Source of the DNA: Escherichia coli O127:H6 str. E2348/69 | Lineage (GTDB): Bacteria > Pseudomonadota > Gammaproteobacteria > Enterobacterales > Enterobacteriaceae | Assembly: GCF_000026545.1 (NCBI RefSeq) | Contig: NC_011601.1 | Length of the DNA: 64,000 nt | Strand: one strand, 5' to 3' | Shown here: positions 1 through 64,000 of the stretch, piece by piece | Layout of the letters: every line of letters begins with the position of its first letter | Position numbering within the stretch: the stretch's first letter is position 1 | The notes under the pieces: model-generated | What the model saw: only the letters and a program-made list of their open reading frames with translations | Databases searched by the model: none | Told to the model about the DNA's origin: nothing | Made by a program: the position numbers and the translations under genes

Positions 1-12398: not shown

Positions 12399-13913
12399 TC
12401 ACGTCTGACTTACCTTTTTCTCCCCCCCCAGCAAACTCCCCAACATCCCACGCACAATCTGATTCGTCACCTGGCGGGCGGCGCTTTTCGCCATTGTTTG
12501 CACCACACCATCTTTCTTCCCGCCGCGTGGTCCGGTAGTGCCAAACAAAATATCCTTCAATCCACCAAGAATACCGTCATCCACCGCCACCTCTTTCCCT
12601 TTCGCGGGAGGATTATTTTGCTGCTCGGTACTGGCCTGAAAGCCTTTTTGCAACATCTCATAGGCGGATTCCCGGTCCACGTCATCCTCGTACTTGCCAT
12701 ACACCGGAGAGTGATTAATCAAGCCATTACGCTCATCTTCCGTCACCGGCCCCATTCGTGAACAGGGGGCAATCACCATCGCCCGTTCCACCACTGAAGG
12801 GCTTCCTTTCGCATCGAGAAACGAGATTAACGCCTCGCCGGTCCCCAGTTCCTGGATTGCCTTTTCGGTATCAAACGCCGGATTGGCCCGCATGGTTTGC
12901 GCCGCAGCTTTTACTGCTTTCTGATCTTTGGGCGTAAAAGCCCGCAAAGCGTGTTGAACGCGATTACCGAGCTGGCCGAGCACATTATCCGGAATATCAG
13001 ACGGGTTTTGCGAAACGAACCAGACGCCCACGCCTTTTGAGCGAATAAGCCTTATCACCTGCTCAATCTTATCCAGCAGTACCTGCGGTGCGTCATTAAA
13101 CAGCAGATGCGCCTCGTCGAAGAAAAACACAAGTTTTGGTTTCTCCAGATCGCCCGCTTCTGGCAATTGTTCATACAACTCTGAAAGCATCCACAGCAGG
13201 CTGGCGGCGTACAGTTTAGGCATCTGATAAAGCTTTTCGGCGCTGAGGATATTGATAACGCCTTTACCGTTAGCATCGTTGCGCATCCAGTCTTTGATAT
13301 CCAGCATCGGCTCGCCAAAGAAATGCGCCGCACCTTGTTGCTCCAGCGACAGTAATCCGCGCTGGATGGCACCAACCGATGCGCTACTGATATTTCCGTA
13401 CTGATTCTGGAAGGATTTGGCGTTATCGCCGATGTACTGGGTAATCGCCCGCAGATCTTTAAAGTCGAGCAGTAACAGCCCCTGATCGTCAGCAATACGG
13501 AAGATGATATCCAGCACGCCAGATTGCACATCGTTGAGATTCAGCAGTCGCGCCAGCAACAGCGGGCCCAGATCCGAAACCGTCGCCCGCACCGGATGGC
13601 CTTTCTCGCCAAAGATATCCCACACCACCACCGGATTGGCATGCGGTTGCCAGTCGTTGACGCCGATATTTTTCAGTCTTGCGAGCAGTTTTTCCGACGC
13701 CTTTCCTGACTGCGCGATGCCGGTCAGATCGCCTTTCACATCGGCCATAAACACCGGAACACCGATTTCCGACAATGACTCTGCCAGTTTTTGCAGCGTG
13801 ACAGTTTTACCCGTCCCCGTTGCGCCAGTAATCAGCCCGTGACGGTTAGCCATTCCCGGCAGTAAAAACAGTTCTGTGTCCGGCGTGCGGGCAATTAACA
13901 GGGGTTCGCTCAT
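12399..13913 (-). CDS. yjgR: Putative ATPase of the HerA/FtsK-like DUF853 family
   Basis: Walker A GATGTGKT and Walker B-like [10 protein letters not shown] motifs; start chosen at the ATG at 13911-13913 preceded by GGAGG; about 504 aa. Confidence 0.8.
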
Positions 13914-14042
13914 GAGATTTCCTCCAGTTTCCTGCCTGGAGTATAGGCAACGGCTGCGCACTCTTCACCGCTAAATTCAGCAGATTGCGAGATGCCTTCC
14001 AAAGAGATTTAAGTGCCGGGCGACAGGCACCCGGCAAAGGGA

Positions 14043-15062
14043 TCAGAAATCGGCTTTCAGAACCACGCGATAACGCGCCTTACCGTCGCGCACATGCTGG
14101 ATGGCGTCGTTAATTTTCGACATCGGGAACAGTTCGGTAGTCGGCGCAACCTTGCTGCGGGCGGCAAAGCGCATCAGCTTACGCAACTCATAAGGTGTAC
14201 CGGTAGCAGAGCCAGAGACACTGCGATCGCCCGCAATCAGCGTAAAGGCCGGAACCGGCAACGGCGTGAGAACCGCACCGACGGTGTGGAAATTACCGCC
14301 ATACGTCAGCGCCTCAAAATAAGGCTGCCAGTCGAGGCTGACGTTGACGGTGTTGATAATGAGATCAAACTGCCCCGCCAGTGCTTTCAGTGCCTGTGGA
14401 TCGCGGCTATTCACCACTTTATCGGCACCCATCACCAGCACTTCCTGCTCTTTCGCCGGATTAGAACTAAAGGCTGTCACCTCGCATCCCATTGCGTGCA
14501 GAAGTTTTATAGCTATATGCCCCAGCCCGCCAATACCAATTACCCCAACGCGGCTGGTGGCAGTGATATGGTGCATCAACAGCGGTTTAAAGACCGTGAT
14601 ACCGCCGCACAACAGCGGTCCGGCAGATTCAATGTCGATATTTTCTGGCAGTGGAATCACCCATTGCCAGTCCGCACGCAACTTCTCGGCAAAGCCACCG
14701 CGATTCATAATCGTCGGCACCGCACCTTGCTCGCAGTTGATCTGATTACCGCTAATACAGGCATCGCAATGCCCGCAGCTGCGTGCCGTCCAGCCAATCC
14801 CGACACGCTGACCGACCTGCAAACCTTTATCCTGCGCGGCACTCCCGAGCGCCACTACGCGACCAATCACCTCATGCCCGGCAACCAGTGGATATTGTGA
14901 AAATCCCCATTCGTTATCGATCATTGACAGATCGGAATGACAGATCCCGCAGTAATCCACCTGCACTTCAACATCTTGTGGCTTCAGTTCACCGGGATCG
15001 TACTCATAAACTTCCAGTTCGCCGCCCGCTTCTTTTGCGGCATAGCTTTTTATCATCGACAT
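14043..15062 (-). CDS. ahr: NADPH-dependent aldehyde reductase, Zn-dependent alcohol dehydrogenase family
   Basis: 339-aa product beginning [26 protein letters not shown] with GHEVIG zinc-ADH motif and GIGGLGH NAD(P) motif; matches Ahr/YjgB. Confidence 0.85.
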
Positions 15063-15200
15063 TTTTTGGTCCTTCTCTGGTGTGGTCTGGGAAGTGTAGA
15101 GCATGGCAGGGCGGGGTGCCTGGAGTGTGACAAAGGTTACACATCGCGGTATGCAATGCTGAAAATTTCAGCACTTAGCGAGGTGCGAGCAAGCTGGCGC

Positions 15201-15228
15201 TTGCATGGTGGCGTGCGACAGGTATAAT
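15201..15228 (+). promoter_or_regulatory. Putative sigma-70 promoter of leuX (TTGCAT-16 bp-TATAAT)
   Basis: Near-consensus -35/-10 hexamers about 30 bp upstream of the mature tRNA 5' end. Confidence 0.6.
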
Positions 15229-15257
15229 CCACAACGTTTTCCGCATACCTCTTCAGT

Positions 15258-15342
15258 GCCGAAGTGGCGAAATCGGTAGACGCAGTTGATTCAAAATCAA
15301 CCGTAGAAATACGTGCCGGTTCGAGTCCGGCCTTCGGCACCA
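15258..15342 (+). tRNA. leuX: tRNA-Leu (anticodon CAA)
   Basis: 85-nt sequence gccgaagtggcgaaatcggtagacgcagttgattCAAaatcaaccgtagaaatacgtgccggttcgagtccggccttcggcacca; long variable arm, CCA end encoded. Confidence 0.92.
15312..15342 (+). repeat. attL core: 31-bp 3' end of leuX, repeated exactly at 30373-30403
   Basis: cgtgccggttcgagtccggccttcggcacca occurs at both positions in direct orientation. Confidence 0.85.
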
Positions 15343-15859
15343 AGTCACTAAATTTCTTACAATACAATAAGTTAGGAAATAAAATCTATCTCTTTTGCCT
15401 GTAAGAAATGCTCTGTTATGTCCCTTGAAAAAGCCGCTGTGGTTGATAGTGGTAATTGGGATGTTAACTCATAGCGGCGTGTAGTTCCAAGCGTCAAACA
15501 CGTACTGACTCAACTTGAAAGCTATGACGTAGCCACCGTCTCTAAACAATCCCAAAAACTTTTAGTGAAGCGCATTTTAGCCCGATGCCCCCGTTCTGTC
15601 GCCGTCGCGAGACGCCGCAGGGGATAAACAGGTTTATGGTGGTCACGGTACTTGCAGACCATATGCAAGCTCTGCCAGCGGTTCGGCCTCGCTCCCCTTG
15701 GGTACATGGTCATCCTGATAAGCCTCACTAACTGACATAACTGTGATGTAGTCGCCAGAGGCTCCGCTTGTTGTCTTACCACCAACGGGGCTTATGACTT
15801 TTATTGTGTCAGTAAACGGCATATTATCAGTGATAGTTCAAACAGTTAGTAGGTAGAAA

Positions 15860-16408
15860 ATGAAGACCAAAAGAAAGAGCTTTGATCAATTCTTATGGCA
15901 TGATATTGATTTTGAAGATGATGCTGCAAAACAGGAAGAATACCTTGAATCTGCATTGCCACTTATTGGCCAGATTGTTATGTATTTCAATGCGCTAGAG
16001 AAAGAATTAGATAAAGTCATTTATGAAGGATTCAGCGATCGGTCAGATCAGTTAGGAATAATAATTGTGCATAACATGAATTATGCAGCAAAAGTCGAGT
16101 TATTTAGACGTCACTCCGAATTATTCCATTTGGGTGTTGGGCAGCATGTTGATATGTTTGAAGGTCTTATAAAGGATCTCAAGGAATGTGGACGGTTACG
16201 AAACATTACTGTACATGCTGACTGGGATAGCACTGATGTCGAAGGATATACATATTTAGGCATCAAAATAACTAACAATGGAATATCTCAGGAATATATC
16301 CAGTTTGACCTGGGGTCGTTGGAAAGTATCCTTCAATTGATTTTCAGTACGAGATATAAGTTGAGTGATTATTCAGACTTAAGGGGAGATATACTGGCTT
16401 CACATTAG
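15860..16408 (+). CDS. Hypothetical protein with HEPN-like R-N-x3-H motif (possible RNase/abortive-infection-type toxin)
   Basis: 182-aa ORF in AT-rich DNA; RLRNITVH motif at about residues 112-119 fits the HEPN Rx4-6H signature. Motif-level evidence only. Confidence 0.4.
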   Translation: MKTKRKSFDQFLWHDIDFEDDAAKQEEYLESALPLIGQIVMYFNALEKELDKVIYEGFSDRSDQLGIIIVHNMNYAAKVELFRRHSELFHLGVGQHVDMFEGLIKDLKECGRLRNITVHADWDSTDVEGYTYLGIKITNNGISQEYIQFDLGSLESILQLIFSTRYKLSDYSDLRGDILASH

Positions 16409-16477
16409 TGCCATTTTTTTACTAAATAGCTAACAAATACTATCGGTAAAAGACAACATCGCAATGGTAAAGCTGCC

Positions 16478-16948
16478 GTGAAGAAGACATTGATTGATTG
16501 GATCATAGAGACTGATAACTGGACAGGAATCGCAGCGTGGGCGGGTTTCGGTTTGTCAGTATTTCAGTTAGTAAAATCAAGAACATCGCTAAGACTTTAC
16601 CTCGGGTGTGATCAGCACGAGGACAGAATATACGTTTCGAACATAAGCGCACATGATGTAACGTTGAGTGTAGCCGGTGTCGTAACAGCCAGTGGACGCC
16701 TTAGAATGCTTTCCGACGAGTATTCGGATGAGAACATGATCACACCGATGTTACCAAGAAGGTTGAAAGCACGAGACGAAATGGTCTTGAACGTGCCCTT
16801 CATAAATAAGGCTCATCACAACAAAGTGCATCATCGTGGCGGGGTGTATATCAAAACATCTGACGGCAAGATGTTCAGTGATGTTTGTTGGATTAGACGC
16901 CAATGGTGGTGGTTACTGTCTGTAATACTGCGAGACACAAAGCGATAG
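16478..16948 (+). CDS. Hypothetical small membrane protein
   Basis: 156-aa ORF with an N-terminal hydrophobic helix (GIAAWAGFGLSVFQLV) and a Trp-rich hydrophobic C-terminus; AT-rich. Confidence 0.4.
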   Translation: MKKTLIDWIIETDNWTGIAAWAGFGLSVFQLVKSRTSLRLYLGCDQHEDRIYVSNISAHDVTLSVAGVVTASGRLRMLSDEYSDENMITPMLPRRLKARDEMVLNVPFINKAHHNKVHHRGGVYIKTSDGKMFSDVCWIRRQWWWLLSVILRDTKR

Positions 16949-17159
16949 GACAAGCGAGTCGCAGCTCATATGAGTGCCAACTGACATACGGCTCAGTTGG
17001 AATACTAGGATCGCGACTACGTGTTGTCTGCGAAAAACTGGGACTCAATAGATGGGTGTAGATTTAATTGATACGATCCTGTACGCGAATATTTCTCAGC
17101 ATAAATATCATCCCAGCGTCGGATTATGGTATTCAGAATGTGTGTGATGGTCTCTATCT

Positions 17160-17921
17160 TTATTCAGACCTTTTCTTCTTATCTTCCCATTCTTTTAAAG
17201 TGCTCTGATATCTTTCTTCATTTATTCTTTTTTCCTCGGTTCTGTCGCTTGAGTTGTAATTATCTGTTTTAATTTTCTTGGCTCCTTGGGATATCGGCCT
17301 CCAGTCCTCTCTAATTTTTTTCACTTGCTCGGCTATTTGTGTCATTGGACTCCTTGCTCCTAAATAGCTAACCCCCTCGAAAGAAGCCATATCATAAGAA
17401 TATTCATTGAGTTCTCTTTCTGTAGATCCGGGCTGTTTTGACCAACTGACACTAATAGAATAAATTTGATCCTTAATTTGCTCATACTTGCAGAGATTGC
17501 TGTTGAGAGAGTGTCCGTTTTTTAATACGCTGACCTTGCTAAATGGTACGCCTCTATTTTTTCTATGTTCTGCATTAACGAGAGGGGGATCAAATTCGAC
17601 CGCTATATCATAGGCTGGTGCATTTCCAGTATTAGCGATATTAATGTCAAAATAAAAAGCAGCCCAAGAGTTTGGTTCAAGAGTCACAACAACATGTGGT
17701 TGAACTGATGCGTCAACCATCCTTTTCGTTTCGTTTGCTAATAGCCTTGTTACTCTCCACAAGAAAAACGTAGCAACTGCTGTTAGCAGTGCTGCAAAAG
17801 CAGAGATCATTGTGCTTATAGTATCTATATGCTGTGTGATGAATTCGATCATTCTTCTCCCTCGAAATATAGTGCTTATTGTTATCAAAGGTAAGATAGC
17901 TCCCGGCTTGAAAAATTGCAC
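17160..17921 (-). CDS. Hypothetical membrane-anchored protein (probable true start at internal Met near 17852)
   Basis: 253-aa ORF; N-terminal TM helix (ISAFAALLTAVATFFLW) then a soluble domain and a charged K/E-rich C-terminus. Confidence 0.4.
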   Translation of the reverse strand: MQFFKPGAILPLITISTIFRGRRMIEFITQHIDTISTMISAFAALLTAVATFFLWRVTRLLANETKRMVDASVQPHVVVTLEPNSWAAFYFDINIANTGNAPAYDIAVEFDPPLVNAEHRKNRGVPFSKVSVLKNGHSLNSNLCKYEQIKDQIYSISVSWSKQPGSTERELNEYSYDMASFEGVSYLGARSPMTQIAEQVKKIREDWRPISQGAKKIKTDNYNSSDRTEEKRINEERYQSTLKEWEDKKKRSE

Positions 17922-18314
17922 GCTTATGGTTGCCCCTCCCTCGACGGTTAAGGCTTCAACTTCCCCCGTGCGCCTCTCCCAGCCGAAGGCTGGGCGGGCT
18001 GTATATCGATTTGCCTTCCTCTGTGGCGTTTATGACCCTGTTTCGCGTTCTTACCGTGAGGCTGTGGGTTAGGGTTACTCTTCTCTTTAAACGCTAAATC
18101 ACTCCTGAATCTCCACTGTTAAAGCACTTTGCGTTGATGCTTGGCGCTTCTCTTGGCTGTCGTTATTGTTTTGGCTTTGGTGTCATCAATCGTTCGATTC
18201 TTGCTACCTGTCTGAGTGATTACTATCTGGTATCATCAATTTAGGGTTTGACTAAATGCCACCACCAATGCAATGATGCTACCGTTTTGTGATACCAGAC
18301 GGGTGAGGTGAACC

Positions 18315-18884
18315 ATGAGGACTTTTATCTACTGCCGCGTTTCAACACGCGAGCAGGATACGCAGAATCAGGTGCTGGCTATTGAGCGTGCCGGGTATAA
18401 GGTGCCGGAGAGCAGGGTAATCAGCGAGGACATTTCCGGCAGCGTTCAGGCTATGCAGCGCCCTAAGTTCCGGGCGATGGTTGAGCACAAGCTGGAAGCG
18501 GGAGATCAGCTTGTCGTGCTGAAACTGGACAGGCTGGGGCGTGACAACATCGATGTGCAGCAGACCATCGACATGCTGTTAGAACGCGGCGTGAAGGTGG
18601 TGTCTCTTGACCTGCCAGCGCGTGATCTGACTTCATCTGAGGGCAAGCTAATCCGCCAGATGTTTGGAGCCTTTGCTGAGTTCGAGCGAAACCGTATCCG
18701 TGAGAGGACGCTGGACGGGCTGGAGAAGGCGAAAGCCAATGGCGTTAAGCTGGGACGCAAGGAAGCCACCGACACCACTCAAAAGGTGCAGGAGCTGCGG
18801 AGTGAGGGGCTGTCTCAATCGAAGGTAGCGAAGCATCTCGGCGTTAGCGTGAGCACCGTTAAACGTCACTGGAACAAGGGTTAG
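18315..18884 (+). CDS. Serine recombinase (resolvase/invertase family)
   Basis: 189 aa; catalytic-serine motif YCRVSTREQ at the N-terminus, LDRLGR motif, C-terminal HTH (SQSKVAKHLGVSVSTVKR). Confidence 0.85.
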   Translation: MRTFIYCRVSTREQDTQNQVLAIERAGYKVPESRVISEDISGSVQAMQRPKFRAMVEHKLEAGDQLVVLKLDRLGRDNIDVQQTIDMLLERGVKVVSLDLPARDLTSSEGKLIRQMFGAFAEFERNRIRERTLDGLEKAKANGVKLGRKEATDTTQKVQELRSEGLSQSKVAKHLGVSVSTVKRHWNKG

Positions 18885-19559
18885 GGGTGATGACCTACAA
18901 CCAAATGAGGTGCCAGCACTGGCCGTTACTGGGCTGTGGGAGATGGATGACCTACAGCTTTTGTATTTATTTCAGAGTGTTATGTTATGCGAAATCTCGT
19001 AATGCTATGATTTATAGTGTATTTTCGTATTACTTGCGGCTCTTGATGCGAAGAGATGGCGGGGCTTTAGCCGTGCCAGACGATGAGCATCAAGATCAGA
19101 TTGTGAATGTGATTCATCACTGAACAATTCGAGGGATGGGGCAGGGGAAGGGATCAAAGGCTGCGTTGTCCAATCACTAAGCTAGATTTGAAGCTGGTCA
19201 ACACGTTAGTAGTATCTTTAAAGTCGCATTTTAAATACATGTACAAAAAAGGGTTCTTCCCCTACATCCCCTTCTCCTAATCAGTGTTATCGCTTCACGC
19301 TCACCACTGGCTGCGCTTCTCGCTGTGCTCCAGCCCACTCGATCGCCTTTGGCTCATTCCCGGTCTTCGCCTGCTGTGATGCTCGGCCACTCTACGCAAC
19401 CGTGCTTGCCGTGGCATGCAACGCGGCGGGGATGTGTAGTGGAACGGTACTTTTTATCTATATTATTAATTTAATCAATCACATACTGTTATCGGTAGGT
19501 ATTCTTCAAAACATCTTCATTCATTTCTGTATCGTTCAATCATCTTTCTTGTTCGTTTC

Positions 19560-19700
19560 CTTTCAGGTCTTAGCCGTTGGTCATTGGTCTTACTGCCCGC
19601 TGTGCTACTGCCAGCTATGGCACGCCGTCACGGTCTACTGTCTGTCACCTGTCCTACTGCGTTCACTGTCTGCCGTCTGTCATCCTGTCGGATTCCATCC
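19560..19700. repeat. Pyrimidine-rich cluster of short iteron-like repeats (YTACTGYC / CTGTC) next to an AT-rich tract; candidate replication origin
   Basis: tcttactgcc, gctactgcc, tctactgtc, cctactgcg and cactgtctgcc within about 100 bp; AT-rich stretch at 19440-19560 immediately upstream. Confidence 0.3.
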
Positions 19701-20149
19701 GTTGACGTTCCGCGCTCGCTTGTTTCGGCTGCGCCGCGCTCGCTCTGCGTATCTAGCGATACTATATCACTATAGACACTTTCATAATTATATAATGATT
19801 ACAGTAACTTATGTTTTCTGTTTTAAAAGCTACTAATAAGGAGATATAGAGCATTACTTACCCGCTTTTGACCGACAAAAATCGCGTTGTTAAGTATTGC
19901 CAGCCCAGGCTCAATAAGGCTTAGCGAGGTGGTGGCTAAAAAATGAGCTAATGAAGGTATCTACTAAGGAGAAAGAATAACTCCCGAAGCGCGACAAACT
20001 CTCCGATTTTGAAAGTGACTATTAAGGCAGATAAAGACACTGACACTGTTGCTGACATGAAAACTTCTAAAAGGGCAGAGAGTCTGCCGAACCCGTACCG
20101 CTGACCCAACCTGAGCTAATACCTACCCCTATTTTCTGGAGATTTCACC

Positions 20150-21994
20150 ATGCCAACAAACCTACGCCGCCTGCTTGCGCAGGCTGCCGACGCTGACCCG
20201 CTCAATACTGCGGACGCAGATGTACAGCAAATGATCGCTGACGGGATTGTTATTCGACGTTCCAAGATATGCCCTGTAAAGCGTAAACCCGTTAAGGCGG
20301 CATACAACACAAAGACCGAAGAGTTTTATTACAATGCAGATGGCTCCGCGATGACCTTGCGGGAGTGGCGAACGCTGCACGGTGTTCAACCGAAGAAACA
20401 AAAACAGCGCTCTGACACTGGGTTGCGGCAAGTCATCCAGCCCGGCGACGCGATTCACTGCCGACGCGCTGAGATTGAGCAATGGCTTAATAAGAAGCCC
20501 GCTCGTTATGTTGACCCGCTGCCGCCAGATTTTCCCGGTGTTCGCGTAGACGATGCCGCATTGAAACCGCGCGAGCACGCCGTGCCGGAAGCGACAACCG
20601 GACAGAATGCTTTTCTCAAAGCCTGCCGCGAGTTCCTGATTTGCGATGAGAAGACCATGCGCCGTATCAGTCGGGGCATGAACCAAATGGAAGCTATGCG
20701 CAACGCAGATTTCAAACGCTACGGAGACTCAGGGGAGTTTCGTCAATTGTGGTGTGGAGAGTCGAAGCCTACCGAAGATAGATTTAATAGTTCTAATCAT
20801 CATTGTGACCCGAACGGCTTGGCTGCTTCGCCGTCTGTGCCGCCACTGAATACTGCACCGTATGAGTTCCGCCCGCTGGCTCGCTGTGACCGAAACGCAC
20901 GCGTTAGCCTGCTGCCACCTGATGGGCTGGAGTGGAGGCCGGGGCAGTTGTCTGTTGCTGATGCGATCTTTTCCCGTGGCAGTGATGTGCTTGCCGTACT
21001 GCCGACCGGGTATGGCAAAAGCGCCGCCTTCACTTATCCATTGATTTATGAGTCCCGCGCTGGCATTGGCCTGTCTGTAATCGTGGTTCCTACTAATACC
21101 CTTAAGCGTCAGATTCTCCGCCAGTTGCGGGAGGCTGGCATTCACGCTGTGGCCTTTGGCGATAAGCTACCGAGGCACCGCAACGCACAACAACTGGCGG
21201 GACTAGCAGCCGGGGCGTTCCGGGTTGCTGTTGTTTCGCCTGAACATCTGGTTCCGTCGAGTCAGGTTCTCGCGGCGCTGATGGCTTATGGCGTTGATCG
21301 TTTTATTATCGATGAGGCACACACGGTCAAAGACTGGGATTTCCGCCCAGCTTACGACGCAATGCAGCACACACTACAGAATGCTTTTCCCTCGGCTCAG
21401 CGCTGCGTGTTTACGGCTACTCTACTACGAGAAAATGAGCGCGGTTTAATGGAGGCGCTGGGATGCCGTGGCGATTACGTTACATTCCGTGCTGATGTTG
21501 CTCGCGAGAATATCCAGTTGATTCCGGTCAGGCAGTGCCGCCAGCGATACCGCGCGGCTGTTGGTCTGGTCGAGGCTCTGCCAGAGGAAGAGAAGACGCT
21601 CATTCTAGTCAATGACCTTAAGACGTTGCGGGCGTACCTGAAACTCTTCGGCGACCGGGCGCGCCCATATCACTCGAAGACGATGCACCTGAGCAACGAG
21701 GAACGCCACGCAAACGCTGAGTGGTTTGCCTCTGCGCCGGGCGCGATTCTGATTGCTACTAAAGCCTTCGGGCTGGGTGCTGATGTTCCTGATATCCGTA
21801 ACGTTGTCGTGACATACGTTCCCGATGACTTGCCTGATCTCGTTCAGATGATTGGACGAGCCGGGCGCGATGGGGAACCTGCCCGCGCTTTTCTGCTGTG
21901 GTCATCGCTGGCGCTGGATGTTGCTCCTGATGAGCTTGCTTACTTCTACCGCCCTGAAAACTGTAACTGGCAGTACATCGCTAAATACCTCTGA
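20150..21994 (+). CDS. RecQ-family superfamily-2 DNA helicase with a ~270-aa N-terminal domain of unknown function
   Basis: Helicase motifs LPTGYGKS (Walker A), IIDEAHTV (DEAH box) and GRAGRDG (RecQ-type motif VI). Confidence 0.7.
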   Translation: MPTNLRRLLAQAADADPLNTADADVQQMIADGIVIRRSKICPVKRKPVKAAYNTKTEEFYYNADGSAMTLREWRTLHGVQPKKQKQRSDTGLRQVIQPGDAIHCRRAEIEQWLNKKPARYVDPLPPDFPGVRVDDAALKPREHAVPEATTGQNAFLKACREFLICDEKTMRRISRGMNQMEAMRNADFKRYGDSGEFRQLWCGESKPTEDRFNSSNHHCDPNGLAASPSVPPLNTAPYEFRPLARCDRNARVSLLPPDGLEWRPGQLSVADAIFSRGSDVLAVLPTGYGKSAAFTYPLIYESRAGIGLSVIVVPTNTLKRQILRQLREAGIHAVAFGDKLPRHRNAQQLAGLAAGAFRVAVVSPEHLVPSSQVLAALMAYGVDRFIIDEAHTVKDWDFRPAYDAMQHTLQNAFPSAQRCVFTATLLRENERGLMEALGCRGDYVTFRADVARENIQLIPVRQCRQRYRAAVGLVEALPEEEKTLILVNDLKTLRAYLKLFGDRARPYHSKTMHLSNEERHANAEWFASAPGAILIATKAFGLGADVPDIRNVVVTYVPDDLPDLVQMIGRAGRDGEPARAFLLWSSLALDVAPDELAYFYRPENCNWQYIAKYL

Positions 21995-22031
21995 GTCGAA
22001 AGGCTCTCCCTGATTCTCTGGAGTTAATCAT

Positions 22032-22469
22032 ATGCCTGTTACCGAACATGCGCAGCGTCGTGCTGCGCGTGCGGATGCGCTCATCACCGCACAACTAGCC
22101 TTTGCCCTGAATGGGTACAACTGGGATGAACTGGCCGAACCTCATCGCAAGACCCTTAATCGTGAGGCCATCATTCGCGAGGTATCTACACCGCTGGAGC
22201 GATATTGCCTGCTGAATGATTGCGAGCCGTGGGAGTGTCTGGCCGCTGTACTGAACCGCATGAAAAGGCCGGATGGCTCGCGTCGCTGGAAAGCCGTCCG
22301 GTTGTCCGACCGGGTTTTCAATGGCCGGGTGCATCCAGTGCGCAAGACTCCTGATGAAGTTTACGCCGCCATTGCCCGCCGCTTGTTCCTGCCGAAGCCT
22401 GTGCATCAAGAAGTGATACAGCACATCCGTGCGCTTGGCTTGTTACCAGTTGGAGATAACCACCAATGA
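22032..22469 (+). CDS. Hypothetical protein
   Basis: 145-aa ORF, co-directional in a tightly packed operon. Confidence 0.4.
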   Translation: MPVTEHAQRRAARADALITAQLAFALNGYNWDELAEPHRKTLNREAIIREVSTPLERYCLLNDCEPWECLAAVLNRMKRPDGSRRWKAVRLSDRVFNGRVHPVRKTPDEVYAAIARRLFLPKPVHQEVIQHIRALGLLPVGDNHQ

Positions 22470-22675
22470 CGAAATCTGAATTTGAAAATGAAACATGGCG
22501 AATGAAGGGCTTGCTTCTTGGGGCGCTGATTCGCCGCCTTGAGGAAGATAAGGCTGGCGAGTCGCGCATGGTCGCAGCGGAGTTATCCAGTGCGGTCAAC
22601 TTCCTTAAGGCCAACGCCGTAGAAGCGCCGGACACATCATTCAACAACGTGTTCCCGGAGGATGACGAACAATGA
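22466..22675 (+). CDS. Hypothetical small protein
   Basis: 69-aa ORF with ATGA overlap with the upstream gene. Confidence 0.3.
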   Translation: MTKSEFENETWRMKGLLLGALIRRLEEDKAGESRMVAAELSSAVNFLKANAVEAPDTSFNNVFPEDDEQ

Positions 22676-22848
22676 CCCCTGAACAATTCAGACAATGGTT
22701 CGCCACGCTGCCACCGAACTATCAGAGCGCCGCACGCACCATGTACGACAACGCCCGCAAGTCGGGCATACATACCGCGTCAAGCCTTGCGCTGATTCAC
22801 ACGTTGGTTACTGACCAGATCAAATTTGATTCGGAGTTTAATTTATGA
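22672..22848 (+). CDS. Hypothetical small protein (58 aa)
   Basis: Not in the ORF track (below 60 aa); start and stop both overlap neighbours in ATGA fashion, suggesting translational coupling. Confidence 0.3.
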   Translation: MTPEQFRQWFATLPPNYQSAARTMYDNARKSGIHTASSLALIHTLVTDQIKFDSEFNL

Positions 22849-23408
22849 CTTTGAGTATTACCGATATCCAGCGCATTAACGCGCTGGCTCATAAGCACCT
22901 AAAGAACAATGAAGAGATTGCAGCGGAGACAGGTCATACCCTGACCGATATTGACGCTGTAATCCGTGGCGTCTATGTCGATGACTTGGCCGAACATTGG
23001 AAAGACGATGCTGATATTACTCTGGCGGAGTACAACGCCATCCGCAGCCGCTATAAGCCCGGCAAGTTGCACCGCGATACAGAGTTTATGATTGCCCGCG
23101 ATATGCTGATTCGCCCTGAGACTGTGCTGGCTATCGCCCATTCCCGCTTTAGCAACGTCCACACGCACCCAGTGCCGAAAGCCGTCAAAGCAAAGCCGGA
23201 GAAAGCGAAAGTAGTGCGCAAGTTAGTGCTTACTGATTTAGATGAAATCCACAAGTTAGAGCGCTTCGGTTGGCCTGCTGCGGAGATCGCCGGGAAGCTG
23301 GGCGTCCCTGTTGAGGTCGTCGCGCATGTGCAACGCTGCCTGAGAAATCGTTGGTCGTACCCGGATACTCTGGAGTCTGTTAACTCCAAATTCAGCGAGG
23401 CTGAATGA
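22845..23408 (+). CDS. Hypothetical protein with a possible C-terminal HTH
   Basis: 187-aa ORF; HTH-like segment GWPAAEIAGKLGVPVEVVAHVQRC. Confidence 0.4.
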   Translation: MTLSITDIQRINALAHKHLKNNEEIAAETGHTLTDIDAVIRGVYVDDLAEHWKDDADITLAEYNAIRSRYKPGKLHRDTEFMIARDMLIRPETVLAIAHSRFSNVHTHPVPKAVKAKPEKAKVVRKLVLTDLDEIHKLERFGWPAAEIAGKLGVPVEVVAHVQRCLRNRWSYPDTLESVNSKFSEAE

Positions 23409-23641
23409 TGGCAGAGAACGAACCGCTGCACCCCGCCGTTAACCCTGATCTCTACGTGAACCTTGACGAACAACGCGAAGGATACGCTCCGATTGAATCA
23501 CAGGGTTGGGATGTGCTGACGCAGAACCTGACCGGGAAAGGTCGAACTGACCCCAGCCAAACACTTAACCAGAATCCGAAACAACGCCCGCACGGCTCCG
23601 TTGGTGAGCGTCGTTGGCTTCGTAAACGTGGATTACTTTAA
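23405..23641 (+). CDS. Hypothetical small protein
   Basis: 78-aa ORF, overlapping start with the upstream gene. Confidence 0.3.
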   Translation: MMAENEPLHPAVNPDLYVNLDEQREGYAPIESQGWDVLTQNLTGKGRTDPSQTLNQNPKQRPHGSVGERRWLRKRGLL

Positions 23642-23653
23642 CGAGGAATTACC

Positions 23654-23893
23654 ATGAGCAAAACTATCGTATTGCTGCCGCCCCGCAAGAATACAGACTG
23701 GGCTGCACAATTAAAGCTGATTTCTGAATCGCTTGAGGTGAGTCAGGCAGACCTCGCCCACGCCTATCAGGTTGATCGTCGGGATATGGGTAAAGCGTAT
23801 CACGGTGTGCGCAAACTGCCGGAGCGTTGTGTGCCTGTTCATATGCTGTTGTTAGCGCAGGTACACGACTTTAGAGCATTATCAGGAGAATAA
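23654..23893 (+). CDS. Hypothetical small protein (possible HTH regulator)
   Basis: 79-aa ORF with an RBS-like aggaa upstream. Confidence 0.35.
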   Translation: MSKTIVLLPPRKNTDWAAQLKLISESLEVSQADLAHAYQVDRRDMGKAYHGVRKLPERCVPVHMLLLAQVHDFRALSGE

Positions 23894-23896
23894 TTT

Positions 23897-24577
23897 ATGT
23901 CTGACCAGAATGTTAATCCGTACCTTTCCGGTGCTGATGCTGCATCGCAGCAATCGCCATACATGGCTGCACCTGTTGGCGCTGACAATGGCGCATCCCG
24001 CTTTAGCTCTGTGCCTGCTGATGCTGATTTCCTCCGTACCCAGCCCGTTAACGGTAATGATGGCGGCCAATGGAATAATGGCAGTATCGCGAATCAGCAG
24101 GATCAGAACGCTGACAGCGCCGGGGCGCAGGTGGGCGATACTATCTCCCTGATGGATGGAACAGCTATTGAGTACACCGCCGAGCTGCAAGGATTGATGG
24201 GGCAGTTTCACCAGTCTGTCGAAAGCCAGCTAGGGCAGGGGACAGTTGACGCTATGTTGCAGTACGCTGGCACGCTCGACGCCGGGACGCAATCGACCCT
24301 TGAACGGATGGTTATGTCTGGCGACCCTGCGCAGATGCAGCGGGCGGTTCAGTATCTGCAAGAGCGTATGGCTGGCGGTTCCATTACCGGTTACGTCCCG
24401 AACGGCCAGACTGCCGCGCAACCTGTCGGAATGTCACATGCTGAGTTTATAGCAGCGTATGACCAGCTTTCGCAGTGGGCGCAGCAATCAGGGTATGGCC
24501 CCGGCCATCGCCAGTACGACGAACAATACCGTGCTCTGGTTGCGCAGCGCTCCGCTGGCAAACGTGCTGGTCGCTAA
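23897..24577 (+). CDS. Hypothetical acidic Q/A/G-rich protein (scaffolding-protein-like composition)
   Basis: 226-aa low-complexity protein immediately upstream of the capsid-like gene; compositional resemblance only. Confidence 0.35.
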   Translation: MSDQNVNPYLSGADAASQQSPYMAAPVGADNGASRFSSVPADADFLRTQPVNGNDGGQWNNGSIANQQDQNADSAGAQVGDTISLMDGTAIEYTAELQGLMGQFHQSVESQLGQGTVDAMLQYAGTLDAGTQSTLERMVMSGDPAQMQRAVQYLQERMAGGSITGYVPNGQTAAQPVGMSHAEFIAAYDQLSQWAQQSGYGPGHRQYDEQYRALVAQRSAGKRAGR

Positions 24578-24716
24578 CGCCCAACGGTGGAATGCGCCCT
24601 GCAAGACTGAGTGCGCACCAACCCGGTACTACCACACCAATCTAAGCGCATGAGTCCCCGCAAGCCGCATTCTGCGCGGCATCTGAAAGCCTGTTTTTAA
24701 TTAACCGAGGTTCGTA

Positions 24717-25130
24717 ATGAGTACCTGTAATTTCCATGCCGTGGTGCGTGTCGCTGACGTGCGCCCGGATTTCGCCTTGCCGCTGGGTAGATGCGACCAC
24801 ATTTACCCTGAGCGTGTGCAGCACGTTTTCAATCCAGACGAAGCGGTTTATATCGTTGCCCGGTCTGCCACATCCGGCACCCGCACATCTGGCGTTAGCC
24901 GTGGGCTTTCCCCTGTGCTGCCGCCGAAGATGGCCGAGCGGATGCGCGAACGTGAACGGCACGAGAAAAACCGAGTCAGACCCCGCAAGGTGATCACTGA
25001 GGCGATACGCGCTGACATTATCGATCGCTCTGCAAAAGGTCAGAAGAATCGTTACATTGCAAGCAAGGTTGGTGTGTCTGAAACCTCTGTGCGGAAGGTG
25101 TTGAACATGGCGCGTATGAGTGCGCACTAG
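24717..25130 (+). CDS. Hypothetical DNA-binding protein (C-terminal HTH)
   Basis: 137-aa ORF; HTH-like NRYIASKVGVSETSVRKVLN. Confidence 0.4.
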   Translation: MSTCNFHAVVRVADVRPDFALPLGRCDHIYPERVQHVFNPDEAVYIVARSATSGTRTSGVSRGLSPVLPPKMAERMRERERHEKNRVRPRKVITEAIRADIIDRSAKGQKNRYIASKVGVSETSVRKVLNMARMSAH

Positions 25131-25349
25131 TGCAAGGTAATACGTTCACCTTACTTCACGCGCACTAACCCCTGAGAACCGTGCCAGCTCTGGCCTCAAA
25201 ACGCCCATTTCGGGGCACCTCATTCCTCTTAATCGATACCGTTCTGAATCCTGCCTCGGCGGGAGGATTACGCACGCCCGCGCCATGACGATGGCCGGGC
25301 CTATCTCGTCAGTGAATCCGCTGGCACAACCTACGTAGGAGTTTTACAT

Positions 25350-26345
25350 ATGGCCGATAACATTTACTCGCCTGACCAGTTCCGCCCACATTATGGCGGG
25401 GTGGAATCTGACAATGATATTCACATCGAGGCTTATGACCGGGATGTCCAGACCCGTTTAGAGTCCAAATCCGTATTTCTGGCCGAGGGGCTGTCTACAT
25501 ACAGGCCGCTGAAAGCCAGCAACCAATATCGTGTTGATCGCCTGAGTGGTGATCTGGAGGTGAAGGGCAGAACCGCAGGGCAATCGCTGGAGCCTACCGC
25601 TGTTAAGTCGGATAAGCTGATTATCTCTGTGGATACGCTGAGTTATATCCGCATCCCGATTGACTATCAGGATGACTGGACAGCACCCACCTTTCGCTCA
25701 GAGCTGAGCCGCAATATCGGTACTGCTCACGCTAAATTCTACGACGAAGCGCACACCATCCAGCTAATCAAAGCGACTGACTTTGTACCGCCGCCGACGT
25801 TGCAACCAACGTTTAACCCGCTGACGGATAATGTTGTCTCGCTCGACCTGACAGCGGGGAGCGAAGAGGACGCCGCAAACGAATTGTCTCACGCCGTAAA
25901 AGCGGCTGCTAATCGCTTTCTCACTGAGAAAGATATTCCGGTGGCCGAGCTGGTACTGCTTATCGACCCGGCTTGGTTCAGCATCCTGATGGAACATAAG
26001 AAGCTGATGAACATCCGTTACAGCCGGGATAGTGGCAACGATTACGCATGGCGTCGAGTTGGCTATGTCGCTTGGGTACGAGTCATTGAGCTGAACAGTT
26101 ACCCGCAGGGAGCCATTACCGCGCATGAACTGGGCGCTGATTATAATGTGACCGCAGGGGAAGCGCTGACACGGGCGACGCTGTTCCGGCCTGCGTCTGT
26201 ACTTGTGACAGTCGAAGCGCAGAGCGTCATCAATCGCCAGTGGGATGAGGAACGCGAAATGACAATGGTGATGGACTCATATCGCCTGTTCAATGTTGGG
26301 CTGCGCCGCCCGGACTGCGTTATCAATTTCCGACAAGCTGCATAA
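25350..26345 (+). CDS. Hypothetical protein, possibly a phage-type structural (capsid-like) protein
   Basis: 331-aa ORF with strong RBS (aggag); size and position after a scaffold-like gene suggest a structural role; no motif-level proof. Confidence 0.35.
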   Translation: MADNIYSPDQFRPHYGGVESDNDIHIEAYDRDVQTRLESKSVFLAEGLSTYRPLKASNQYRVDRLSGDLEVKGRTAGQSLEPTAVKSDKLIISVDTLSYIRIPIDYQDDWTAPTFRSELSRNIGTAHAKFYDEAHTIQLIKATDFVPPPTLQPTFNPLTDNVVSLDLTAGSEEDAANELSHAVKAAANRFLTEKDIPVAELVLLIDPAWFSILMEHKKLMNIRYSRDSGNDYAWRRVGYVAWVRVIELNSYPQGAITAHELGADYNVTAGEALTRATLFRPASVLVTVEAQSVINRQWDEEREMTMVMDSYRLFNVGLRRPDCVINFRQAA

Positions 26346-26361
26346 CTGGAGGGGCTGAGTC

Positions 26362-26871
26362 ATGGTTAATGATGCTTACGCCCCTGAGCTGTTGCGATCC
26401 CTTTTCCTGTATGACCCGGTGACAGGTCGCCTGCACCATAAAGCTAGCCGATGCCGGGTTACGGCTGGCTCCTATGCTGACTCCACCCGGCGAGCTGATG
26501 GCTATCGTCAAGTTGCCCTGCGACTGGATGGCAAGCAGTACCAGCTAAAAGCCCATCGCGTAGCGTGGATTCTTGCGCATGGTGCTATTCCCCACGGTAT
26601 GCAGATCGATCACATCAACGGTACCCGTGACGATAACCGCTTATGCAATCTGCGATTGGTTACGCAGCGGGAAAACGACCAGAACCGACGCAAGGCAAGG
26701 GGGTATAGCTGGAATAAGGGCTGTAGCAAATGGGAGGCTTACATACGCGTTGGTGGTGTACTCCGTCACCTTGGCTTATTCACATCCGAAGCGGCAGCTC
26801 GTGCTGTGTACCTGAAAGCTAAAGCCAGATACCACCCCTCAACGCCTGACGATTTATTGCAGGCTGCCTAA
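26362..26871 (+). CDS. HNH endonuclease (phage-type, with AP2-like region)
   Basis: 169-aa ORF; HNH core IDHINGTRDDNRLCNLRLVTQRENDQN. Confidence 0.7.
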   Translation: MVNDAYAPELLRSLFLYDPVTGRLHHKASRCRVTAGSYADSTRRADGYRQVALRLDGKQYQLKAHRVAWILAHGAIPHGMQIDHINGTRDDNRLCNLRLVTQRENDQNRRKARGYSWNKGCSKWEAYIRVGGVLRHLGLFTSEAAARAVYLKAKARYHPSTPDDLLQAA

Positions 26872-26889
26872 CCCTCGGAGGTTCCATTA

Positions 26890-27315
26890 ATGGCTGATGA
26901 AAAGCCGATTAGGTCGCTGGCAGGTGATGACCCACGCCGCCAGCAGTACGCCGAACTGTTGGCGCAGGCTAGCCGCATGACTATTCCCCGGCTGCATCCG
27001 GGCGATGCTAACAGTGTGATGAGTCAGCTTGCAACGATGCTTGGCGCACCTGTCCCGATAGTCGGTGCTATGACTGAGCACGCCGCTGCATGGCGTGCCT
27101 GTCTGCTTGAGCAAGGACTTGGCGAGCTTCTGGATGGCTTGAGTAAACAGGTGCTGACCATCTTCTTTCTGCTCTGCTGGAGAGACAGCGCCTTGCGATT
27201 GGCTGGTAAGCAAAAGAAACGGCTTACAGCCGCCAGCGAGGGTTTGACCATTGAGCAATACCGGGCAATGCACCCGGCTTACAGAGAGGATAAAGAACAT
27301 GATAACCACGATTAA
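26890..27315 (+). CDS. Hypothetical protein
   Basis: 141-aa ORF in the operon. Confidence 0.35.
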   Translation: MADEKPIRSLAGDDPRRQQYAELLAQASRMTIPRLHPGDANSVMSQLATMLGAPVPIVGAMTEHAAAWRACLLEQGLGELLDGLSKQVLTIFFLLCWRDSALRLAGKQKKRLTAASEGLTIEQYRAMHPAYREDKEHDNHD

Positions 27316-27598
27316 ATTAAGGTGGCGGTACATCGAGACGCCGCCAATGACTGGCGCACTCGCTGACCTGAAACAGTGGGTAATGAATGCCGTAGAGCCT
27401 GAGCTTGAGGCTGAATTTCGTAAGCTGCTGGGGCAGATGCGTCGCAATGGTATCAGTGATGGGCGCGTAAATGCGGTGGCTGATGAGCTTTATGCTCTGG
27501 TATGCCAACGCCAGCGCGAAGAATACGAAGCCTGCAAGCGGGCTGCCTCTGACAATGGAGACTTTGAATCATGGTTACACGGACAGACCAGCTACTAA
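27299..27598 (+). CDS. Hypothetical small protein (start chosen at the ATG with GAGAGGA RBS)
   Basis: Track ORF 27251..27598; internal ATG at 27299 has a good Shine-Dalgarno sequence. Confidence 0.35.
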   Translation: MITTIKLRWRYIETPPMTGALADLKQWVMNAVEPELEAEFRKLLGQMRRNGISDGRVNAVADELYALVCQRQREEYEACKRAASDNGDFESWLHGQTSY

Positions 27599-27996
27599 GA
27601 AAAGCTATGAGGGGCTATCTGGAACACCTTGGCAACATGCCGCTGGCGGAACGGATTACAAATGCTGCTGTATTCGAAGATGTGTATCGCTTTTTGTTGA
27701 ATGGTTCCGGGCGGCTGGAGCTGCGCCGCGCTGACGTGGCTGCCGTCCGTGTCTTCCTTTGGAACTATCAATACCGCCGCTGTGCTGTGACAGGTAAGCC
27801 GCTGCGCCTTGCGTCTGCCGTTCTGGATCACTGCCACCGAACCGGGCGCGTGCGTGCTGTGGTGCATCGTTCTGCTAACGCTGCTGAGGGAGGCCGCTAC
27901 GTTGGGCGGACGTGTGGTGTTAGCGTTACGAATCTAAGGGCTATGATTGGCAGCTATCGCAAGCAATACACTGGTATTGGCATGTTATATCCATAA
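27571..27996 (+). CDS. Endonuclease VII-like (DHCH-type) nuclease
   Basis: 141-aa ORF with CAVTGKPL...LDHCHRTGRVR motif resembling the recombination endonuclease VII family signature. Confidence 0.5.
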   Translation: MVTRTDQLLRKAMRGYLEHLGNMPLAERITNAAVFEDVYRFLLNGSGRLELRRADVAAVRVFLWNYQYRRCAVTGKPLRLASAVLDHCHRTGRVRAVVHRSANAAEGGRYVGRTCGVSVTNLRAMIGSYRKQYTGIGMLYP

Positions 27997-28037
27997 CTGC
28001 GGGGTAATAAACCCCGCCGAAATAGTAGCGTAGCCAC

Positions 28038-28940
28038 TCAAACAGGAATGTTGTAGTAATGACAAATTGCATTAGTTAGTAGAGCTGGTGCAGCAGACGC
28101 TGCAATATTTAGCGTCCCCGCATATGCTTTACCAATCATATTTACAACCCACTTCCCAAGGCTATCACTGAAATTGTCCGGGGTAGTTGGGGCGGGTGAT
28201 TCTTGTATAGCTTGATGAAGGCTCTTAATATCTTCATCATTAGCGCCCCAATCCTTGAGCTGCTTTTCAAGCGAGTTGAAGTCTCCAGCGTTGACAGTAT
28301 TATTTTGTGAAATGTCCCCGTTACCAGAGCCAATAACGCCAGCATTGTTTACGTTGCCATGAATGTTGGTCACGTTATGGACAGTCATTGGCGCTACCTC
28401 TTTTTCTCTTAATGAAAACTGTAACCCTTCGCCTAAAATACCCTTTGACTCTAAGTCTAAAGACCAGTCGAGGATCTTATTCCTAACGGTAGTAATTACA
28501 TGTTCTAGTACACCAGCGCTTATAACCCATACCATCTCAGTCTTTTGTCCGATACTTTGAGCTAATGTATCAGCCATCCAATCCGGGAGAGGTAAAAAAG
28601 GGTTTTCTCCTTTATTGCTCATCTTTTTTATAGATGATATTGATTCTGTAATGTGAAACGTTGATACCATTGCATTTAATTCCGCGTCGTTGAAGTTGAC
28701 CACAAGCGGAACCCAGCTCTGATGTTGGGGACTATATGCTTTTAACTGCGATTGACCTTTCCTGTATTCAGGAACCGTATCAAAGCTGGGATAGCCATTT
28801 AATTCGAGCTGTATCCACTCGGTCAAATCGCTGAGGCCGAGCTTCACTGCAATCATTTTGGCCTTCATGAGTACAGATAAAATGTCGGAGTCGGGATCGC
28901 ACGCTAGTGCTTGAAGTTCAAGAACTGGTGAGTTAGCCAT
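28038..28940 (-). CDS. Hypothetical protein adjacent to the integrase (candidate abortive-infection/defense cargo)
   Basis: 300-aa ORF on the integrase strand, convergent with the main operon; N-terminal region loosely resembles Abi-type proteins, from memory only. Confidence 0.4.
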   Translation of the reverse strand: MANSPVLELQALACDPDSDILSVLMKAKMIAVKLGLSDLTEWIQLELNGYPSFDTVPEYRKGQSQLKAYSPQHQSWVPLVVNFNDAELNAMVSTFHITESISSIKKMSNKGENPFLPLPDWMADTLAQSIGQKTEMVWVISAGVLEHVITTVRNKILDWSLDLESKGILGEGLQFSLREKEVAPMTVHNVTNIHGNVNNAGVIGSGNGDISQNNTVNAGDFNSLEKQLKDWGANDEDIKSLHQAIQESPAPTTPDNFSDSLGKWVVNMIGKAYAGTLNIAASAAPALLTNAICHYYNIPV

Positions 28941-29027
28941 ATCAAGACCTTAGTATTGTTTTGATAAGGTATCTTACCCGCATCGAACCATGCAGTCTAA
29001 GGTTCGCAGGCCAAACTCACCCATGAG

Positions 29028-30239
29028 TTAGATGTTTATTCCTTCATGCTGGATGAGTTCGACATACTTACCGATCTCTATAGGGGAAGCTGCATTTTTC
29101 GAGTAAGTTTTGAAGCTCTCTGTACTCCCGCGCTCATGACCGACGAGCAGGGCAATACGATCTTCTGGCACTTGAGCACGGTCGAGCTGTTGCACAAAAG
29201 CATGGCGGAGTGAGTGAAACACTTTTCTCTCTGCGGCAGGCTCGCCAAGAGCTTTACGCTTTGCTCGCGTGAATTGCTGCGTATGCCACGTTGAGCGCTT
29301 CCCATCGGCCCGGTCTGTTATTGATGCGTGATAGAACAGAAAACCGCTATGTGTGGTCTTGAGCAATGACTTCACGAGAGGGATTATCTTGCTGTGTACA
29401 GGGACGATTCGCGCCGCGCTCTTAGTCTTCCCCTCGGTGATCTCAAAGCACAATATACCCTCGATAGTTTTAATACTGCTTTCACGTAGCGTACATATCT
29501 CATTGATCCGCATACCGCTGTATGCACCAATAGCCGTTACCGCCTTCATCTCGTCATCAAGCAAGGCATAGACCTTTGCCAGCTCTCCCGGTGCGAAGAC
29601 TTCATAGCTGACCTTGCTGCTTTTTGCTTCGAGCGCATGACCGCGCCAAGGATTGTCCTGTGGTGCATCGTGATAGCGATTGCGTGCCAGATCCCATATC
29701 TGCGCCAGTGCGCTTATATAGTTTTGGATAGTTTGGGGCGCTCGCTCAGTTTTGAGCTTATCTAACCAGCCTGTAACTATGGTTCGGTTAATATCCCGCA
29801 ACTGAACATCTTTCTTTTTCAAGTGGGTTAACAGCACCTCTACGGCTTTGTTGGTCTTGGATAACGTGGTTAGCTTTCGCTTCTCGCTGTATTGAAGCAG
29901 GTACAAATCACGCATTTTTAGCAAGGAAGGGCAAGCCTGAATCGATGCACCAAACGATGCGGGGGCTTCCTTGGCGTACACACTGACACGGCGTAGCTCA
30001 TCAATGATTTGGTCTACAGATGAGCCGCCTTGTGGCTTTAGCAGATTCCGTAAGCGAGTCCATTCCAGAGCAATAGCATCTCGAAACAATCGCGCTTGGC
30101 GTATGTCTCGTGTTCCTGTGCTTTTCATAAAGTAGCGCTTCCCTTGGAACAGGTGGCGCATATAGCTGGGAATAGCTATCCGCACGAGGTAATTCCCGCA
30201 GGGATCTAAAACTAGATAACGATCTCTCTTGAAACTCAT
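29028..30239 (-). CDS. Tyrosine-type site-specific integrase
   Basis: 403-aa ORF with C-terminal catalytic motifs (HSLRHAF, LLVGHERG, downstream Tyr); adjacent to the attR repeat. Confidence 0.9.
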   Translation of the reverse strand: MSFKRDRYLVLDPCGNYLVRIAIPSYMRHLFQGKRYFMKSTGTRDIRQARLFRDAIALEWTRLRNLLKPQGGSSVDQIIDELRRVSVYAKEAPASFGASIQACPSLLKMRDLYLLQYSEKRKLTTLSKTNKAVEVLLTHLKKKDVQLRDINRTIVTGWLDKLKTERAPQTIQNYISALAQIWDLARNRYHDAPQDNPWRGHALEAKSSKVSYEVFAPGELAKVYALLDDEMKAVTAIGAYSGMRINEICTLRESSIKTIEGILCFEITEGKTKSAARIVPVHSKIIPLVKSLLKTTHSGFLFYHASITDRADGKRSTWHTQQFTRAKRKALGEPAAERKVFHSLRHAFVQQLDRAQVPEDRIALLVGHERGSTESFKTYSKNAASPIEIGKYVELIQHEGINI

Positions 30240-30372
30240 ACAAACCCCGGTTATGTTGTCGGGGCTTTTTCATGGCTAAACAGTCTGTGAAATGTGCCGG
30301 GGTCATGAGCTTTAGTCTAGCTAGTTCAACAAGTTAACGATGATTGTTGAAGCAAGCTAAGTCGCTATAACC

Positions 30373-30403
30373 CGTGCCGGTTCGAGTCCGGCCTTCGGCA
30401 CCA
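30373..30403 (+). repeat. attR core: 31-bp direct repeat of the leuX 3' end
   Basis: Exact copy of 15312-15342. Confidence 0.85.
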
Positions 30404-30583
30404 CATCGTATGCAAATCGAGTCGCTCAAGGGCGGCTTTTTTTGTGTCTGGGATCCATTAGTTACCTATCTTTCTCGCTATTTTAACTCTCTCAGAGCCA
30501 ACCAATTTCAACCCATCGCAAACGAAAAATGTTGGTACAGGCGTTGGTATTTTCGGTTCGATATTAATTTGTATTAGCTCAGT

Positions 30584-30613
30584 CCTGATCTGACAGCTAT
30601 CTGCCAGATCAGG
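30584..30613 (-). terminator. Hairpin terminator downstream of hsdR
   Basis: Perfect 9-bp stem cctgatctg...cagatcagg with a 12-nt loop, about 15 bp past the hsdR stop. Confidence 0.55.
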
Positions 30614-30627
30614 TTCGGATTAATACA

Positions 30628-43237: not shown

Positions 43238-44218
43238 TCACCTTTCGCGCCAAAACTGCAAAATTGCTTCTACAAACCTGTCAGAAATAATCCCCCGACG
43301 GGCTGCCGCGCTGAAATGACTGCTTCGCAGTGCCGTCGTCCAGTTCTCCGGTGACCGGTACGCTGAACCGTAATATCCCGTGCTTAAATCGTCCGGGTCT
43401 TCATCAGGCGCGTTCGTCAGTCCTCTTTCACCTTGTTGCTGGAAGTCGACGAAAATAATATTGGCTAAAACATTATTTTGATAATTGCCATAAATAGCTT
43501 CATACGCATGAGGGAAATTTTCTTTCCAGTACCAGGTGGTATCGCCGCAAAACCACGGTGCGTCAGTAATATTATTAAGCTGAGAATGGTATTGTTTTAG
43601 ATCCCTACGAAAGGCTTCAACCATATGATTAAAGTGTTGAGGATGTGACGCGTAGTCACTGGTCATTAAGTCAAATTCGCCTTGCATCCAGCATACGCCG
43701 AGGAATTTGTTCTGCGGATTTTTTGCCAGTGCGGCTCGCGTTCTGCTCACTAAATCCTGGTATAGCGGAGTATCCGTTCCCCAACGACAAGCATCATGGC
43801 TGGCTCCGTGCCGTTCTGAATATGTCCCTTCGCTGCCCGCGGTAAAAGCCGATCCGCCACGGCAACACGGAACGATGAGAACCCCTGCATTATCAGGAAT
43901 AAAGGGCAGTAATTTCCGTGCTATATGCAGTGCCTGGCCAACGGTGCCGTACTGTGTTTGATGATTCGTTGCCAGAGGATGGTGATAACCCTGCATATCC
44001 TGAACATCGTGTGGGCAGTGAGTCAGTGGAATAATGTCGTTAAAGTGACATGACGGGCCTCCGGGATGCGTATGCGCAAATCTCGCTAATTGTTTAATTC
44101 TGGGATGAGGCGCATCTTCCTTGTCCGGTAATGGTAGTCCTTCGCCATACGCCATGGCATTAGATTGACCAGCAACGGTAAGAACATAGTAATAATCGGG
44201 CGATATTATCGCGTTCAT
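43238..44218 (-). CDS. nanS: N-acetyl-9-O-acetylneuraminate esterase
   Basis: 326-aa ORF; SGNH-hydrolase-like N-terminus (VLTVAGQSNAMAYG); position downstream of nanM and nanC matches the E. coli nanCMS operon. Confidence 0.8.
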   Translation of the reverse strand: MNAIISPDYYYVLTVAGQSNAMAYGEGLPLPDKEDAPHPRIKQLARFAHTHPGGPSCHFNDIIPLTHCPHDVQDMQGYHHPLATNHQTQYGTVGQALHIARKLLPFIPDNAGVLIVPCCRGGSAFTAGSEGTYSERHGASHDACRWGTDTPLYQDLVSRTRAALAKNPQNKFLGVCWMQGEFDLMTSDYASHPQHFNHMVEAFRRDLKQYHSQLNNITDAPWFCGDTTWYWKENFPHAYEAIYGNYQNNVLANIIFVDFQQQGERGLTNAPDEDPDDLSTGYYGSAYRSPENWTTALRSSHFSAAARRGIISDRFVEAILQFWRER

Positions 44219-44282
44219 ATAATTTTCGCGTAATTGAAATGATAAATTGATAGCAGGGCCCCTTTACCGGGGCCCTGAAGCG

Positions 44283-45389
44283 TTAGTTTTGTACTGTGAC
44301 TTTATTATCCTTCACAGAAATCAAAACTGAATCCGTCACCGCTTTGCCGCCTGCAGTTTCACCGCCAATAATTAATAAACTATTATTCCAGGGCAATGAT
44401 ACTCCGTAGGCCCGACCTTGCGATAATTCACCCGATTTATCCCATTTCCCGTTATGCCAAAGATGAATATCAGCGCTATATGATTTTTTCAGGCCTTCAT
44501 GCGCATAGTTCTTACCGTTCTGGTAATTTTCTCGTGAACCTTTGAATCCGGCCCCTCCGGCAAATATAAGTGAGTCATTGCTCATGCCTGCAAAACCGCC
44601 AGCGACGCCATCTGGTGATGTGACGGGAGCAAGCTTATTCCATTTTAAATTATTACCGGTGAAATCAAGTTCAAATACGGCATCCGTTCGCAATCCTGGT
44701 TTGGCTTCGCCATTAATAAGCCAGGTTTTATCACCTTTATTCACAACCGCCGCACCAGCCGTTCCGTACCAGGGAGATTCGCCAGCGTAACTCCATTGCT
44801 GTGTAGAGGGATCAAAAGACAACAGAAACTTATTGAAGAAATAATCTTCTGCTTTTTTGTCAAAATAGTGGGCGTTGATTTTATCTATAGTGGTTGAATC
44901 TTTTCCAGCTTCGTTGAGATCTTCAAAATAGCCATTGAAGATATTCTGGTTAACACCGCCAGTAACATAAGCCTTGCCGTTGTGTACAAAAGTCACATGG
45001 CCCGCCATGCCCATCGGCGCGTGCGACATCAATTTAACCCAGCTATTGGTTTTGGGGTTGTATTTGTGTACGTCATTAAATACCTGAGTCAAGCCCTCGC
45101 TGTTTTTGCCAATGCCGCCAAACACATACAGATTGCCATCAATAAATGCAGAGGTTGCTTGATCTCTCGGTCCGCCAGGGAATGCAGCTAACGCTGTCCA
45201 TTTTTTATCTTTGGCCTGTGTATCCAGCTTGTACCATGCTGTACCTGCGCTACCTAAACCAATGTAGACAGTGCCGTTATCAATTGCTCCGGTACCACTT
45301 TTAAATGGCACAGGAGTTTCCGGTAATACAGACGCGTTTGCGGCAAATGAAGCCATTATGATAGTAAGCGCCGTTATTGTTTTATTCAT
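44283..45389 (-). CDS. nanM: N-acetylneuraminate mutarotase (Kelch-repeat protein)
   Basis: 368-aa product from the Met at 45389 (MNKTITALTIIMASFAANA signal peptide); Kelch-type repeats; operon context. Confidence 0.8.
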   Translation of the reverse strand: MNKTITALTIIMASFAANASVLPETPVPFKSGTGAIDNGTVYIGLGSAGTAWYKLDTQAKDKKWTALAAFPGGPRDQATSAFIDGNLYVFGGIGKNSEGLTQVFNDVHKYNPKTNSWVKLMSHAPMGMAGHVTFVHNGKAYVTGGVNQNIFNGYFEDLNEAGKDSTTIDKINAHYFDKKAEDYFFNKFLLSFDPSTQQWSYAGESPWYGTAGAAVVNKGDKTWLINGEAKPGLRTDAVFELDFTGNNLKWNKLAPVTSPDGVAGGFAGMSNDSLIFAGGAGFKGSRENYQNGKNYAHEGLKKSYSADIHLWHNGKWDKSGELSQGRAYGVSLPWNNSLLIIGGETAGGKAVTDSVLISVKDNKVTVQN

Positions 45390-45408
45390 TGTGACTGTCT
45401 CCTGTCTA

Positions 45409-46125
45409 CTACAGTTTAAATGACACACCAATGCGATAACTGTTTTCCGATAAATTATCTCTGCCGTTGTAAACACCCTGACGGTCAAGGTAGTCATATT
45501 CTATGTATGGCGTAATATCGGGCGTCATATGGTATTGTAGAACAAATGCATTTTCCGTCGCCCATTTCTTATGGTTTGCATAGCGATAATCGTTCTGTTT
45601 GCTGTATAGCGTCGTTTGCCATGCGAAGGTGAAATCACTATTAATATGGTAAGTGACATATCCATCCCAACGATGAACGTTATCACGAGACATATCACCG
45701 GATAAGTCTTGTTGTCGGTAAGCTTTCCAGTCGTAACGATAGCGAATGCCAAAATTAAGATCTTTTGTCGCGTCCCAGGACAGTTTTACGTAGGGTCCGT
45801 AGCGTGTGCCGTTGCTGCTAAAATGCGTTAACATTCCCGGGCGCACCGTCCATTGATCATCAAGTTTAATCGCGTAATTAACTTCAACCTGAACATCATT
45901 GAGTGCGGCATTTTCCTTTTTATTATCATGAATGGTATTCCAGGTATTACTTTCCATACTTGCCCACCATCCATTTTGCCATCCCTCACTGACTTTGAGT
46001 CGAGTCTCATAGGCGTGGCTTCCACTACGATATCCACCACGTACGTCCAGTGTCGCAGCCTGAGAAATTAGTGGTGACGAAAAGCACAGTAATAATACGC
46101 CAGAAAGTATTTTAGCCTTTTTCAT
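45409..46125 (-). CDS. nanC: N-acetylneuraminic acid outer-membrane channel (KdgM family)
   Basis: 238-aa product beginning MKKAKILSGVLLLCFSSPLISQA; beta-barrel porin-like, ends in aromatic residue context; upstream of the long fimB regulatory region. Confidence 0.85.
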   Translation of the reverse strand: MKKAKILSGVLLLCFSSPLISQAATLDVRGGYRSGSHAYETRLKVSEGWQNGWWASMESNTWNTIHDNKKENAALNDVQVEVNYAIKLDDQWTVRPGMLTHFSSNGTRYGPYVKLSWDATKDLNFGIRYRYDWKAYRQQDLSGDMSRDNVHRWDGYVTYHINSDFTFAWQTTLYSKQNDYRYANHKKWATENAFVLQYHMTPDITPYIEYDYLDRQGVYNGRDNLSENSYRIGVSFKL

Positions 46126-47588
46126 ATATTTCACTCATTTATAGGATACAGAAAGCAATACAAAGCCCGCATAAACAATTAGCATTTATGTTGTGTAATA
46201 TTTTTTGCCAGGCTTATAGTGTCTTTGGCAACGAGTAGCTGTATTTTATATTTTTTGTATAAGGTCTCCTGTGAAAATTCTCTTTCCACATTATTTAAAT
46301 AAACAGAGAACCAGATTAAATACCTGAGTATAAAATCTCTTCTGATGTTTAATTGATTTGAATGTTCGTAAGCTATATCACTTACTCAATCCATTTTACC
46401 CAGAGTCATAAAATAGAGTGTCTGTTAATCTCATTTTCATATTCCTTTCAGACTGAAGTGCGTTTTCATCACCCGATGAGAAAGAACTGAAGTGATGTTT
46501 GCCATAGATTGCGAGATGCCCTGTCTCATTGACTATCGCGGTGCACCTTTATACCTGTTATACCAGATCAAAAATCACGCAATCCATACAACAAAACGAG
46601 ATTTGCAATTCGTGTCACAAAATATGTCGATCTTTTTCTAAGAGGAAGATGGCATGTGAAGCCAGACGAACACTTGAGGTGGTCTTCAAAAACTAAATGA
46701 TTTCTTTTAACTGTTTGTTTTATAAAAAATTTATTTAGGGTCTAAACAAGGGAAGCTTTGCAAGCTAACTCAGTGAGCGTGGTGAAAACAAGTGTTTACC
46801 CGCCATCAGGATGATCATAATTCTCATCATGAAATATGTTTCCTGGTTTTGGCTTGTAAGTGGTCACCCCTGAAGTCGATCTGGAAAGGCTTGTAGATGT
46901 TGGTGTTTTCAGGATGATGTTTCAGATAGTTTGTTTGCCGTATCGCCCGGCGAATAGCTGTGATTGAGGAAGGTTTAAGTCGCAGTGACCAATGCCATAT
47001 TTACCAACGAATGTAGATGAAAAAGCGTCTCCTGCGTTCCCCCATATCTCCAGGAAATACACAGTCTGAAAAAGGAATGTAACAATCTCATGGCGTAAGC
47101 TGACGAACCAGGCAGGAATAATCGCTAGGGACCTAAGCATTAGCATGATAATAGCCATTAAGAAATTACTGTGTTCCATGAAATAGCCATTTTGTGGCAA
47201 ATGCAGTTGACTAATAATGTCATATGTGAGACGGCTAGTTGAACAAATATTAAATTTTGCTGAATTTTTTATGTTGATTTTACTTGTTACAGAACATATC
47301 ACATGATATATAGATAAGATTAGTTGCATTAATGATGAGGGTTATTATTCGATTCGTATCAGATTTATAAATATATAAAGGTACATAGCATGCAAGAGCA
47401 TGGCGTTTGTATGGCAAAGTTATTATAAGTAACTATCGCTACTCCATTTAAGTTCACTCAGAAGAACTGGTCCACTTACGTTAGTTATTAAGCAAACGTT
47501 CGCTTTTATAAACATAATCAGGATTAAAATGTTGGATTATTGCTAACCCAGCACAGCTAGTGCGCGTCTGTAATTATAAGGGAAAACG
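46126..47588. promoter_or_regulatory. Long nanC-fimB divergent intergenic regulatory region
   Basis: About 1.46 kb AT-rich noncoding DNA between divergent nanC and fimB; in E. coli this region carries the NanR/NagC/IHF sites controlling fimB, but individual sites were not mapped here. Confidence 0.6.
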
Positions 47589-48191
47589 ATGAAGAATAAG
47601 GCTGATAACAAAAAAAGGAACTTCCTGACCCATAGTGAAATCGAATCACTCCTTAAAGCAGCAAATACCGGGCCTCATGCTGCACGTAATTATTGTCTGA
47701 CATTACTTTGTTTTATTCATGGTTTCCGGGCGAGTGAAATTTGCCGATTGAGGATTTCGGATATTGATCTTAAGGCAAAGTGTATATATATCCATCGATT
47801 AAAAAAAGGCTTTTCAACAACGCACCCGCTATTGAACAAAGAAATTCAGGCTTTAAAAAACTGGTTGAGTATCCGTACTTCTTATCCGCATGCTGAGAGC
47901 GAGTGGGTATTCTTATCACGTAAGGGGAATCCACTTTCTCGGCAACAGTTTTACCATATTATCTCGACTTCCGGTGGTAATGCCGGGTTGTCACTGGAGA
48001 TTCATCCGCACATGTTACGCCATTCGTGTGGTTTTGCTTTGGCGAATATGGGAATAGATACGCGACTTATCCAGGATTATCTTGGACATCGCAATATTCG
48101 TCATACTGTCTGGTATACCGCCAGCAATGCAGGGCGTTTTTACGGCATCTGGGATAGAGCCAGAGGACGACAGCGTCACGCTGTTTTATAG
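47589..48191 (+). CDS. fimB: Type 1 fimbriae recombinase FimB (tyrosine recombinase)
   Basis: 200-aa ORF beginning MKNKADNKKRNFLTHSEIESLL; RHS...HxxR...Y recombinase motifs. Confidence 0.95.
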   Translation: MKNKADNKKRNFLTHSEIESLLKAANTGPHAARNYCLTLLCFIHGFRASEICRLRISDIDLKAKCIYIHRLKKGFSTTHPLLNKEIQALKNWLSIRTSYPHAESEWVFLSRKGNPLSRQQFYHIISTSGGNAGLSLEIHPHMLRHSCGFALANMGIDTRLIQDYLGHRNIRHTVWYTASNAGRFYGIWDRARGRQRHAVL

Positions 48192-48668
48192 AGATAGTTG
48201 AGATACCAGGGATGGTGTTAAAAACTACATTATTCTTACGATATATCAAAAATGATTAACCATTTATTAATTGATGTTATTGTAAGTATGATTCTTAATT
48301 ATCATAATAAACATTAAGTTAACCATATCCATACAAAATACAATGGTTTATGTTCTTCAAAATAAATAAACAAAATCATTCATAAATTTACACATCACTT
48401 AAATTCGCCTGTTTTCATACTTTTTTCTTTATTTTTTAAGCAACTGGAAGTTAATCCACTGCAATCTATTGTTATATTGAATCAAATCAATGAAAATAGA
48501 TGTTGTCACATCAGTGATATTTTATTTTTGTATGATATTTAATGTAATTGACTGATAGCCACATCACTTCGTGTGTGGTTATCTTTTTATCTATTGGGCT
48601 AATTTTGACCGATTGAGGTTTCCTATAGGTATTCATTCAAATATATCTCAGTCAGGAGTACTACTATT

Positions 48669-49265
48669 GTGAGTAAACGTCGTTATCTTACCGGTAAAGA
48701 AGTTCAGGCCATGATGCAGGCGGTGTGTTACGGGGCAACGGGAGCCAGAGATTATTGTCTTATTCTGTTGGCATATCGGCATGGGATGCGTATTAGTGAA
48801 CTGCTTGATCTGCATTATCAGGATCTTGACCTTAATGAAGGTCGAATAAATATTCGCCGACTGAAGAACGGATTTTCTACCGTTCACCCGTTACGTTTTG
48901 ATGAGCGTGAAGCTGTGGAACGCTGGACCCAGGAACGTGCTAACTGGAAAGGTGCTGACCGGACCGACGCTATATTTATTTCTCGCCGCGGGAGTCGGCT
49001 TTCTCGCCAGCAGGCCTATCGCATTATTCGCGATGCCGGTATTGAAGCTGGAACCGTAACGCAGACTCATCCTCATATGTTAAGGCATGCTTGTGGTTAT
49101 GAACTGGCGGAACGTGGTGCAGATACCCGTTTAATTCAGGATTATCTCGGGCATCGAAATATTCGCCATACTGTGCGTTATACCGCCAGTAATGCTGCTC
49201 GTTTTGCCGGATTATGGGAAAGAAATAATCTCATAAACGAAAAATTAAAAAGAGAAGAAGCTTGA
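48669..49265 (+). CDS. fimE: Type 1 fimbriae recombinase FimE (tyrosine recombinase)
   Basis: 198-aa ORF beginning VSKRRYLTGKEVQAMMQAV; paralog of FimB directly upstream of the fim switch. Confidence 0.95.
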   Translation: MSKRRYLTGKEVQAMMQAVCYGATGARDYCLILLAYRHGMRISELLDLHYQDLDLNEGRINIRRLKNGFSTVHPLRFDEREAVERWTQERANWKGADRTDAIFISRRGSRLSRQQAYRIIRDAGIEAGTVTQTHPHMLRHACGYELAERGADTRLIQDYLGHRNIRHTVRYTASNAARFAGLWERNNLINEKLKREEA

Positions 49266-49312
49266 TTTAACTTATTGATAATAAAGTTAAAAAACAAATA
49301 AATACAAGACAA

Positions 49313-49626
49313 TTGGGGCCAAACTGTCTATATCATAAATAAGTTACGTATTTTTTCTCAAGCATAAAAATATTAAAAAACGACAAAAAGCATCTAACTG
49401 TTTTATATGTAAATTATTTCTCTTGTAAATTAATTTCACATCACCTCCGCTATATGTAAAGCTAACGTTTCTGTAGCTCGACGCAACTTCCTCATTCTTC
49501 TCTCCAAAAACCACCTCATGCAATATAAAAAACTGCAAATAAAGATAACTATAGAACATTAAGCCAACAAATAAACTGAAAAAGTTTGTGCGCGATGCTT
49601 TCCTCTATGAGTCAAAATGGCCCCAA
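49313..49626. promoter_or_regulatory. fimS invertible element (314 bp) flanked by 9-bp inverted repeats TTGGGGCCA (49313-49321) and TGGCCCCAA (49618-49626)
   Basis: Exact 9-bp inverted repeats 314 bp apart, between fimE and fimA. Confidence 0.9.
49332..49361 (-). promoter_or_regulatory. Sigma-70-like promoter inside fimS (TTGAGA-17/18 bp-TATGAT) reading toward fimE, which would make the switch phase-OFF as sequenced
   Basis: Best -35/-10 match inside the switch lies on the minus strand at the fimE-proximal end; only a weak match is found reading toward fimA. Confidence 0.5.
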
Positions 49627-49745
49627 ATGTTTCATCTTTTGGGGGAAAACTGTGCAGTGTTGGCAGTCAAACTCGTTGACAAAACAAAGTGTACAGAACG
49701 ACTGCCCATGTCGATTTAGAAATAGTTTTTTTAAAGGAAAGCAGC

Positions 49746-50294
49746 ATGAAAATTAAAACTCTGGCAATCGTTGTTCTGTCGGCTCTGTCCCTCAGTTCCA
49801 CAGCGGCTCTGGCCGCTGCCACGACGGTTAATGGTGGGACCGTTCACTTTAAAGGGGAAGTTGTTAACGCCGCTTGCGCAGTTGATGCAGGCTCTGTTGA
49901 TCAAACCGTTCAGTTAGGACAGGTTCGTACCGCATCGCTGGCGCAGGAAGGAGCAACCAGTTCTGCTGTCGGTTTTAACATTCAGCTGAATGATTGCGAT
50001 ACCAATGTTGCATCTAAAGCAGCTGTTGCCTTTTTAGGTACGGCGATTGATGCGGCTCATACCAACGTTCTGGCTCTGCAGAGTTCGGCTGCGGGTAGCG
50101 CAACAAATGTTGGTGTGCAGATTCTGGACAGAACAGGTGTTGCGCTGACGCTGGACGGTGCGACATTTAGTTCAGAAACAACCCTGAATAACGGTACTAA
50201 CACCATTCCGTTCCAGGCGCGTTATTTTGCAACCGGTGCTGCAACCCCGGGTGCTGCTAATGCGGATGCGACCTTCAAGGTTCAGTATCAATAA
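49746..50294 (+). CDS. fimA: Type 1 fimbrial major subunit
   Basis: 182-aa product from the ATG at 49746 ([23 protein letters not shown] signal peptide); C-terminal ...FKVQYQ. Confidence 0.95.
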
Positions 50295-50358
50295 CCTACC
50301 CAGGTTCAGGGACGTCATTACGGGCAGGGATGCCCACCCTTGTGCGATAAAAATAACG

Positions 50359-50898
50359 ATGAAAAGGAAGAGATTATTTCTGTTAGCGTCGTTGCTGCCA
50401 ATGTTTGCTCTGGCCGGAAATAAATGGAATACCACGCTGCCCGGCGGAAATATGCAATTTCAGGGCGTCATTATTGCGGAAGCTTGCCGGATTGAAGCCG
50501 GTGACAAACAAATGACGGTCAATATGGGGCAAATCAGCAGTAACCGGTTTCATGCGGTAGGGGAAGATAGCGCACCGGTGCCTTTTGTTATTCATTTACG
50601 GGAATGTAGCACGGTGGTGAGTGAACGTGTGGGGGTGGCGTTTCACGGTGTCGCGGATGGTAAAAATCCGGATGTGCTTTCCGTGGGAGAGGGGCCAGGG
50701 ATAGCCACCAATATTGGCGTAGCGTTGTTTGATGAAGAAGGAAACCTCGTACCGATTAACCGTCCTCCAGTAAACTGGAAACGGCTTTATTCAGGCTCTA
50801 CTTCGCTACATTTCATCGCCAAATATCGTGCTACCGGGCGTCGGGTTACTGGCGGCATCGCCAATGCCCAGGCCTGGTTCTCTTTAACCTATCAGTAA
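50359..50898 (+). CDS. fimI: Type 1 fimbrial protein FimI
   Basis: 179-aa product from the ATG at 50359 ([19 protein letters not shown]); fimbrial subunit fold; the track ORF extends further upstream. Confidence 0.85.
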
Positions 50899-50934
50899 TT
50901 GTTCAGCAGATAATGTGATAACAGGAACAGGACA

Positions 50935-51660
50935 GTGAGTAATAAAAACGTCAATGTAAGGAAATCGCAGGAAATAACATTCTGCTTGCTGGCAGGTATC
51001 CTGATGTTCATGGCAATGGTGGTTGCCGGACGCGCTGAAGCGGGAGTGGCCTTAGGTGCGACTCGCGTAATTTATCCGGCAGGGCAAAAACAAGTGCAAC
51101 TTGCCGTGACAAATAATGATGAAAATAGCACCTATTTGATTCAATCATGGGTAGAAAATGCCGATGGTGTAAAGGATGGCCGTTTTATCGTGACGCCACC
51201 TCTGTTTGCGATGAAGGGAAAAAAAGAGAATACCTTGCGTATTCTTGATGCAACAAATAACCAATTGCCACAGGATCGGGAAAGTTTATTCTGGATGAAT
51301 GTTAAAGCGATTCCGTCAATGGATAAATCAAAATTGACTGAGAATACGCTACAGCTCGCAATTATCAGCCGCATTAAACTGTACTATCGTCCGGCTAAAT
51401 TAGCGTTGCCACCCGATCAGGCCGCAGAAAAATTAAGATTTCGTCGTAGCGCGAATTCTCTGACTCTGATTAACCCGACACCCTATTACCTGACGGTAAC
51501 AGAGTTGAATGCCGGAACCCAGGTTCTTGAAAATGCATTGGTGCCTCCAATGGGCGAAAGCACGGTTAAATTGCCTTCTGATGCAGGAAGCAATATTACT
51601 TACCGAACAATAAATGATTATGGCGCACTTACCCCCAAAATGACGGGCGTAATGGAATAA
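50935..51660 (+). CDS. fimC: Periplasmic fimbrial chaperone FimC
   Basis: 241-aa ORF with GTG start; PapD-like chaperone. Confidence 0.95.
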   Translation: MSNKNVNVRKSQEITFCLLAGILMFMAMVVAGRAEAGVALGATRVIYPAGQKQVQLAVTNNDENSTYLIQSWVENADGVKDGRFIVTPPLFAMKGKKENTLRILDATNNQLPQDRESLFWMNVKAIPSMDKSKLTENTLQLAIISRIKLYYRPAKLALPPDQAAEKLRFRRSANSLTLINPTPYYLTVTELNAGTQVLENALVPPMGESTVKLPSDAGSNITYRTINDYGALTPKMTGVME

Positions 51661-51725
51661 CACAGGGGGAATTTTTCGCCTGAATAAAAAGAATTAACTG
51701 CCGGGTGATTTAAACCGGAGGAATA

Positions 51726-54362
51726 ATGTCATATCTGAATTTAAGAATTTACCAGCGAAACACACAATGCTTGCATATTCGTAAGCATCGTTTGGCTGTT
51801 TTTTTTGTCCGGCTCTTTGTCGCCTGTGCTTTTGCCGCACAGGCACCTTTGTCATCTGCCGAACTCTATTTTAATCCGCGCTTTTTAGCGGATGATCCCC
51901 AGGCTGTGGCCGATTTATCGCGTTTTGAAAATGGGCAAGAATTGCCGCCAGGGACGTATCGTGTCGATATCTATTTGAATAATGGTTATATGGCAACGCG
52001 TGATGTCACATTTAATACGGGCGACAGTGAACAAGGGATTGTTCCCTGCCTGACACGCGCGCAACTCGCCAGTATGGGGCTGAATACAGCTTCTGTCTCC
52101 GGTATGAATCTGCTGGCGGATGATGCCTGCGTGCCATTAACCTCAATGATCCATGACGCTACTGCGCATTTAGATGTTGGTCAGCAGCGACTCAACCTGA
52201 CGATCCCTCAGGCATTTATGAGTAATCGCGCGCGTGGATATATTCCTCCTGAGTTGTGGGATCCCGGTATTAATGCCGGCTTGCTCAATTATAATTTCAG
52301 CGGAAATAGTGTACAGAATCGGATTGGTAGTAACAGCCATTATGCATATTTAAACCTACAGAGTGGGCTAAATATTGGTGCGTGGCGTTTACGCGACAAT
52401 ACCACCTGGAGTTATAACAGTAGCGACAGTTCATCAGGTAGCAAAAATAAATGGCAGCATATCAATACCTGGCTTGAGCGAGACATAATTCCGTTACGTT
52501 CCCGGCTGACGCTGGGTGATGGTTATACCCAGGGCGATATTTTCGATGGTATTAACTTTCGCGGCGCACAATTGGCCTCAGATGACAATATGTTACCCGA
52601 TAGCCAAAGAGGATTTGCCCCGGTGATCCACGGTATTGCTCGTGGTACTGCACAGGTCACTATTAAACAAAATGGGTATGACATTTATAATAGTACGGTG
52701 CCACCGGGGCCTTTTACCATCAACGATATCTATGCCGCAGGTAATAGTGGTGACTTGCAGGTAACGATTAAAGAGGCTGACGGCAGTACGCAGATTTTTA
52801 CCGTACCCTATTCGTCAGTCCCGCTCTTGCAACGTGAAGGGCATACACGTTATTCCATTACGGCAGGAGAATACCGTAGTGGAAATGCGCAACAGGAAAA
52901 ACCCCGCTTTTTCCAGAGTACATTACTCCACGGCCTTCCGGCTGGCTGGACAATATATGGTGGAGCGCAACTGGCGGATCGTTATCGTGCTTTTAATTTC
53001 GGTATCGGGAAAAACATGGGGGCACTGGGCGCTCTGTCTGTGGATATGACGCAGGCTAATTCCACACTTCCCGATGACAGTCAGCATGACGGACAATCGG
53101 TGCGTTTTCTTTATAACAAATCGCTCAATGAGTCAGGCACGAATATTCAGTTAGTGGGTTACCGTTATTCGACCAGTGGGTATTTTAATTTCGCTGATAC
53201 AACATACAGTCGAATGAATGGCTACAACATCGAAACACAGGATGGTGTTATTCAGGTTAAGCCGAAATTCACCGACTATTACAATCTCGCTTATAACAAA
53301 CGCGGGAAATTACAACTCACCGTTACTCAGCAACTCGGGCGCACATCAACACTGTATTTGAGTGGTAGCCATCAAACTTATTGGGGAACGAGTAATGTCG
53401 ATGAGCAATTCCAGGCAGGATTAAATACTGCGTTCGAAGATATTAACTGGACGCTCAGCTATAGCCTGACGAAAAACGCCTGGCAAAAAGGACGGGATCA
53501 GATGTTAGCTCTTAACGTCAATATTCCTTTCAGCCACTGGCTGCGTTCTGACAGTAAATCTCAGTGGCGACATGCCAGTGCCAGCTACAGCATGTCACAC
53601 GATCTCAACGGTCGGATGACCAATCTGGCCGGTGTATACGGTACGTTGCTGGAAGACAACAACCTCAGCTATAGCGTGCAAACCGGTTATGCCGGGGGAG
53701 GCGATGGAAATAGCGGAAGTACAGGCTACGCCACGCTGAATTATCGCGGTGGTTACGGCAATGCCAATATCGGTTACAGCCATAGCGATGATATTAAGCA
53801 GCTCTATTACGGAGTCAGCGGTGGGGTACTGGCTCATGCCAATGGCGTAACGCTGGGGCAGCCGTTAAACGATACGGTGGTGCTTGTTAAAGCGCCTGGC
53901 GCAAAAGATGCAAAAGTCGAAAACCAGACAGGAGTGCGTACCGACTGGCGGGGTTATGCCGTGCTGCCATATGCCACTGAATATCGGGAAAACAGAGTGG
54001 CGCTGGATACCAATACCCTGGCTGATAACGTCGATTTAGATAATGCGGTCGCTAACGTTGTTCCCACCCGTGGAGCGATCGTGCGAGCAGAGTTTAAAGC
54101 GCGCGTTGGGATAAAACTGCTCATGACGCTAACCCACAATAATAAGCCGCTGCCGTTTGGGGCGATGGTGACATCAGAGAGTAGCCAGAGTAGCGGCATT
54201 GTTGCGGATAATGGTCAGGTTTACCTCAGCGGAATGCCTTTAGCGGGAAAAGTTCAGGTGAAATGGGGAGAAGAGGAAAATGCTCACTGTGTCGCCAATT
54301 ATCAACTGCCACCAGAGAGTCAGCAGCAGTTATTAACCCAGCTATCAGCTGAATGTCGTTAA
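51726..54362 (+). CDS. fimD: Outer-membrane fimbrial usher FimD
   Basis: 878-aa ORF; usher-family length and composition. Confidence 0.95.
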   Translation: MSYLNLRIYQRNTQCLHIRKHRLAVFFVRLFVACAFAAQAPLSSAELYFNPRFLADDPQAVADLSRFENGQELPPGTYRVDIYLNNGYMATRDVTFNTGDSEQGIVPCLTRAQLASMGLNTASVSGMNLLADDACVPLTSMIHDATAHLDVGQQRLNLTIPQAFMSNRARGYIPPELWDPGINAGLLNYNFSGNSVQNRIGSNSHYAYLNLQSGLNIGAWRLRDNTTWSYNSSDSSSGSKNKWQHINTWLERDIIPLRSRLTLGDGYTQGDIFDGINFRGAQLASDDNMLPDSQRGFAPVIHGIARGTAQVTIKQNGYDIYNSTVPPGPFTINDIYAAGNSGDLQVTIKEADGSTQIFTVPYSSVPLLQREGHTRYSITAGEYRSGNAQQEKPRFFQSTLLHGLPAGWTIYGGAQLADRYRAFNFGIGKNMGALGALSVDMTQANSTLPDDSQHDGQSVRFLYNKSLNESGTNIQLVGYRYSTSGYFNFADTTYSRMNGYNIETQDGVIQVKPKFTDYYNLAYNKRGKLQLTVTQQLGRTSTLYLSGSHQTYWGTSNVDEQFQAGLNTAFEDINWTLSYSLTKNAWQKGRDQMLALNVNIPFSHWLRSDSKSQWRHASASYSMSHDLNGRMTNLAGVYGTLLEDNNLSYSVQTGYAGGGDGNSGSTGYATLNYRGGYGNANIGYSHSDDIKQLYYGVSGGVLAHANGVTLGQPLNDTVVLVKAPGAKDAKVENQTGVRTDWRGYAVLPYATEYRENRVALDTNTLADNVDLDNAVANVVPTRGAIVRAEFKARVGIKLLMTLTHNNKPLPFGAMVTSESSQSSGIVADNGQVYLSGMPLAGKVQVKWGEEENAHCVANYQLPPESQQQLLTQLSAECR

Positions 54363-54371
54363 GGGGGCGTG

Positions 54372-54902
54372 ATGAGAAACAAACCTTTTTATCTTCTTTG
54401 CGCTTTTTTGTGGCTGGCGGTAAGTCACGCTTTGGCTGCGGATAGCACGATTACTATCCGCGGCTATGTCAGAGATAATGGCTGTAGTGTGGCCGCTGAA
54501 TCAACCAATTTTACTGTTGATCTGATGGAAAACGCGGCGAAGCAATTTAACAACATTGGCGCGACGACTCCTGTCGTTCCATTTCGTATTTTGCTGTCAC
54601 CCTGTGGTAACGCTGTTTCTGCCGTAAAGGTTGGGTTTACTGGCGTTGCAGATAGCCACAATGCCAACCTGCTTGCACTTGAAAATACGGTGTCAGCGGC
54701 TGCGGGACTGGGAATACAGCTTCTGAATGAGCAGCAAAATGAGATACCCCTTAATGCCCCATCGTCCGCGATTTCGTGGACGACCCTGACGCCGGGTAAA
54801 CCAAATACGTTGAATTTTTACGCCCGGCTAATGGCGACACAGGTGCCTGTCACTGCGGGGCATATCAATGCCACGGCTACCTTCACTCTTGAATATCAGT
54901 AA
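54372..54902 (+). CDS. fimF: Type 1 fimbrial minor subunit FimF
   Basis: 176-aa product beginning [22 protein letters not shown]. Confidence 0.9.
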
Positions 54903-54914
54903 CTGGAGATGCTC

Positions 54915-55418
54915 ATGAAATGGCGCAAACGTGGGTATTTATTGGCGGCAATGTTGGCGTTCGCAAGTGCGACGATACAGGCAGCCGATGTCACCATCAC
55001 GGTTAACGGTAAGGTCGTCGCCAAACCGTGTACGGTTTCCACCACCAATGCCACGGTAGATCTCGGCGATCTTTATTCTTTCAGTCTGATGTCTGCCGGG
55101 GCGGCATCGGCCTGGCATGATGTTGCGCTTGAGTTGACTAATTGTCCGGTGGGAACGTCGAGGGTCACTGCCAGCTTCAGCGGGGCAGCCGACAGTACCG
55201 GATATTATAAAAACCAGGGGACCGCGCAAAACATCCAGTTAGAGCTACAGGATGACAGTGGCAACACATTGAATACTGGCGCAACCAAAACAGTTCAGGT
55301 GGATGATTCCTCACAATCAGCGCACTTCCCGTTACAGGTCAGAGCATTGACGGTAAATGGCGGAGCCACTCAGGGAACCATTCAGGCAGTGATTAGCATC
55401 ACCTATACCTACAGCTGA
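54915..55418 (+). CDS. fimG: Type 1 fimbrial minor subunit FimG
   Basis: 167-aa product beginning MKWRKRGYLLAAMLAFASATIQA. Confidence 0.9.
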   Translation: MKWRKRGYLLAAMLAFASATIQAADVTITVNGKVVAKPCTVSTTNATVDLGDLYSFSLMSAGAASAWHDVALELTNCPVGTSRVTASFSGAADSTGYYKNQGTAQNIQLELQDDSGNTLNTGATKTVQVDDSSQSAHFPLQVRALTVNGGATQGTIQAVISITYTYS

Positions 55419-55437
55419 ACCCAAAGAGATGATTGTA

Positions 55438-56340
55438 ATGAAACGAGTTATTACCCTGTTTGCTGTACTGCTGATGGGCTGGTCGGTAAATGCCTGGTCA
55501 TTCGCCTGTAAAACCGCCAATGGTACCGCAATCCCTATTGGCGGTGGCAGCGCCAATGTTTATGTAAACCTTGCGCCTGCCGTGAATGTGGGGCAAAACC
55601 TGGTCGTGGATCTTTCGACGCAAATCTTTTGCCATAACGATTACCCGGAAACCATTACAGATTATGTCACACTGCAACGAGGCTCGGCTTATGGCGGCGT
55701 GTTATCTAATTTTTCCGGGACCGTAAAATATAGTGGCAGTAGCTATCCATTTCCTACCACCAGTGAAACGCCGCGGGTTGTTTATAATTCGAGAACGGAT
55801 AAGCCGTGGCCGGTGGCGCTTTATTTGACGCCTGTGAGCAGTGCGGGCGGGGTGGCGATTAAAGCTGGCTCATTAATTGCCATGCTTATTTTGCGACAGA
55901 CCAACAACTATAACAGCGATGATTTCCAGTTTGTGTGGAATATTTACGCCAATAATGATGTGGTGGTGCCTACTGGCGGCTGCGATGTTTCTGCTCGTGA
56001 TGTCACCGTTACTCTGCCGGACTACCCTGGTTCAGTGCCGATTCCTCTTACCGTTTATTGTGCGAAAAGCCAAAACCTGGGGTATTACCTCTCCGGCACA
56101 ACCGCAGATGCGGGCAACTCGATTTTCACCAATACCGCGTCGTTTTCACCCGCGCAGGGCGTCGGCGTACAGTTGACGCGCAACGGTACGATTATTCCAG
56201 CGAATAACACGGTATCGTTAGGAGCAGTAGAGACTTCGGCGGTAAGTCTGGGATTAACGGCAAATTACGCACGTACCGGAGGGCAGGTGACTGCAGGGAA
56301 TGTGCAATCGATTATTGGCGTGACATTTGTTTATCAATAA
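55438..56340 (+). CDS. fimH: Type 1 fimbrial mannose-binding adhesin FimH
   Basis: 300-aa product beginning MKRVITLFAVLLMGWSVNAWS FACKTANGTAIPIGGGSANVYVNLAP. Confidence 0.95.
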   Translation: MKRVITLFAVLLMGWSVNAWSFACKTANGTAIPIGGGSANVYVNLAPAVNVGQNLVVDLSTQIFCHNDYPETITDYVTLQRGSAYGGVLSNFSGTVKYSGSSYPFPTTSETPRVVYNSRTDKPWPVALYLTPVSSAGGVAIKAGSLIAMLILRQTNNYNSDDFQFVWNIYANNDVVVPTGGCDVSARDVTVTLPDYPGSVPIPLTVYCAKSQNLGYYLSGTTADAGNSIFTNTASFSPAQGVGVQLTRNGTIIPANNTVSLGAVETSAVSLGLTANYARTGGQVTAGNVQSIIGVTFVYQ

Positions 56341-56373
56341 AGAAATCACAGGACATTGCTAATGCTGGTACCT

Positions 56374-56456
56374 GAGGCGCTACGCTATCAGACCTACAAA
56401 ACCTGCACGTTAGCCCTTTGTAGGCCAGATGCGCCAGCGTCGCATCTGGCATAAAC
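56374..56456. repeat. REP-like palindromic units downstream of fimH
   Basis: ttgtaggccagatgcgccagcgtcgcatctggcataaac and an adjacent partial unit. Confidence 0.55.
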
Positions 56457-56515
56457 AAAGCGCACTTTGCCGACAATCCGAACAGAGCCTGCCATTGGCA
56501 GGCTCCGGTGTTCTT

Positions 56516-56732
56516 TTACGCTACCATGCTAATAATCAACACCATAATCAGCCCAACCACGGAGTTGACCAGCTCCAGCAGACCCCAGGTTTTCAACGTG
56601 TCTTTTACTGACAGGTCAAAGTAATCTAAGAGGCATTGCTAATGTAGGGAATGTGTCTGAACCTGCGGTCATTGTCAGTACCAGCATCAGACCAATGCCG
56701 AATACCACTCAGAGAATGTTAAGCACATGCAT
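56516..56732 (-). pseudogene. gntP: Remnant of a gluconate:H+ symporter (GntP-family) gene: N-terminal about 20 codons fused out of frame to the C-terminal about 35 codons
   Basis: Minus-strand translation gives MHVLNIL*VVFGIGLMLVLTMTAGSD... then, in another frame, ...[33 protein letters not shown]; a hairpin terminator follows the stop. Only about 217 bp where an intact gene would be about 1.3 kb. Confidence 0.6.
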
Positions 56733-56883
56733 AGCGTTTTACCTTACCTGGTTGAACCGTTGTTATTTTGGGCGACATGTTATGTAAATTGGTCAACCAT
56801 TGTTGCGATGAATGTCACATCCTCTGATCAATAACCATCGATTACCCTTTGCTGCAATTTGCAGCAACAACCAGGAGAGTGAA

Positions 56884-56902
56884 ATTCTTGTGATGTGGTT
56901 AA
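56884..56902. promoter_or_regulatory. Putative UxuR/ExuR operator (palindrome tggttaacca) upstream of uxuA
   Basis: atgtggttaaccaatttt contains a perfect 10-bp palindrome resembling the ExuR/UxuR box, followed by a TTGACA -35-like hexamer. Confidence 0.5.
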
Positions 56903-57071
56903 CCAATTTTAGAATTCGGGTTGACATGTCTTACCAAAAGGTAGAACTTATACGCCATCTCATCCGATGCGACGCTACGGCTGTGGCCGGGTTGTTCATC
57001 CGGATACCTAAACAACTCCGGGGTTCCGCGTCTCTTCGCTGTTGAACCCACTATGTGAAAGAGGAAAAATC

Positions 57072-58256
57072 ATGGAACAGACCTGGCGCTGGTACGGCCC
57101 AAACGATCCGGTTTCTTTAGCTGATGTCCGTCAGGCGGGCGCAACTGGCGTGGTTACCGCGCTGCACCATATCCCGAATGGCGAAGTATGGTCCGTTGAA
57201 GAGATCCTCAAACGCAAGGCGATCGTTGAAGACGCAGGCCTGGTATGGTCTGTCGTAGAAAGCGTGCCAATTCACGAAGATATCAAAACCCACACCGGCA
57301 ACTATGAGCAGTGGATCGCTAACTATCAGCAGACTCTGCGCAACCTGGCGCAGTGCGGCATTCGCACCGTGTGCTACAACTTCATGCCGGTGCTCGACTG
57401 GACCCGTACTGACCTCGAATACGTGCTGCCAGACGGCTCCAAAGCTCTGCGCTTCGACCAGATCGAATTCGCTGCATTCGAAATGCATATCCTGAAGCGT
57501 CCAGGCGCGGAAGCGGATTACACCGAAGAAGAAATTGCTCAGGCCGCAGTTCGCTTCGCTACCATGAGCGACGAAGACAAAGCGCGTCTGACCCGTAACA
57601 TCATTGCCGGTCTGCCAGGTGCGGAAGAAGGGTATACCCTCGACCAGTTCCGTAAGCACCTGGAGCTATACAAAGATATCGACAAAGCCAAACTGCGCGA
57701 AAACTTTGCCGTCTTCCTGAAAGCGATTATTCCGGTTGCCGAAGAAGTTGGCGTGCGTATGGCGGTTCACCCGGACGATCCGCCGCGCCCGATCCTCGGC
57801 CTGCCGCGCATTGTTTCCACCATTGAAGATATGCAGTGGATGGTTGATACCGTAAACAGCATGGCGAACGGTTTCACCATGTGCACCGGTTCCTACGGCG
57901 TGCGTGCTGACAACGATCTGGTTGATATGATCAAGCAGTTCGGTCCGCGTATTTACTTCACCCATCTGCGCTCCACCATGCGTGAAGATAACCCGAAAAC
58001 CTTCCACGAAGCGGCGCACCTGAACGGTGACGTTGATATGTACGAAGTGGTGAAAGCGATTGTTGAAGAAGAACACCGTCGTAAAGCGGAAGGCAAAGAA
58101 GACCTGATCCCGATGCGTCCGGACCACGGTCATCAGATGCTGGACGACCTGAAGAAGAAAACCAATCCTGGTTACTCCGCAATTGGTCGTCTGAAAGGCC
58201 TGGCCGAAGTTCGCGGTGTCGAACTGGCGATCCAGCGCGCTTTCTTTAGCCGTTAA
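57072..58256 (+). CDS. uxuA: Mannonate dehydratase
   Basis: 394-aa product beginning [28 protein letters not shown]. Confidence 0.95.
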
Positions 58257-58336
58257 TACCCACCGGCATGGCTGCGCGCCGTGCCGGTTCCTTCTTCCTT
58301 GCCGTCACTCTCTGAAGACGGATTCTGGAGTTTACG

Positions 58337-59797
58337 ATGACTACTATTGTTGACAGCAATCTGCCGGTTGCCCGCCCGTCATGGGATCATTCTCGTCTGG
58401 AATCACGCATTGTGCATCTCGGTTGCGGGGCGTTTCACCGCGCGCACCAGGCGCTGTATACCCATCATCTGCTGGAAAGTACCGACAGCGACTGGGGTAT
58501 CTGCGAAGTTAACCTGATGCCAGGCAACGACCGCGTGCTGATCGAAAACCTGAAAAAACAGCAACTGCTGTACACCGTGGCGGAAAAAGGCGCGGAAAGC
58601 ACCGAGCTGAAAATTATCGGTTCGATGAAAGAAGCGCTGCATCCGGAAATCGACGGCTGCGAAGGTATTCTCAACGCGATGGCGCGTCCGCAGACGGCGA
58701 TTGTCTCCCTGACGGTCACGGAAAAAGGCTACTGTGCCGATGCGGCAAGCGGTCAGTTGGATCTCAATAACCCGCTGATCAAGCACGATCTCGAAAACCC
58801 GACTGCGCCGAAGTCTGCGATTGGTTACATCGTAGAAGCCCTGCGGCTGCGTCGTGAAAAAGGGCTGAAAGCGTTTACGGTGATGTCCTGCGATAACGTG
58901 CGTGAAAACGGTCATGTGGCGAAGGTCGCCGTTCTTGGGCTGGCTCAGGCGCGTGACCCGCAACTGGCGGCATGGATTGAAGAAAACGTCACCTTCCCGT
59001 GCACCATGGTTGACCGCATCGTTCCGGCGGCGACGCCAGAAACCTTACAGGAAATTGCTGACCAGCTGGGTGTTTACGACCCGTGCGCCATTGCCTGCGA
59101 ACCGTTCCGTCAGTGGGTGATTGAAGATAACTTCGTTAATGGTCGCCCGGACTGGGATAAAGTCGGCGCGCAGTTTGTTGCGGATGTTGTACCGTTCGAA
59201 ATGATGAAGCTGCGTATGCTGAACGGTAGCCACTCTTTCCTGGCGTACCTCGGTTACCTCGGCGGCTATGAAACTATTGCCGACACCATGACTAACCCGG
59301 CTTATCGCAAAGCGGCCTTTGCCCTGATGATGCAGGAACAAGCGCCAACGCTGTCGATGCCGGAAGGTACAGACCTGAACGCTTATGCGACGCTGCTGAT
59401 CGAGCGTTTCAGCAACCCGTCTCTGCGTCACCGTACCTGGCAGATTGCAATGGACGGCAGCCAGAAGTTACCACAGCGTCTGCTGGATCCGGTGCGTTTG
59501 CACCTGCAAAACGGCGGTAGCTGGCGTCACCTGGCGCTGGGCGTGGCGGGCTGGATGCGTTACACCCAGGGCGTGGATGAGCAGGGTAATGCCATTGACG
59601 TGGTTGACCCGATGCTGGCGGAGTTCCAGAAGATCAACGCGCAGTATCAGGGTGCAGACCGCGTGAAAGCACTGCTGGGCCTGAGCGGTATCTTTGCCGA
59701 TGATCTGCCGCAGAACGCCGACTTTGTTGGCGCGGTGACGGCGGCATATCAGCAGCTGTGTGAGCGCGGTGCGCGCGAGTGTGTGGCTGCGCTGTAA
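58337..59797 (+). CDS. uxuB: D-mannonate oxidoreductase
   Basis: 486-aa ORF; mannitol dehydrogenase family; follows uxuA. Confidence 0.95.
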   Translation: MTTIVDSNLPVARPSWDHSRLESRIVHLGCGAFHRAHQALYTHHLLESTDSDWGICEVNLMPGNDRVLIENLKKQQLLYTVAEKGAESTELKIIGSMKEALHPEIDGCEGILNAMARPQTAIVSLTVTEKGYCADAASGQLDLNNPLIKHDLENPTAPKSAIGYIVEALRLRREKGLKAFTVMSCDNVRENGHVAKVAVLGLAQARDPQLAAWIEENVTFPCTMVDRIVPAATPETLQEIADQLGVYDPCAIACEPFRQWVIEDNFVNGRPDWDKVGAQFVADVVPFEMMKLRMLNGSHSFLAYLGYLGGYETIADTMTNPAYRKAAFALMMQEQAPTLSMPEGTDLNAYATLLIERFSNPSLRHRTWQIAMDGSQKLPQRLLDPVRLHLQNGGSWRHLALGVAGWMRYTQGVDEQGNAIDVVDPMLAEFQKINAQYQGADRVKALLGLSGIFADDLPQNADFVGAVTAAYQQLCERGARECVAAL

Positions 59798-59821
59798 CTA
59801 ACTGATTACCCTACAGACTTA

Positions 59822-59866
59822 CTGGTCAATCAAACTAATATTTGGTTGACCAGTTTTCGTTTTTTT
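59822..59866 (+). terminator. Rho-independent terminator after uxuB
   Basis: Hairpin ctggtcaa...ttgaccag followed by ttttcgttttttt. Confidence 0.75.
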
Positions 59867-59935
59867 GCCCACCTGTACGTGCCAACATCCAGTGCTAATG
59901 GTATAGTTTGAGCTTAACGGGTGCCGTAAAATTGC

Positions 59936-59973
<38 letters not shown>

Positions 59974-60011
59974 AAAAAATTTGATTAACCGCACCTAACG
60001 GACACAACACC

Positions 60012-60785
60012 ATGAAATCTGCCACCTCTGCGCAAAGACCTTACCAGGAAGTCGGGGCGATGATCCGCGATCTGATCATAAAGACGCCGTACAATCCTGG
60101 CGAACGGCTGCCACCGGAGCGTGAAATTGCAGAAATGCTTGATGTCACGCGGACGGTGGTACGTGAAGCGCTGATCATGCTGGAGATCAAAGGGCTGGTG
60201 GAAGTGCGTCGGGGTGCAGGTATCTATGTTCTTGATAGCTCAGGCAGCCACAACGCAGACAGTCCGGATGCCAACGTCTGCAACGATGCCGGTCCTTTTG
60301 AGCTGTTACAGGCGCGGCAGTTACTGGAAAGTAACATCGCCGAGTTTGCCGCCCTGCAGGCTACCCGCGAAGATATCGTCAAAATGCGCCAGGCATTGCA
60401 ACTGGAAGAGCGTGAACTGGCTTCCAGCGCGCCGGGCAGCAGCGAAAGCGGTGACATGCAGTTCCATCTCGCTATTGCCGAAGCAACGCATAACAGCATG
60501 CTGGTGGAGTTATTCCGTCAGTCCTGGCAGTGGCGGGAAAACAATCCAATGTGGATCCAGTTGCACAGCCACCTGGATGACAGCCTGTATCGCAAAGAGT
60601 GGTTGGGCGATCACAAACAGATCCTCGCCGCGTTAATCAAAAAAGATGCCCGAGCGGCGAAGCTGGCAATGTGGCAGCATCTGGAGAATGTGAAGCAGCG
60701 CTTGCTGGAGTTCTCTAATGTTGATGACATCTATTTCGATGGCTATCTGTTTGATTCATGGCCGCTGGATAAAGTCGACGCCTGA
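60012..60785 (+). CDS. uxuR: GntR-family transcriptional repressor of the uxu regulon
   Basis: 257-aa ORF with N-terminal GntR HTH and FadR-type C-terminal domain; position after uxuAB. Confidence 0.92.
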   Translation: MKSATSAQRPYQEVGAMIRDLIIKTPYNPGERLPPEREIAEMLDVTRTVVREALIMLEIKGLVEVRRGAGIYVLDSSGSHNADSPDANVCNDAGPFELLQARQLLESNIAEFAALQATREDIVKMRQALQLEERELASSAPGSSESGDMQFHLAIAEATHNSMLVELFRQSWQWRENNPMWIQLHSHLDDSLYRKEWLGDHKQILAALIKKDARAAKLAMWQHLENVKQRLLEFSNVDDIYFDGYLFDSWPLDKVDA

Positions 60786-61189
60786 TCCCTCATTTCTGGT
60801 GCAAAGTTGAACCGCTTTGCACTATGTATGTTCCCTGAATAGTTAATTATGTTCTGCAGAATATATTATGCGTAAATTAATCATTACGTACGATATATTG
60901 TTTTGGAATAATTATATATCAGTTTAACGCTGAGAAATTATTCGGAATAATCAGAATATGTTAACGTATTTCCGTTATGTTTAATGACTTTTGTCAAATG
61001 ATACCTTTTTAAATAAAAAGTCAGTGGATATTCTTTTCTGTACAGTGTTTTATCTTTGGCGGATCTTATAAATCCCTTATGAAAGTGCCAGGGACGCAAT
61101 GAGCATAAAGGAATGATTATGGAATATGAGCATCAACCCAGTGGTGTCCGGCAGCCAGGGCAGGATACAGATGCCACTAAACGTCAGGA

Positions 61190-61582
61190 GTGCGCAAAAT
61201 GATGCGCCAATCAGTTCAGACGGTATTACCTGAAAGTACAGGAAACAATACGTTATCGCTGCGTGATTCCGTATGCCGGGATCTCTTTCAACTTTTTAGT
61301 TCTCCCCATTCACCGCTACCAATATTACTTGTTTCAGGCATGCCTGAGTGGCAAGGGCATAATCAGAGCGACAAGCTTCTCCAGAGTTGGTATTGCCGCC
61401 AGTTACGTTCCGCGCTTTTATTTCATGAGCCACGTATTGCGGCATTGCAGGTCAATCTGAAAGCAGTCTATTGCCACGAGTTGGTCATTAGTCTGGATAT
61501 GATGCTGTACCACGATGATGAGCCGCTAACGTTTGACCTGGTCTGGCAGAAGGGGAGCTGGCATCGCACGATGCCGCAGTAA
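61190..61582 (+). CDS. iraD: Anti-adapter protein IraD-like
   Basis: 130-aa ORF; position between uxuR and hypT and size match IraD (YjiD); sequence only partly recognised. Confidence 0.6.
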
Positions 61583-61629
61583 ATGACGGGAAACGCGATA
61601 CGCGCAAGACGTATCGCGTTAGGTCACAA

Positions 61630-61971
61630 TTAGTGGGAGGTTCTGATTGCTGCTTTCAAGGCCGGAAGCCGGGACGGACTGGCACTGAGCTTATCAATCC
61701 CCATGGTGAGCAGTCGTGCTGTTTGCTGGGTATCTCCAGCCATTTCGCCGCACATACTGACCGGAATTTCATTATTACGTCCGGCCTGACACACCATAGC
61801 AATAGCGTTAATCACCGCGTCATTACGATAATCGACCAGTTCCGCGACGGTGCTATTTCCTCTGTCTGCCGCCATAATATATTGCGTCAGATCGTTGGTG
61901 CCGATGGAAAAGAAATCGACTTCACTGGCTAATTTTTCTGCAATCATGACTGCAGCAGGAACCTCAATCAT
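61630..61971 (-). pseudogene. C-terminal fragment of a PEP-utilizing enzyme (enzyme I / PEP synthase-like) gene
   Basis: 113-aa ORF containing the PEP-utilizing enzyme signature DFFSIGTNDLTQYIMAADR but lacking the rest of a protein that is normally over 500 aa. Confidence 0.5.
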
Positions 61972-62007
61972 AATTCCCAGCGCCGGAAGATTTTCTGCAG
62001 AAAACTT

Positions 62008-62919
62008 TCAGCCAGGTTCAATCTCCAGCTCGCGCAGTTCACGCCAGAAGCGTTCGGCAACTGGATTCATGCGGGTATTCATCCGGTATGCATAGGCCTG
62101 AATCGGGATTACCAGTTCGTCCCGATTCAGTACAACGAGCTGCCCGCTGCGAATTTCTTGTTGTATGGCGTACTCCGGTAGCCAGGCAATCCCACAGCCG
62201 TCGAGGGCAACCTGCTTTAAAAGCTCGCTCATCGAAGAGACAAAAAAGGTGCTGAAACTCAACTCACTGTGGCGCGTCAGAGTGCGATTAATCAATCGTC
62301 CCATGTAGGAGTTGCGGCTGTAATTCAGTAACGGAAAGTGTGGCTGAGCGAGGTTAAAAAGTGCTTCTCCGTATTCGTCACTGGCGCAGACGGGGAACAA
62401 TTGAGATTCAAATAAGCGGATGTGGTCAAACGGCGCTTCCAGCAAATCTTCGTCGTGAAAGGAAAAAATACAGTCACTTTGCCCTTCGCGCAGTTTATCG
62501 ACCGCTTCATCGACATCAATGGCTTCAATTGCCCAGGTAAAGATCGGCGGCATCTGGCTGATAATGGACGGTAACAGACCGAGGGAAAGAGAGTGTGCAG
62601 CGGCTATCTTGATTTTACGTTGCGCGTAATCGCTGCCGCCACGCAGCTCTGCCAGATTGCTCTCTAACTGTTGCAACAGATGGCGGATCTGCGAATGGAA
62701 GATTTTCCCTTGTTCTGAGAGTTGCAGCGGCGTTACCTGGCGGTTAAATAATTCAACACCAATCGCCTGTTCCAGTGCACGGATGCGGCGGCTGAATGCT
62801 GGTTGCGAGACGTTGCGACTGACTGCCGCCTGGGAAAAATTGCGACATTTTTCCAGGGTCAGAAAATCATAAAGCCATTTGGTTTCAATGTTATGCAAAA
62901 CCGCACCACAGTCATCCAT
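62008..62919 (-). CDS. hypT: LysR-family transcriptional regulator (hypochlorite-responsive HypT)
   Basis: 303-aa product from the Met at 62919 (MDDCGAVLHNIETKWLYDFLTLEK...); LysR HTH; context next to iadA. Confidence 0.8.
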   Translation of the reverse strand: MDDCGAVLHNIETKWLYDFLTLEKCRNFSQAAVSRNVSQPAFSRRIRALEQAIGVELFNRQVTPLQLSEQGKIFHSQIRHLLQQLESNLAELRGGSDYAQRKIKIAAAHSLSLGLLPSIISQMPPIFTWAIEAIDVDEAVDKLREGQSDCIFSFHDEDLLEAPFDHIRLFESQLFPVCASDEYGEALFNLAQPHFPLLNYSRNSYMGRLINRTLTRHSELSFSTFFVSSMSELLKQVALDGCGIAWLPEYAIQQEIRSGQLVVLNRDELVIPIQAYAYRMNTRMNPVAERFWRELRELEIEPG

Positions 62920-62983
62920 TACGTTATACTCTGCCAGCCGCCCTTGCGGGCATTCTACGTCCATTCGGGCGGCTGACAACCGT

Positions 62984-64000
62984 TTATGCCGTTTCAAACG
63001 TTCCTTTCACGCAGGCTTTGCCGTCTTTGACCATCAGTTTGCCGCGAGCGTATACCTGCTCAATGCGCAATTCAGGCGTCATGACCAGTAAGTCTGCGTC
63101 ATTGCCTGGCAGAATTTCGCCTTTCCCGGTCAGGTTAAGGAAACCGGCTACGCTACTGGTGAGCGGGCGCAGGGCATCGCTGATACTGAAATCATAGTCT
63201 TTGACCAGCACCTGCACGGTTTCCAGCAATGTTTCAAAACCTGCAACACCGATATGGGTTAAATTTCCTTCGTCATCAAAGAACGGCTGGCTACCGTTGC
63301 CGTCGGAACTGAGGGTGACGCGTGCCAGCGGAATACCCGCCTGAACGGCGCGGGCAATACCTTCGGCAGGGGCGACCGGTTCGTCAATGCTGCTGGTGAT
63401 GTCGATGGTGCCGCCTTTGCGCGCGAACTCCAGCGCCTGCTCAAACAACGGAACGTTGCGGTTAACGTGGGTCGGCAGCAGCTTGCTGATCGGCACATCG
63501 CAGTTTTCCAGCAGGTCATAGACTGGCTGTAACGCCTTTTTGCTGTCACCCATGTGGAACACGGTGACGCCAGGTTTACCGCCGAGCAAACCGCCAACGC
63601 GGGATTCCGCCGCCATATTAGCCAGGTGATAAACGTCCGGTGCGGCAGAACGGTGATCAGAGATGGCGCATTTCACACCAATCACGCGATCGATAATCGC
63701 CACGTCTTTTTCCACGGAACCCGTAATAGTGCGGGAAGGGACATGATAAGCGCCGGTCAGCATCCAGGCGCTGATGCCTTCTTCATTGAGCGCACGGGTC
63801 TTGGCGAGCAGGGATTCCGGGTGGCGAGAGATAGAGTCGGTGCCCAGCAGGCCAACCACTGACGTGATGCCCGCTTCCGTCAGACGACTTAACGCCACTT
63901 CCGGCGTGCGTGTCGTGGGACCTGCTTCGCCGCCACCACCAATCAAATGGACGTGTTGATCAATAAAACCTGGGCAGAGGATCTGCCCGCTGAGATCGAC
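62984..64000 (-). CDS. iadA: Isoaspartyl dipeptidase (3' part; the 5' end lies beyond the window)
   Basis: Amidohydrolase-family ORF, open to the window edge; matches IadA C-terminal region and position. Confidence 0.85.
   Translation of the reverse strand, partial: VDLSGQILCPGFIDQHVHLIGGGGEAGPTTRTPEVALSRLTEAGITSVVGLLGTDSISRHPESLLAKTRALNEEGISAWMLTGAYHVPSRTITGSVEKDVAIIDRVIGVKCAISDHRSAAPDVYHLANMAAESRVGGLLGGKPGVTVFHMGDSKKALQPVYDLLENCDVPISKLLPTHVNRNVPLFEQALEFARKGGTIDITSSIDEPVAPAEGIARAVQAGIPLARVTLSSDGNGSQPFFDDEGNLTHIGVAGFETLLETVQVLVKDYDFSISDALRPLTSSVAGFLNLTGKGEILPGNDADLLVMTPELRIEQVYARGKLMVKDGKACVKGTFETA

Follow-up and report, generated by a model that had tools for sequence, protein, structure and literature searches.

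Escherichia coli E2348/69 very probably carries the commoner, empty allele of a two-state idn site between yjgR and ahr

The idn (GntII) cluster serves the catabolism of L-idonate and 5-ketogluconate, with L-idonate degraded by way of 5-ketogluconate; IdnD is the L-idonate 5-dehydrogenase and IdnO the 5-keto-D-gluconate 5-reductase. The K-12 locus (idnK and idnDOTR) was reportedly described by Bausch et al. in 1998 in J Bacteriol. In the K-12 chromosome the genes run yjgR-idnR-idnT-idnO-idnD-idnK-ahr-leuX tRNA-Leu, and an ST131 strain of phylogroup B2 shares this idn-bearing arrangement. The patchy distribution of idn is already in the literature. L-idonate degradation is sporadic among salmonellae (PMC3158058), and in an RNA-seq study of EPEC transcriptomes idnD was exclusive to C581-05 in a comparison with E2348/69, B171 and E110019 (PMC4464170). 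The surrounding leuX/fim region has been described as a hotspot of about 200 kb for both integration and homologous recombination, with phylogenetic incongruence (Touchon et al. 2009, PMC2617782).

We analysed a stretch of 64,000 nucleotides from E. coli O127:H6 str. E2348/69 (hereafter, the window), which is 100% identical to the E2348/69 (EPEC O127:H6) chromosome NZ_CP059840.2 over a 2801-bp query across the yjgR-ahr junction. The sequence, the list of open reading frames and the RefSeq annotation agree that the gap is exactly 129 bp (Table 1), with the ATG of yjgR (13911-13913) on one side and the TGA that ends ahr (14043-14045) on the other, both codons being on the minus strand, and the annotation of NZ_CP059840.2 sets the same limits for the two genes. 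A preliminary description of this DNA had stated that yjgR directly abuts ahr, with 129 bp and no idn genes in between. The coordinates and the annotation confirm this, and the K-12 order that it gave, with idnR-idnT-idnO-idnD-idnK between yjgR and ahr, was correct and is seen in the K-12 chromosome. The flanking synteny of the idn locus, lptG-yjgR on one side and ahr-leuX on the other, is present in E2348/69. Ahr passes the NCBIfam equivalog NF047908 (553.6 bits against a cutoff of 470, over profile positions 1-335 of 335), whereas the NCBIfam search of YjgR gave HerA/CedD/VirB4-type matches only, all of them weak and below their cutoffs. Profile searches also confirmed pepA, lptF and lptG as the neighbours on the yjgR side.

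Table 1 Features of the yjgR-ahr site and the adjoining leuX island, in window coordinates.
Feature	Position	Strand	Description and basis
yjgR	12399-13913	-	504 aa HerA-like P-loop ATPase; left flank of the variable site; ORF and RefSeq
Empty-site spacer of the idn/GntII locus	13914-14042	.	129 bp; alignments to idn-less relatives
Segment common to idn-less and idn-bearing alleles	13914-13952	-	39 nt; alignments, blastn-short
Empty-allele-specific segment	13953-14029	.	77 nt; without counterpart in K-12 and Citrobacter FP75
ahr terminator-like hairpin	14011-14036	-	G+C-rich stem with a T-rich tract after it, close behind the ahr stop codon
13-mer CCCGGCAAAGGGA	14030-14042	.	Directly abuts the ahr stop codon
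ahr (formerly yjgB)	14043-15062	-	NADPH-dependent aldehyde reductase; right flank of the variable site; RefSeq and NCBIfam
leuX tRNA-Leu(CAA)	15258-15342	+	ARAGORN and Rfam tRNA match; island integration site and centre of the recombination hotspot
AbiTii	28038-28940		leuX island
Internal integrase	29028-30239		leuX island
Type I R-M hsdR/S/M	30628-36645		leuX island
McrBC	38147-41508		leuX island
Phosphorothioate-dependent restriction endonuclease	41571-42443		leuX island
Truncated nanS	43652-43996		After the leuX island

The left flank has a peculiarity of its own. The 504-aa YjgR of E2348/69 has a different C-terminal tail, other strains having a protein of 500 aa that ends in LLGGRRR or LLGGRKR. 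BLAST alignments to most strains break at 12336-12404, within the stretch 12336-12420 that covers the 3' end of yjgR and the lptG-yjgR spacer, which makes this intergenic segment a second small variable patch.

The genes idnK, idnT and idnR are absent from the 129 bp between yjgR and ahr, both by direct inspection of the site and by a megablast across the genome collection. For idnD and idnO we used a chimeric query, composed of 2151 bp of the leuX island specific to E2348/69 (20150-22300 in the window) and of K-12 idnO plus idnD (1820 bp), run as blastn with word size 11 against complete E. coli genomes. Three E2348/69/O127:H6 chromosomes ranked at the top; in each the only matching place was the island, and neither idnD nor idnO was matched. 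Genomes with both parts of the chimera served as positive controls and were matched at two places. The same result bears on whether the idn genes moved elsewhere in E2348/69, to another chromosomal site or a plasmid, for which we found no support and which we consider extremely unlikely: a relocated copy on the chromosome should have given a second match as in the controls, the idn cluster was plasmid-borne in none of 5426 complete E. coli genomes (one or two places per genome, median one), and idnD has been reported absent from E2348/69 (PMC4464170). The idn cluster is missing from the yjgR-ahr site, and idnD and idnO are missing from the whole E2348/69 chromosome. The preliminary description had held that this strain is without the idn/GntII locus and had proposed a genome-wide search for idnD and idnO as a check; the site, the chimeric search and the published transcriptome comparison all bear it out.

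The empty site is common. Among 5426 complete E. coli assemblies, a clinically biased sample whose counts are not population frequencies, yjgR and ahr were contiguous in 3212 and the idn cluster was present in 2055, in 1989 of these at no less than 99% identity to K-12; about 160 genomes had other states at the site. E2348/69 is therefore ordinary in this respect, with the majority state of the sample, and it is K-12 that stands in the minority. These counts leave little room for the short gap being an artefact of the assembly or of the window, a collapsed or mis-joined region. Nothing speaks for such an error, which is vanishingly unlikely: the yjgR-spacer-ahr query is matched at 99% or more in each of three independent assemblies of E2348/69/O127:H6, and so many other complete genomes have the two genes side by side.

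Two genomes deserve separate mention. GPEC1366 (locus L007, 9509-10034), one of those with other states, represents a third state, with a more diverged spacer of the empty type and with ahr cut to a 236-nt pseudogene fragment before leuX. The 928-bp yjgR-ahr interval of MLI104K2 (NZ_CP116925.1; locus L088, 8443-9300), with its LacI-like fragments, was considered as an intermediate or decayed allele and rejected as homopolymer-ridden assembly noise. It contains about 850 bp of homopolymer-rich sequence with pieces 84-88% identical to idnR and idnT, and it is almost certainly an unpolished region of the assembly, in which the annotated 'hypothetical protein' is spurious.

We then compared the two forms of the site base by base. 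An alignment of the junction to K-12, which the preliminary description had also proposed, gave 39 nt in common, followed by a difference of 77 nt against the 5.1-kb idn cluster. The shared 39 nt are the first upstream of the yjgR ATG; they are identical to K-12 at 38 of 39 positions (blastn-short) and include GGAGGA, the Shine-Dalgarno sequence of yjgR. Next to them in the empty allele come the 77 nt, with a core, CGCACTCTTCACCGCTAAATT, that is unchanged in Citrobacter werkmanii and has one mismatch in E. albertii, and they are followed by CCCGGCAAAG(G/A)GA and at once by the ahr stop codon. In K-12 a near-identical 13-mer, TCCGGCAAAGAGA, adjoins the shared 39 nt on the yjgR side of idnR, and the 13-mer of the idn-less strain G3/10, CCCGGCAAAGAGA, matches it at 12 of 13 positions. 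The idn-bearing allele accordingly runs from the 39 nt through TCCGGCAAAGAGA and idnR...idnK, and three bases then lead to the stop codon of ahr.

The alleles differ twice, by the 77 nt found in the empty form only and by the 5.1-kb idn insert beside the ahr stop, and the two sites lie 13 nt apart. As judged from these alignments, neither allele is a single clean indel of the other, and the change between them is compound. One indel and a microhomology-mediated deletion were each considered as the link between the alleles and rejected, as the junctions do not fit one event. A search for idn remnants within the 129 bp (blastn-short of word size 7, against the idn clusters of K-12 and FP75) returned only the shared 39 nt, all other matches being chance 9-14-mers with E values of 0.9 or above. 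The spacer thus holds no leftover idn sequence, which separates an empty-site allele from a decayed idn locus.

This anatomy weighs on the most direct alternative, that idn was deleted de novo from a K-12-like layout in E2348/69 or its immediate ancestor and that the 129 bp are the scar. The B2 strains CFT073 and ST131 strain 2822 carry idn, so the B2 ancestor may have had it; however, a deletion of this kind would leave the 39 nt and the 13 nt followed by ahr, about 52 bp and not 129, and the 77 extra nt have no counterpart in the idn haplotypes of K-12 and Citrobacter. Because the 77 nt are absent from the idn form, the empty form cannot stem from one deletion in a K-12-like ancestor. Nor is the gap a private scar, since the same 129 bp are shared with other idn-less E. 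coli (PK13, G3/10 and 2013C_3963, 97.7-98.4% identical to E2348/69) and with E. albertii (93.8%). We regard a de novo deletion as very unlikely, and on the evidence of the alignments the yjgR-ahr gap is an old empty-site allele rather than a fresh deletion scar.

Given these observations, we consider it very probable that yjgR-ahr is a two-state site, occupied either by the 5.1-kb idn cluster or by an empty 129-bp spacer, and that E2348/69 has the commoner, empty allele. Strains would swap the alleles within the leuX hotspot, the core genes on either side serving for homologous recombination, and the E2348/69 lineage would either have kept the empty allele or have obtained it by allelic replacement, idn not having been deleted de novo.

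The age of the two forms was approached through other enterobacteria. Species-representative genomes were scanned with YjgR, and among the matches listed at least five enterobacterial loci were informative (E. albertii, two Citrobacter and two Enterobacter), most other matches being to distant Betaproteobacteria. E. albertii NBRC 107761 is idn-less, and its 129-bp spacer is identical to that of E2348/69 at 121 of 129 positions without gaps. C. werkmanii is also idn-less, with a 136-bp spacer in which a 48-nt core matches E2348/69 at 41 of 48 positions. Citrobacter sp. FP75, on the other hand, is idn-bearing, with the order ahr-idnK-idnD-idnO-idnT-idnR-yjgR, which is K-12-like and has the same left junction; the 8 kb of this block are colinear with K-12, and the identity of 80.0% is no higher than that of the core genes beside it. 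Whichever the idn state, the sequences of yjgR and ahr on either side track the species tree.

Both alleles are present in no fewer than two genera and the idn cluster is as diverged as its flanks, which makes both alleles old, and we infer from these comparisons that both predate E. coli. A further step can be offered only tentatively: at least Escherichia and Citrobacter, and perhaps Salmonella, may share an ancient polymorphism at this site, with two alleles and fixed breakpoints, each allele being about as diverged as its flanks. If this possibility were true, both forms would have been kept since before the genera split, or would have been exchanged again and again through homologous recombination mediated by the flanks. 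It would also suggest long-term balancing or niche-dependent selection, acting on the use of L-idonate and 5-ketogluconate or on yjgR transcription, and not simple gain and loss.

The interval holds different metabolic cargo in different Enterobacteriaceae. In Enterobacter cloacae DSM 26481 (locus L011, 8217-9863) a 548-aa ORF lies between ahr and yjgR in place of idn, and a reading of its translation suggests a dihydroxyacetone-kinase-like protein. In Enterobacter sp. Ag1 about 1.8 kb separates ahr from yjgR.

Divergence along the locus is high and uneven. The yjgR gene shows about 95-96% nucleotide identity between almost any two E. coli strains (98-99% at the amino acid level), compared with 98-99% nucleotide identity for the adjacent lptFG. 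This divergence is mosaic: within windows of 400 bp it can be as high as 9%, even where both strains carry idn. The idn clusters of ST131 and of K-12 (phylogroup A) are about 99.5% identical, yet windows of their yjgR genes are up to 9% apart. The high polymorphism of yjgR is consistent with the leuX recombination hotspot. An import of the E2348/69 yjgR-ahr segment, which is about 95% identical to all others, from another species was considered and rejected, because yjgR is about as diverged between any two E. coli and E. albertii is only 88-89% identical. High diversity belongs to the locus and to the recombination hotspot, and not to E2348/69 alone.

Mosaic divergence within the leuX hotspot makes allele switching by homologous recombination through the flanks likely, in either direction. 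For E2348/69, which we take to belong to phylogroup B2, a special case of the two-state reading is that idn was formerly present in its lineage until an empty allele, acquired from another E. coli, took its place by homologous replacement. In line with such a replacement, E2348/69 is 2-6% diverged from ST131 from pepA to leuX, as against about 0.5-1% further left, the site lies in a known recombination hotspot, and the B2 strains CFT073 and ST131 are idn-bearing. The near identity of the ST131 and K-12 idn clusters argues the other way, as ST131 may itself be the importer, and no donor-like allele of the E2348/69 segment was found among the 5426 genomes, the nearest being 95.9% identical. Replacement by an imported allele is a real possibility that falls short of being probable, and for this strain the loss of idn through an imported empty allele is as plausible as never having had idn.

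The preliminary description had concluded that this strain either never acquired or has lost the locus. The absence stands; what does not is the use of K-12 as the norm, since the idn-less state is the majority (3212 versus 2055 genomes). For the E2348/69 lineage, at a locus within the leuX recombination hotspot, its two branches are about equally plausible.

We also inspected the spacer for signals that could affect its two neighbours. A small hairpin, CUCCAG-N8-CUGGAG (13920-13945, minus strand), was predicted in the centroid fold; its 3' arm and the Shine-Dalgarno sequence of yjgR overlap, and the hairpin may modulate yjgR translation. It is kept in both alleles and in E. albertii, and a variant form is found in Citrobacter. 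At the other end of the spacer, the terminator-like hairpin has a 9-bp stem in both the minimum free energy and the centroid folds and is made by the end of the 77 nt together with the 13-mer. The terminator scan found one candidate versus 0.7 expected by chance, which is weak taken alone. Its form and position suggest that it is probably the ahr terminator, insulating yjgR from ahr transcription. Rfam detected no known RNA family in the spacer (13600-15500, E ≤ 1), the leuX tRNA being the sole match; the global fold of the spacer was not significant (z-score -0.36); and a scan of 13800-14200 gave no sigma-70 consensus site as a candidate promoter of yjgR. In the empty allele, yjgR would thus lie behind a predicted ahr terminator hairpin and have its own conserved upstream sequence. 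In idn-bearing strains idnR is its immediate upstream neighbour and has the same orientation.

From the absence of the genes, E2348/69, without IdnD, IdnO, IdnT, IdnK and IdnR, should not be able to use L-idonate or 5-ketogluconate via GntII, and annotators and metabolic modellers should score it as having no GntII/L-idonate pathway. Because K-12 is the minority state here, 'missing relative to K-12' is not to be read as deletion. Allele-specific sequence, here the 77 nt, can tell a clean empty site conserved across species from a deletion scar. Within the leuX recombination hotspot, moreover, this small metabolic operon acts like a site with two stable alleles. The finding is nevertheless of modest consequence and matters little.

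Other parts of the window differ in character. Between fimH (55438-56340) and uxuA (57072-58256), where most of the genomes sampled have gntP (a gluconate/fructuronate permease), the interval 56341-57071 holds a 108-nt gntP pseudogene fragment (annotated at 56516-56623). A 1.6-kb query spans about 2.7-2.8 kb with an intact gntP in most other E. coli genomes, and the short form was seen in only a few (e.g., ECGC74 and CE0026f). Unlike idn, the gntP reduction has the look of a true deletion at the level of the lineage, scar included, and it is a second loss in the window that relates to gluconate. The leuX island covers about 28 kb, from 15343 to about 43650, is rich in defence genes and has no integrase beside the tRNA. 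Its DEAD/DEAH helicase segment (20150-21994) is 95.7-96% identical in scattered other E. coli.

Compared with the leuX/fim hotspot as described (PMC2617782), the yjgR-ahr site lies inside the 4421-4618 kb K-12 interval and adjoins leuX, and its mosaic, raised divergence fits; idn is not mentioned there, however, and its site is a core-flanked site with two alleles rather than a tRNA-integrated island. With PK13, G3/10, 2013C_3963 and E. albertii NBRC 107761 the locus shares the 129-bp length of the empty allele and the same hairpin by the ahr stop, but the yjgR and ahr flanks of E2348/69 are 4-5% diverged from those of every other complete genome. The Citrobacter pair, with C. werkmanii empty and FP75 idn-bearing, repeats the two-state site and the same junction architecture in a second genus, although at about 80-83% DNA identity to E. 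coli and with a different hairpin sequence in C. werkmanii. Also close among the described systems is the K-12 idn locus, at the same position between yjgR and ahr beside leuX, with the same flanks and the same 39 nt upstream of yjgR; E2348/69 differs from it in missing the five idn genes and in having 77 nt of spacer that are absent from K-12.

Follow-up and report, generated by a model that had tools for sequence, protein, structure and literature searches.

An integrative element at leuX

The sole tRNA gene that ARAGORN finds in the 64-kb window, i.e. the whole stretch of DNA analysed here, is leuX, and its 3′ end marks one boundary of a large insertion in E. coli O127:H6 E2348/69, a genome that the window matches at 100% identity (Table 1). 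The last 31 nt of the gene (CGTGCCGGTTCGAGTCCGGCCTTCGGCACCA) occur exactly twice in the window; no third copy is present there with 3 mismatches allowed, and none in 100 shuffles. The original prediction took this duplication to delimit an inserted element of about 15 kb, and genomes without the insert bear this out. A synthetic empty-site query, joining the 300 bp up to the leuX 3′ end to the 300 bp from position 30404 on, gave a single unbroken match of 98.7–99.7% identity among the genomes listed, and 204 complete E. coli genomes contain this empty site (coverage at least 80%) in the gene order ahr-leuX-hsdR. Because leuX abuts the hsdR flank in these genomes, the insertion is clean and measures exactly 15,061 bp, counting one copy of the repeat. 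These counterparts also speak against a chance duplication. Empty sites had thus been rightly anticipated, yet the junction is leuX-hsdR here and not leuX-nanS; in E2348/69, a type I R-M/McrBC island separates the distal repeat from a nanS remnant. The 15-kb leuX insert of E2348/69 is genuinely a mobile element, with sharply defined ends.

Table 1. Features of the leuX element and its insertion site, with positions in the window
Feature	Position	Strand	Remarks
leuX, tRNA-Leu(CAA)	15258-15342	+	
Proximal repeat, attL core	15312-15342	+	last 31 nt of leuX
Cargo slot 1	15343-18314	.	variable among family members, G+C 41-46%
Cargo slot 1 ORF	15860-16408	+	
Cargo slot 1 ORF	16478-16948	+	
Cargo slot 1 ORF	17160-17852/17921	-	matches phrog_11802
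44-bp phage-junction copy	17902-17945	+	helper sequence abutting left boundary of phage direct terminal repeat
Small serine recombinase	18315-18884	+	resolvase/invertase type
Phage-like non-coding segment	19608-19812	+	165-205 bp, 83-98% identical to Bonnellvirus
P_L	19765-19788	-	leftward phage-type promoter-like motif, ATTATGAAAGTGTCTATAGTGATA, inside preceding segment
Promoter-like motif array P1-P3	19823-20029	+	rightward, upstream of helicase operon
P1	about 19823-19842	+	AAAAGCTACTAATAAGG
P2	19948-19971	+	16.2 bits
P3	20006-20029	+	TTTTGAAAGTGACTATTAAGG, 23.3 bits
RecQ-like superfamily-2 helicase	20150-21994	+	N-terminal 260 aa family-specific
Core protein, 145 aa	22032-22469	+	
Small-terminase-like acidic protein, 69 aa	22466-22675	+	resembles N-terminal half of Bonnellvirus small terminase
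Four small core genes	22672-23893	+	58, 187, 77, 79 aa
187-aa core protein	22845-23408	+	C-terminal helix-turn-helix
79-aa core protein	23654-23893	+	helix-turn-helix-like by eye
Scaffold homologue, acidic, 226 aa	23897-24577	+	matches C-terminal ~100 aa of Bonnellvirus head scaffolding protein
Basic helix-turn-helix protein, 137 aa	24717-25130	+	other gene substituted in some family members
Major capsid protein, 331 aa	25350-26345	+	54-56% identical to Bonnellvirus capsid proteins
HNH endonuclease	26362-26871	+	
Core protein, 141 aa	26890-27315	+	
Core protein, 99 aa	27299-27598	+	
Endonuclease VII-type junction nuclease	27571-27996	+	31-33% identical to phage endonuclease VII
Cargo slot 2	28038-28940	-	AbiTii-domain protein
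Tyrosine integrase	29028-30239	-	DUF6538 + Phage_integrase domains
Distal repeat, attR core	30373-30403	+	displaced 31-bp copy of leuX 3′ end

We show here that the element was inserted into the leuX 3′ end by a tyrosine integrase, which adjoins the distal repeat and reads inward from the tRNA-distal end, as predicted. Domain analysis found no P4-type arm-binding domain in this protein, in agreement with the earlier suggestion that the arrangement is unlike that of the P4 family. The combination of two recombinases, a helicase, phage-like genes and cargo was likewise correctly described, each component now being located.

The element belongs to a conserved family that occurs in 59 of 5,426 complete E. 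coli genomes as well as in other Enterobacteriaceae (Enterobacter, Kluyvera, Kosakonia, Trabulsiella and Cronobacter), and near-identical parts are shared with Kluyvera, Enterobacter, Kosakonia and Trabulsiella. Members of the family begin with cargo and a serine recombinase, followed by the promoter module, the RecQ-like helicase and ~13 core genes, and end with a second cargo slot and the integrase. The serine recombinase invariably holds the same position even as its type varies (26–35% or 98–99% identity). Eight elements differing in cargo measure 14,471–15,400 bp, and one with an extra IS 16,437 bp. The core genes are under purifying selection, with dN/dS of 0.06–0.3 for all of them except three higher pairwise values (99-aa and HNH genes, both short). 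In cargo slot 1, PADLOC and Pfam give no assignment for the ORFs, one of which (17160-17852/17921) has an 83% nucleotide match to a ‘lysogenic conversion’ hotspot gene of P2-EC53; in relatives, the contents of slot 2 include R-M systems or a TIR-domain gene, and across the family both slots contain defence genes. Megablast against 50,697 phage records covered at most 5% of the element, and no published description of the family was found in the searchable literature; neither comparison yielded a known prophage or satellite of the same organisation, which would have undercut the original prediction.

Homologues of head and packaging genes of a lytic phage genus

The phage-like genes had been left unidentified, and their origin in lytic, T7-like Bonnellvirus phages (Autographiviridae) constitutes the main interest of the locus. 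Only head and packaging genes, and these of one genus, have homologues in the element. The product of the major capsid gene (dN/dS 0.12–0.21) falls into a cluster of 978 members at 90% identity. The scaffold homologue is much shorter than the 406-aa phage protein (BLAST 32% identity, E 3e-5; hhalign E 9e-6, probability 83%, reaching the last residues), has a weak phrog_1052 match and is retained in relatives without the capsid gene. Similarity of the 69-aa protein to the Bonnellvirus small terminase is weak (BLAST E 0.006; hhalign E 7e-5, probability 62%); its sole PHROG match is to phrog_891 TerS (E 0.021), which a distant family member matches as well, and its gene has a dN/dS of 0.06–0.18, making it a candidate packaging redirector. 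No homologues of a phage portal, tail proteins, large terminase, DNA polymerase or RNA polymerase were found in the element, in which only the helicase and integrase ORFs exceed 331 aa. For the helicase, a role in replication or processing is proposed, and the four small core genes at 22672-23893 are candidate regulators or a candidate excision factor.

Phage-type promoter-like motifs and concatemer-junction DNA

Two non-coding pieces of the element correspond to the concatemer junction of Bonnellvirus. The 44-bp copy ends in ...CCTCCC/TCGAC, 5 nt beyond the left-end position of the J8-65 genome, as defined by the terminal repeat annotated in the phage record. It is 93% identical to megetsur, 91% to Kc261 and 76–77% to HHU8 and J8-65, and is kept in 10 of 10 other family elements checked (92–100% conserved); we propose it as a terminase recognition or cutting site. 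In the phages, the counterpart of the longer segment separates the terminal repeat from the early sigma-70 promoters; the segment contains CT-rich repeats in addition to P_L. Among elements with helicase genes that have diverged by over one synonymous change per site, the non-coding module retains 91% identity, and the phage-like pieces show greater conservation than synonymous sites nearby.

The promoter-like motif, ATGAARG-NNNN-CTRTAG, lies in the same 4–5 places in each of four phages. Its variable bases are constant within a phage (GTGAC in RZ4, GTGTC in megetsur, GCTAC in Kc261, GTAAC/GTATC in J8-65) and track changes in the RNA-polymerase specificity loop at residues aligned with T7 R746 and N748. 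The two top position-weight-matrix scores in the 64-kb window (28.9 and 23.3 bits; shuffle maximum 21.6, n=100) belong to sites 240 bp apart directly upstream of the helicase, and of 12 further family loci scanned, 11 likewise have their best rightward match there. No sigma-70-like promoter was found in 18800-20200.

A probable satellite of T7-like phages

Taken together, these features suggest that the element is probably an integrative phage satellite that parasitises virulent Bonnellvirus phages with genomes of about 42 kb, and it looks like a kind of satellite not described so far, with anti-phage cargo. This reading draws on the mobility of the unit (exact 31-bp repeats, 204 empty sites, near-identical parts across genera), the restriction of phage homologues to head and packaging genes of one genus, the two cis copies of the concatemer junction, motif bases that co-vary with phage and RNA polymerase and whose top matches precede the helicase, the conservation of the non-coding module despite synonymous divergence of the helicase, and the low dN/dS of the core genes. 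It also draws on the defence genes in both cargo slots, as in other satellites, and on a size that stays constant through cargo turnover at about 0.35 of the ~42-kb helper genome. A similar ratio of ~0.35 is seen for P4/P2 and SaPI1/80alpha, with T=4 versus T=7 heads.

In an uninfected cell, the rightward operon from helicase to endonuclease VII (20150-27996) would be mostly silent. Upon infection, the single-subunit RNA polymerase of the phage would read P1-P3 and switch the operon on, while P_L and its phage-derived leader may function in replication start or concatemer processing, the roles that T7 promoters near genome ends are thought to serve. The element would then excise and be amplified with the aid of the RecQ-like helicase. 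Its shortened scaffold homologue and capsid protein could build small heads on portal, core and tail proteins of the helper, and the processing and packaging of satellite DNA would fall to the small-terminase-like protein and two nucleases (HNH and endonuclease VII), acting with the helper large terminase on the 44-bp genome-end site copy. The resulting particles would carry the element and its anti-phage cargo into new cells, with the helper paying the cost. The candidate helpers target colanic acid.

Several observations count against the satellite reading. No excision factor or primase was recognised in the element, neither of two IMG/VR matches could be assigned to free virus particles, one of them being a 27.7-kb metagenome contig that exceeds the element in length, the E. 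hormaechei lineage has no promoter-like motif, and no experimentally mapped Bonnellvirus promoters were found in the literature. Five of the 12 related elements scanned have a different upstream module, with phage-type motifs still present and no match in any sequenced phage. Moreover, neither the phage terminal repeat nor its right boundary has a homologue in the element, distant relatives have no capsid gene, and the helicase strongly matches the PADLOC ‘DpdF’ sub-model (919 bits), so it could act in defence instead of replication. These last three points also favour an integrative defence island that is moved by other routes and never packaged, whose capsid, scaffold and small-terminase look-alikes poison head assembly and packaging of the helper, whose nucleases attack phage DNA and whose phage-polymerase promoters sense infection. 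Promoter mimicry suits such a sensor just as well, and both slots hold defence cargo. We nevertheless consider such an island unlikely: a pure decoy needs no copy of a genome-end site, yet this copy is conserved in all members checked, and both the constancy of size at 14.5–15.4 kb despite cargo turnover and the rapid spread across genera without conjugation genes are left unexplained. Known satellites both interfere with their helper and are transduced, meaning that the two readings overlap.

The element also recalls P4-like satellites and capsid-forming PICIs (cfPICIs) in its integration at leuX, its length of ~15 kb, its defence hotspots and its pairing of a capsid gene with an HNH nuclease. 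That the element is simply a poorly annotated member of these families or of the PICIs is very improbable, given that it has no P4-type integrase, alpha primase, sid, psu or delta and no alpA, primase-replicase, portal, protease, connector or large terminase, that its closest phage relatives are lytic podoviruses, neither P2-like nor lambdoid, and that the phage records cover so little of it. Least probable of all is a decayed prophage or remnant of a temperate Autographiviridae relative with no present function besides its cargo. Phage-derived genes and DNA segments beside an integrase could be read this way, but a ~15-gene core of unchanged order across several genera under purifying selection, intact repeat ends and integrase, the large capsid cluster and phage-like non-coding pieces that outconserve synonymous sites all argue otherwise.

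Comparison with known systems

The proposed satellite has its closest functional parallels in systems with other helpers. PLE (phage-inducible chromosomal island-like element) of Vibrio cholerae is a satellite of the lytic myovirus ICP1. The leuX element resembles it in its proposed virulent helper, in being an integrated island of comparable size that encodes nucleases and a helicase, in a scaffold with a proposed part in redirecting capsid size, and in its proposed double role as satellite and host defence. No sequence homology was seen between them; in contrast to PLE, the leuX element resides in Enterobacteriaceae, its proposed helper is a T7-like podovirus, and it brings its own major capsid protein along with copies of phage-RNA-polymerase promoters and of a genome-end site. 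With cfPICIs of Enterobacteriaceae, it has in common the length of about 15 kb, integration and an own major capsid protein and HNH nuclease. Whereas cfPICIs carry the complete repertoire for heads and packaging, from portal, protease and connectors to the small and large terminase, and depend on temperate helpers for tails alone, the leuX element has only scaffold, capsid and small-terminase-like protein, derived from lytic Autographiviridae.

P4-like satellites use leuX, have variable anti-phage hotspots and amount to roughly a third of the helper genome in length, as would suit a small head. The leuX element matches them in all three respects, but its integrase is of a different family and at the opposite end, alpha, sid, psu, delta and a P2-type cos are all absent from it, and its proposed helper is lytic and T7-like. 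SaPIs and Gram-negative PICIs divert assembly and packaging by means of a scaffold of their own, such as CpmB, and a variant small terminase, and the leuX element, as proposed, would follow the same logic. It differs in that a repressor-derepression module, alpA and a primase-replicase could not be recognised in it, and in its proposed induction, which would run through helper RNA-polymerase promoters and not through an anti-repressor of the helper.

Composite defence islands at leuX (Ahr-adjacent) are built up as satellite-like elements integrate one after another (bioRxiv 10.1101/2025.09.15.676423). They share the hotspot and tRNA-Leu direct repeats with the present element, as well as the placement of an active element beside an immobilised defence island, cf. 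the hsd/mcrBC block in E2348/69. That study stresses elements with few recognisable phage genes and does not mention a capsid gene; Autographiviridae appear solely in its plaque-assay results for those elements.

A laboratory precedent exists for the cis-acting part of the proposal. In 1990, Chung and Hinkle reportedly found that a T7 promoter/origin plus concatemer-junction DNA sufficed for plasmid replication and packaging by T7. The leuX element has natural equivalents of both the promoter and the junction-flanking DNA; in contrast to the plasmid construct, its arrangement is natural, chromosomal and linked to putative capsid-remodelling genes.

A discrete element at leuX

The original prediction held that the 3′ end of leuX is repeated exactly downstream and that the two copies delimit an inserted element. 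The window is 100% identical to strain E2348/69 of E. coli O127:H6, and the 3′-terminal 31 nt of leuX indeed recur exactly, with no third copy at up to 3 mismatches and 0 matches in shuffled sequence. An artificial empty site, joined from the 300 bp up to the leuX 3′ end and the 300 bp starting at 30404, gave a single unbroken match of 98.7–99.7% identity in the genomes listed. At least 80% of this query is matched in 204 complete E. coli genomes, with ahr, leuX and hsdR contiguous in that order. Such uninterrupted alleles, combined with the exact repeat, define the insert as a clean unit of 15,061 bp and dispose of a chance duplication. The element thus bears the hallmarks of a tRNA island, i.e. 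tRNA-end repeats at both borders, an empty allele and an intact tyrosine recombinase beside one border; an Rfam scan of 15000-31000 returned the tRNA only. The integrase, which was also expected to sit at the tRNA-distal end and to point inward unlike that of P4, does so and consists of a DUF6538 and a Phage_integrase domain (PF00589, E 2.5e-16), without the P4-type arm-binding domain. By these non-P4 domains, the layout departs from the leuX-integrase order of P4-like islands. Among leuX-integrated relatives, the integrase is 94–98% conserved.

In three related loci (L009 17635, L010 15158, L014 18228), a short tandem expansion (GGCCTTCGCACCTTCGCACCTTCGCACC...) replaces the exact tRNA 3′ end at the distal repeat, and such degenerate or slipped repeats might affect excision. 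The Logan contig among them, L010 (15,229 bp), was considered as a free form and rejected: the assembly simply stops at the repeat, a break that probably reflects k-mers of about the repeat's own length.

Abutting the distal repeat in the window is a defence block without an integrase, apparently an island that entered the leuX hotspot earlier and has since lost its mobility; at this position, gene content differs in other strains. The leuX hotspot has been described as built by serial integration (bioRxiv 10.1101/2025.09.15.676423), a picture that the neighbouring type I R-M and McrBC genes and the nanS remnant fit.

Features of the leuX region, in window coordinates
Feature	Coordinates	Strand	Remarks
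leuX, tRNA-Leu(CAA)	15258-15342		ARAGORN
Proximal repeat	15312-15342		last 31 nt of leuX
Cargo slot 1	15343-18314		low G+C
First cargo protein	15860-16408		
Second cargo gene named in the text	17160-17921	minus	
Copy of phage genome-end DNA	17902-17945		
Small serine recombinase	18315-18884		
Non-coding DNA			1.27 kb, between serine recombinase and helicase
Copy of phage conserved segment	19608-19812		
P_L, leftward promoter-like motif	19765-19788	minus	
Rightward promoter-like motif	near 19823		GCTAC-type
Rightward promoter-like motif	19948-19971		
Rightward promoter-like motif	20006-20029	plus	
RecQ-like helicase	20150-21994		
Rightward operon	end 27996	plus	7.9 kb, helicase to endonuclease VII; ~13 genes after helicase, including HNH nuclease
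Major capsid protein gene	25350-26345		in operon
AbiTii protein	28038-28940	minus	cargo slot 2
Tyrosine integrase	29028-30239	minus	inward from distal repeat
Distal repeat	30373-30403		exact copy
Defence block	30628-44218		no integrase; span includes truncated nanS
hsdR	30628-33744	minus	first gene after distal repeat
Rest of defence block			hsdS, hsdM, DUF4942 gene, mcrB, mcrC, phosphorothioate-dependent restriction enzyme, HNH gene
Truncated nanS	about 43652-44218		after defence block

A search for an invertible segment or for target sites of the serine recombinase found weak inverted repeats only, and family members show no inversion. The N-terminal 260 aa of the helicase have no relatives that could be found outside the family. 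The helicase fits the PADLOC 'DpdF' sub-model PDLC02858 almost perfectly (919 bits), versus 124 bits in the curated NCBIfam DpdF model with its cut-off of 550. None of the further Dpd (7-deazaguanine DNA modification) genes, such as those for DpdA/B/C, that would make up a Dpd system with DpdF is present. PDLC02858 may have been trained on helicases of this family, and so might produce false Dpd calls at leuX.

Copies of phage junction DNA

When five phages of the genus Bonnellvirus (lytic T7-like Autographiviridae) are aligned at the genome junction, they share one order: endolysin, hairpin, terminal repeat, GT-rich repeats, conserved segment, AT-rich stretch, early promoters and gene 1, the early promoters being four strong sigma-70 promoters. 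The terminal repeats of J8-65 are annotated as 259 bp, and its genome begins TCGACCC.... Two pieces of this junction recur in the element. The shorter (17902-17945) shares 93% identity with megetsur and 91% with Kc261. It matches the 39 bp that adjoin the phage terminal repeat on its left and the initial 5 nt of the repeat, the similarity stopping at ...CCTCCC/TCGAC (the slash marks the start of the repeat). This genome-end copy is 92–100% conserved in 10 of 10 other family elements checked. The longer piece is 83–98% identical to the conserved segment. A search of the whole element revealed no homologue of the phage terminal repeat or of its right boundary, and a 16-nt match at 15384-15399 was taken as chance (E 0.45). 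Apart from these pieces and a cargo gene described below, the element shares no sequence with any phage record.

Promoter-like motifs that follow the phage polymerase

The shared segment contains a motif that recurs at the same places in each phage: plus-strand copies precede the middle genes, directly follow the RNA-polymerase gene, stand where the next gene cluster begins and lie within the last internal-virion gene, and one more copy reads leftward, about 275–340 bp inside the left terminal repeat. Its variable bases are identical among the copies in one phage and differ between phages. For the polymerases, a PDB search aligned the specificity-loop region with T7 residues 672-845; at the positions of T7 R746 and N748, residues with a role in this loop, the aligned pairs are N/N in RZ4 (variable bases GTGAC), N/N plus a nearby G-to-S change in megetsur (GTGTC), H/H in Kc261 (GCTAC) and G/K in J8-65 (GTAAC/GTATC). 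This apparent co-variation is the pattern expected of promoters for each phage's own polymerase. In four phage genomes (L003, L004, L102 and L007), two of the co-varying motifs lie inside coding sequence, at about 20.1 kb and 32–33 kb, in the first codons of a small gene and in the last internal-virion gene, the latter ~1 kb ahead of the tailspike gene. Since the amino acids encoded there vary along with the motif, protein sequence in Bonnellvirus seems to be constrained by it.

A position-weight matrix built from 14 phage sites was compared with 100 shuffles, whose top scores averaged 11.7 and peaked at 21.6. In the 64-kb window, the top two scores belong to the leftward motif P_L (28.9 bits) and to the rightward motif at 20006-20029 (23.3 bits), and a third match, of 16.2 bits, lies at 19948-19971. 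A degenerate regex gave 4 matches in the window versus 3.7 expected, i.e. chance level, and weight is placed on clustering and matrix scores only, not on regex counts. Twelve other family loci were scanned, and in 11 of them the top rightward match is found directly upstream of the helicase. These 11 include the five elements that have an upstream module without a phage match and carry GCTAC-type motifs; the modules of two relatives, L008 and L009, gave 0 matches in 50,697 phage records. The variable bases differ from element to element (TGAC, TGTC, CATC, CTAC or TATC) within conserved flanks, and the whole non-coding module is 91% identical among elements whose helicase genes have diverged by more than one synonymous change per site. 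A search of 18800-20200 revealed no sigma-70-like promoter, which lends weak support to a silent operon as long as no phage polymerase is present.

An initial candidate, TCACTATAG in the shared segment, was rejected as a rightward T7-like promoter, since the motif positions in four phages show its reverse complement, which points left, to be the active orientation. A perfect canonical T7 promoter (TAATACGACTCACTATAGGGA), absent from the window, does occur in the chromosome at 18370-18400 of L008 (E. coli strain 5735), shortly after the end of a DUF4145 gene; it belongs to a second integrase-bearing element adjoining the satellite-like one and may mark another host element wired to a phage RNA polymerase.

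Head and packaging proteins

The capsid protein, for which Pfam has no match and UniProt already has the label 'predicted capsid protein', is 54–56% identical over its full length to the capsids of Bonnellvirus phages (forsur, Lidtsur, megetsur, HHU8, J8-65, RZ4, Kc261), versus 41–50% for other phiKMV-like phages. It and the HNH nuclease match phrog_267 (E 3e-64) and phrog_99 (E 3e-53). Two genes upstream of the capsid gene lies that of an acidic 226-aa protein, whose alignment to the scaffolding protein of Bonnellvirus (406 aa) covers the ~100 C-terminal residues of the latter up to its very end (E 3e-5 by BLAST; E 9e-6 and 83% probability by hhalign). The endonuclease VII is 31–33% identical to the phage enzyme. 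A 69-aa protein shows weak similarity to the phage small terminase over the N-terminal half of the latter (BLAST E 0.006; hhalign E 7e-5, probability 62%). Its single PHROG match is the terminase family that the phage small terminase also matches, and a distant family member matches that family too; a full-library profile search with it returned no phage terminase at E≤1e-3, and its kinship to small terminases is suggestive only. As judged from their sequences, the head and packaging homologues point to one group of lytic phages. Homologues of portal, tail, core, large terminase and polymerase were not found by PHROG, Pfam or BLAST against helper genomes. What these searches did find was limited to scaffold, capsid, small-terminase-like, HNH and endonuclease VII genes. 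Lacking a full virion and replication gene set, the element would have to borrow from a helper.

A family under selection with exchangeable cargo

The core of the element (19500-28000) is present in 59 of 5,426 complete E. coli genomes; most examined copies sit at leuX, and one, with a different integrase, is found at another site. The genera Trabulsiella, Enterobacter, Kluyvera and Kosakonia contain close relatives, and the 90%-identity cluster of the capsid protein has 978 members, Cronobacter among them. A scan of species-representative genomes gave five matches, which understate the distribution because it was limited to two peptide patterns. Two IMG/VR records match the element, as sequence matches only. 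Gene order is kept across the family while identity is mosaic, and in a deeper E. hormaechei lineage the capsid protein is 58% identical to that of E2348/69. More distant relatives keep the helicase, the small-terminase-like and scaffold-like proteins, HNH, endonuclease VII and the integrase without a capsid gene, and the recombinase is kept in the one contig reaching that far. For instance, the metagenome and Logan contigs L103 and L104 retain the first five of these genes, and L104 the integrase as well. The capsid gene thus seems to be a later gain, or to have been lost, in a broader family built round the scaffold homologue.

Core genes have dN/dS values of 0.06–0.3, except for three higher pairwise values in the short 99-aa and HNH genes. 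Eight elements of differing cargo measure 14,471–15,400 bp, and one with an IS 16,437 bp; the size is ~0.35 times that of the proposed helper's genome. Content changes in both cargo slots, which house DUF3800, TIR, R-M systems, Rap1a and AbiTii. The cargo gene 17160-17921, to which no defence family could be assigned, has 83–84% DNA identity to a gene of the P2-like variable hotspot (P2-EC53 'lysogenic conversion protein', phage R18C), so the same cargo circulates between P2-type prophages and the element; matches to P2-like phages are confined to this one gene. The first cargo protein, without a match in Pfam, PADLOC, NCBIfam or PHROG, contains by eye an R-x4-H motif (RNITVH) that recalls HEPN-type nucleases.

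A probable satellite of lytic T7-like phages

The element is a precise mobile unit of constrained size, belongs to a family under selection and holds copies of a phage end site and promoter region. It is linked to an identifiable helper both in cis and in trans, through Bonnellvirus junction DNA, promoter-like motifs and protein homologues. The simplest account, and in our judgement probably the right one given these sequence relationships, is a satellite of virulent Bonnellvirus phages. Infection would be detected through the array of helper RNA-polymerase promoters, the helper polymerase turning on the operon, and the specificity bases of the array may have diversified to match different helper polymerases. 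P_L and its leader may function in initiating replication or in processing concatemers, as promoters close to the genome ends do in T7. The truncated scaffold and the private capsid protein would build small heads. At 17902-17945, HNH, endonuclease VII and the small-terminase-like protein would work with the helper's large terminase, and through this copy of the helper genome-end site the element would be cut and packaged, carrying defence cargo from genus to genus.

The main alternative assigns the same parts to an infection-triggered decoy defence and nothing else. Such a defence overlaps with satellite biology. It leaves unexplained, however, why the end-site copy is conserved, why element size is constrained and how the element has spread between genera. 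Retaining the satellite account, we lean, by a narrower measure, towards the fuller claim that virulent T7-like podoviruses here gain their first satellite family, and Enterobacteriaceae their first satellite of a lytic phage, combining polymerase-promoter sensing, its own small heads, end-site packaging and the spread of defence cargo.

If true, this would make satellite biology tractable in E. coli. T7-like phages serve as models and are often considered for therapy, and well-developed tools would be at hand for a helper of this kind. A phage-polymerase promoter would constitute a simple, portable infection switch, and the promoter array would suggest how a single satellite follows several helpers. 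Lytic phages would then carry defence islands from one genus to another (Escherichia, Enterobacter, Kluyvera, Kosakonia, Cronobacter), with consequences for phage therapy and for the assembly of the leuX defence hotspot. For Bonnellvirus itself, the by-products are candidate promoter sites, polymerase specificity-loop pairings and a predicted position of the packaged DNA end.

Comparison with known satellites

A full-text literature search, whose scope excluded most subscription journals, returned no link of satellites to Autographiviridae, T7-like or phiKMV-like phages, and we rate the element as a member of a satellite family that is new, as are its helper class and proposed route of induction. 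By its marker genes, it falls outside P4-like satellites, PICIs and capsid-forming PICIs. P4-like satellites have a P4-type integrase, the alpha primase-helicase and sid/psu/delta, none of which was found by domain, PHROG and NCBIfam searches. Gram-negative PICIs carry an int-alpA module and a primase-replicase, whereas the element has no alpA, primase or D5-type replicase match and its helicase is RecQ-like. PICIs also have a packaging redirection protein (small terminase or Rpp), for which the 69-aa protein would be a weak candidate. It resembles capsid-forming PICIs in having its own major capsid protein and HNH nuclease, but these also encode their own portal, protease, head-tail connectors and large terminase, for which the element has neither matches nor an ORF of suitable size.

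To our knowledge, the only satellite of a strictly lytic phage worked out in detail is that of the Vibrio PLE-ICP1 pair. As far as the element's functions can be predicted, PLE is functionally closest, with its lytic helper, scaffold-based head resizing and nucleases, alongside the capsid-forming PICIs with their own capsid protein.

Follow-up and report, generated by a model that had tools for sequence, protein, structure and literature searches.

The cargo slot of a genomic island at leuX in Escherichia coli O127:H6 E2348/69 is probably a mosaic in which three single-gene modules of separate evolutionary origin share the cargo hotspot of a satellite-like element. The analysis covered a 64,000-nucleotide stretch of this genome (the window) and followed a sequence-only reading, in which three ORFs beside leuX formed one cassette encoding a HEPN-like protein and two membrane proteins, possibly an anti-phage or addiction module. 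The observations behind the mosaic are the anatomy of the island, the HEPN fold and motif of the first gene product, the hotspot behaviour of the slot, and the missing co-occurrence of the three genes across genomes.

Gene organization of the leuX cargo slot

The tRNA-Leu(CAA) gene leuX lies at 15258..15342 on the plus strand (ARAGORN; Rfam tRNA at 59 bits), and its last 31 bp form the attL core. The 31-bp direct repeat CGTGCCGGTTCGAGTCCGGCCTTCGGCACCA was found at 15312-15342 and, as the attR core on the plus strand, at 30373-30403, which confirms the earlier placement of the ORFs directly inside attL; no match to the repeat was expected from 100 shuffles. The att-proximal non-coding arm, in which RefSeq annotates no gene, occupies 15343..15859 and forms the left border of the hotspot. 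It is followed by ORF1 (WP_000851053; 15860..16408, plus strand, 182 aa), by ORF2, 70 nt further on the same strand (16478..16948, 156 aa from a GTG), and by ORF3 (WP_000569068; 17160..17852, minus strand, 230 aa), which is convergent with both. A conserved right border at 17902..18314 precedes the recombinase gene. The frames were recovered as first read, at 15860-16408 (+), 16478-16948 (+, GTG) and 17160-17921 (-, GTG), with the open frame of ORF3 continuing to the GTG at 17921. The AT-richness was also confirmed, the GC content being 0.41 across 16-18 kb versus 0.53-0.55 in the chromosomal flank.

ORF1, ORF2 and ORF3 are genuine coding genes under purifying selection. The dN/dS ratio was 0.04 for ORF1 and 0.10-0.13 for ORF3, and for ORF2 dN was 0.11-0.17 with saturated dS.

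The carrier island and its variable slot

The island measures 15.06 kb, and its backbone comprises a serine recombinase, a RecQ-like helicase, a capsid gene, an HNH endonuclease, an endonuclease VII-like gene, and a tyrosine integrase. The serine recombinase (18315..18884, plus strand), which is of the resolvase/invertase type and the first backbone gene past the hotspot, matched the DNA invertase family phrog_125 (E 5e-55) and is a 'recombinase family protein' in RefSeq; its score against the NCBIfam Mpi-type invertase model, 73 bits, was below the cut-off. The tyrosine integrase at the attR end (29028..30239, minus strand) matched phrog_1 (E 2.9e-35) and is annotated in RefSeq as 'site-specific integrase'. 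The possibility that the adjacent serine recombinase inverts the cassette or shuffles it in the manner of a shufflon was considered and rejected, as no significant inverted repeats were found around the cargo. Nor could the 'inverted repeats' of the P2-EC53 annotation be recovered.

The integrase, the att repeats and the small size (10-15 kb class) are satellite-type traits of the island. Its capsid gene (phrog_267) is 56% identical to the capsid gene of virulent Lidtsur-type podophages, and, by capsid identity alone, podophages of the phiKMV/Lidtsur type are candidate helpers. The cf-PICI gene set consists of portal, protease, TerS/TerL and capsid genes, and that of P4 of psu, sid, delta and alpha; in the island, the genes recognised in this comparison were limited to the capsid, HNH endonuclease and endonuclease VII-like genes, and the search turned up neither portal or terminase genes nor markers of P4. 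Members of the island family are inserted at leuX, tRNA-Gly and tRNA-Thr, and the backbone is present in 61 of 5,426 complete E. coli genomes. A literature search found no paper on this island in E2348/69, and searches on the protein accessions, P2-EC53 and RiboL-PSP returned none.

The left non-coding arm is conserved across sister elements irrespective of their cargo. The segment 15548-15796 is 98% identical in NCTC11023, where the cargo is different, and in the Erwinia and Raoultella elements, which sit at tRNA-Thr, identity over 15433-15505 is 89%. On the right side, 17902-18159 is 94.6% identical in a Kosakonia element that lacks ORF3, and NCTC11023 shares 94% identity over 18178-24581. 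In sister elements, the stretch from att to the recombinase gene variously carries an XcyI-type type II restriction-modification (R-M) system, AbiJ-NTD4, DUF3800 or other unknown genes, and PADLOC matched AbiJ-NTD4 to PDC-S32 (E 9e-103) and DUF3800 to PDC-M04A. In OkiPb01685, AbiJ-NTD4 holds the first position of the slot beside an ORF3 homologue, and the same arrangement of AbiJ, ORF3 and IS3 was also found in a P4-like element at leuX. The region 15343-18314 is a variable, defence-type cargo hotspot of the island, as had been proposed for this tRNA-proximal cargo. Hotspot slots also take up non-defence cargo, and a defence role read from the location would be guilt by association.

A predicted HEPN fold and a conserved motif in ORF1

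The motif RLRNITVH of ORF1 corresponds to R114-N115-x3-H119. The hallmark of the HEPN superfamily is a conserved Rx4-6H motif, typically R-[NQ]-x3-H; HEPN proteins act as metal-independent RNases with a composite active site in the dimer or oligomer, and they are frequent toxins of toxin-antitoxin (TA) systems. The R, N and H residues were invariant across 13 close homologues and were retained in 103, 105 and 104, respectively, of 108 full-length family representatives (50% clustering). The family has 486 representatives at this clustering level, and the approximately 490 clusters are spread over Proteobacteria and Bacteroidota. In Chryseobacterium indologenes, the gene for one relative is broken into two parts.

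The AF2 model of ORF1 contains an all-alpha helical bundle that is superposable on known HEPN domains. Foldseek matched it to RiboL-PSP, Cthe_2314, MAE_28990, Apea and AbiU2 HEPN proteins (E 1.9e-11 to 1e-4), and the HEPN-MNT structures 7ae2, 5yep and 8xdj, which are solved HEPN toxins, were among the matches. At the sequence level, ORF1 had no match in Pfam even at E<=10, none in NCBIfam, PADLOC or PHROGs, and none in the PDB sequence search with ORF1 profiles. Weak Pfam matches appeared among 51 relatives, with HEPN_Cthe2314 in 3 (best 9e-4) and HEPN_RiboL-PSP in 4 (best 2e-3). Relatives also gave weak matches to CARF_HEPN, Csx1 and PD-T4-2_B. One relative is a fusion protein, in which the ORF1-like domain lies C-terminal to 'HEPN/Toprim N-terminal domain 1' (HEPN_Toprim_N, E 9e-9) and Schlafen AlbA_2. 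The R-N-x3-H motif and the HEPN-like nature that had been read from the 182-aa protein are thus upheld by the family-wide conservation, the structural matches and the fusion relative. Judged from model and sequence, ORF1 is a stand-alone HEPN-superfamily protein and predicted RNase, whose family lies outside Pfam, PADLOC and NCBIfam and is nearest to the RiboL-PSP and Cthe_2314 families. We infer an RNase activity, an anti-phage role and a trigger for ORF1.

ORF2 and ORF3 differ in context and probable origin

The start codon of ORF2 is probably the TTG at 16490, giving 152 aa rather than the 156 aa read from the GTG, because its homologues (n=28, 63-97% identity) have 152 aa. ORF2 is a conserved small protein that is weakly hydrophobic near its N-terminus and ends in a W-rich tail; among 17-residue Kyte-Doolittle windows the highest score was 1.44, and no 19-residue window exceeded 1.4. 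It is not annotated in the RefSeq (PGAP) version of E2348/69, and no match was found in Pfam, NCBIfam, PADLOC or PHROGs. In its usual cassette elsewhere, a divergent gene of ~260 aa and an overlapping 75-aa gene lie upstream, and both are missing here. As far as its relatives indicate, ORF2 comes from a different cassette (about 260 aa + 75 aa + 152 aa) and is now an orphan, its partners and ATG start having been lost; it may be a passenger or be expressed poorly.

ORF3 is almost certainly 230 aa long, starting at the ATG at 17852, since RefSeq, the PHROG profile and all homologues begin there; this corrects the previously assigned length of 253 aa. It is a full-length member of phrog_11802, the 'lysogenic conversion protein' family of the P2 Z region (E 6.2e-127, residues 24-251 on profile positions 1-228 of 230). 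The hydropathy analysis revealed one strong N-terminal transmembrane helix in a single-pass protein, and the AF2 model (pLDDT 85.5) showed this helix followed by a 7-strand beta-sandwich and C-terminal charged helices. ORF3 is predicted to be anchored in the inner membrane with an N-out/C-in orientation. Of the two membrane proteins that had been proposed, ORF3 is therefore retained, whereas the label is uncertain for ORF2 because its hydrophobic segment is short. A paralogous relationship between ORF2 and ORF3 (TM helix + beta domain) was rejected, as the hhalign probability was 0.2%.

In the P2-like phages R18C and P2-EC53 and in an E. coli D6 prophage, the space between the tail-fibre and sheath genes is occupied by homologues with 84% identity to ORF3. 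The P2-EC53 record calls the gene a 'putative lysogenic conversion protein', which is an annotation. Relatives of ORF3 stand alone in P2-like prophages and many other contexts, and in other bacteria they lie terminally in mobile elements or next to a TIR-domain gene. Some homologues are flanked by housekeeping genes. About 10% of complete E. coli genomes carry an ORF3 homologue, mostly truncated or IS3-disrupted, and 103 genomes have at least 80% of the gene. No Pfam match was found among 36 relatives, and ORF3 did not match NCBIfam or PADLOC models. A 182-aa gene upstream of one ORF3 homologue was compared with ORF1 and was unrelated.

Distribution of the three genes and alternative explanations

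Among the 5,426 complete E. coli genomes, ORF1 was found in 3, ORF2 in 13 and ORF3 in 575, and all three occurred together in the E2348/69 lineage only. ORF2 and ORF3 were both missing at 9 of 10 other ORF1 loci, and no ORF2 was found beside ORF1 relatives of 50-84% identity. The nearest block, att-ORF1-ORF2 in Kosakonia, has 97% nucleotide identity and lacks ORF3; NCTC11023 has ORF3 (87.5% nucleotide identity) with other genes replacing ORF1 and ORF2; and the relatives of ORF2 accompany a different gene pair. Neither conserved co-occurrence nor operon-like order was detected for ORF1-ORF2-ORF3, and no PADLOC-DB v2.0.0 family matched any of the three proteins at E<=1. The genome counts and the Kosakonia and NCTC11023 mosaics contradict a single three-gene cassette, and, as the genes do not co-occur across genomes, an outcome that the sequence-only reading had itself named as refuting, the proposed module of a HEPN nuclease plus membrane effectors is unsupported. 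It is possible that ORF1 and ORF2 are a recently formed functional pair, given their joint travel in Kosakonia at such identity.

These patterns make it highly improbable that the genes constitute one anti-phage system with ORF1 as the HEPN RNase and ORF2 and ORF3 as membrane sensors or pore-forming executors. The adjacency of the genes in a defence-type hotspot and the joint movement of ORF1 and ORF2 between E. coli and Kosakonia are in its favour, as is the HEPN-type AbiJ-NTD4 adjoining ORF3 homologues in OkiPb01685 and the P4-like element, by which a HEPN/ORF3 neighbourhood recurs, at least superficially. However, the AbiJ, ORF3 and IS3 arrangement looks like a single shared leuX block rather than independent co-occurrence, and ORF3 within it is disrupted or truncated by IS3. 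Moreover, the convergent ORF3 shares no operon with the others and stands alone in the P2 Z/fun locus, and the usual partners of ORF2 are other genes. It is very unlikely that ORF1 is the toxin of an island-stabilising TA or addiction module, with ORF2, an unannotated peptide or an RNA as the antitoxin. The HEPN-MNT structures among the fold matches, the position of ORF2 closely downstream on the same strand and the transfer of ORF1-ORF2 as a unit would fit such a module, but no MNT gene, adjacent antitoxin or other neighbour was conserved across 11 ORF1 loci (all-against-all comparison, neighbours within 3.5 kb), leaving the addiction reading without support. ORF2, missing beside ORF1 relatives of 50-84% identity, also arrived without the start codon and the upstream gene that it has elsewhere. 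An antitoxin encoded upstream of ORF1, as a small gene or an RNA, was rejected: in Rahnella the minus-strand ORFs at 15522-15822 have broken frames, elements without ORF1 share the conserved upstream arm, and Rfam found only the tRNA over the region, plus a chance ctRNA match (E 0.86).

The cargo might instead serve the satellite life cycle or host fitness, by interfering with or exploiting a helper phage, by lysogenic conversion of the envelope, or in EPEC virulence, and this we regard as unlikely. The label in the P2-EC53 record, the satellite-like island with its podophage-type capsid and the ORF3 homologues between housekeeping genes all agree with this explanation. Against it, the label is an annotation, and the slot contents differ among backbones that are otherwise 92-95% identical, as fits accessory cargo rather than core life-cycle genes. 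In addition, the recognisable occupants of the slot are R-M and Abi-type genes, and none of 50,697 phage or 72,556 plasmid records contains ORF1. Least probable is that the genes are decaying, non-functional passengers of a degenerating island. The loss of the ATG and upstream partner of ORF2, which PGAP does not call, the split ORF1 relative and the IS3-disrupted ORF3 copies in many E. coli point in that direction, but the three frames are intact and under strong purifying selection relative to their homologues, and the att repeats, integrase and backbone of the island are also intact.

Comparison with known systems

RiboL-PSP-HEPN (PF18735) and Cthe_2314-like HEPN (PF18730) were reportedly assigned to the HEPN superfamily by Anantharaman et al. 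in 2013. Their likeness to ORF1 lies in a stand-alone protein of about 180 aa with an all-alpha core and a conserved R-N-x3-H, and they are its best Foldseek neighbours (E 1.9e-11 to 1e-6, TM 0.7-0.8). ORF1 nevertheless matches neither Pfam model even at the relaxed threshold, and in its model a beta-hairpin (131-147) is inserted between the helix that carries the motif and the final helix. AbiJ-NTD4 (PDC-S32), a single-gene HEPN-type abortive-infection candidate, occupies the same first hotspot position in OkiPb01685, but it has 274 aa with an N-terminal domain, and ORF1 shows no profile similarity to it; a relationship between the two was rejected (hhalign probability 0.2%). HepS of the Salmonella Gifsy-1 prophage (PDB 9oik) is a single-protein HEPN abortive-infection system (PMC13043305). 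Like HepS, ORF1 is a stand-alone HEPN protein on a mobile element with no partner gene, and HepS provides a precedent for one HEPN protein combining sensing with tRNA cleavage. In contrast to HepS, which has 218 aa, ORF1 has 182 aa, and no sequence relationship was detectable in profile searches of PDB sequences.

The P2 Z/fun locus is reported to be a second defence-enriched hotspot of P2 (Vassallo et al. 2022, PMC9519451), and ORF3 is 84% identical to the gene in this slot of R18C and P2-EC53. The E2348/69 slot resembles the P2/P4 defence hotspots (Rousset et al. 2022, PMC9122126) in its conserved borders, rapid content swaps and R-M or Abi genes in sister elements, but its carrier is another kind of island, with a capsid gene, an HNH endonuclease, a helicase and two recombinases. 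When unknown P4 hotspot loci were chosen at random, 6 of 8 were phage-protective (bioRxiv 10.64898/2026.02.27.708500). The validated PD-/PDC systems of PADLOC v2 do not include the ORF3 family.

Proposed origin and function of the slot

According to the mosaic explanation, recent recombination would have brought the three single-gene modules together. ORF1 would cleave RNA independently of metal, its RNxxxH motifs coming together as the active site within an oligomer. It may be held inactive until a phage cue, upon which it would cleave tRNA or another RNA and abort the infection, as with HepS. ORF3 could act on its own at the cytoplasmic side of the membrane, excluding phage or aborting infection, and ORF2 would be an orphan, maybe a passenger. 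A more far-reaching version is put forward tentatively: ORF1 would represent an unrecognised family of stand-alone HEPN Abi proteins that sense phage and cleave RNA without a partner, ORF3 a widespread membrane-anchored phage-exclusion protein, and the carrier an undescribed satellite family that parasitises virulent phiKMV/Lidtsur-type podophages.

Since the contents of the slot are recombinational mosaics, adjacency within it does not define a system. If active, ORF1 and ORF3 would be two single-gene anti-phage families missed by Pfam, NCBIfam and PADLOC, and relatives of ORF3 are common in the P2-like prophages of E. coli. With its conserved borders in a little-studied island family, the slot could be searched for defence genes, as the P2/P4 hotspots have been.

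The leuX island and its borders

The region 15200-18300 matched E. coli O127:H6 E2348/69 at 100% identity. Of the complete E. coli genomes (n=5,426), only 3 contained the whole stretch, every one of them an E2348/69 assembly. The 3' end of leuX (tRNA-Leu(CAA); 15258-15342) constitutes a 31-bp direct repeat, located at 15312-15342 and 30373-30403 (none expected by chance), which delimits an island of 15.06 kb with a tyrosine integrase at its far end (29028-30239, minus strand). Since this repeat bounds the island, ORF1 (15860-16408, plus strand), ORF2 (16478-16948, plus strand) and ORF3 (minus strand, first called as 17160-17921) lie directly inside attL, where the sequence-only reading had placed them. 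The three ORFs were present beside leuX as that reading described, and the GC content dropped to 0.41 at 16-18 kb, compared with 0.53-0.55 in the yjgR-ahr flank. All three are under purifying selection and are real genes.

The island (15343-30403) also encodes a serine recombinase (18315-18884), a RecQ-like helicase, an HNH endonuclease, an endonuclease VII-like gene, and a capsid gene. The latter (25350-26345) was 56% identical to the major capsid gene of the virulent ~42-kb podophages Lidtsur, forsur, and Kc261, with broader matches in phages of Klebsiella, Acinetobacter, Pseudomonas, and Pectobacterium. Neither a portal nor a terminase gene could be recognised in the island, which therefore matches neither the cf-PICI nor the P4 type and may be a satellite that depends on virulent phiKMV-type phages. 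Inserted at leuX or tRNA-Gly, the island was detected in 61 of 5,426 E. coli genomes, and its relatives occupy tRNA-Gly in Klebsiella and tRNA-Thr in Raoultella and Erwinia.

The helicase (20150-21994) resembles RecQ and matched the PADLOC DpdF model (PDLC02858, E 1.9e-277), but its score against the NCBIfam DpdF model was 124 bits versus a cut-off of 550. Other dpd genes were absent from the RefSeq annotation of the island and its flanks, and the gene is probably a backbone replication gene rather than part of a Dpd system. RefSeq annotates no gene in the 1.26 kb between recombinase and helicase (18885-20149). This interval is in part variable among sister elements, many genomes covering just 67-68% of the query 17950-20200, and it may contain the island's origin or its regulatory region.

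Near attL, minus-strand ORFs of 87 and 59 aa (15522-15822) overlie a conserved segment that was 98% identical in E. coli NCTC11023 and ~75% identical in Rahnella, there downstream of an ORF1 homologue. The reading frame is broken in Rahnella, and the segment is probably a non-coding arm or gene remnant, not a partner of ORF1. Directly past attR (30628-38300 and beyond), RefSeq annotates a type I restriction-modification system (hsdR, hsdS, hsdM), a DUF4942 gene, and a McrB-family gene; a defence island therefore stands in tandem with the satellite-like element at leuX of E2348/69. In the upstream chromosomal flank, the tabA-argF interval (4426-6052 in the coordinates of the L001 locus) contains a frameshifted RefSeq pseudogene with an internal stop, which has no relation to the finding.

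Distribution of the three genes

The three genes had been read as one module, a HEPN protein plus two membrane effectors, but they showed no shared co-occurrence and are not one system. In Kosakonia arachidis, the att-ORF1-ORF2 stretch (15325-16947) is 97% identical in nucleotide sequence, and the region from the end of ORF2 to 17901, including ORF3, is exchanged for ~480 bp, homology resuming at 17902-18159. E. coli NCTC11023 retains 15548-15796 (98%), ORF3 (87.5%), and the backbone (94%), with a 190-aa gene and a DUF3800 gene in the place of ORF1 and ORF2. The ORF1 loci of Erwinia, Rahnella, Chryseobacterium, Methylophaga, and Bacteroidota contain neither ORF2 nor ORF3, and no conserved neighbour of the other ORF1 loci was found except for a serine recombinase at two of them. 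Of the 5,426 E. coli genomes, 3 contained ORF1, 13 contained ORF2, and 575 contained ORF3-like sequence.

Assignment of ORF1 to the HEPN superfamily

ORF1 (182 aa; dN/dS = 0.04) matched nothing in Pfam, NCBIfam, PADLOC, PHROGs, or the PDB sequences, the last including a profile search. A word-indexed search returned 17 relatives, and 486 (E<=1e-3) were recovered when 1.84 billion cluster representatives were scanned in full with an HMM, nearly all of them stand-alone proteins of 170-195 aa. The block DLKECGRLRNxxxHAxW was invariant in 13 close homologues, and the R-N-x3-H motif (R114, N115, H119) was retained across 108 full-length family representatives (R in 103, N in 105, and H in 104). The AF2 model (pLDDT 77, pTM 0.75) predicted a helical bundle in which the motif ends the helix 99-119, followed by a beta-hairpin (131-147) and a long C-terminal helix. 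By Foldseek against AFDB50, it matched proteins annotated as RiboL-PSP-HEPN (E 1.9e-11, TM 0.76), and further DUF4145, Cthe_2314-like, MAE_28990-like, Apea-like, and AbiU2-like HEPN proteins. Some relatives gave weak matches to Pfam HEPN_Cthe2314 and HEPN_RiboL-PSP, or to CARF_HEPN, Csx1, and PD-T4-2_B, and one relative of 568 aa bears the ORF1-like domain C-terminal to both a 'HEPN/Toprim N-terminal domain 1' and a Schlafen AlbA_2 domain. The HEPN assignment, initially made from the motif, was thus borne out by its conservation and by the modelled fold; at this level membership of the HEPN superfamily is well supported. The family is an undescribed one, and RNase activity is predicted.

ORF3 belongs to a P2-like phage cargo family

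RefSeq, the PHROG profile, and every homologue place the start of ORF3 (dN/dS = 0.10-0.13) at an ATG at 17852, so that it encodes 230 aa and not the 253 aa first called. It matched phrog_11802 (function unknown; E 6e-127), was 84% identical to a gene in the tail-fibre/sheath interval of the P2-like phage R18C, and was equally similar to a 'putative lysogenic conversion protein' in the Z region of P2-EC53; the P2-like prophage of E. coli D6 has a homologue at the same placement. This locus, where the fun gene lies, has been described as a second P2 hotspot enriched in defence genes (Vassallo et al., PMC9519451). The family comprised 243 matches at >=45% identity, in Enterobacterales, Xanthomonas, sphingomonads, and Rhizobium, and no Pfam domain was found in it. 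Conservation was highest in the transmembrane helix and juxtamembrane stretch (LTAVATFFLWRVTxxLAxETKRM). Because positive residues follow the helix on its C-terminal side, the positive-inside rule suggests an N-out, C-in topology. Homologues were located beside integrases at island ends, beside a TIR-domain gene, or alone among housekeeping genes.

Orphan status of ORF2

ORF2 is missing from the RefSeq annotation of E2348/69. The proposed 156 aa from a GTG should probably be shortened, since its homologues are 152 aa long, which suggests that translation begins at the TTG at 16490. There are 28 homologues (63-97% identity, Enterobacterales). The dN of ORF2 was 0.11-0.17 with saturated dS. The N-terminal hydrophobic segment is short (best 17-residue Kyte-Doolittle value, 1.44). 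A divergent ~260-aa gene and an overlapping 75-aa gene stand ahead of the homologue in Raoultella, Klebsiella, and E. coli VREC0864, and these cassettes fill the same slot of related islands. Neither companion was found in the window, where homology sets in a few codons or less from the start codon and the ATG is replaced; ORF2 is an orphan. The companion trio (L005, 5823-7459; L030, 5242-6851), with a divergent protein of ~260-290 aa and the overlapping 75-aa gene, recurs in Raoultella, Klebsiella, and E. coli islands. No member matched Pfam or PADLOC, and these three genes make up a candidate cassette in their own right.

Exchange of cargo at the hotspot

The recombinase-helicase backbone was present in 61 E. 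coli genomes. The slot between att and recombinase (15343-18314) contains a methyltransferase and an XcyI-family restriction enzyme in strain A16, AbiJ-NTD4 (PADLOC PDC-S32, E 9e-103) and an IS3-disrupted ORF3 homologue in OkiPb01685, a 190-aa gene, DUF3800 (PDC-M04A), and a 136-aa gene in LD26-1 and 550, and other unknown genes in S1 and USMARC-50748. The slot is thus a hotspot of a satellite-like island, its contents swapped between sister elements and its borders conserved, similar to the P2/P4 hotspots (PMC9122126); the restriction-modification, AbiJ-NTD4, and DUF3800 cargo upholds the earlier expectation of a defence hotspot.

AbiJ-NTD4, a convergent ORF3-like gene, and IS3 occurred together at two places, in a P4-like element beside the fec operon of E. 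coli 2013C-3252 (L037, 5044-7760) and in the leuX island of OkiPb01685 (L023, 2065-4903), the ORF3 copy being truncated or split by IS3 in both. ORF3-like sequence at ~75% nucleotide identity was present in ~460 E. coli genomes, among which the locus inspected was that of 2013C-3252 alone. This suggests that cargo blocks are exchanged between different leuX-using elements.

Proposed roles

The analysis establishes the anatomy, the fold and motif, and the hotspot genetics; the separate roles given here for the three genes are inferences. For ORF1, the proposal is a HEPN RNase that works alone, stays inactive until infection and then serves as the effector of abortive infection. HepS provides the precedent: this lone HEPN protein detects a tail-tip protein of the phage and cuts the anticodon loops of tRNAs (PMC13043305). 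ORF1 and HepS are not homologous in sequence. ORF3 is envisaged as acting independently, as a membrane-anchored protein for phage exclusion or abortive infection, and ORF2 may be a passenger or a newly recruited partner. In P2/P4 hotspots, most unknown loci tested for the first time proved protective (PMC9122126; bioRxiv 10.64898/2026.02.27.708500). The three ORFs stand as separate, uncharacterised candidates of one gene each in the defence hotspot of a mobile element.

Follow-up and report, generated by a model that had tools for sequence, protein, structure and literature searches.

A predicted Tn3-type res site upstream of a small serine recombinase gene points to a probable resolvase in a satellite-like island of Escherichia coli

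We analyze a small serine recombinase gene in a 64-kb stretch of DNA (hereafter the window, meaning the whole stretch analyzed) that matches the chromosome of E. coli O127:H6 E2348/69 at 100% identity, and we put forward evidence that its 189-aa product is probably a catalytically intact resolvase, acting on a predicted res site of the Tn3/gamma-delta type located immediately upstream of the gene. The gene belongs to the conserved backbone of what looks like a tRNA-integrated, phage-satellite-like island, and the most likely function of the system would be the untangling of island multimers or tandem islands, rather than the flipping of a DNA switch. The idea of phase variation advanced in a preliminary description of this DNA can be dropped, and what takes its place is, taken alone, an ordinary resolution system of a known kind. 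A conserved and easily recognized res architecture is nonetheless now defined for a large, unnamed family of recombinases of about 190 aa, for which our searches of the literature returned no defined res, no occurrence in satellite-like islands and no hybrid site I junctions between islands.

The recombinase gene resides in a 15-kb island bounded by leuX, 31-bp att repeats and an integrase. The features of this island are the following:

15258-15342: tRNA-Leu(CAA) gene leuX
15312-15342, plus strand: attL core, the 3' end of tRNA-Leu(CAA), leuX (repeat D2)
15343-15806: conserved left-end segment of the island
about 15807-17901: variable low-GC cargo slot, filled by other genes in related islands
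15860-16408 (plus strand), 16478-16948 (plus strand) and 17160-17852 (minus strand): cargo ORFs in the E2348/69 slot
17902-18178: conserved noncoding flank left of the predicted res site, the first 47 bp of which are also present in other leuX islands
18315-18884, plus strand: small serine recombinase (probable E-type resolvase), 189 aa, assigned from its ORF, domains, catalytic motifs and pN/pS
18885-20149: conserved noncoding segment between the recombinase and helicase genes, 1265 bp with no annotated gene
20150-21994, plus strand: DEAD/DEAH-box helicase, probable island replication protein (annotation, domains)
25350-26345: major capsid protein
29028-30239, minus strand: island tyrosine integrase (annotation; 75% identical to the integrase of a Pantoea island)
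30373-30403, plus strand: attR core, 31 bp identical to the 3' end of the tRNA (repeat D2)

To the right of the noncoding segment, the island comprises the helicase gene, many small genes, the capsid gene, genes for an HNH endonuclease and an endonuclease VII-like protein, and, on the minus strand, AbiTii and the tyrosine integrase. The integrase sits just inside the attR repeat, at the island end far from the gene under study, which is accordingly the second recombinase of the island, as the preliminary description had stated. The placement of the gene in that description, between a cargo cassette and about 1.2 kb of noncoding DNA, was likewise borne out by the cargo slot on its left and by the lack of any conserved ORF in the 1265 bp on its right. 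Searches of the E2348/69 cargo ORFs with Pfam and PADLOC returned no matches. In related islands the slot carries AbiJ-NTD4, PDC-M04A or a UvrD+AAA pair, and the AbiTii gene of E2348/69 stands outside the slot, before the integrase.

Islands of this family were found in about 50 complete E. coli genomes, inserted at leuX or at tRNA-Gly. Their cargo differs, and the order of recombinase, noncoding gap and helicase is the same throughout, which identifies the recombinase as a backbone gene and not as cargo. The res-recombinase module holds the same backbone position in leuX and tRNA-Gly islands of E. coli, Kluyvera, Trabulsiella and Pantoea. A literature search for the island family retrieved no description of it. 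The helicase gene and the noncoding region adjoining it suggest that the island may replicate as a circle.

The ORF at 18315-18884 is a real gene, with an ATG start. Its product contains a Resolvase N-terminal domain (Pfam, 8e-37) and a C-terminal HTH_7 domain (1.5e-7), and its catalytic motifs align with those of gamma-delta resolvase (Y6/R8/S10 in 'YCRVST', plus 'LDRLGRD'), in agreement with its earlier assignment to the serine recombinases of the Hin/Gin/resolvase type. RefSeq labels the product 'recombinase family protein' (WP_001258715, E. coli E2348/69), and an NCBIfam search of the protein yielded no equivalog at cut-off. The gene is under strong purifying selection, with pN/pS values of 0.02-0.13 across four alleles of its type (E-type). 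Relatives at 96-99% identity are found in Citrobacter, Enterobacter and Cronobacter, and a large family of proteins at 66-75% identity extends to Vibrio, Photobacterium, Halomonas, Pantoea and Plesiomonas. Members of the family of about 190 aa occur on enterobacterial, Vibrio and Halomonas islands and on small plasmids, and are usually labelled 'recombinase family protein' or 'invertase'.

One competing explanation casts the protein as a Hin/Gin/Pin-type DNA invertase, for which the cargo or the 1.27-kb noncoding stretch would be the segment inverted in a phase-variation switch. Protein size and the HTH_7 domain fit this explanation, the best PHROG of the recombinase carries the name 'DNA invertase', and its half-sites, which are ATCAAAAA-like, presumably resemble the crossover half-sites of invertases. 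Pairwise comparison points the same way, with 41% identity (139 bits) to a lambdoid-phage invertase encoded beside tail-fibre genes, versus 37% identity (90 bits) to gamma-delta resolvase. Conversely, when the protein is searched against PDB with HMMER, the gamma-delta (85 bits) and Tn3 resolvases outrank Gin (64 bits), and the lambdoid-phage invertase shows the reverse ranking, with Gin above the gamma-delta and Tn3 resolvases. On these comparisons, sequence similarity by itself cannot tell resolvase from invertase for this recombinase. As indicated by the reference list of a published study (PMC12217951), a resolvase subfamily close to the invertases has been described for ISXc5.

Evidence for a resolvase function is provided by the DNA upstream of the gene. 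The 118 bp at 18179-18296 make up a predicted res site with Tn3/gamma-delta geometry, composed of the following elements:

18179-18208, plus strand: predicted res site I, a 30-bp imperfect dyad GGTGTCATCAATCG-TT-CGATTCTTGCTACC (half-site pair, conservation, chimeras)
18193-18194, plus strand: predicted crossover dinucleotide TT of site I, at the dyad centre
18229-18263, plus strand: predicted res site II, a 35-bp dyad GGTATCATCAAT...CTAAATGCCACC that holds the -35 box (repeats, conservation)
18248-18277, plus strand: sigma-70-like promoter of the recombinase gene, TTGACT-18 nt-AATGAT (promoter match inside sites II/III)
18272-18296, plus strand: predicted res site III, 25 bp, with direct half-sites AATGATGCTACC and TTTTGTGATACC (repeats, conservation)

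The prediction of these subsites rests on repeats and on conservation. Six or more copies of a half-site (GGTRKCA) cluster in the 118 bp, and they define a layout of 30 bp, a 20-bp spacer, 35 bp, an 8-bp spacer and 25 bp, in which 52.5 bp separate the centre of predicted site I from that of predicted site II. The half-site consensus GGTRKCAYCAAT has five matches inside the 118 bp of the 136-bp region preceding the ATG and 34 across the rest of the 64 kb, a count that is only illustrative because the pattern was derived from these same copies. Independent support for the predicted res is provided instead by its conservation across taxa.

Tn3-type res sites comprise three subsites of about 28, 30-34 and 25 bp, in which roughly five helical turns separate the centres of I and II and box II is overlapped by the resolvase promoter (PMC12217951), and the predicted layout matches this published rule. 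The system resembles Tn3/gamma-delta TnpR and its 114-bp res in combining a small serine recombinase, with a C-terminal HTH, and a three-subsite res directly upstream, in the distance of about 53 bp between the centres of I and II, in the location of the promoter inside res and in the apparent crossover at the centre of site I. It differs in that no transposase or transposon surrounds it and the protein identity is only 37%, in a 30-bp site I dyad with a TT centre (TC, CT or AC in relatives) instead of AT, and in the direct half-sites of predicted site III. This third site is present in all the taxa compared, and its symmetry is atypical, the half-sites being direct rather than inverted and their spacing varying by taxon from 11 to 15 bp.

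The promoter-like match at 18248-18277 is the sole one in 17800-20300, and TTGAC recurs at the same res position in other genera. Because its own promoter sits within sites II and III, the recombinase is probably self-repressing. The preliminary description had called the recombinase an orphan, a term that no longer suits a gene with a predicted cognate, multi-subsite res directly upstream of it.

The same res architecture is found upstream of homologues with 47-75% identity in four to five other genera, including Vibrio, Pantoea, Halomonas and Plesiomonas. In four genera the shared layout consists of a 30-bp GGTATCA-N16-TGATACC dyad, a dyad of about 36 bp with TTGAC, and two more TGATACC half-sites, and it is kept despite unrelated flanking DNA. 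The E-type res sequence itself is nearly invariant across E. coli, Kluyvera and Trabulsiella, and it aligns over its full length with the res upstream of the J-type gene, an E. coli paralogue at 47% identity. We built a profile from 14 res sites and searched the 64-kb window and all the loci with nhmmer. Every locus gave a single full-length match, which in each case directly preceded the recombinase gene and shared its strand; in the window the sole match lies at 18176-18316.

The preliminary description had proposed that the recombinase could drive inversion of a neighbouring segment, and had suggested looking for flanking inverted crossover sites and for both orientations in population genomes. 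A search for inverted half-site pairs identified site I as the only pair in the island and two others in the window, where 1.7 are expected by chance, so that these two dyads are at chance level. No second res was detected by searching the 64-kb window with the profile, the minus-strand matches corresponding only to the palindrome of site I, and general inverted-repeat searches for an inversion partner found none. For the population genomes, the interval 17900-22000 was used as a megablast query against 5426 complete E. coli genomes. About 49 of these, with at least 80% coverage, are collinear as assembled, with zero opposite-strand pieces and hence a single orientation; in E. coli genomes with reduced coverage the recombinase gene is replaced, not inverted.

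The single res copy and the collinearity of the genomes imply that there is no invertible segment. An identifiable res together with a single orientation had been named beforehand as the outcome that would count against inversion, and on that footing inversion fails. The recombinase shares its size and domain layout with the Hin/Gin/Cin/Pin invertases, and departs from them in having no inverted second site, in the presence of predicted accessory sites II and III, which fit resolvases as do the plasmid-borne relatives of the protein, and in the one orientation seen among the genomes. Taken with the HMMER ranking and weighed against the protein-level similarities given above, these observations make an invertase the least credible of the explanations considered here, with a negligible probability.

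The resolution function that had been offered as the other possibility thus gains support from the predicted res upstream of the gene, and the suggestion attached to it, that of a transposon remnant, does not stand, given the lack of an annotated transposase, the fixed backbone position and the purifying selection on the gene. In this explanation the gene and its site would be the leftover tnpR/res of a decayed Tn3-family transposon, with no present role. The Tn3-like organization of res would be accounted for, as would the cargo adjoining res, which is reminiscent of the passenger genes in Tn3-family elements. Against it, neither a transposase nor any transposon-end feature is annotated in the island, the module keeps its place in the islands of E. 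coli, Kluyvera, Trabulsiella and Pantoea, and the slot has been refilled by another intact recombinase after replacement. We consider a transposon leftover very improbable.

The replacement in question was observed in LD26-1-like strains, where the DNA from about 20 bp left of site I through the stop codon of the recombinase gene has been exchanged and both flanks are 94% identical. The incoming gene, preceded by TGTCT-type repeats, encodes a catalytic serine recombinase that is not an orthologue and is only 26% identical. It follows that what persists at this position is a small serine recombinase that is catalytic and comes with a site of its own, irrespective of specificity. This observation also bears on the possibility that the protein mainly binds res as an operator to repress the island, and that its recombination activity is vestigial. 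A repressor would suit the position of the promoter within predicted sites II and III and the presence of a single res per genome, and repression is an established property of the Tn3 and gamma-delta resolvases. The catalytic residues are nevertheless retained under purifying selection, the non-orthologous replacement is likewise a catalytic recombinase, and natural junctions at the centre of site I, described below, indicate real strand exchange there. A primarily repressive role is therefore judged quite unlikely.

Under the preferred explanation of a resolvase acting on its upstream res, recombinase dimers would bind the three res subsites. A single-copy integrated island, with one res, would have nothing to recombine. 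Two direct-repeat copies of res on one molecule would instead synapse, and the DNA between them would be deleted. Multimers formed when the excised island replicates, or islands arrayed in tandem at one att site, could supply such pairs, and the outcome would be the restoration of monomers or the collapse of tandems, plus self-repression of the gene, with the reassortment of island modules at site I as a by-product. Given the conserved backbone position of the module in a satellite-like island, we infer that multimer or tandem resolution is its most likely role.

Known systems offer several points of comparison for this role. In the genomic island SGI1, a reactivated Tn3-like Res/res system clears island multimers (PMC12217951). 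The res/resolvase pair of SGI1 is part of the island backbone, the integrase is a separate enzyme, and the cargo adjoins res (PMC12217951), as in our island. SGI1 has a replicative circular stage; our island has a separate integrase, att repeats, a helicase gene and a candidate origin region, and may have such a stage. The two also differ in that SGI1 is mobilized by IncA/C conjugative plasmids and receives cargo via res-hunter transposition, whereas the island analyzed here is satellite-like and has no transposon.

Homologues with 52-60% identity and the same upstream res are carried by plasmids of 4.1, 4.3 and 9.0 kb, and for plasmids of 4.1-9 kb multimer resolution would be the natural role. 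Some relatives, among them those of the comM islands of Vibrio and Halomonas, reside in minimal islands in which replication genes are not evident, and in view of these multimer resolution may be only part of the role. With a large and a small serine recombinase in comM/yifB, these relatives parallel the pipolins, integrative elements with defence cargo in which resolvase-like small serine recombinases lie beside large serine integrases in yifB/comM and have been proposed to handle circular replication intermediates (PMC11551731).

Evidence that the predicted crossover point has been used in nature comes from the J-type recombinases, which are found in more than 400 E. coli genomes. Their small islands show the order tRNA, integrase, NIPSNAP, variable genes, res and recombinase. 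The right half-site and everything rightward of it are identical in all contexts, and the left half-site varies: most loci have AGCGCCAACAAACG, NU14 has GATGTAAGAAATCG, and loci of the JE86 type, represented by 86 complete genomes, carry the exact left half of the E-type site (GGTGTCATCAATCG). The alignments of JE86 with an E-type island (USMARC) and a J-type island (SSGNw2) on either side of the site I centre can be stated as follows:

JE86 versus USMARC (E-type), left of the site I centre: 990/1000 positions identical, with 14/14 in the left half-site
JE86 versus USMARC (E-type), right of the site I centre: 10/16 identical, then about 62% over 200 bp
JE86 versus SSGNw2 (J-type), left of the site I centre: nothing alignable
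JE86 versus SSGNw2 (J-type), right of the site I centre: 200/200 and 998/1000 identical

The jump in identity from E-type to J-type places the parent switch of JE86 at the site I centre, and more precisely in the chimeras between position 14 of the left half and that centre. Read from these alignments, the switch is what strand exchange by a serine recombinase leaves behind, and it marks the centre of predicted site I as the crossover point. The same homology-switch signature has been used to infer exchange between transposons at res in Tn3-family elements (PMC7157771), where homology between elements breaks at res subsite I and the modules on one side are exchanged (PMC7157771). The comparison of JE86, USMARC and SSGNw2 reproduces that signature, and differs from the transposon case in that the partners are tRNA-integrated islands and that the res sites belong to recombinases only 47% identical.

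The arrangement from which such chimeras could derive also exists in present-day genomes. SSGNw2 carries J-type and E-type islands in tandem at leuX, where a second att core closes the J-type island and is immediately followed by an E-type left end with its cargo. The JE86 element has att cores at both ends and is without an integrase, and it may be the product of a res x res deletion in a tandem in which the E-type island preceded the J-type one. Two Vibrio loci offer a further case, in which the chromosomal flanks and the large serine integrases are 77% identical, the cargo is unrelated, and identity is 98% from the outer edge of site I onward.

For the left half-site of NU14, a reciprocal partner was sought and not found, its flank occurring in E. 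coli only with J-type res. A scan of species-representative genomes with the E-type right half-site gave 63 matches, two of which are true res sites (Kluyvera and Trabulsiella); both being native E-type sites, the scan contributed no additional hybrids. The clearly hybrid site I junctions found are two only.

These junctions raise the question of whether exchange is a by-product of resolution or its purpose. The module could be a dedicated device for module exchange, in which tandem integration is followed by a res x res deletion that swaps cargo or backbone, perhaps across res types. In its favour, five island families have their variable cargo placed between att/integrase and res, the parent switch of the chimeras falls on the site I centre, and tandem arrays are known. 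In addition, the 98%-identical Vibrio module starts at site I within dissimilar host flanks, and an association of serine recombinases with defence has been reported without a known mechanism (PMC12632615). Several observations speak against a dedicated device. The E-type cargo slot has conserved DNA on both sides, and ordinary homologous recombination can therefore swap the cargo. All E-type sites seen are native, the hybrid junctions number no more than the two noted above, and the same recombinase family is found on tiny plasmids that have no cargo to exchange. Exchange at res is, moreover, a known by-product of resolvases in Tn3-family transposons (PMC7157771). A device dedicated to exchange hence appears unlikely.

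A further proposition is that the res/resolvase module reshuffles defence islands and phage satellites, the integrase stacking related islands in tandem at one att site and the resolvase then deleting the DNA between their res sites, even where these belong to 47%-identical recombinases. The cargo side of one island would in this way become linked to another island's backbone. We regard this as a tentative possibility, doubtful at present, alongside the resolution of multimers and tandems that we favour. If true, module exchange would supply a mechanism for the unexplained linkage between small serine recombinases and anti-phage functions. That linkage is illustrated by RADS, in which serine recombinases mark anti-phage loci and no mechanism is given (2025 preprint, PMC12632615). 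The RADS bait is an Enterococcus recombinase (PMC12632615), and res sites and crossover junctions are left undefined in both the pipolin (PMC11551731) and the RADS (PMC12632615) papers. The site I junctions and the tandem islands make the association with defence cargo experimentally approachable.

The noncoding segment at 18885-20149, which the preliminary description had noted beside the recombinase, is 93-95% identical in other islands. None of its ORFs is conserved in length or frame across five related islands, an Rfam search of the segment returned nothing at E <= 1, and searches with the half-site and the res profile revealed no cluster of recombinase half-sites in it. When both strands of 19240-19460 were folded and compared with shuffled sequences, the native folds were not better (z-scores of -1.4 and -1.0). 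A helper-phage promoter was considered and gained no support, since the T7-like core CACTATAG at 19768-19775 is not present in the genome of Bonnellvirus Lidtsur and no noncoding motif shared with it was found. With low confidence, we suggest that the segment may serve the helicase operon as an origin of replication or a regulatory region. It contains AT-rich blocks at 19425-19545 and 19785-19845 and ACTGTCTGYC-like repeats at 19588-19687, and an inverted repeat is found at 19258/19431.

The 189-aa serine recombinase encoded at 18315-18884 (+) is two residues shorter in E2348/69 than in most of its relatives (191 aa), the earlier stop arising from a GAG-to-TAG change past the HTH domain (18879-18892). 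In many E. coli genomes, the module formed by the res site and the recombinase gene has its place taken by a non-orthologous module, as follows for one strain:

6258-7041 of locus L003 (strain LD26-1): non-orthologous replacement module, equivalent to ~18160-18884 of the window

The recombinase of this replacement module is a 210-aa protein with 26% identity; a candidate 30-bp dyad of the form TGTCT...AGACA centred on GTATAC precedes its gene, and the sequences flanking the module are still ~94% identical on both sides.

Among the compared Vibrio loci (L006-L009, 7866-9835), res and recombinase are found together with the gene for a 373-aa protein, which had no match in Pfam, in a 2-kb unit with sharp ends on both sides, as if it moved as one block. 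The unit is 97-98% identical across strains, as against 77-93% for the chromosomal flanks of those same strains.

Within the variable cargo slot of the island (15807-17901), a 156-aa ORF without RefSeq annotation (16478-16948, +) returned no match in Pfam or PADLOC. The border between cargo and flank coincides with a 47-bp motif beginning CCCGGCTTGAAAAATTGCACGCTTATGGTTGCCCCTCCCTC (17902-17948), which some 95 further E. coli genomes also have ~270 bp upstream of J-type recombinases, the 47%-identical paralogue present in other islands.

The noncoding gap between the recombinase and helicase genes (18885-20149) contains an inverted repeat, TTCCCCTACATCCCC and GGGGATGTGTAGTGGAA (19258-19272 and 19431-19447), that flanks a 160-bp stretch where the gap varies most; the fold at this repeat was not better than those of shuffled sequences. 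A terminator-like hairpin is located on the minus strand at 19263-19249. Further along, the sequence GATACTATATCACTATAGACAC (19768-19775), directed towards the helicase operon, includes CACTATAG, the core of promoters used by phage RNA polymerases of the T7/SP6 type, but its interpretation as such a promoter was unsupported, the motif not being found in phage Lidtsur.

As a whole, the 15-kb island at leuX (15343-30403) looks like a phage satellite. Its sole structural gene encodes a major capsid protein (25350-26345) that is 56% identical to the capsid of virulent podophages of ~42 kb (Bonnellvirus, Autographivirales) and whose best match in the PDB has an E-value of 8.6e-78, while its other products include a helicase, an HNH endonuclease, an endonuclease VII-like protein, AbiTii and an integrase. 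The match between the island and Lidtsur is limited to the capsid and a weak endonuclease VII hit, and no description of a satellite of such make-up was found in the literature searched.

The AbiTii abortive-infection gene (28038-28940, -) adjoins the integrase gene in the E. coli island, and a 47%-identical AbiTii is likewise found beside the integrase in the smaller Pantoea island (L011; 14581-15498, -). AbiTii appears to belong to the backbone and not to the slot cargo. Immediately past attR, outside the island, lies a block of defence genes:

30600-44300: type I R-M (hsdR/S/M), DUF4942, McrBC, phosphorothioate-dependent restriction endonuclease and HNH endonuclease

In a tmRNA-integrated island of Plesiomonas (L015, 5968-12795), the homologous recombinase adjoins a type I R-M operon in which hsdS and hsdR are separated by a reverse-transcriptase gene (572 aa, RVT_1).

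Follow-up and report, generated by a model that had tools for sequence, protein, structure and literature searches.

A cluster of short repeated motifs with an adjoining AT-rich tract was found between a recombinase gene and a helicase gene in an island of Escherichia coli E2348/69, and the question arose what such a locus does. The first-pass annotation of the window (the whole 64-kb stretch of DNA that was analysed) had proposed a candidate replication origin of the satellite or plasmid type, in which iterons and an unwinding element lie next to a helicase gene. The analysis described here upheld a control region that acts in cis, belongs to a satellite-like element and adjoins the helicase operon, but gave no support to the reading as an iteron origin served by the neighbouring helicase.

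Sequence features of the repeat cluster

The cluster is contained in a 1,265-bp gap. On one side a small serine recombinase of the DNA-invertase/resolvase type is encoded (18315-18884, + strand; Pfam Resolvase, E 8e-37, with HTH_7; PHROG 125 DNA invertase, E 5e-55), and on the other side a RecQ-like DEAD/DEAH helicase (20150-21994, + strand), the first gene of a + strand cluster, whose ~260-aa N-terminus gave no domain match. The AT-rich tract (19450-19560, assigned to no strand; 26% GC at 19450-19549) is specific to the island, has no phage counterpart and forms the left part of a variable module (19465-20096). It is followed by a C/T-rich region with 65% pyrimidines on the + strand and an AT skew of -0.27 to -0.68. 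Both features of composition that had been noticed at first were thus confirmed.

The motifs were confined to 19588-19690 (+ strand), a stretch partly conserved in phages. Three exact copies of YTACTGYC were recorded (19590, 19605 and 19635), together with a near copy, CTACTGCG, at 19654. The "at least four" copies reported earlier were therefore reduced to three exact ones, although the over-representation itself stood (0.04 copies expected; at least three copies in 0 of 1000 dinucleotide shuffles). CTGTC, also noted earlier as a multiple motif, occurred six times on the + strand (19638, 19642, 19649, 19666, 19677 and 19685) and never on the - strand; 0.8-1.0 copies were expected, and the observed count was matched in none of the 1000 shuffles. 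The trinucleotide CTG was present 13 times on the + strand and twice on the - strand of the cluster region. The gaps between the motifs were uneven, namely 15/30/19 bp for YTACTGYC and 4/7/17/11/8 bp for CTGTC; the cluster is made of dispersed 5-8 bp motifs rather than of a regular array. Tandem Repeats Finder, a repeat search of the kind suggested earlier, returned zero arrays in the cluster region, and the best repeat family consisted of three 23-nt copies of 70-78% identity with spacings of 49 and 28.

A search of Rfam with 18700-20300 yielded no RNA family at E<=1, and RNA structure showed nothing convincing in comparison with expectation (the leftward transcript had a z of -1.8, the + strand one of +1.15). 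An invertible segment acted upon by the adjacent invertase was rejected, because related islands are colinear and the module is replaced, never flipped.

The frame 19402-19836 (144 aa) is open in the island, and a CDS is annotated over the homologous stretch in HHU8, Kc261 and forsur, the product being called a "hypothetical protein" in some phage records. However, its translation matched no Pfam family, the frame is disrupted by indels of 1, 2, 8 and ~10 nt across island copies and phages, and the stretch is unannotated in most phage records. A protein-coding function was rejected on account of the absent family match and the frame-breaking indels, its probability being negligible, in agreement with the previous opinion that the called ORFs were non-coding.

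The island and its genes

The last 31 bp of a tRNA-Leu gene (attL, 15312-15342, + strand) are repeated exactly at 30373-30403 (attR, + strand). Since these copies of the att core lie at both ends, the island was delimited as 15343-30403 (15,061 bp). A tyrosine integrase gene is located at the attR end (29028-30239, - strand). A homologue of the major capsid protein is encoded at 25350-26345 (+ strand; PHROG 267, E 3e-64); along its whole length it shares 55-56% identity with the capsid protein of Bonnellvirus, and solved podophage capsid proteins were matched with E 9e-78. A 69-aa protein (22466-22675, + strand) was weakly similar to the small terminase of the T7 gp18 type: PF11123 was hit at E 3e-4, which is under the curated cut-off, and 11 of 20 residues were identical to glasur TerS (E 1e-4). 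Other genes of the island code for an HNH nuclease, an endonuclease VII-like protein and AbiTii, and the cargo differs between islands, with TIR in island L008 as an example. Portal, TerL, tail and lysis genes had no matches in the island, where only the capsid homologue and the weak TerS-like peptide were detected, and the searches for a Rep or primase domain were likewise negative.

The locus therefore has the size (7-20 kb), the integrase, the att repeats at a tRNA gene and the incomplete set of virion and lysis genes that characterize satellites. Judging from its sequence, the 15-kb island appears to be an undescribed satellite of Bonnellvirus, i.e. of T7-like podophages that possess their own RNA polymerase. 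No description of the leuX island of E2348/69 was found in the papers returned by a literature search. Among metagenome and virome contigs, all that could be placed represented the integrated form, and no excised, circular or packaged island was seen.

Homology to the left genome end of Bonnellvirus

A block of 164 bp (19650-19813, + strand) was aligned to 15 Bonnellvirus (Autographiviridae) genomes with 85-98.8% identity, the closest ones showing 97-99% and HHU8 98.8%. Its right edge is sharp and ends at ...AACTTAT. The homologous phage stretch is non-coding and is located 3' of the last late gene (endolysin), while four strong early promoters of the sigma70 type, together with the first early gene, lie on its other side; by homology to this late/early intergenic stretch, the block belongs to the genome-end region of the T7 group. 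With the annotated 259-bp direct terminal repeat of J8-65 as the reference, the block was placed ~130-310 bp to the right of the repeat, a position transferred from J8-65, the only phage among those compared with annotated terminal repeats, the ends of the matching phages being unannotated and the J8-65 junction so diverged that the island block has no match in it. The repeat itself is absent from the block. Other candidate physical ends were discarded: in RZ4 and BHUENT7 the ends overlap by 121 bp, probably as a result of assembly, and the start of the glasur record coincides exactly with a 23-bp repeated element, which makes a repeat-induced break more likely than a true end.

The right half of the motif cluster extends into the block and is hence homologous to the phages, in which the same strand-specific CTGTC and CTACTG motifs were found. 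At the glasur and Kc261 junctions, CTGTC was counted nine and eight times on the + strand, respectively, and never on the - strand (0.7-0.8 expected), and CTACTG three and two times (0.2 expected). CTG was present in 37-40 copies on the + strand and in 2-4 copies on the - strand at the junctions of all four phages tested. Strand-specific short repeats of the sort that stand beside the terminal repeat were thus observed in the island and in the phage junctions. Further, a 20-mer, TAATGATTACAGTAACTTAT (19793-19812, + strand), occurs in two copies ~80 bp apart in the phages; the island has the first copy only, and the homology stops at the last base of this 20-mer. A class-II-like motif, TATCT(G/A)TCT(C/T)TTTT, is located ~16 bp past the end of the J8-65 repeat and is conserved in all phages compared. 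A TATCTGTCTCTTTT motif was not found near the block in the island.

A cut-site-like element

A pac/cut-site-like element was identified at 17901-17945 (+ strand). It corresponds to ~40 bp lying just 5' of the Bonnellvirus direct terminal repeat and to the first 5 bp of the repeat (TCGAC); J8-65, whose physical left end is annotated, begins there with TCGACCC directly after ...CCTCCC. The 45-mer was 91-93% identical to most phages compared and 84% identical to glasur, and it was nearly invariant across four islands. It was carried by 244 of 5426 E. coli genomes (~4.5%, or ~1 in 22 complete genomes) and is family-wide, whereas the block 19650-19813 was present in 58 genomes only. A full terminal repeat was not recognisable in the island, which has the cut-site stretch instead; a by-eye match of 17990-18020 to the right boundary of the phage repeat was not significant against shuffles and was dropped. 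The distance between the block and the cut-site copy (17941) is ~1.7 kb, including an intervening gene, compared with ~400-600 bp in the phages. By homology, the 45-mer would represent the packaging signal of the helper that a satellite carries.

Putative promoters of the phage RNA polymerase type

A helper-type phage RNA polymerase promoter, TTATGAAAGTGTCTATAGTGATA (-17 to +6), was assigned by sequence match to 19765-19787 on the - strand, directed leftward into the repeat cluster. This 23-mer is of the TGT class and is identical to the junction copy in megetsur, HHU8 and BHUENT7. Each phage has three or four copies of the 23-mer: one precedes the replication genes, one follows the polymerase gene, one is inverted at the junction, and in most phages another precedes a structural gene. 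The specificity triplet is uniform inside each phage, with the exception of one TAT site in J8-65, and between phages it varies among TGA, CTA, TGT and TAA.

Three more promoter-like sites were found on the + strand: a GCTAC-class site of the Kc261 type facing the helicase operon (19821-19843), a phage-type site of the GTATC class, as in one J8-65 site (19949-19971), and a GTGAC-class site of the glasur/RZ4 type, ~120 bp 5' of the helicase ATG (20007-20029). All three point at the operon that runs from the helicase to the capsid gene and has no sigma70-like promoter of its own; in 18800-20250, sigma70-like promoters numbered 0 against 2.1 expected. The degenerate promoter pattern was composed after the sites had been seen, and its specificity across the window and a phage served as an independent check: it matched four times in the 64-kb window, always within 19771-20023 (0.18 expected), and in glasur it matched the four promoter sites only.

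The - strand of 19158-19947 contained no ORF of at least 40 aa. Given the leftward promoter at the end of the block, the helper polymerase would transcribe the repeats toward the AT-rich tract on infection. This tract lies ~200-300 bp downstream of the promoter; in the phages no AT-rich DNA lies downstream of it, and the combined layout is specific to the island. On sequence grounds, the candidate 23-mer would provide the promoter of the phage's own polymerase that a T7-type origin contains. It was considered that the repeat cluster is, on balance, the upstream, transcribed part of a cis module (~19465-20096) probably copied from the left end of Bonnellvirus. The leftward promoter is of the TGT class and the three rightward sites all fall in other classes, a mixture that is awkward, being hard to fit to a single helper.

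Probable exchange of the module between islands and phages

The module 19465-20096 was exchanged among sibling islands independently of the helicase. Residues 1-130 of the L009 helicase are 97% identical to those of the window's helicase, yet its module is unrelated; the L010 helicase is only 68-74% identical (68% over residues 1-130), yet it is accompanied by the same module. The block of each island was nearer to some phage than to the sibling islands. Thus, L097 and the window island share 97.6% identity in the flanks and 91% in the block, while the L097 block is 97.6% identical to another phage. This proximity to phages rather than to siblings points to repeated or ongoing exchange. The siblings L008 and L009 carry a different module, for which no homology was detected in the phage collection or to a J8-65-type junction and no exact 20-mer in IMG/VR; the generality of the model therefore depends on unsampled helpers.

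Proposed function of the locus and alternative explanations

We proposed, with a probability of roughly 0.55, that the locus mimics the helper and is a cis module belonging to a satellite whose helpers are virulent T7-like phages; it would probably be an element of replication or maturation that the phage polymerase activates. The island would be silent until the helper polymerase enters the cell, and the rightward promoters would then turn on the island operon. The leftward promoter and its repeat-bearing leader may have a cis role like that of the gene-less end promoters phiOL and phiOR of T7, which are reportedly tied to replication and packaging. Most likely they would form a transcription-activated start site of the T7 type for helper-driven replication, where the AT-rich tract would open easily. 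Starting from the pac-like site, the amplified island DNA would be cleaved and packed into capsids for which the island supplies the capsid protein. As outlined in PMC13236587, citing Chung & Hinkle 1990, T7 replicates, packages and transduces plasmids on which a T7 origin is combined with a pac site and the terminal repeat. A second T7 precedent is the recruitment of terminase by polymerase halted at the concatemer junction (PMC3276506).

An autonomous iteron-type origin, in which an initiator of the island (the helicase or its N-terminal domain) binds the repeats and the AT-rich tract melts, was judged very unlikely. The locus resembles the iteron origins of plasmids and PICIs in its AT-rich tract, its over-represented short direct motifs and the nearby helicase gene; the origins of PICI-type satellites adjoin the primase/helicase gene, and the 260-aa N-terminus of the helicase could bind DNA. 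However, in place of at least three regularly spaced direct iterons of ~17-22 bp, unevenly spaced motifs of 5-8 bp were found, the half that bears them is derived from phages, the helicase does not co-vary with the module in L009 and L010 as a cognate initiator would, and neither a Rep nor a primase domain was detected. An origin role, as in the proposal above, would be of the T7 type, with the phage promoter reading through the repeats to the AT-rich tract. A role as an accessory site of packaging or maturation was regarded as possible but doubtful. The block and the repeats would then be a concatemer-junction signal of the helper, either pacC-like or a pausing array that recruits terminase, kept so that the helper terminase matures the island DNA. 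The block does adjoin the terminal repeat in the phages, T7-group genomes reportedly carry short-repeat arrays beside the terminal repeat, the class-II-like motif past the J8-65 repeat end is conserved in all phages, and the island copy is not confined to the 23-bp promoter but continues for another 115 bp with 97-99% identity. Moreover, T7 Pac is reported to comprise PacB and PacC (PMC9860248), and terminase is recruited by T7 polymerase paused at the concatemer junction, the pausing initiating packaging (PMC3276506). Against such a role, the TATCTGTCTCTTTT motif is missing near the island block, the block is much rarer among genomes than the 45-mer, and the long, gene-containing distance to the cut-site copy makes a composite signal of fixed geometry unlikely.

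It was also considered whether the island is a defence element that senses infection without being transferred. The helper promoters would only switch on interfering genes (the nucleases, a dominant-negative capsid protein and AbiTii), and the block would either have come along as a by-product when recombination brought in the promoter, or serve as a decoy titrating phage factors. The promoters that fit helper classes, the HNH nuclease, endonuclease VII-like protein and AbiTii, the variable cargo and the lack of a packaged form in viromes and metagenomes are consistent with this explanation, which nevertheless was estimated as unlikely. The integrase, the att sites and the copy of the helper cut site, which is conserved in every family member, indicate mobilisation, and the whole 164-bp block, beyond the 23-bp promoter, was repeatedly replaced, which argues that the leader itself is selected.

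Returning to the helper-mimicking satellite module, a broader statement was given even odds: that ~4.5% of complete E. coli genomes hold tRNA-Leu satellites of Bonnellvirus, which sense infection through promoters of all four classes of the genus, mimic the genome end (17901-17945 and 19588-19813) for replication and packaging, and have a capsid protein of their own. If this is true, the gene-less promoter that points leftward at the junction would, together with its leader of CTG-type repeats, be a cis element in the replication or maturation of Bonnellvirus that had so far gone unrecognised and came to light through its copying by a parasite. Confirmation would make the island family the first satellite of T7-like phages and would introduce a new induction logic based on helper-polymerase promoters, possibly a panel for several helper specificities; the pieces kept by the parasite would indicate which cis elements Bonnellvirus needs at its genome end. 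It would also bear on phage therapy and host range, as Bonnellvirus hosts include E. coli, Enterobacter, Cronobacter, Kosakonia and Pantoea, and the pac-like element of the island is found in ~1 of 22 complete E. coli genomes.

Comparison with known systems

The T7-like phages are strictly lytic; they rely on an RNA polymerase of their own, and the genomes that they package have direct terminal repeats. The left end of the T7 group is similar to the locus in that the phage homologue of the island block is flanked by the terminal repeat on its left and the early promoters on its right, and in that strand-specific short-repeat arrays (SRL/SRR in T7) are combined with a phage-polymerase promoter without a gene. 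A leftward promoter, A0, also exists at the left end of the T7 group. In contrast, phiOL and phiOR of T7 are rightward, whereas the junction promoter described here is leftward, toward the terminal repeat. The T7 repeats are heptamers and those found here are of the CTG/CTGTC type; moreover, the copy studied resides in an island of a bacterial genome, and 1.7 kb separate it from the copy of the cut site.

To our knowledge, the known satellites of E. coli phages use temperate or P2-like helpers and none has been described for T7-like phages; a literature search for satellites of Autographiviridae or T7-like phages found none. The island resembles cos-type SaPIs/PICIs, P4, PLE, PICMI and cf-PICIs as an integrase-encoding island of 7-20 kb with a copy of a helper packaging signal and variable defence cargo. 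A capsid gene is shared with the cf-PICIs, the set of which comprises capsid, portal, protease, head-tail connectors, TerS and TerL; membership in this group was rejected, since only the capsid protein of that set was detected. The predicted use of a virulent helper is a likeness to PLE and PICMI, which have such helpers (PMC10803314). The island differs from the known satellites in its T7-like helper, which packages genomes with direct terminal repeats, in its induction, which would employ promoters of the helper RNA polymerase instead of a derepression protein, and in encoding a capsid protein (and perhaps a TerS-like peptide) only, with no portal, protease or TerL.

A further parallel is offered by the T7 transducing phagemids, which are outlined in PMC13236587 and PMC9860248 (see also Chung & Hinkle 1990) as small DNAs with polymerase-dependent replication signals and junction/pac signals that are amplified and packaged by the phage. 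Unlike these constructs, the island is natural and integrative, carries its own capsid protein, helicase and nucleases, and has the cut site that precedes the repeat without a recognisable full terminal repeat. It contains sequence counterparts of both kinds of signal on which the phagemids rely.

Repeat Cluster and Its Genomic Setting

The window sequence matched E. coli O127:H6 E2348/69 at 100%. A non-coding gap of 1,265 bp, with the gene of a small invertase-like serine recombinase (18315-18884) on one side and that of a RecQ-like DEAD/DEAH helicase (20150-21994) on the other, housed a cluster of CTGTC and YTACTGYC motifs (19588-19690). Both genes belonged to an island edged by two exact 31-bp repeats of the tRNA-Leu 3' end (15312-15342 and 30373-30403) with a tyrosine integrase at the far end, and these bounds together with the integrase gave an island of 15,061 bp.

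The first-pass annotation had read the cluster as iteron-like repeats of a candidate replication origin next to a helicase gene. The composition it described was confirmed: 19450-19549 was AT-rich (26% GC), the plus strand was 65% pyrimidine, and CTGTC occurred six times on the plus strand and never on the minus strand. None of 1000 dinucleotide-preserving shuffles equalled the counts of either YTACTGYC or CTGTC. Three exact YTACTGYC copies (19590, 19605 and 19635) were recovered from the at least four reported, the fourth being only CTACTGCG at 19654. The ORFs across the region, regarded as non-coding, indeed gave no family match, and their frame was broken by indels between homologous copies.

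A regular iteron array was not found: the Tandem Repeats Finder output was empty, the motifs were scattered with uneven spacing, and the longest repeat family consisted of three 23-nt copies of 70-78% identity. The proposed tie to the adjacent helicase was not supported either, since the module spanning 19465-20096 was swapped among sibling islands independently of the helicase, being wholly replaced while the flanks were retained. The helicase N-terminus of sibling island L009 was 97% identical to that of the window and its module was unrelated; island L010 carried a module of the same type with a helicase of only 68-74% identity. The module type bearing the repeat cluster was present in 58 genomes. 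We rated the element as a mimic of the genome end of a helper, a Bonnellvirus-type phage that the island would exploit, rather than an iteron origin.

The neighboring stretch 18885-19465 was non-coding and kept in all sibling islands at 82-92%. Within it, GATGACCTACA occurred twice (18890 and 18946), alongside an AT-rich patch and an inverted repeat, imperfect, whose arms (19246-19266/19435-19455) enclosed 168 bp. Its position directly 3' of the invertase-like recombinase gene would fit a site for resolution (res) or inversion or, alternatively, an origin belonging to the island itself; none of the few islands compared showed an inverted variant.

Homology to Bonnellvirus Genome Ends

When phage genomes were searched, 19608/19650-19813 matched 15 Bonnellvirus (Autographiviridae) phages and nothing else. 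Members of this genus are T7-like podophages and encode an RNA polymerase of their own, and the hosts of the matching phages were E. coli, Enterobacter, Cronobacter, Kosakonia and Pantoea. Positions 19650-19764 were 99.1% identical to phages HHU8 and BHUENT7, compared with 82-96% to the sibling islands. The phage counterpart of the whole 164-bp block (19650-19813) was non-coding and located 3' of endolysin, the last late gene, ahead of the early region with its four strong sigma70 promoters and SAMase, the first early gene. The homology ended at ...AACTTAT (19813) in every case. In the phages, two copies of TAATGATTACAGTAACTTAT, separated by ~80 bp, fell between the leftward and the early promoters (megetsur, L001, 3146-3165 and 3236-3255); the island kept only the first copy (19793-19812), at the last base of which the homology stopped.

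The junction, i.e., the stretch between the last late and the first early gene, was aligned for five phages. Its order was conserved: endolysin, a conserved ~45-bp element, the terminal repeat, a TATCT(G/A)TCT(C/T)TTTT motif, ~250 bp of CTG-rich short repeats, a pyrimidine-rich segment, an inverted 23-bp element and AT-rich DNA with two 20-mer copies, followed by the early promoters. The direct terminal repeat of J8-65 was 259 bp long and began 73 bp past the endolysin stop. The island block comprised the pyrimidine-rich, inverted 23-bp and AT-rich/20-mer parts. It corresponded to the unique left-end region ~130-310 bp right of the terminal repeat, the position of which was transferred to the other phages from J8-65, the only one with annotated physical ends; the repeat itself was absent from the block. 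GG(G/C)TATCT(G/A)TCT(C/T)TTTT was conserved in all Bonnellvirus junctions, ~16 bp past the J8-65 repeat end (glasur, L006, 42260-42277; J8-65, ~275-290). Its TATCT(G/A)TCT(C/T)TTTT part resembles ATCTGTT plus a T-run, the class II pause signal of the T7 concatemer junction; no island copy of such a motif was found near the block.

On the plus strand of the phage junctions, CTGTC was counted 9 times in glasur and 8 times in Kc261 (expected 0.7-0.8), with none on the minus strand. CTACTG occurred 3 and 2 times, respectively, against an expected 0.2, and CTG 37-40 times on the plus strand against 2-4 on the minus strand in all four phages tested. Since the phage junctions carried the same strand-specific motifs, the supposed iterons were interpreted as the island version of the short repeats at the helper genome end.

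A further junction piece was located at 17901-17945 (45 bp), sharing 91-93% identity with most phages compared and 84% with glasur. Its phage counterpart consisted of the 40 bp directly upstream of the terminal repeat and the first 5 bp of the repeat. The physical left end of J8-65 was TCGACCC..., which follows ...CCTCCC in the concatemer (boundary ...CCTCCC/TCGAC). This element was the best-conserved piece of the phage junction, nearly invariant among four islands, and occurred in 244 of 5426 complete E. coli genomes, approximately the number with the island backbone. In the window's island type, similarity past TCGAC was not significant. The 45-bp element is the best candidate for, and likely represents, the packaging or cut site of the island.

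Phage-Polymerase Promoters and Promoter-Like Sites

The 23-bp element, TTATGAAAGTGACTATAGTGATA, was present in three or four copies in each phage. On the plus strand, one copy lay 5' of the replication genes, another immediately 3' of the polymerase gene and upstream of the structural genes, and a third, in most phages, preceded a structural gene; the last copy was on the minus strand at the junction. The conserved span was exactly 23 bp, and T7-type promoters are 23 bp in size (-17 to +6). A triplet inside the element was constant within each phage, except for one TAT site in J8-65, and varied between phages: TGA in glasur and RZ4, CTA in Kc261, TGT in BHUENT7, and TAA in J8-65 and smaasur. 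The specificity of T7 promoters is set by such triplets (PMC6171733). Judged by its sequence, the element is a phage-polymerase promoter.

The orientation set by the three gene-proximal copies indicated that the junction copy fires leftward. The island copy (19787 to 19765, minus strand, class TGT) was identical to the copy at the junction in megetsur, HHU8 and BHUENT7. No ORFs of at least 40 aa were found leftward of it; its transcript would traverse the motif cluster and then the AT-rich tract, with a terminator-like hairpin at 19263-19249 (minus strand) as a possible end point.

Three more promoter-like sites fitting the 23-bp pattern, with GCTAC (triplet CTA, 19821-19843), GTATC (TAT, 19949-19971) and GTGAC (TGA, 20007-20029), lay on the plus strand upstream of the helicase operon and faced it. 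The degenerate pattern WWWTRAARGNNNCTANW gave four matches in the 64-kb window, all within 19771-20023 (expected 0.18; 0 of 100 shuffles gave four), where the pattern had been composed after the sites were seen and its specificity was the independent part of the test. In glasur, it matched the four promoter sites only. No sigma70-like promoters were detected in 18800-20250 against 2.1 expected. In L009, four plus-strand sites resembled these by eye (GTGTC, GTGAC, GCTAC and GTAAC), but just one of them fitted the strict search pattern.

Exchange with Phages

In the identity matrix of the block, every island copy was nearest to a phage: the window to HHU8 (98.8%), L011 to glasur (94.5%) and L097 to an IMG/VR Bonnellvirus (97.6%). 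Over the 6.6 kb surrounding the block, L097 shared 97.6% identity with the window island, but inside it only 91%. This pattern, together with the other islands, indicated that the 164-bp block, and not merely the 23-bp promoter, was repeatedly replaced by phage sequence, which implies co-residence with Bonnellvirus phages and selection for matching them. Islands L008 (9645-10413) and L009 (9565-10425) had a different module in place of 19465-20096, similarly laid out as AT-rich, then pyrimidine-rich, then AT-rich DNA with promoter-like sites. The phage collections searched yielded no match to it, suggesting a helper lineage not yet sampled.

Proposed Mechanism

The sequence evidence comprised homology and position, promoter identity and orientation, motif enrichment, satellite-like genes, the cut-site copy and mosaic exchange. 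It was proposed that upon infection the helper polymerase would fire the rightward sites and the island operon would be expressed. The four island sites bore four different triplets, corresponding to the four phage classes, which may reflect bet-hedging across helpers or may be a trace of past recombination.

The leftward promoter and its repeat-bearing leader would work in cis. T7 has end promoters without genes, tied to both replication and packaging. With T7 as a model, we favored the leftward promoter as a start site at which transcription would activate replication driven by the helper; the main rival is that the block serves as a packaging or maturation accessory. Terminase is recruited by T7 polymerase paused at the junction (PMC3276506). 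Plasmids with a T7 origin (a phage promoter and AT-rich DNA), pac and terminal repeat are replicated, packaged and transduced by T7 (PMC13236587, PMC9860248). The replication start was favored because ~1.7 kb separated the block from the cut site, compared with ~400-600 bp in phages, and because the island had gained an AT-rich tract on the downstream side of the leftward promoter.

Probable Satellite Character of the Island

The ORF at 25350-26345 encoded a major capsid protein (PHROG 267, E 3e-64; solved podophage capsids, E 9e-78), and its nearest phage relative was the Bonnellvirus capsid, with 55-56% identity over the full length. In E2348/69 its RefSeq entry reads 'hypothetical protein', in other strains 'capsid protein'. 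A 69-aa ORF (22466-22675) showed a weak likeness to T7 gp18-type small terminases (PF11123, E 3e-4, below cut-off) and to glasur TerS (11 of 20 identities). The operon also coded for an HNH nuclease and an endonuclease VII-like protein. Portal, TerL, tail and lysis genes were not detected in the island, and searches of metagenomes and viromes yielded no island contig in excised or virion-derived form. Judged by gene content and phage-like sites, the island appears to be a Bonnellvirus satellite.

Variable cargo by the integrase end is typical of defence hotspots in satellites. In E2348/69 this span (28038-28940, minus strand) held AbiTii, adjoining the integrase. The cargo of sibling islands differed, e.g., TIR; at the integrase end of L008 (18288-19465) it comprised a hypothetical and a TIR-domain protein. 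Immediately beyond attR, 30628-43230 encoded a type I R-M system (HsdR/S/M), McrBC, a phosphorothioate-dependent endonuclease and an HNH endonuclease, a run of restriction genes which is the E. coli immigration-control region and lies outside the island.

The known capsid-encoding satellites are cf-PICIs; the island has the capsid gene in common with them, but lacks the full cf-PICI gene set. Full-text literature searches turned up no satellite described for Autographiviridae or T7-like phages. PLE and PICMI are known satellites of virulent phages (PMC10803314). We rated the island as a phage satellite, a known kind of element, in a new form.

Follow-up and report, generated by a model that had tools for sequence, protein, structure and literature searches.

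A RecQ-like helicase with an orphan N-terminal region in a satellite-like integrative element at leuX

At leuX, the chromosome of Escherichia coli O127:H6 str. E2348/69 carries an integrative element (about 15.06 kb here, 13–15 kb across its family) that encodes a RecQ-like motor joined to an orphan N-terminal region. The gene for this protein holds the same position in every element that we examined. We tentatively propose that it is quite possibly a dedicated life-cycle helicase, serving replication or mobilisation of a satellite-like element with Bonnellvirus as the likely helper. In the searchable literature we found no account of the protein, of the element at leuX in E2348/69, or of T7-like phage satellites. 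Coordinates refer to the window, the 64,000-nucleotide stretch of contig NC_011601.1 that was analyzed (Table 1).

Results

The helicase has a RecQ-like motor without RecQ C-terminal domains

The open reading frame at 20150–21994 (+) starts with ATG, with GGAG 8 nt 5' of the start, and its product is the RefSeq protein WP_001142869.1. This match, together with approximately 70 homologues that cover the protein over its full length and purifying selection in all of its regions, establishes that it is a genuine gene and not a chance reading frame.

The SF2/RecQ-type motifs quoted in the original prediction are all present (LPTGYGKS, residues 284–291; DEAH, 388–391; GRAGRDG, 569–575), and the RecQ-like assignment of the motor is upheld. 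The sequence also contains the further hallmarks that accompany the DExH motif in the SF2 core of RecQ, namely motif 0 (xRPGQ, here RPGQ at residues 263–266) and the aromatic-rich loop (DEAHTVKDWDFRPAY, 388–402). Pfam places DEAD at residues 264–428 and Helicase_C at 478–575, the best PDB matches are RecQ chains (E 3e-31, residues 261–585), and the motor is approximately 31% identical to that of bacterial RecQ.

On sequence criteria, the original label "RecQ-family" nevertheless is too strong, because the protein falls below curated RecQ cut-offs (140.6 versus 219.8 bits for TIGR00614 recQ_fam; 153.5 versus 640 for TIGR01389 recQ) and the RecQ C-terminal domains are missing. Pfam detected neither PF16124 nor PF09382, the four-cysteine Zn-binding domain and the winged helix (RQC), and only 39 residues, holding one Cys, follow motif VI (residues 576–614). 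Bacterial RecQ, represented by the E. coli (PDB 1OYW) and Cronobacter (4TMU) proteins, shares motif 0, Walker A/B (DEAH), the aromatic-rich loop, and motif VI with the helicase. The likeness is confined to the motor: RecQ has no 260-residue N-terminal extension, and the helicase has no Zn-binding, RQC, or HRDC domain. Furthermore, RecQ is a housekeeping gene, whereas the helicase gene belongs to a mobile element. NCBI and some other sources name the homologues "ATP-dependent DNA helicase RecQ."

Table 1. Coordinates of the element, its genes, and the regions of the helicase
Feature	Coordinates	Strand	Description
attL	15312..15342	+	3' end of tRNA-Leu(CAA) leuX; 31-bp direct repeat with attR
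Serine recombinase (resolvase/invertase)	18315..18884	+	In all elements; alleles differ
Non-coding region, 1.26 kb	18885..20149		Between resolvase and helicase; varies among elements
Helicase gene	20150..21994	+	614 aa, WP_001142869.1; heads a compact rightward operon
NTD1, aa 1-110	20150..20479	+	Two helices, beta-hairpin, helix (aa ~21-76), then basic low-confidence arm
NTD2, aa 111-203	20480..20758	+	Helical module; helices 147-163, 167-191, 195-201
Linker, aa 204-260	20759..20929	+	Pro-rich, poorly conserved
RecQ-like SF2 motor, aa 261-590	20930..21919	+	Intact aromatic loop and motifs 0, I, II, III, and VI
Short C-terminal tail, aa 591-614	21920..21994	+	Without Zn-binding, winged-helix, or HRDC domains
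Eight conserved small genes without assigned function	22032..25130	+	Overlapping or almost abutting
69-aa protein	22466-22675	+	One of the eight; weak likeness to T7-type small terminase
226-aa protein	23897-24577	+	One of the eight; "scaffolding protein" according to one source
HTH protein	24717-25130	+	One of the eight
Major capsid protein	25350..26345	+	phrog_267, E 3e-64
HNH endonuclease	26362-26871	+	Start of block 26362..27996; two genes of unknown function follow
Endonuclease VII homologue	27571-27996	+	End of block 26362..27996
AbiTii cargo gene	28038..28940	-	In variable hotspot
Tyrosine integrase	29028..30239	-	Adjoins attR
attR	30373..30403	+	Second copy of 31-bp repeat

The N-terminal region is an orphan of modular and mosaic makeup

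Residues 1–260 constitute a real domain region that is orphan, modular, and mosaic. The original prediction described an unrecognized N-terminus of about 270 residues; the length is closer to 260, and the region stayed unrecognized after all sequence and fold searches. Whether the whole protein or residues 1–270 were searched, neither Pfam, NCBIfam, nor PHROGs returned a match there, and thus no standard RecQ accessory domain was found. An exhaustive phmmer search with residues 1–261 against 1.84 billion representatives recovered only the helicase's own family and fragments, aside from P0106, a low-complexity repeat protein whose match is spurious. An N-terminal profile (A3) likewise retrieved only this family from 5.8 billion proteins, and its best match among PDB sequences was S4e at E 0.37. 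We rejected an S4/alphaL motif in NTD1, as Pfam S4 was absent from all alleles at E ≤ 10 and there was no fold match. No phage record contained the region. Structure prediction, a check proposed with the original prediction, gave AF2 models with a mean pLDDT of 57.5 for the full-length protein and of 63.2, a moderate confidence, for the N-terminus alone; the N-terminal model had no fold match and no recognizable DNA-binding fold.

Within this region, NTD1 ends in a basic arm, modeled with low confidence, of pattern GIGRK..R.D.G.R..QPGD, and residues 31–110 are basic in every allele. Distinct allele types of NTD1 exist, and their assortment is independent of that of the motor. NTD2 is constrained to the same degree as the motor, and in a divergent clade of elements a free-standing NTD2 paralogue of 83–85 residues lies directly 5' of the helicase gene (L002, 9741–9992; L004, 5364–5621). 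A further candidate for an independent NTD2 protein, P0120, proved to be a remnant that lies at an empty site of the L002 type. Values of dN/dS were 0.08–0.12 for the helicase core, 0.07–0.18 for NTD2, and 0.13–0.31 in most pairs for NTD1; purifying selection acts on all regions of the protein, the N-terminus included. In reassorting independently of the motor, NTD1 types behave as specificity modules do.

The helicase is a fixed component of an element with satellite features

The features expected of a phage satellite are found together here: a small integrative element with 31-bp att repeats, an integrase, a capsid gene, and an incomplete set of virion genes. Searches with Pfam, PHROGs, and NCBIfam detected no portal, protease, large terminase, or tail genes, and the element contains no primase. 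The capsid protein, aligned over 98% of its length, shares 56% identity with that of Bonnellvirus (Autographiviridae), and the hosts of the element overlap with those of Bonnellvirus-type phages. We infer that the element is a phage satellite with virulent T7-like Bonnellvirus as its candidate helper. What the two share is the capsid protein and, weakly, endonuclease VII, and nothing else; given this, and the absence of the N-terminal region from phage records, we rejected the idea that the helicase was borrowed from the helper. Element-sized contigs, considered as a sign of excision, have ends that sit in the att repeat and are assembly breaks.

The helicase gene opens a translationally packed operon beside the largest non-coding region of the element, and its product is the sole recognizable replication-type enzyme among the conserved element genes in Pfam, PHROGs, and NCBIfam. 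We found the gene in 59 of 5,426 E. coli genomes (approximately 1% of complete genomes) and in 4 of 100,044 species representatives, inside this element family only; it is not a common prophage gene. Its position is constant in every element examined, encompassing those of E. coli, Enterobacter, Kosakonia, Kluyvera, and Trabulsiella and the deeply diverged clade of L002, L004, and L077, in which the helicase is 42–49% and the capsid protein 55–58% identical. No element had another gene at the helicase position, as non-orthologous displacement would produce. The endonuclease VII homologue and the resolvase are conserved beside the helicase in all clades.

Defence genes, by contrast, swap at two hotspots away from the helicase, which stays put. 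Other copies of the element carry a Dcm methyltransferase pair, a TIR pair, or other genes at the AbiTii hotspot, and the element moves defence genes (AbiTii, TIR, restriction-modification [RM] systems) between genera at >90% identity. Defence neighbors outside the element comprise Type I RM, McrBC, and PT-dependent restriction.

The upstream DNA varies and contains no iteron array

The original prediction associated the helicase with an iteron region, a link for which our analyses gave no support. TRF reported zero tandem repeats across the element (15343–30403), and with them no adjacent iteron array flanking an AT-rich stretch; nothing stronger was present than three copies of a weak, degenerate repeat at 19588–19687. 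The DNA upstream of the helicase is replaced in L007, L009, L067, L002, and L004, and its proximal 600 bp track neither NTD1 nor core/motor alleles. Comparison of 10 related loci yielded a few type-A-specific k-mers approximately 1 kb upstream and no type-B counterpart. We found no replication origin in the element. Conserved blocks of DNA lie at 17907–17944 and 15621–15641.

The non-coding region between the resolvase and helicase genes contains no Rfam family. A candidate hidden gene within it (19402–19836) is non-coding, with dN/dS of 1.0–1.7 and frame-breaking indels, and an invertible switch suggested by an inverted repeat beside the invertase (19772–19788/20006–20022) gained no support, with none of approximately 50 E. 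coli copies inverted. Upstream of the helicase, 0 sigma70-like promoters were found versus 3.0 expected, an absence consistent with an external factor switching on expression. When exact k-mers were counted in the Bonnellvirus phage Lidtsur, no consensus emerged for a promoter of the helper RNA polymerase.

Discussion

The original prediction offered two roles, the replication initiator/helicase of the element or an anti-phage helicase. The genomic context favors a core life-cycle role for the helicase over one as defence cargo: its position is constant in every clade, and the exchange of defence genes takes place at two hotspots elsewhere. Its intact catalytic motifs, a core dN/dS of about 0.1, its place at the head of the operon, its standing as the sole recognizable replication-type enzyme, and the constrained N-terminus with its reassorting NTD1 types also count for such a role. 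From sequence and gene context we infer its helicase activity and polarity as well as the satellite behavior of the element, the helper's identity, and a part in replication. The C-terminal 330 residues would form a RecQ-type ATPase/helicase motor, moving 3'->5' by analogy with RecQ, and the N-terminal 260 residues (NTD1, NTD2, and the flexible linker) would be a targeting module that brings this motor either to DNA of the element itself or to a replication protein of the helper or host. Once excised, the 15-kb element could thereby be unwound and replicated, or made ready for packaging in some other way, and its DNA would be packaged in capsids built of the element's own capsid protein.

Satellites encode other replication proteins, including P4 alpha (a primase, SF3 helicase, and ori-binding domain in one), Pri-Rep of SaPI/PICI, and RepA of PLE. 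These couple a specificity domain to DNA opening, are encoded near a non-coding region, and occur in interchangeable specificity types. We propose a functional analogy between them and the helicase, which could fill a comparable place. They are, however, SF3 or RepA_N proteins, whereas the helicase is SF2 RecQ-like and comes without a primase, iterons, or co-variation of allele and origin. To our knowledge, SF2 RecQ-like helicases are not known as initiators of bacterial or phage replicons, which counts against an initiator role. Apart from herpesvirus UL9, no SF2 helicase is widely known to carry a fused domain for site-specific DNA binding and to act as a replication initiator; the DNA-binding domain of UL9 is C-terminal, unlike the N-terminal region described here, and a sequence relationship would not be expected. 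At the level of the element, att sites, an integrase, defence hotspots, and phage-derived morphogenesis genes are held in common with P4-like satellites, PICI, cfPICI, PLE, and PICMI. Pfam, PHROGs, and NCBIfam found none of the PICI, cfPICI, or P4-like markers in it (alpA; primase/pri-rep; psu, sid, delta, or alpha; a full head module). It differs from known families further in that virulent T7-like podophages are the source of its capsid gene and in that its integrase is convergent with, not divergent from, the main operon.

Might the helicase instead act against phages or interfere with the helper, its N-terminus sensing a phage component and its motor disrupting phage DNA replication or transcription? 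We consider this rather improbable. Satellites often interfere with their helpers, defence genes lie both in the element (AbiTii, TIR, RM) and nearby (Type I RM, McrBC, PT-dependent restriction), and the mosaic NTD1 alleles could mirror recognition of varying phage targets. The best PADLOC match is also to a profile labeled DpdF (PDLC02858, E 2e-277), which spans residues 112–614 end to end, and further DpdF and PsyrT profiles match the core with E values between 1e-40 and 1e-54. PDLC02858, however, in effect profiles the helicase's own family, apparently from N-truncated gene calls; its start at residue 112 reflects the Met that some homologues carry at position 111. Against the curated DpdF model, NF041063, the helicase scores 124.4 bits versus a cut-off of 550. 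With DpdF, a component of Dpd 7-deazaguanine DNA modification and restriction, the likeness lies in a RecQ-like motor, and the dpd cluster (dpdA/B/C, dpdD–K) is absent near the helicase by annotation and by Pfam, PHROG, PADLOC, and NCBIfam searches of the element genes. RqlH/PsyrT, the PsyrTA toxin, similarly has a RecQ-like motor on mobile DNA (PADLOC PsyrT, E 1e-39, residues 261–584), but its N-terminal region is unrelated, no PsyrA-type partner adjoins the helicase (the conserved neighbors match nothing in PADLOC), and the helicase occupies a core position in its element, not one of cargo. In the Pfam, PHROG, PADLOC, and NCBIfam searches no other defence partner emerged among the conserved neighbors either. 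The fixed position contrasts with true defence cargo, which swaps at other sites, and the low dN/dS throughout the protein shows no arms-race signal.

A role in recombination or DNA processing, in which the helicase works with endonuclease VII and the serine recombinase to make or resolve concatemers or branched DNA for T7-type terminase packaging and is not an origin initiator, seems to us equally doubtful. RecQ helicases do work on forks, D-loops, and Holliday junctions, and T7-like packaging requires concatemers and debranching (T7 genes 3, 18, and 19). Both candidate partners are kept with the helicase in all clades, and an enzyme specific for DNA structure, not for sequence, would fit the lack of iterons and of co-variation with an origin. 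Such processing would, however, leave the need for a 260-residue, family-specific, modular N-terminus with allele types unexplained, and the helicase has neither the winged-helix nor the HRDC domain that gives RecQ its structure-specific DNA binding. That the gene is an ordinary chromosomal RecQ paralogue, as the name given to its homologues would suggest, or a gene in decay that does nothing specific for the element is highly improbable: this reading is close to refuted by distribution and selection, given the restriction to one element family and strong purifying selection, to which the sub-cut-off RecQ scores and absent C-terminal domains add.

The proposal of a life-cycle helicase can be taken further, to a version that we regard as unlikely though worth stating. 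The protein would be the replication-licensing factor of an undescribed family of satellites that encode a capsid protein and, in Enterobacteriaceae, parasitize virulent T7-like phages (Bonnellvirus). The orphan N-terminus would be a new fold that recognizes the element's origin or a component of the helper's replisome or RNA polymerase. Specificity for a helper or origin would depend on the NTD1 type, and regulation of the helicase would fall to the free-standing NTD2 paralogue.

These elements also bear on annotation and on therapy. The DpdF label of PDLC02858 indicates that automated defence annotation may miscall them, and their movement of defence genes bears on resistance to phage therapy in Enterobacteriaceae. 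E2348/69 is the standard laboratory strain of EPEC, and candidate helper phages are available from culture collections. If our reading of the element is correct, E. coli and its relatives would harbor a satellite-type element that depends on virulent T7-like phages and encodes its own capsid protein, a combination covered by none of the satellite families described so far, of which there are four or five. A new targeting domain would then have let a mobile element recruit an SF2 RecQ-like motor as its own replication or mobilisation helicase.

A predicted RecQ-like motor with an orphan N-terminal region

The helicase (RefSeq WP_001142869.1, 'DEAD/DEAH box helicase') contains every SF2/RecQ-type motif quoted in the original prediction. 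Pfam assigns residues 264-428 to DEAD and residues 478-575 to Helicase_C, RecQ motif 0 occurs as RPGQ (residues 263-266), and the aromatic-rich loop, a second RecQ signature, reads DEAHTVKDWDFRPAY (residues 388-402). The closest solved structures are RecQ, WRN and BLM, with alignment confined to residues 261-588. The 'RecQ-family' label holds for the motor but not beyond it: the protein scores 140.6 bits against TIGR00614 and 153.5 bits against TIGR01389, under their cut-offs of 219.8 and 640, Pfam found no RecQ_Zn_bind, RQC or HRDC domain, and the tail past motif VI comprises just 39 residues with a single cysteine. Judged by sequence, the helicase is RecQ-like only in its motor, and 'RecQ-like core' is the accurate description.

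The unrecognized N-terminal extension is real, at ~260 residues rather than 270, and residues 1-260 have no Pfam match. For this region, exhaustive phmmer against 1.84 billion representatives matched only the helicase's own family and fragments; a family profile retrieved the same helicase family alone from 5.8 billion proteins and gave no N-terminal match among PDB sequences (best E 0.37); and permissive Pfam scans of every N-terminal allele type yielded no recurring match. Structure prediction, which had been proposed originally, gave a moderate AF2 model of the isolated N-terminus (mean pLDDT only 63), with higher confidence at residues ~21-76 (helix, beta-hairpin, short strands, helix; pLDDT 70-89) and in a helical bundle at residues 147-201 (pLDDT up to 88). 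Because dN/dS is low (0.13-0.31 in most pairs for NTD1, residues 1-110; 0.07-0.18 for NTD2, residues 111-203; 0.08-0.12 for the motor) and the region is kept even in homologues only ~30% identical there, the N-terminal 260 residues, orphan by all searches made, are clearly functional.

On these alignments the region is also modular, with NTD1 reassorting and NTD2 standing alone elsewhere. Old NTD1 allele types (dS > 1) reassort independently of the motor: NTD1 is at 65% versus 98% for RecA1 in the homologue P0002, and at 95-99% versus 74% for the core in the homologue P0008 and the L067 copy of the element. A basic character of residues 31-110 is common to all alleles. The free-standing paralogue of NTD2 (~120-204), 83-85 aa long and 31-39% identical (E down to 4e-15), may regulate the helicase or act as its partner. 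In Klebsiella aerogenes (loci L072-L074), a lone ORF of 88 aa with homology to helicase residues ~110-200 lies at the chromosomal site of the L002-type element and would appear to be what is left of an element since lost.

PADLOC profile PDLC02858 ('DpdF') aligns end to end with helicase residues 112-614 (20483-21991; E 2e-277). It begins at 112 because several homologues carry Met at position 111 (…EMWLNKK…), and it looks to be derived from N-truncated gene calls of the element's own helicase family. The helicase scores 124 bits on the curated DpdF model (cut-off 550) and its neighbours include neither a Dpd nor a PsyrA partner; the label gives no evidence for a Dpd system. PDLC02858 could produce false Dpd-component calls.

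Features of the element and its surroundings (coordinates in the window unless a locus is named)
Feature	Coordinates	Strand	Remarks
leuX 3'-end direct repeats	15312-15342; 30373-30403		31 bp
Cargo hotspots	15343-18314; 27997-29027		near attL; between endonuclease VII and integrase
Conserved non-coding blocks	15621-15641; 17907-17944		21 bp, 100%; 38 bp, 89%
Rejected ORF	19402-19836		dN/dS 1.0-1.7, frame-breaking indels
Repeats	19588-19687		three degenerate copies
Inverted repeat	19772-19788; 20006-20022		17 nt, 88% complementary
Helicase	20150-21994	+	614 aa, good ribosome-binding site
Small-terminase-like protein	22466-22675		69 aa; two genes downstream of helicase; weak PF11123 match (E 3e-4, under cut-off)
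Conserved protein	23897-24577		226 aa; just upstream of capsid gene; homologue named 'Scaffolding protein' in one source
NTD2 paralogue gene (divergent clade)	L002 9741-9992; L004 5364-5621		directly upstream of helicase
Restriction cluster	~30600-43500		beyond attR; Type I hsdRSM, DUF4942, McrBC, phosphorothioate-dependent restriction endonuclease, HNH gene

An apparent satellite-type element at leuX

Copies of the 31-bp repeat bound an element of 15.06 kb, whose far end holds a tyrosine integrase. Its order is variable cargo, serine recombinase, 1.26 kb of non-coding DNA, helicase, eight small conserved genes, major capsid protein, HNH endonuclease, two unknown genes, endonuclease VII, variable cargo (AbiTii here) and integrase. 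Cargo at the two hotspots changes between copies (including L067-L071 and L075) and comprises TIR proteins, Eco29kI RM, a Dcm methyltransferase pair and AbiTii; the position of the helicase is constant in every occurrence. The element with its helicase is present in 59 of the 5426 complete genomes of E. coli, and of 100,044 species representatives only four, from Enterobacter, Kosakonia, Kluyvera and Trabulsiella, gave a full-length match. A deeply diverged clade occupies other integration sites, its helicase 42-49% and its capsid protein 55-58% identical. In E. coli UTME-7 (L070), a copy at tRNA-Gly with a different integrase has an intact helicase, a truncated capsid gene and no HNH gene. 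The dense restriction cluster just past attR marks the leuX locus as a defence island.

Full-length alignment of the capsid protein gives 56% identity with its counterpart in Bonnellvirus (Autographiviridae) phages, which are virulent, ~42 kb in size, and come from Escherichia, Enterobacter, Kosakonia, Cronobacter and Pantoea. The element and one such phage have the capsid and a weak endonuclease VII match in common, and nothing else. The 69-aa protein, with 13/30 identities to the Bonnellvirus small terminase, may be an element-encoded small terminase; for the 226-aa protein, no resemblance to the Bonnellvirus scaffold could be detected. Unlike the P4-like, PICI, cfPICI, PLE and PICMI families, the element has none of their marker genes that we could detect, and we found no description of it in the searchable literature. 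From its gene content it matches no satellite family described so far, and it seems to be a satellite-type element, as yet undescribed, with a relationship to virulent T7-like phages. The ratio of element to phage genome (15.06/42.3, about 0.36) is near the P4/P2 ratio, and a smaller capsid would fit.

Upstream DNA that appears to vary independently of the helicase

A link between the helicase and an upstream iteron region, suggested originally, was not supported. TRF detected no tandem repeats over the element, and the helicase homologues do not keep company with this DNA, for L006 and L008 retain it in collinear form, L007 has had part of it replaced, L009 and L067 nearly all, and L002 and L004 lack it; L069 has the same upstream DNA, yet a different NTD1 and motor. 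In a k-mer comparison of ten related loci, a few k-mers specific to allele type A lay about 1 kb upstream, with no counterpart for type B. By these comparisons the upstream region appears unlinked to the helicase. The region contains no Rfam family, and a hidden gene there was rejected as non-coding on its dN/dS and indels. Across both strands of 18800-22100, upstream of and within the helicase operon start, we found 0 sigma70-like promoters versus 3.0 +/- 1.9 expected, which hints that the operon needs some external factor for its transcription. The inverted repeat flanks ~250 bp close upstream of the helicase, and 0.9 kb from it lies a recombinase of the DNA-invertase family; among about 50 E. 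coli copies examined, none was seen with this segment inverted. The two conserved non-coding blocks, neither of which adjoins the helicase, are kept between deep clades in which protein identity is just 40-57%, and are candidates for a promoter, a recombinase/packaging site or an RNA start.

Possible roles of the helicase

The helicase is, on the evidence of its motifs, a RecQ-like motor joined to an orphan N-terminal region with a putative targeting function. We tentatively favour a role in the life cycle of the element, in replication or packaging, because it holds a fixed core position, has been inherited together with the capsid module even between deeply diverged clades, is the sole replication-type enzyme and has a constrained, modular N-terminus. 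Once a helper infects, the helicase would unwind element DNA for replication or packaging, and the N-terminal region would supply targeting of the motor. Our confidence in this life-cycle role stays a little short of even, since no replication origin could be identified in the element and, to our knowledge, RecQ-like initiators are without precedent. Two further readings, that the helicase serves in defence or interference or that it acts in recombination or processing, are live rivals, each considerably less likely than the life-cycle role. The setting of the helicase is more interesting than the original prediction suspected, in that it is a core gene of an apparent, undescribed satellite-like element.

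Follow-up and report, generated by a model that had tools for sequence, protein, structure and literature searches.

A 15-kb integrative element at leuX of Escherichia coli E2348/69 is most likely a phage satellite that parasitizes T7-like phages

The satellite P4 integrates at leuX, is about one-third the size of its helper genome, and is housed in a T=4 shell compared to the T=7 shell of the helper. It carries a copy of the helper packaging site (cos) and requires the portal, terminase, and tail of the helper. The capsid protein of this helper, the temperate myovirus P2, is re-sized by the external scaffold Sid, and P4 also encodes an alpha primase-helicase, Psu, Delta, and Epsilon. The cf-PICIs, whose helpers are temperate siphoviruses, encode the full set of head and packaging proteins (portal, protease, connectors, and terminase) and steal tails alone. 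Like the element described here, cf-PICIs such as EcCIEDL933 are ∼15-kb islands of Enterobacteriaceae with their own HK97-fold major capsid protein; they have spread across genera, carry an HNH nuclease, and form satellite-sized capsids from satellite proteins (bioRxiv 10.1101/2022.09.08.507074). The satellites of the Streptomyces Mulch/Flayer system (e.g., MiniFlayer) have their own encapsidation genes and a virulent helper (PMC10690885). PLE (Vibrio cholerae/ICP1) and PICMI (Vibrionaceae) have strictly virulent helpers, and infection, not the induction of a prophage, is what activates them. PLE forms small capsids, remodeling the helper coat protein with TcaP, and turns nucleases on the helper; PICMI lacks capsid genes. 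Among virulent phages, the T7-like group is the best studied, and its members find wide use in therapy and biotechnology. No satellite of T7-like phages, the genus Bonnellvirus included, was described in the full-text literature searched. Chung and Hinkle reportedly found in 1990 that DNA with a T7 promoter/origin and genome-end junction was replicated and packaged by T7 in trans, and plasmids with the T7 concatemer junction are packaged as ∼40-kb concatemers.

A first-pass annotation of a 64,000-nucleotide stretch of the chromosome of EPEC strain E2348/69 (NC_011601.1; the window) had described positions 22032 to 27996 as a phage satellite or degenerate prophage module. A direct-repeat search revealed that these limits were too narrow and that the unit is a 15,061-bp element (15343-30403) bounded by 31-nt repeats of the leuX 3′ end (Table 1). 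The boundaries, integrase, helicase, T7-like affinity, phage-derived noncoding segment, and promoter-like sites had been overlooked. A separate defense island starts beyond attR. An integrase with flanking att repeats is a generic satellite trait, and integrases and att sites are interchangeable between family members. No conjugation or mobilization genes were found among PHROG and NCBIfam matches in the element.

Table 1. Features of the leuX element and its integration site (coordinates of the window)
Feature	Position	Strand	Evidence or remark
tRNA-Leu(CAA) leuX	15258-15342	+	Last 31 nt (15312-15342) are attL; ARAGORN, Rfam, direct repeat
Left cargo hotspot, low GC (42%)	15343-18300		ORFs 15860-16408 (+), 16478-16948 (+), 17160-17921 (-)
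Small serine recombinase (invertase/resolvase type)	18315-18884	+	phrog_125 at 5e-55; NCBIfam; synteny
Noncoding control region	18885-20149	.	Family-conserved stretch 19010-19464; AT-rich stretch ∼19440-19560
Phage-derived cis segment	19590-19839	+	Similarity to Bonnellvirus noncoding DNA
Three ∼21-nt repeats, GAAnGTnnCTACTAAGGnGA-like	19832-20035	+	Motif matches start at 19832, 19963, 20018
RecQ-like SF2 helicase	20150-21994	+	Pfam DEAD and Helicase_C; TIGR00614; phrog_16
Six small translationally coupled genes	22032-22469, 22466-22675, 22672-22848, 22845-23408, 23408-23641, 23654-23893	+	
Truncated scaffolding-protein homologue, 226 aa (phage: 410 aa)	23897-24577	+	
Small helix-turn-helix protein	24717-25130	+	Weak matches to "late transcriptional activator"
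Major capsid protein, 331 aa, T7-like (Autographiviridae) type	25350-26345	+	phrog_267, tblastn, PDB
HNH_3-type endonuclease, homing-endonuclease type	26362-26871	+	phrog_99 at 3e-53; PADLOC HEase
141-aa protein	26890-27315	+	Conserved in close family
99-aa family-specific protein, TerS-sized	27299-27598	+	
Endonuclease VII (DNA-branch resolvase)	27571-27996	+	phrog_423 at 1e-15
Right cargo hotspot, AbiTii abortive-infection gene	28038-28940	-	PADLOC AbiTii at 2e-48
Tyrosine integrase, far end of element	29028-30239	-	phrog_1 at 3e-35
attR, second copy of 31-nt leuX 3′ end	30373-30403	+	Direct repeat

The core of the element is an operon of 14 intact genes (20150-27996) on the plus strand. The first-pass annotation had counted about 14 ORFs on one strand in its narrower interval; they are co-directional, but the ORF list and the RefSeq annotation of the identical E2348/69 sequence have 13 there and 14 only if the helicase gene is counted. 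The ATGA stop-start overlaps lie exactly where they had been placed (22466, 22672, 22845, and 23405), and there are two further overlaps, one of 17 nt at 27299 and one of 28 nt at 27571. The RecQ-like helicase is the presumed replication protein of the element. Its N-terminal region (∼260 aa) is family specific and conserved; its AlphaFold model (pLDDT 44) is too poor for use. No primase or recognized replication initiator was found in the element, which has the helicase and an upstream repeat array. The helicase scored 919 bits against one PADLOC DpdF model, but the Dpd (7-deazaguanine DNA modification) defense system, in which DpdF accompanies DpdA/B/C and further Dpd genes, was rejected for want of partner genes: no other Dpd family was detected among the proteins given to PADLOC (a set without nine small core proteins), and the RefSeq annotation of the element has zero Dpd genes.

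All six small genes that follow the helicase are kept even in the divergent lineage L009. The 187-aa product of the fourth is predicted to form three helix-turn-helix-like bundles, and the other five products had no match to any known family. The gene for the small helix-turn-helix protein occupies a variable slot (absent or replaced in L009, L014, and L017), and the HNH endonuclease gene has a different position in L009. The HNH endonuclease and endonuclease VII-like protein that had been recognized at first pass were both corroborated by PHROG matches; the latter is homologous to a Bonnellvirus endonuclease (forsur_55; BLASTP, 33% identity, E=8e-7). A search for portal and terS homologs yielded no portal. 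The 99-aa protein, which has only 10 representatives among 1.8 billion proteins, matched the TerS of phage forsur (BLASTP E=3e-5), but profile comparisons did not bear out its identity as TerS (no Pfam match, no phrog_891 match, and hhalign E=0.16). For most core genes (those of the helicase, the six small products, the 141-aa protein, and the 99-aa protein), T7-like phages offer no counterpart.

The 331-aa protein, previously noted as capsid sized, proved to be a genuine T7-type capsid protein, with matches to PHROG 267 "major head protein" (E=3e-64) and, in the PDB, to podovirus capsid proteins of solved structure (E=9e-78). The nearest phage capsid, at 56% identity, is from Bonnellvirus. 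Capsids of the satellite family comprise three old lineages with mutual identities of 58 to 62% and identities of 49 to 57% to Bonnellvirus-type capsids. The low-complexity acidic protein (pI 4.4; rich in A, Q, G, and S) that had been taken as scaffold-like is a truncated scaffold homologue. Its C-terminal 100 residues align end to end with the C terminus of the Bonnellvirus scaffold, a weak homology (BLASTP, 31% identity, E=1e-4; hhalign, E=1e-4, probability 58%). The dN/dS was 0.06 to 0.15 for the capsid gene and about 0.15 for the scaffold homologue.

The reported absence of terminase large subunit, portal, and tail genes held by family and by size. Searches by PHROG, NCBIfam, and ORF size detected no portal, TerL, tail, or core proteins and no RNA polymerase or DNA polymerase in the element, in which only the helicase and integrase ORFs exceed 350 aa. 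The set characteristic of an Autographiviridae phage or prophage (single-subunit RNA polymerase, DNA polymerase, portal, tail tube/nozzle, internal core, and TerL), which is present in the true relatives forsur and L011, is entirely absent. An incomplete virion and packaging gene set, reduced here to genes for the capsid protein and the scaffold homologue, is another generic satellite trait, and the satellite reading of the first pass was sustained by this combination in an att-flanked island with an integrase.

About 200 nt of the cis segment is 87 to 98% identical to the most conserved noncoding DNA of virulent Bonnellvirus phages. The phage counterpart is invariant in at least 10 Bonnellvirus genomes and is flanked by the last late gene on one side and by the early sigma-70 promoters on the other, at the junction in which T7-like genomes have their ends; from this position, the segment may be a mimic of a genome end or pac site. 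In E. coli chromosomes it occurs exclusively within these elements (54 genomes). It is absent from L014 and L009, and 48 nt is retained in L017. The segment includes a minus-strand copy, with 1 mismatch, of a putative phage RNA-polymerase promoter core (19772-19784). An exact copy of the 13-mer of the putative Bonnellvirus promoter, TGAAAGTGACTAT (20010-20022), lies in the last of the three repeats, ∼125 nt before the operon starts. This 13-mer occurs twice in the window (0.06 expected), both times immediately 5′ of the operon, and four times in forsur (0.04 expected), 3′ of the RNA-polymerase gene and 5′ of middle genes, an arrangement that agrees with the one published for the four promoters of podovirus phi80-18 (PMC7316996). 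The promoter assignment, made from motif and position, is putative, and the repeats are candidate helper-RNA-polymerase promoters or replication iterons.

The element combines its own T7-type capsid protein, a half-length scaffold, and copied Bonnellvirus control DNA with the lack of portal, terminase, and tail genes. It therefore most likely belongs to a previously undescribed phage-satellite family that parasitizes T7-like phages. The phage-derived segment and promoter-like sites indicate a specific helper. We consider it probable that the operon is the core of a 15-kb integrative satellite that uses virulent T7-like phages as helpers, with Bonnellvirus as the likeliest genus.

The element is outside P4, PICI, cfPICI, PLE, and PICMI, and comparison with the PICI, cfPICI, and P4 models mentioned in the first-pass annotation showed that it fits none of them. 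The leuX site and size ratio are the sole membership traits that it shares with P4; Sid, Psu, Delta, Epsilon, and the alpha primase-helicase were absent among PHROG/NCBIfam matches of the core proteins. A classical PICI has an int-alpA/stl regulatory module, a Pri-Rep primase-replicase, TerS, and capsid-remodeling genes but lacks a capsid gene. PHROG, NCBIfam, Pfam, and hhalign gave no AlpA, Pri-Rep, or TerS matches here, and a capsid gene is present in the element. Unlike cf-PICIs, it has only a capsid protein and truncated scaffold for its head, both of T7 type, a RecQ-like helicase replaces Pri-Rep, and its cis DNA comes from a virulent podovirus; portal, prohead protease, head-tail connectors, and TerS/TerL were not found, and its capsid falls in the T7-like PHROG 267. 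Activation by a virulent helper, as in PLE and PICMI, is proposed for the element, but the gene sets and hosts of these systems are unrelated to it, and neither parasitizes an RNA-polymerase-encoding podovirus. PICMIs and VEIMEs are minimal, without capsid or capsid-remodeling genes, whereas the element encodes a capsid protein and scaffold homologue (PMC10803314, PMC9618062). The Mulch/Flayer satellites, unlike the element, have actinobacterial hosts and are of a siphovirus lineage, and one of them does not integrate; there is neither a sequence nor a synteny relationship. The T7 concatemer-junction plasmids embody the same logic as that proposed for the Bonnellvirus segment and promoter-like sites; unlike the element, they are artificial, have no capsid genes, and are packaged as full-length concatemers.

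Besides 58 E. coli genomes, the same core was found in four other genera and in two divergent lineages. Core synteny is kept in E. coli, Trabulsiella, Enterobacter, Kluyvera, and Kosakonia, as well as in a lineage with 58% capsid identity, and capsids across the five genera are 92 to 94% identical. Purifying selection acts on every core gene tested (dN/dS, 0.06 to 0.5). The recombinase slot is filled in all family members, with sequence identities of 26 to 98% between them. Defense cargo lies at two hotspots, and P4-like satellites have comparable hotspots of antiphage cargo (PMC9122126). The content of the left hotspot differs in every relative (other genes in L002, L019, and L022). In E2348/69 its minus-strand ORF shares 83% identity with a "lysogenic conversion" gene from the hotspot of a P2-like phage; the second plus-strand ORF is missing from the RefSeq annotation. 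The right hotspot of relatives contains restriction-modification systems or other genes. Despite the differing cargo, five members measure 14,803 to 15,400 bp. The ratio of element to phage genome (42.5 kb) is ∼0.355, close to those of P4/P2 and SaPI/80alpha.

This cargo, with AbiTii and restriction-modification systems, would also suit a defense island that acts against T7-like phages and moves by other means, with the capsid, scaffold, and nucleases serving as weapons rather than as a vehicle. A decoy capsid and truncated scaffold could poison helper head assembly, or the HNH and endonuclease VII nucleases could cut helper DNA. The database copies seen offer no direct packaging evidence: two IMG/VR matches are integrated copies with flanking DNA, and a 15.2-kb Logan contig ends at the att repeat with a simple break there. 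Known satellites block their own helpers, so that interference is expected under any reading. However, a constant length of ∼15 kb despite varied cargo and a copied phage segment are hard to explain without packaging, capsids 92 to 94% identical in five genera contrast with the lack of conjugation or mobilization genes, and a pure decoy needs neither a full-length capsid under strong purifying selection nor a scaffold. We regard this explanation as unlikely.

It is likewise improbable that the element is a true satellite that forms no small capsids and instead fills full-size T=7 heads with concatemers, each about three units long, with its capsid protein replacing or mixing with that of the helper. 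Three units (45.2 kb) come near the 42.5-kb helper genome but exceed it by about 6%. Among capsid homologues of solved structure, the nearest contain seven chains in each asymmetric unit, as would fit T=7 shells, and concatemeric packaging is described for marine VEIMEs and for PICMIs (PMC9618062, PMC10803314). On the other hand, a half-length scaffold and divergent capsid lineage are what would be expected for size redirection, and the size ratio agrees with those of classical satellite systems in which a T=7 shell is reduced to T=4. The "degenerate prophage" alternative, by which the element is what is left of a temperate T7-like prophage (LUZ100-like) after loss of the polymerases, portal, tail, and terminase, draws on the Autographiviridae-type capsid, scaffold, and endonuclease VII, the integrase, and the existence of temperate T7-like phages (PMC10134795), but it is largely refuted and very improbable, given an intact, conserved core of uniform size with zero pseudogenes or fragments of the missing genes, an identical reduced gene set in several genera and three lineages with capsids ∼40% different, purifying selection, and most core genes without a T7-like phage counterpart.

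We infer that the element depends on a helper and is packaged. Helper-dependent induction, packaging, and transfer find indirect support in the phage-derived cis DNA, constant size, and cross-genus spread. The satellite, with its integrase and att repeats, would lie silent at leuX until infection, when the single-subunit RNA polymerase of the helper would read the promoter-like sites 5′ of the helicase and transcribe the 14-gene operon, as the motif match suggests. The element would then excise and be replicated by the RecQ-like helicase, possibly with the repeat array as an origin. T7-like phages break down host DNA, and therefore the escape of the integrated element requires explanation. The capsid protein and half-length scaffold, with its capsid-binding C terminus, may assemble on helper portal and core proteins into capsids that are probably small (T=4 sized), holding 15 kb and excluding the 42-kb helper genome; the gene identities and size ratio are the observed basis for this step. 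The copied genome-end-region segment might make satellite concatemers a substrate for cutting and packaging by the helper terminase, while endonuclease VII would trim DNA branches. Helper tails would finish the particles, which could carry the element and its defense cargo into new Enterobacteriaceae, among which cross-genus spread is observed.

Promoter mimicry that switches on a satellite via the helper RNA polymerase would be an induction route new among known satellites, and a swappable cis module from the helper genome-end region would set helper specificity. The conjunction of a first Autographiviridae satellite family, helper-polymerase promoter mimicry, small heads from a capsid protein and half-scaffold, and a swappable helper-specificity module is advanced tentatively, as a serious possibility.

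If this interpretation is correct, satellite biology would reach RNA-polymerase-encoding podoviruses, with a simple, testable induction mechanism in which the helper polymerase reads satellite promoters. The element would have a capsid autonomy intermediate between that of P4 and SaPI, which use the helper coat protein, and that of cf-PICIs, which encode a full head. A previously unannotated island of the reference EPEC strain E2348/69 would be accounted for, and the family would be a vehicle for AbiTii and restriction-modification genes among Escherichia, Enterobacter, Kluyvera, Kosakonia, and Trabulsiella. It would also be a warning that therapeutic Autographiviridae could mobilize chromosomal islands.

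The first-pass annotation had described about 14 co-directional open reading frames with ATGA junctions, and 14 intact plus-strand genes were found at positions 20150 to 27996, with stop-start overlaps exactly at 22466, 22672, 22845, and 23405 and further overlaps at 27299 and 27571. The window matches the chromosome of enteropathogenic E. coli O127:H6 strain E2348/69 at 100% identity, and nearly all genes of the flagged region carry the RefSeq label "hypothetical protein." The operon is the core of a 15,061-bp element delimited by exact copies of a 31-nt direct repeat, CGTGCCGGTTCGAGTCCGGCCTTCGGCACCA, the first copy being the 3′ end of the tRNA-Leu(CAA) gene leuX and the second located past a tyrosine integrase gene at the distal end. 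The tRNA was the only match in an Rfam search. On the sequence relationships described below, this element is probably a phage satellite.

Features of the element and of the island directly past its right attachment repeat
Feature	Coordinates	Strand	Position or remark
leuX 3′ end, 31-nt repeat (attL)	15312-15342		
Low-GC cargo region	15343-18300		
156-aa ORF	16478-16948	+	left cargo region
PHROG 11802 cargo gene	17160-17921	-	
Small serine recombinase	18315-18884		
Non-coding DNA, 1.27 kb			between serine recombinase and helicase
Segment shared with Bonnellvirus	~19590-19839		
RecQ-like helicase, then six small coupled genes	20150-21994 (helicase)	+	after non-coding DNA
Scaffold-like, helix-turn-helix, capsid, and HNH genes, in that order		+	after six small genes
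Two genes without known function, then endonuclease VII gene		+	after HNH gene
AbiTii gene, then integrase			right end; AbiTii convergent to operon (PADLOC, E=2e-48)
Tyrosine integrase, 403 aa	29028-30239	-	distal end
Second 31-nt repeat (attR)	30373-30403		
Type I HsdR/S/M	30628-36645		island past attR
DUF4942			island past attR (30404-43230)
McrB/McrC-like genes	38147-41508		island past attR
Phosphorothioated-DNA-binding restriction endonuclease (RefSeq name)	41571-42500		island past attR
HNH endonuclease	42742-43230		island past attR

The 331-aa product, previously noted as capsid-sized, matched PHROG 267, "major head protein" (E=3e-64), and comparison with solved structures gave full-length matches to the major capsid proteins of podoviruses (E=9e-78 to 2e-52; seven chains in most entries). 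Matches to this protein were present in 753 phage records, nearly all of them Autographiviridae, and its nearest phages are virulent E. coli phages of the T7-like genus Bonnellvirus (56% identity to phage forsur). The low-complexity, acidic protein proposed to be scaffold-like has 226 aa and a pI of 4.4, and its C-terminal 100 residues align end-to-end with the C terminus of the 410-aa Bonnellvirus scaffolding protein (BLASTP, 31% identity, E=1e-4; profile-profile comparison, E=1e-4, probability 58%). This alignment suggests, with moderate confidence, that the protein is a scaffold cut to roughly half length. The HNH endonuclease and endonuclease VII-like assignments both stand; the endonuclease VII and its Bonnellvirus counterpart are homologues (E=8e-7) and share the C-terminal G(L/M)(M/L)YP motif. 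The GC content of the core (53.7%) is closer to that of the phages (55.4%) than to that of the chromosome (50.3%).

None of the element proteins matched portal, terminase, tail, protease, or polymerase families, in agreement with the earlier report that terminase large subunit, portal, and tail genes are lacking, and no ORF other than those of the helicase (614 aa) and integrase (403 aa) reaches the size of a portal or large terminase. A 99-aa protein was considered as a TerS homologue on the basis of a BLASTP match to forsur TerS (E=3e-5), but it was rejected after failing every profile test (Pfam, PHROG 891, and hhalign, E=0.16). A profile search of 1.8 billion proteins returned only 10 matches to this protein, all family-specific. 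AlphaFold modeled the N-terminal 270 aa of the helicase with a pLDDT of 44, too low for use, and a 187-aa protein with a pLDDT of 79 and three predicted helix-turn-helix-like bundles; a Foldseek search with the latter model found no PDB match with E <0.1. The helicase scored 919 bits (E=2e-277) on the PADLOC "DpdF" model PDLC02858, and there were no other Dpd matches in the element in a PADLOC run that left out nine small core proteins. This model was probably built from helicases of the present island family and thus could lead annotators of defence systems to report Dpd falsely.

A tblastn search with a spurious ORF uncovered a match at the DNA level between the element and forsur. The non-coding segment upstream of the operon is 87 to 98% identical to a stretch in 15 phage records, of which the annotated ones are bonnellviruses. 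In all annotated records it is flanked by endolysin, the last late gene, on one side and by SAMase, the first early gene, on the other, and it sits directly upstream of four strong sigma-70 early promoters. T7-like genomes have terminal repeats and packaging signals at the junction of late and early genes. From its position, the shared segment may therefore correspond to the region of the Bonnellvirus genome ends and packaging signals. Physical termini were not reported in the two papers on the genus, and the record of phage Kc261 has its start set at the first gene. Roughly 100 nt of the stretch do not vary between phages that share only ∼80% identity across their genomes. Among 5,426 complete E. 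coli genomes, the segment is confined to these elements (54 genomes). The proposal that this segment is more conserved than coding DNA was dropped: it held in comparison with strain 550 (99%) and failed in comparison with L015 and L016 (87 to 90%). A second Bonnellvirus match (44 nt, 84%) pairs window positions 17902 to 17945 with forsur 25917 to 25959, just past the phage endolysin gene; it lies ∼430 nt upstream of the main segment in the phage and ∼1.7 kb upstream in the element, with the recombinase gene between.

A 13-mer, TGAAAGTGACTAT (context, TTATGAAAGTGACTATAG), ends in CTATAG as do T7/SP6-class promoters; forsur has four copies of it with no more than one mismatch, versus 0.04 expected by chance. 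These sites are located just downstream of the RNA-polymerase gene, before the late genes; at position 4855, at the start of forsur_9, the second gene downstream of the RNA-polymerase gene; in an intergenic region before the DNA-metabolism genes; and on the minus strand within the shared segment. In number and placement, the forsur sites are similar to the promoters of phi80-18, a 42-kb podovirus for which four have been reported (PMC7316996). Two copies were found in the 64-kb window versus 0.06 expected, one on the minus strand within the shared segment with one mismatch and the other exact, on the plus strand at 20010 to 20022, ∼125 nt before the start codon of the helicase gene. The exact copy is the last of three ∼21-nt repeats (GAAnGTnnCTACTAAGGnGA-like; motif matches start at 19832, 19963, and 20018), and arrays of the same motif are located upstream of the operon in all relatives examined. 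These arrays could be promoters for helper polymerases, or they could be replication iterons.

Nine tandem ACTAAGG-centred repeats, ∼30 to 90 nt apart, lie upstream of the operon in L009 (2925 to 3330), a divergent family member from Logan SRR35738729, versus three in E2348/69. A 15-codon mini-ORF, MKTSKRAESLPNPYR (20057 to 20104), comes after the last promoter-like repeat and before the helicase gene begins. Bonnellvirus genomes have the putative promoter as a 26-nt inverted pair (4582 to 4607 and 26463 to 26488 in forsur; 20848 and the record start in the related phage glasur), with one copy after the RNA-polymerase gene facing the late genes and the other on the opposite strand in the inter-end region. 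Because the putative promoter core, ACTATAGT, is a palindrome, transcription could start from the terminal copy in either direction. A scan for sigma-70 promoters and terminators, which is weak evidence, gave counts no higher than the shuffle expectation and no plus-strand match from 18300 to the operon.

The element is built like a phage satellite and fits none of the known families, including the PICI, cf-PICI, and P4-like models against which it was compared. Unlike P4-like satellites, it is without Sid, Psu, Delta, and the alpha protein; unlike classical PICIs, it is without AlpA, Pri-Rep, and TerS and has its own capsid gene; and the portal, protease, connectors, and terminase of cf-PICIs are all missing. 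It is neither a PLE nor a PICMI. The first-pass annotation had offered a phage satellite or a degenerate prophage, and only the former was supported; a degenerate T7-like prophage was rejected because the reduced gene set has been kept, under selection, in deeply diverged lineages. In the full-text literature, in which few subscription journals were covered and absence of a description is therefore not proof of novelty, neither this island nor any satellite of T7-like/Autographiviridae phages was found; the satellites met were P4-like, PICI, cf-PICI, PLE, PICMI, VEIME, Streptomyces Mulch/Flayer, mycobacterial EPIPs, and jumbo-phage satellites.

Of the 5,426 complete E. coli genomes, 58 had the scaffold-capsid module, in each case as one chromosomal copy. 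Capsids 92 to 94% identical were found in Trabulsiella odontotermitis, Enterobacter chuandaensis, Kluyvera ascorbata, and a Kosakonia sp. in a scan of one genome per species. Gene order is kept in the Enterobacter hormaechei-type lineage L009, with identities of 58% for the capsid, 43% for the helicase, and 36% for the integrase, and there is a third capsid lineage (P0005). Satellite capsids are 58 to 62% identical between lineages and 49 to 57% identical to Bonnellvirus-type capsids (which are 76 to 85% identical to one another), values that argue for an old satellite-specific lineage rather than a recent capture. All core genes tested were intact and under purifying selection (dN/dS of 0.06 to 0.15 for the capsid, ∼0.12 for the helicase, and 0.15 to 0.5 for the 99-aa gene).

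Integrases and insertion sites are swappable, with tRNA-Gly used in one member (L021) and a different site in another (L020). Despite differing cargo, the att-to-att lengths of five members were 15,061, 14,803, 15,400, 15,158, and 15,157 bp, and the element is 0.355 of a 42.5-kb phage genome. The size ratio is similar for P4/P2 and SaPI/80alpha, in which the satellites are carried in T=4 versions of T=7 heads. When virion copies were sought, both satellite-type IMG/VR matches were integrated copies with flanks, and a Logan contig of 15,229 bp ended in the att repeat without circular overlap. In L020 (E. coli 5735, NZ_CP154887.1, 1 to 22000), the satellite lies within a 19,013-bp direct duplication, with an integrase, two hypothetical genes, and a DUF4145 gene repeated on both flanks, which suggests tandem-island formation or amplification at another attachment site, close to genes for ETT2 type III secretion.

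Each end of the element has a cargo hotspot with genes that differ from member to member, among them AbiTii, a type II restriction-modification system, an NmeDI-type system with Rap1a, and DUF3800. The PHROG 11802 cargo gene is 83% identical to the "putative lysogenic conversion protein" of P2-EC53 and R18C, in which it sits in the variable hotspot of these P2-like phages; thus, the same accessory gene circulates between P2-like phage hotspots and the satellite hotspot. The 156-aa ORF is intact, is absent from the RefSeq annotation, and had no match in NCBIfam or PADLOC. The second island, dense in restriction and defence genes, begins directly past attR, and the leuX site therefore bears two or more islands in tandem. 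The same attR is followed by a P4-type integrase in strain 550.

We infer from these sequence relationships that the helper is T7-like and virulent; for the E. coli elements, a bonnellvirus is the likeliest candidate. The helper RNA polymerase would transcribe the operon from the promoter-like sites, and the satellite would replicate with its own helicase. Its own capsid protein and short scaffold would form satellite-sized heads on helper portals, and the segment copied from the region of the genome ends would allow the helper terminase to package the satellite. The phage-like segment is absent from the divergent members L009 and L014 and is just 48 nt in L017. Members without it may, speculatively, use helpers not yet sequenced, in which case the cis module would be a determinant of helper specificity. 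The element would represent a new satellite family, with a new class of helper and a new level of capsid autonomy.
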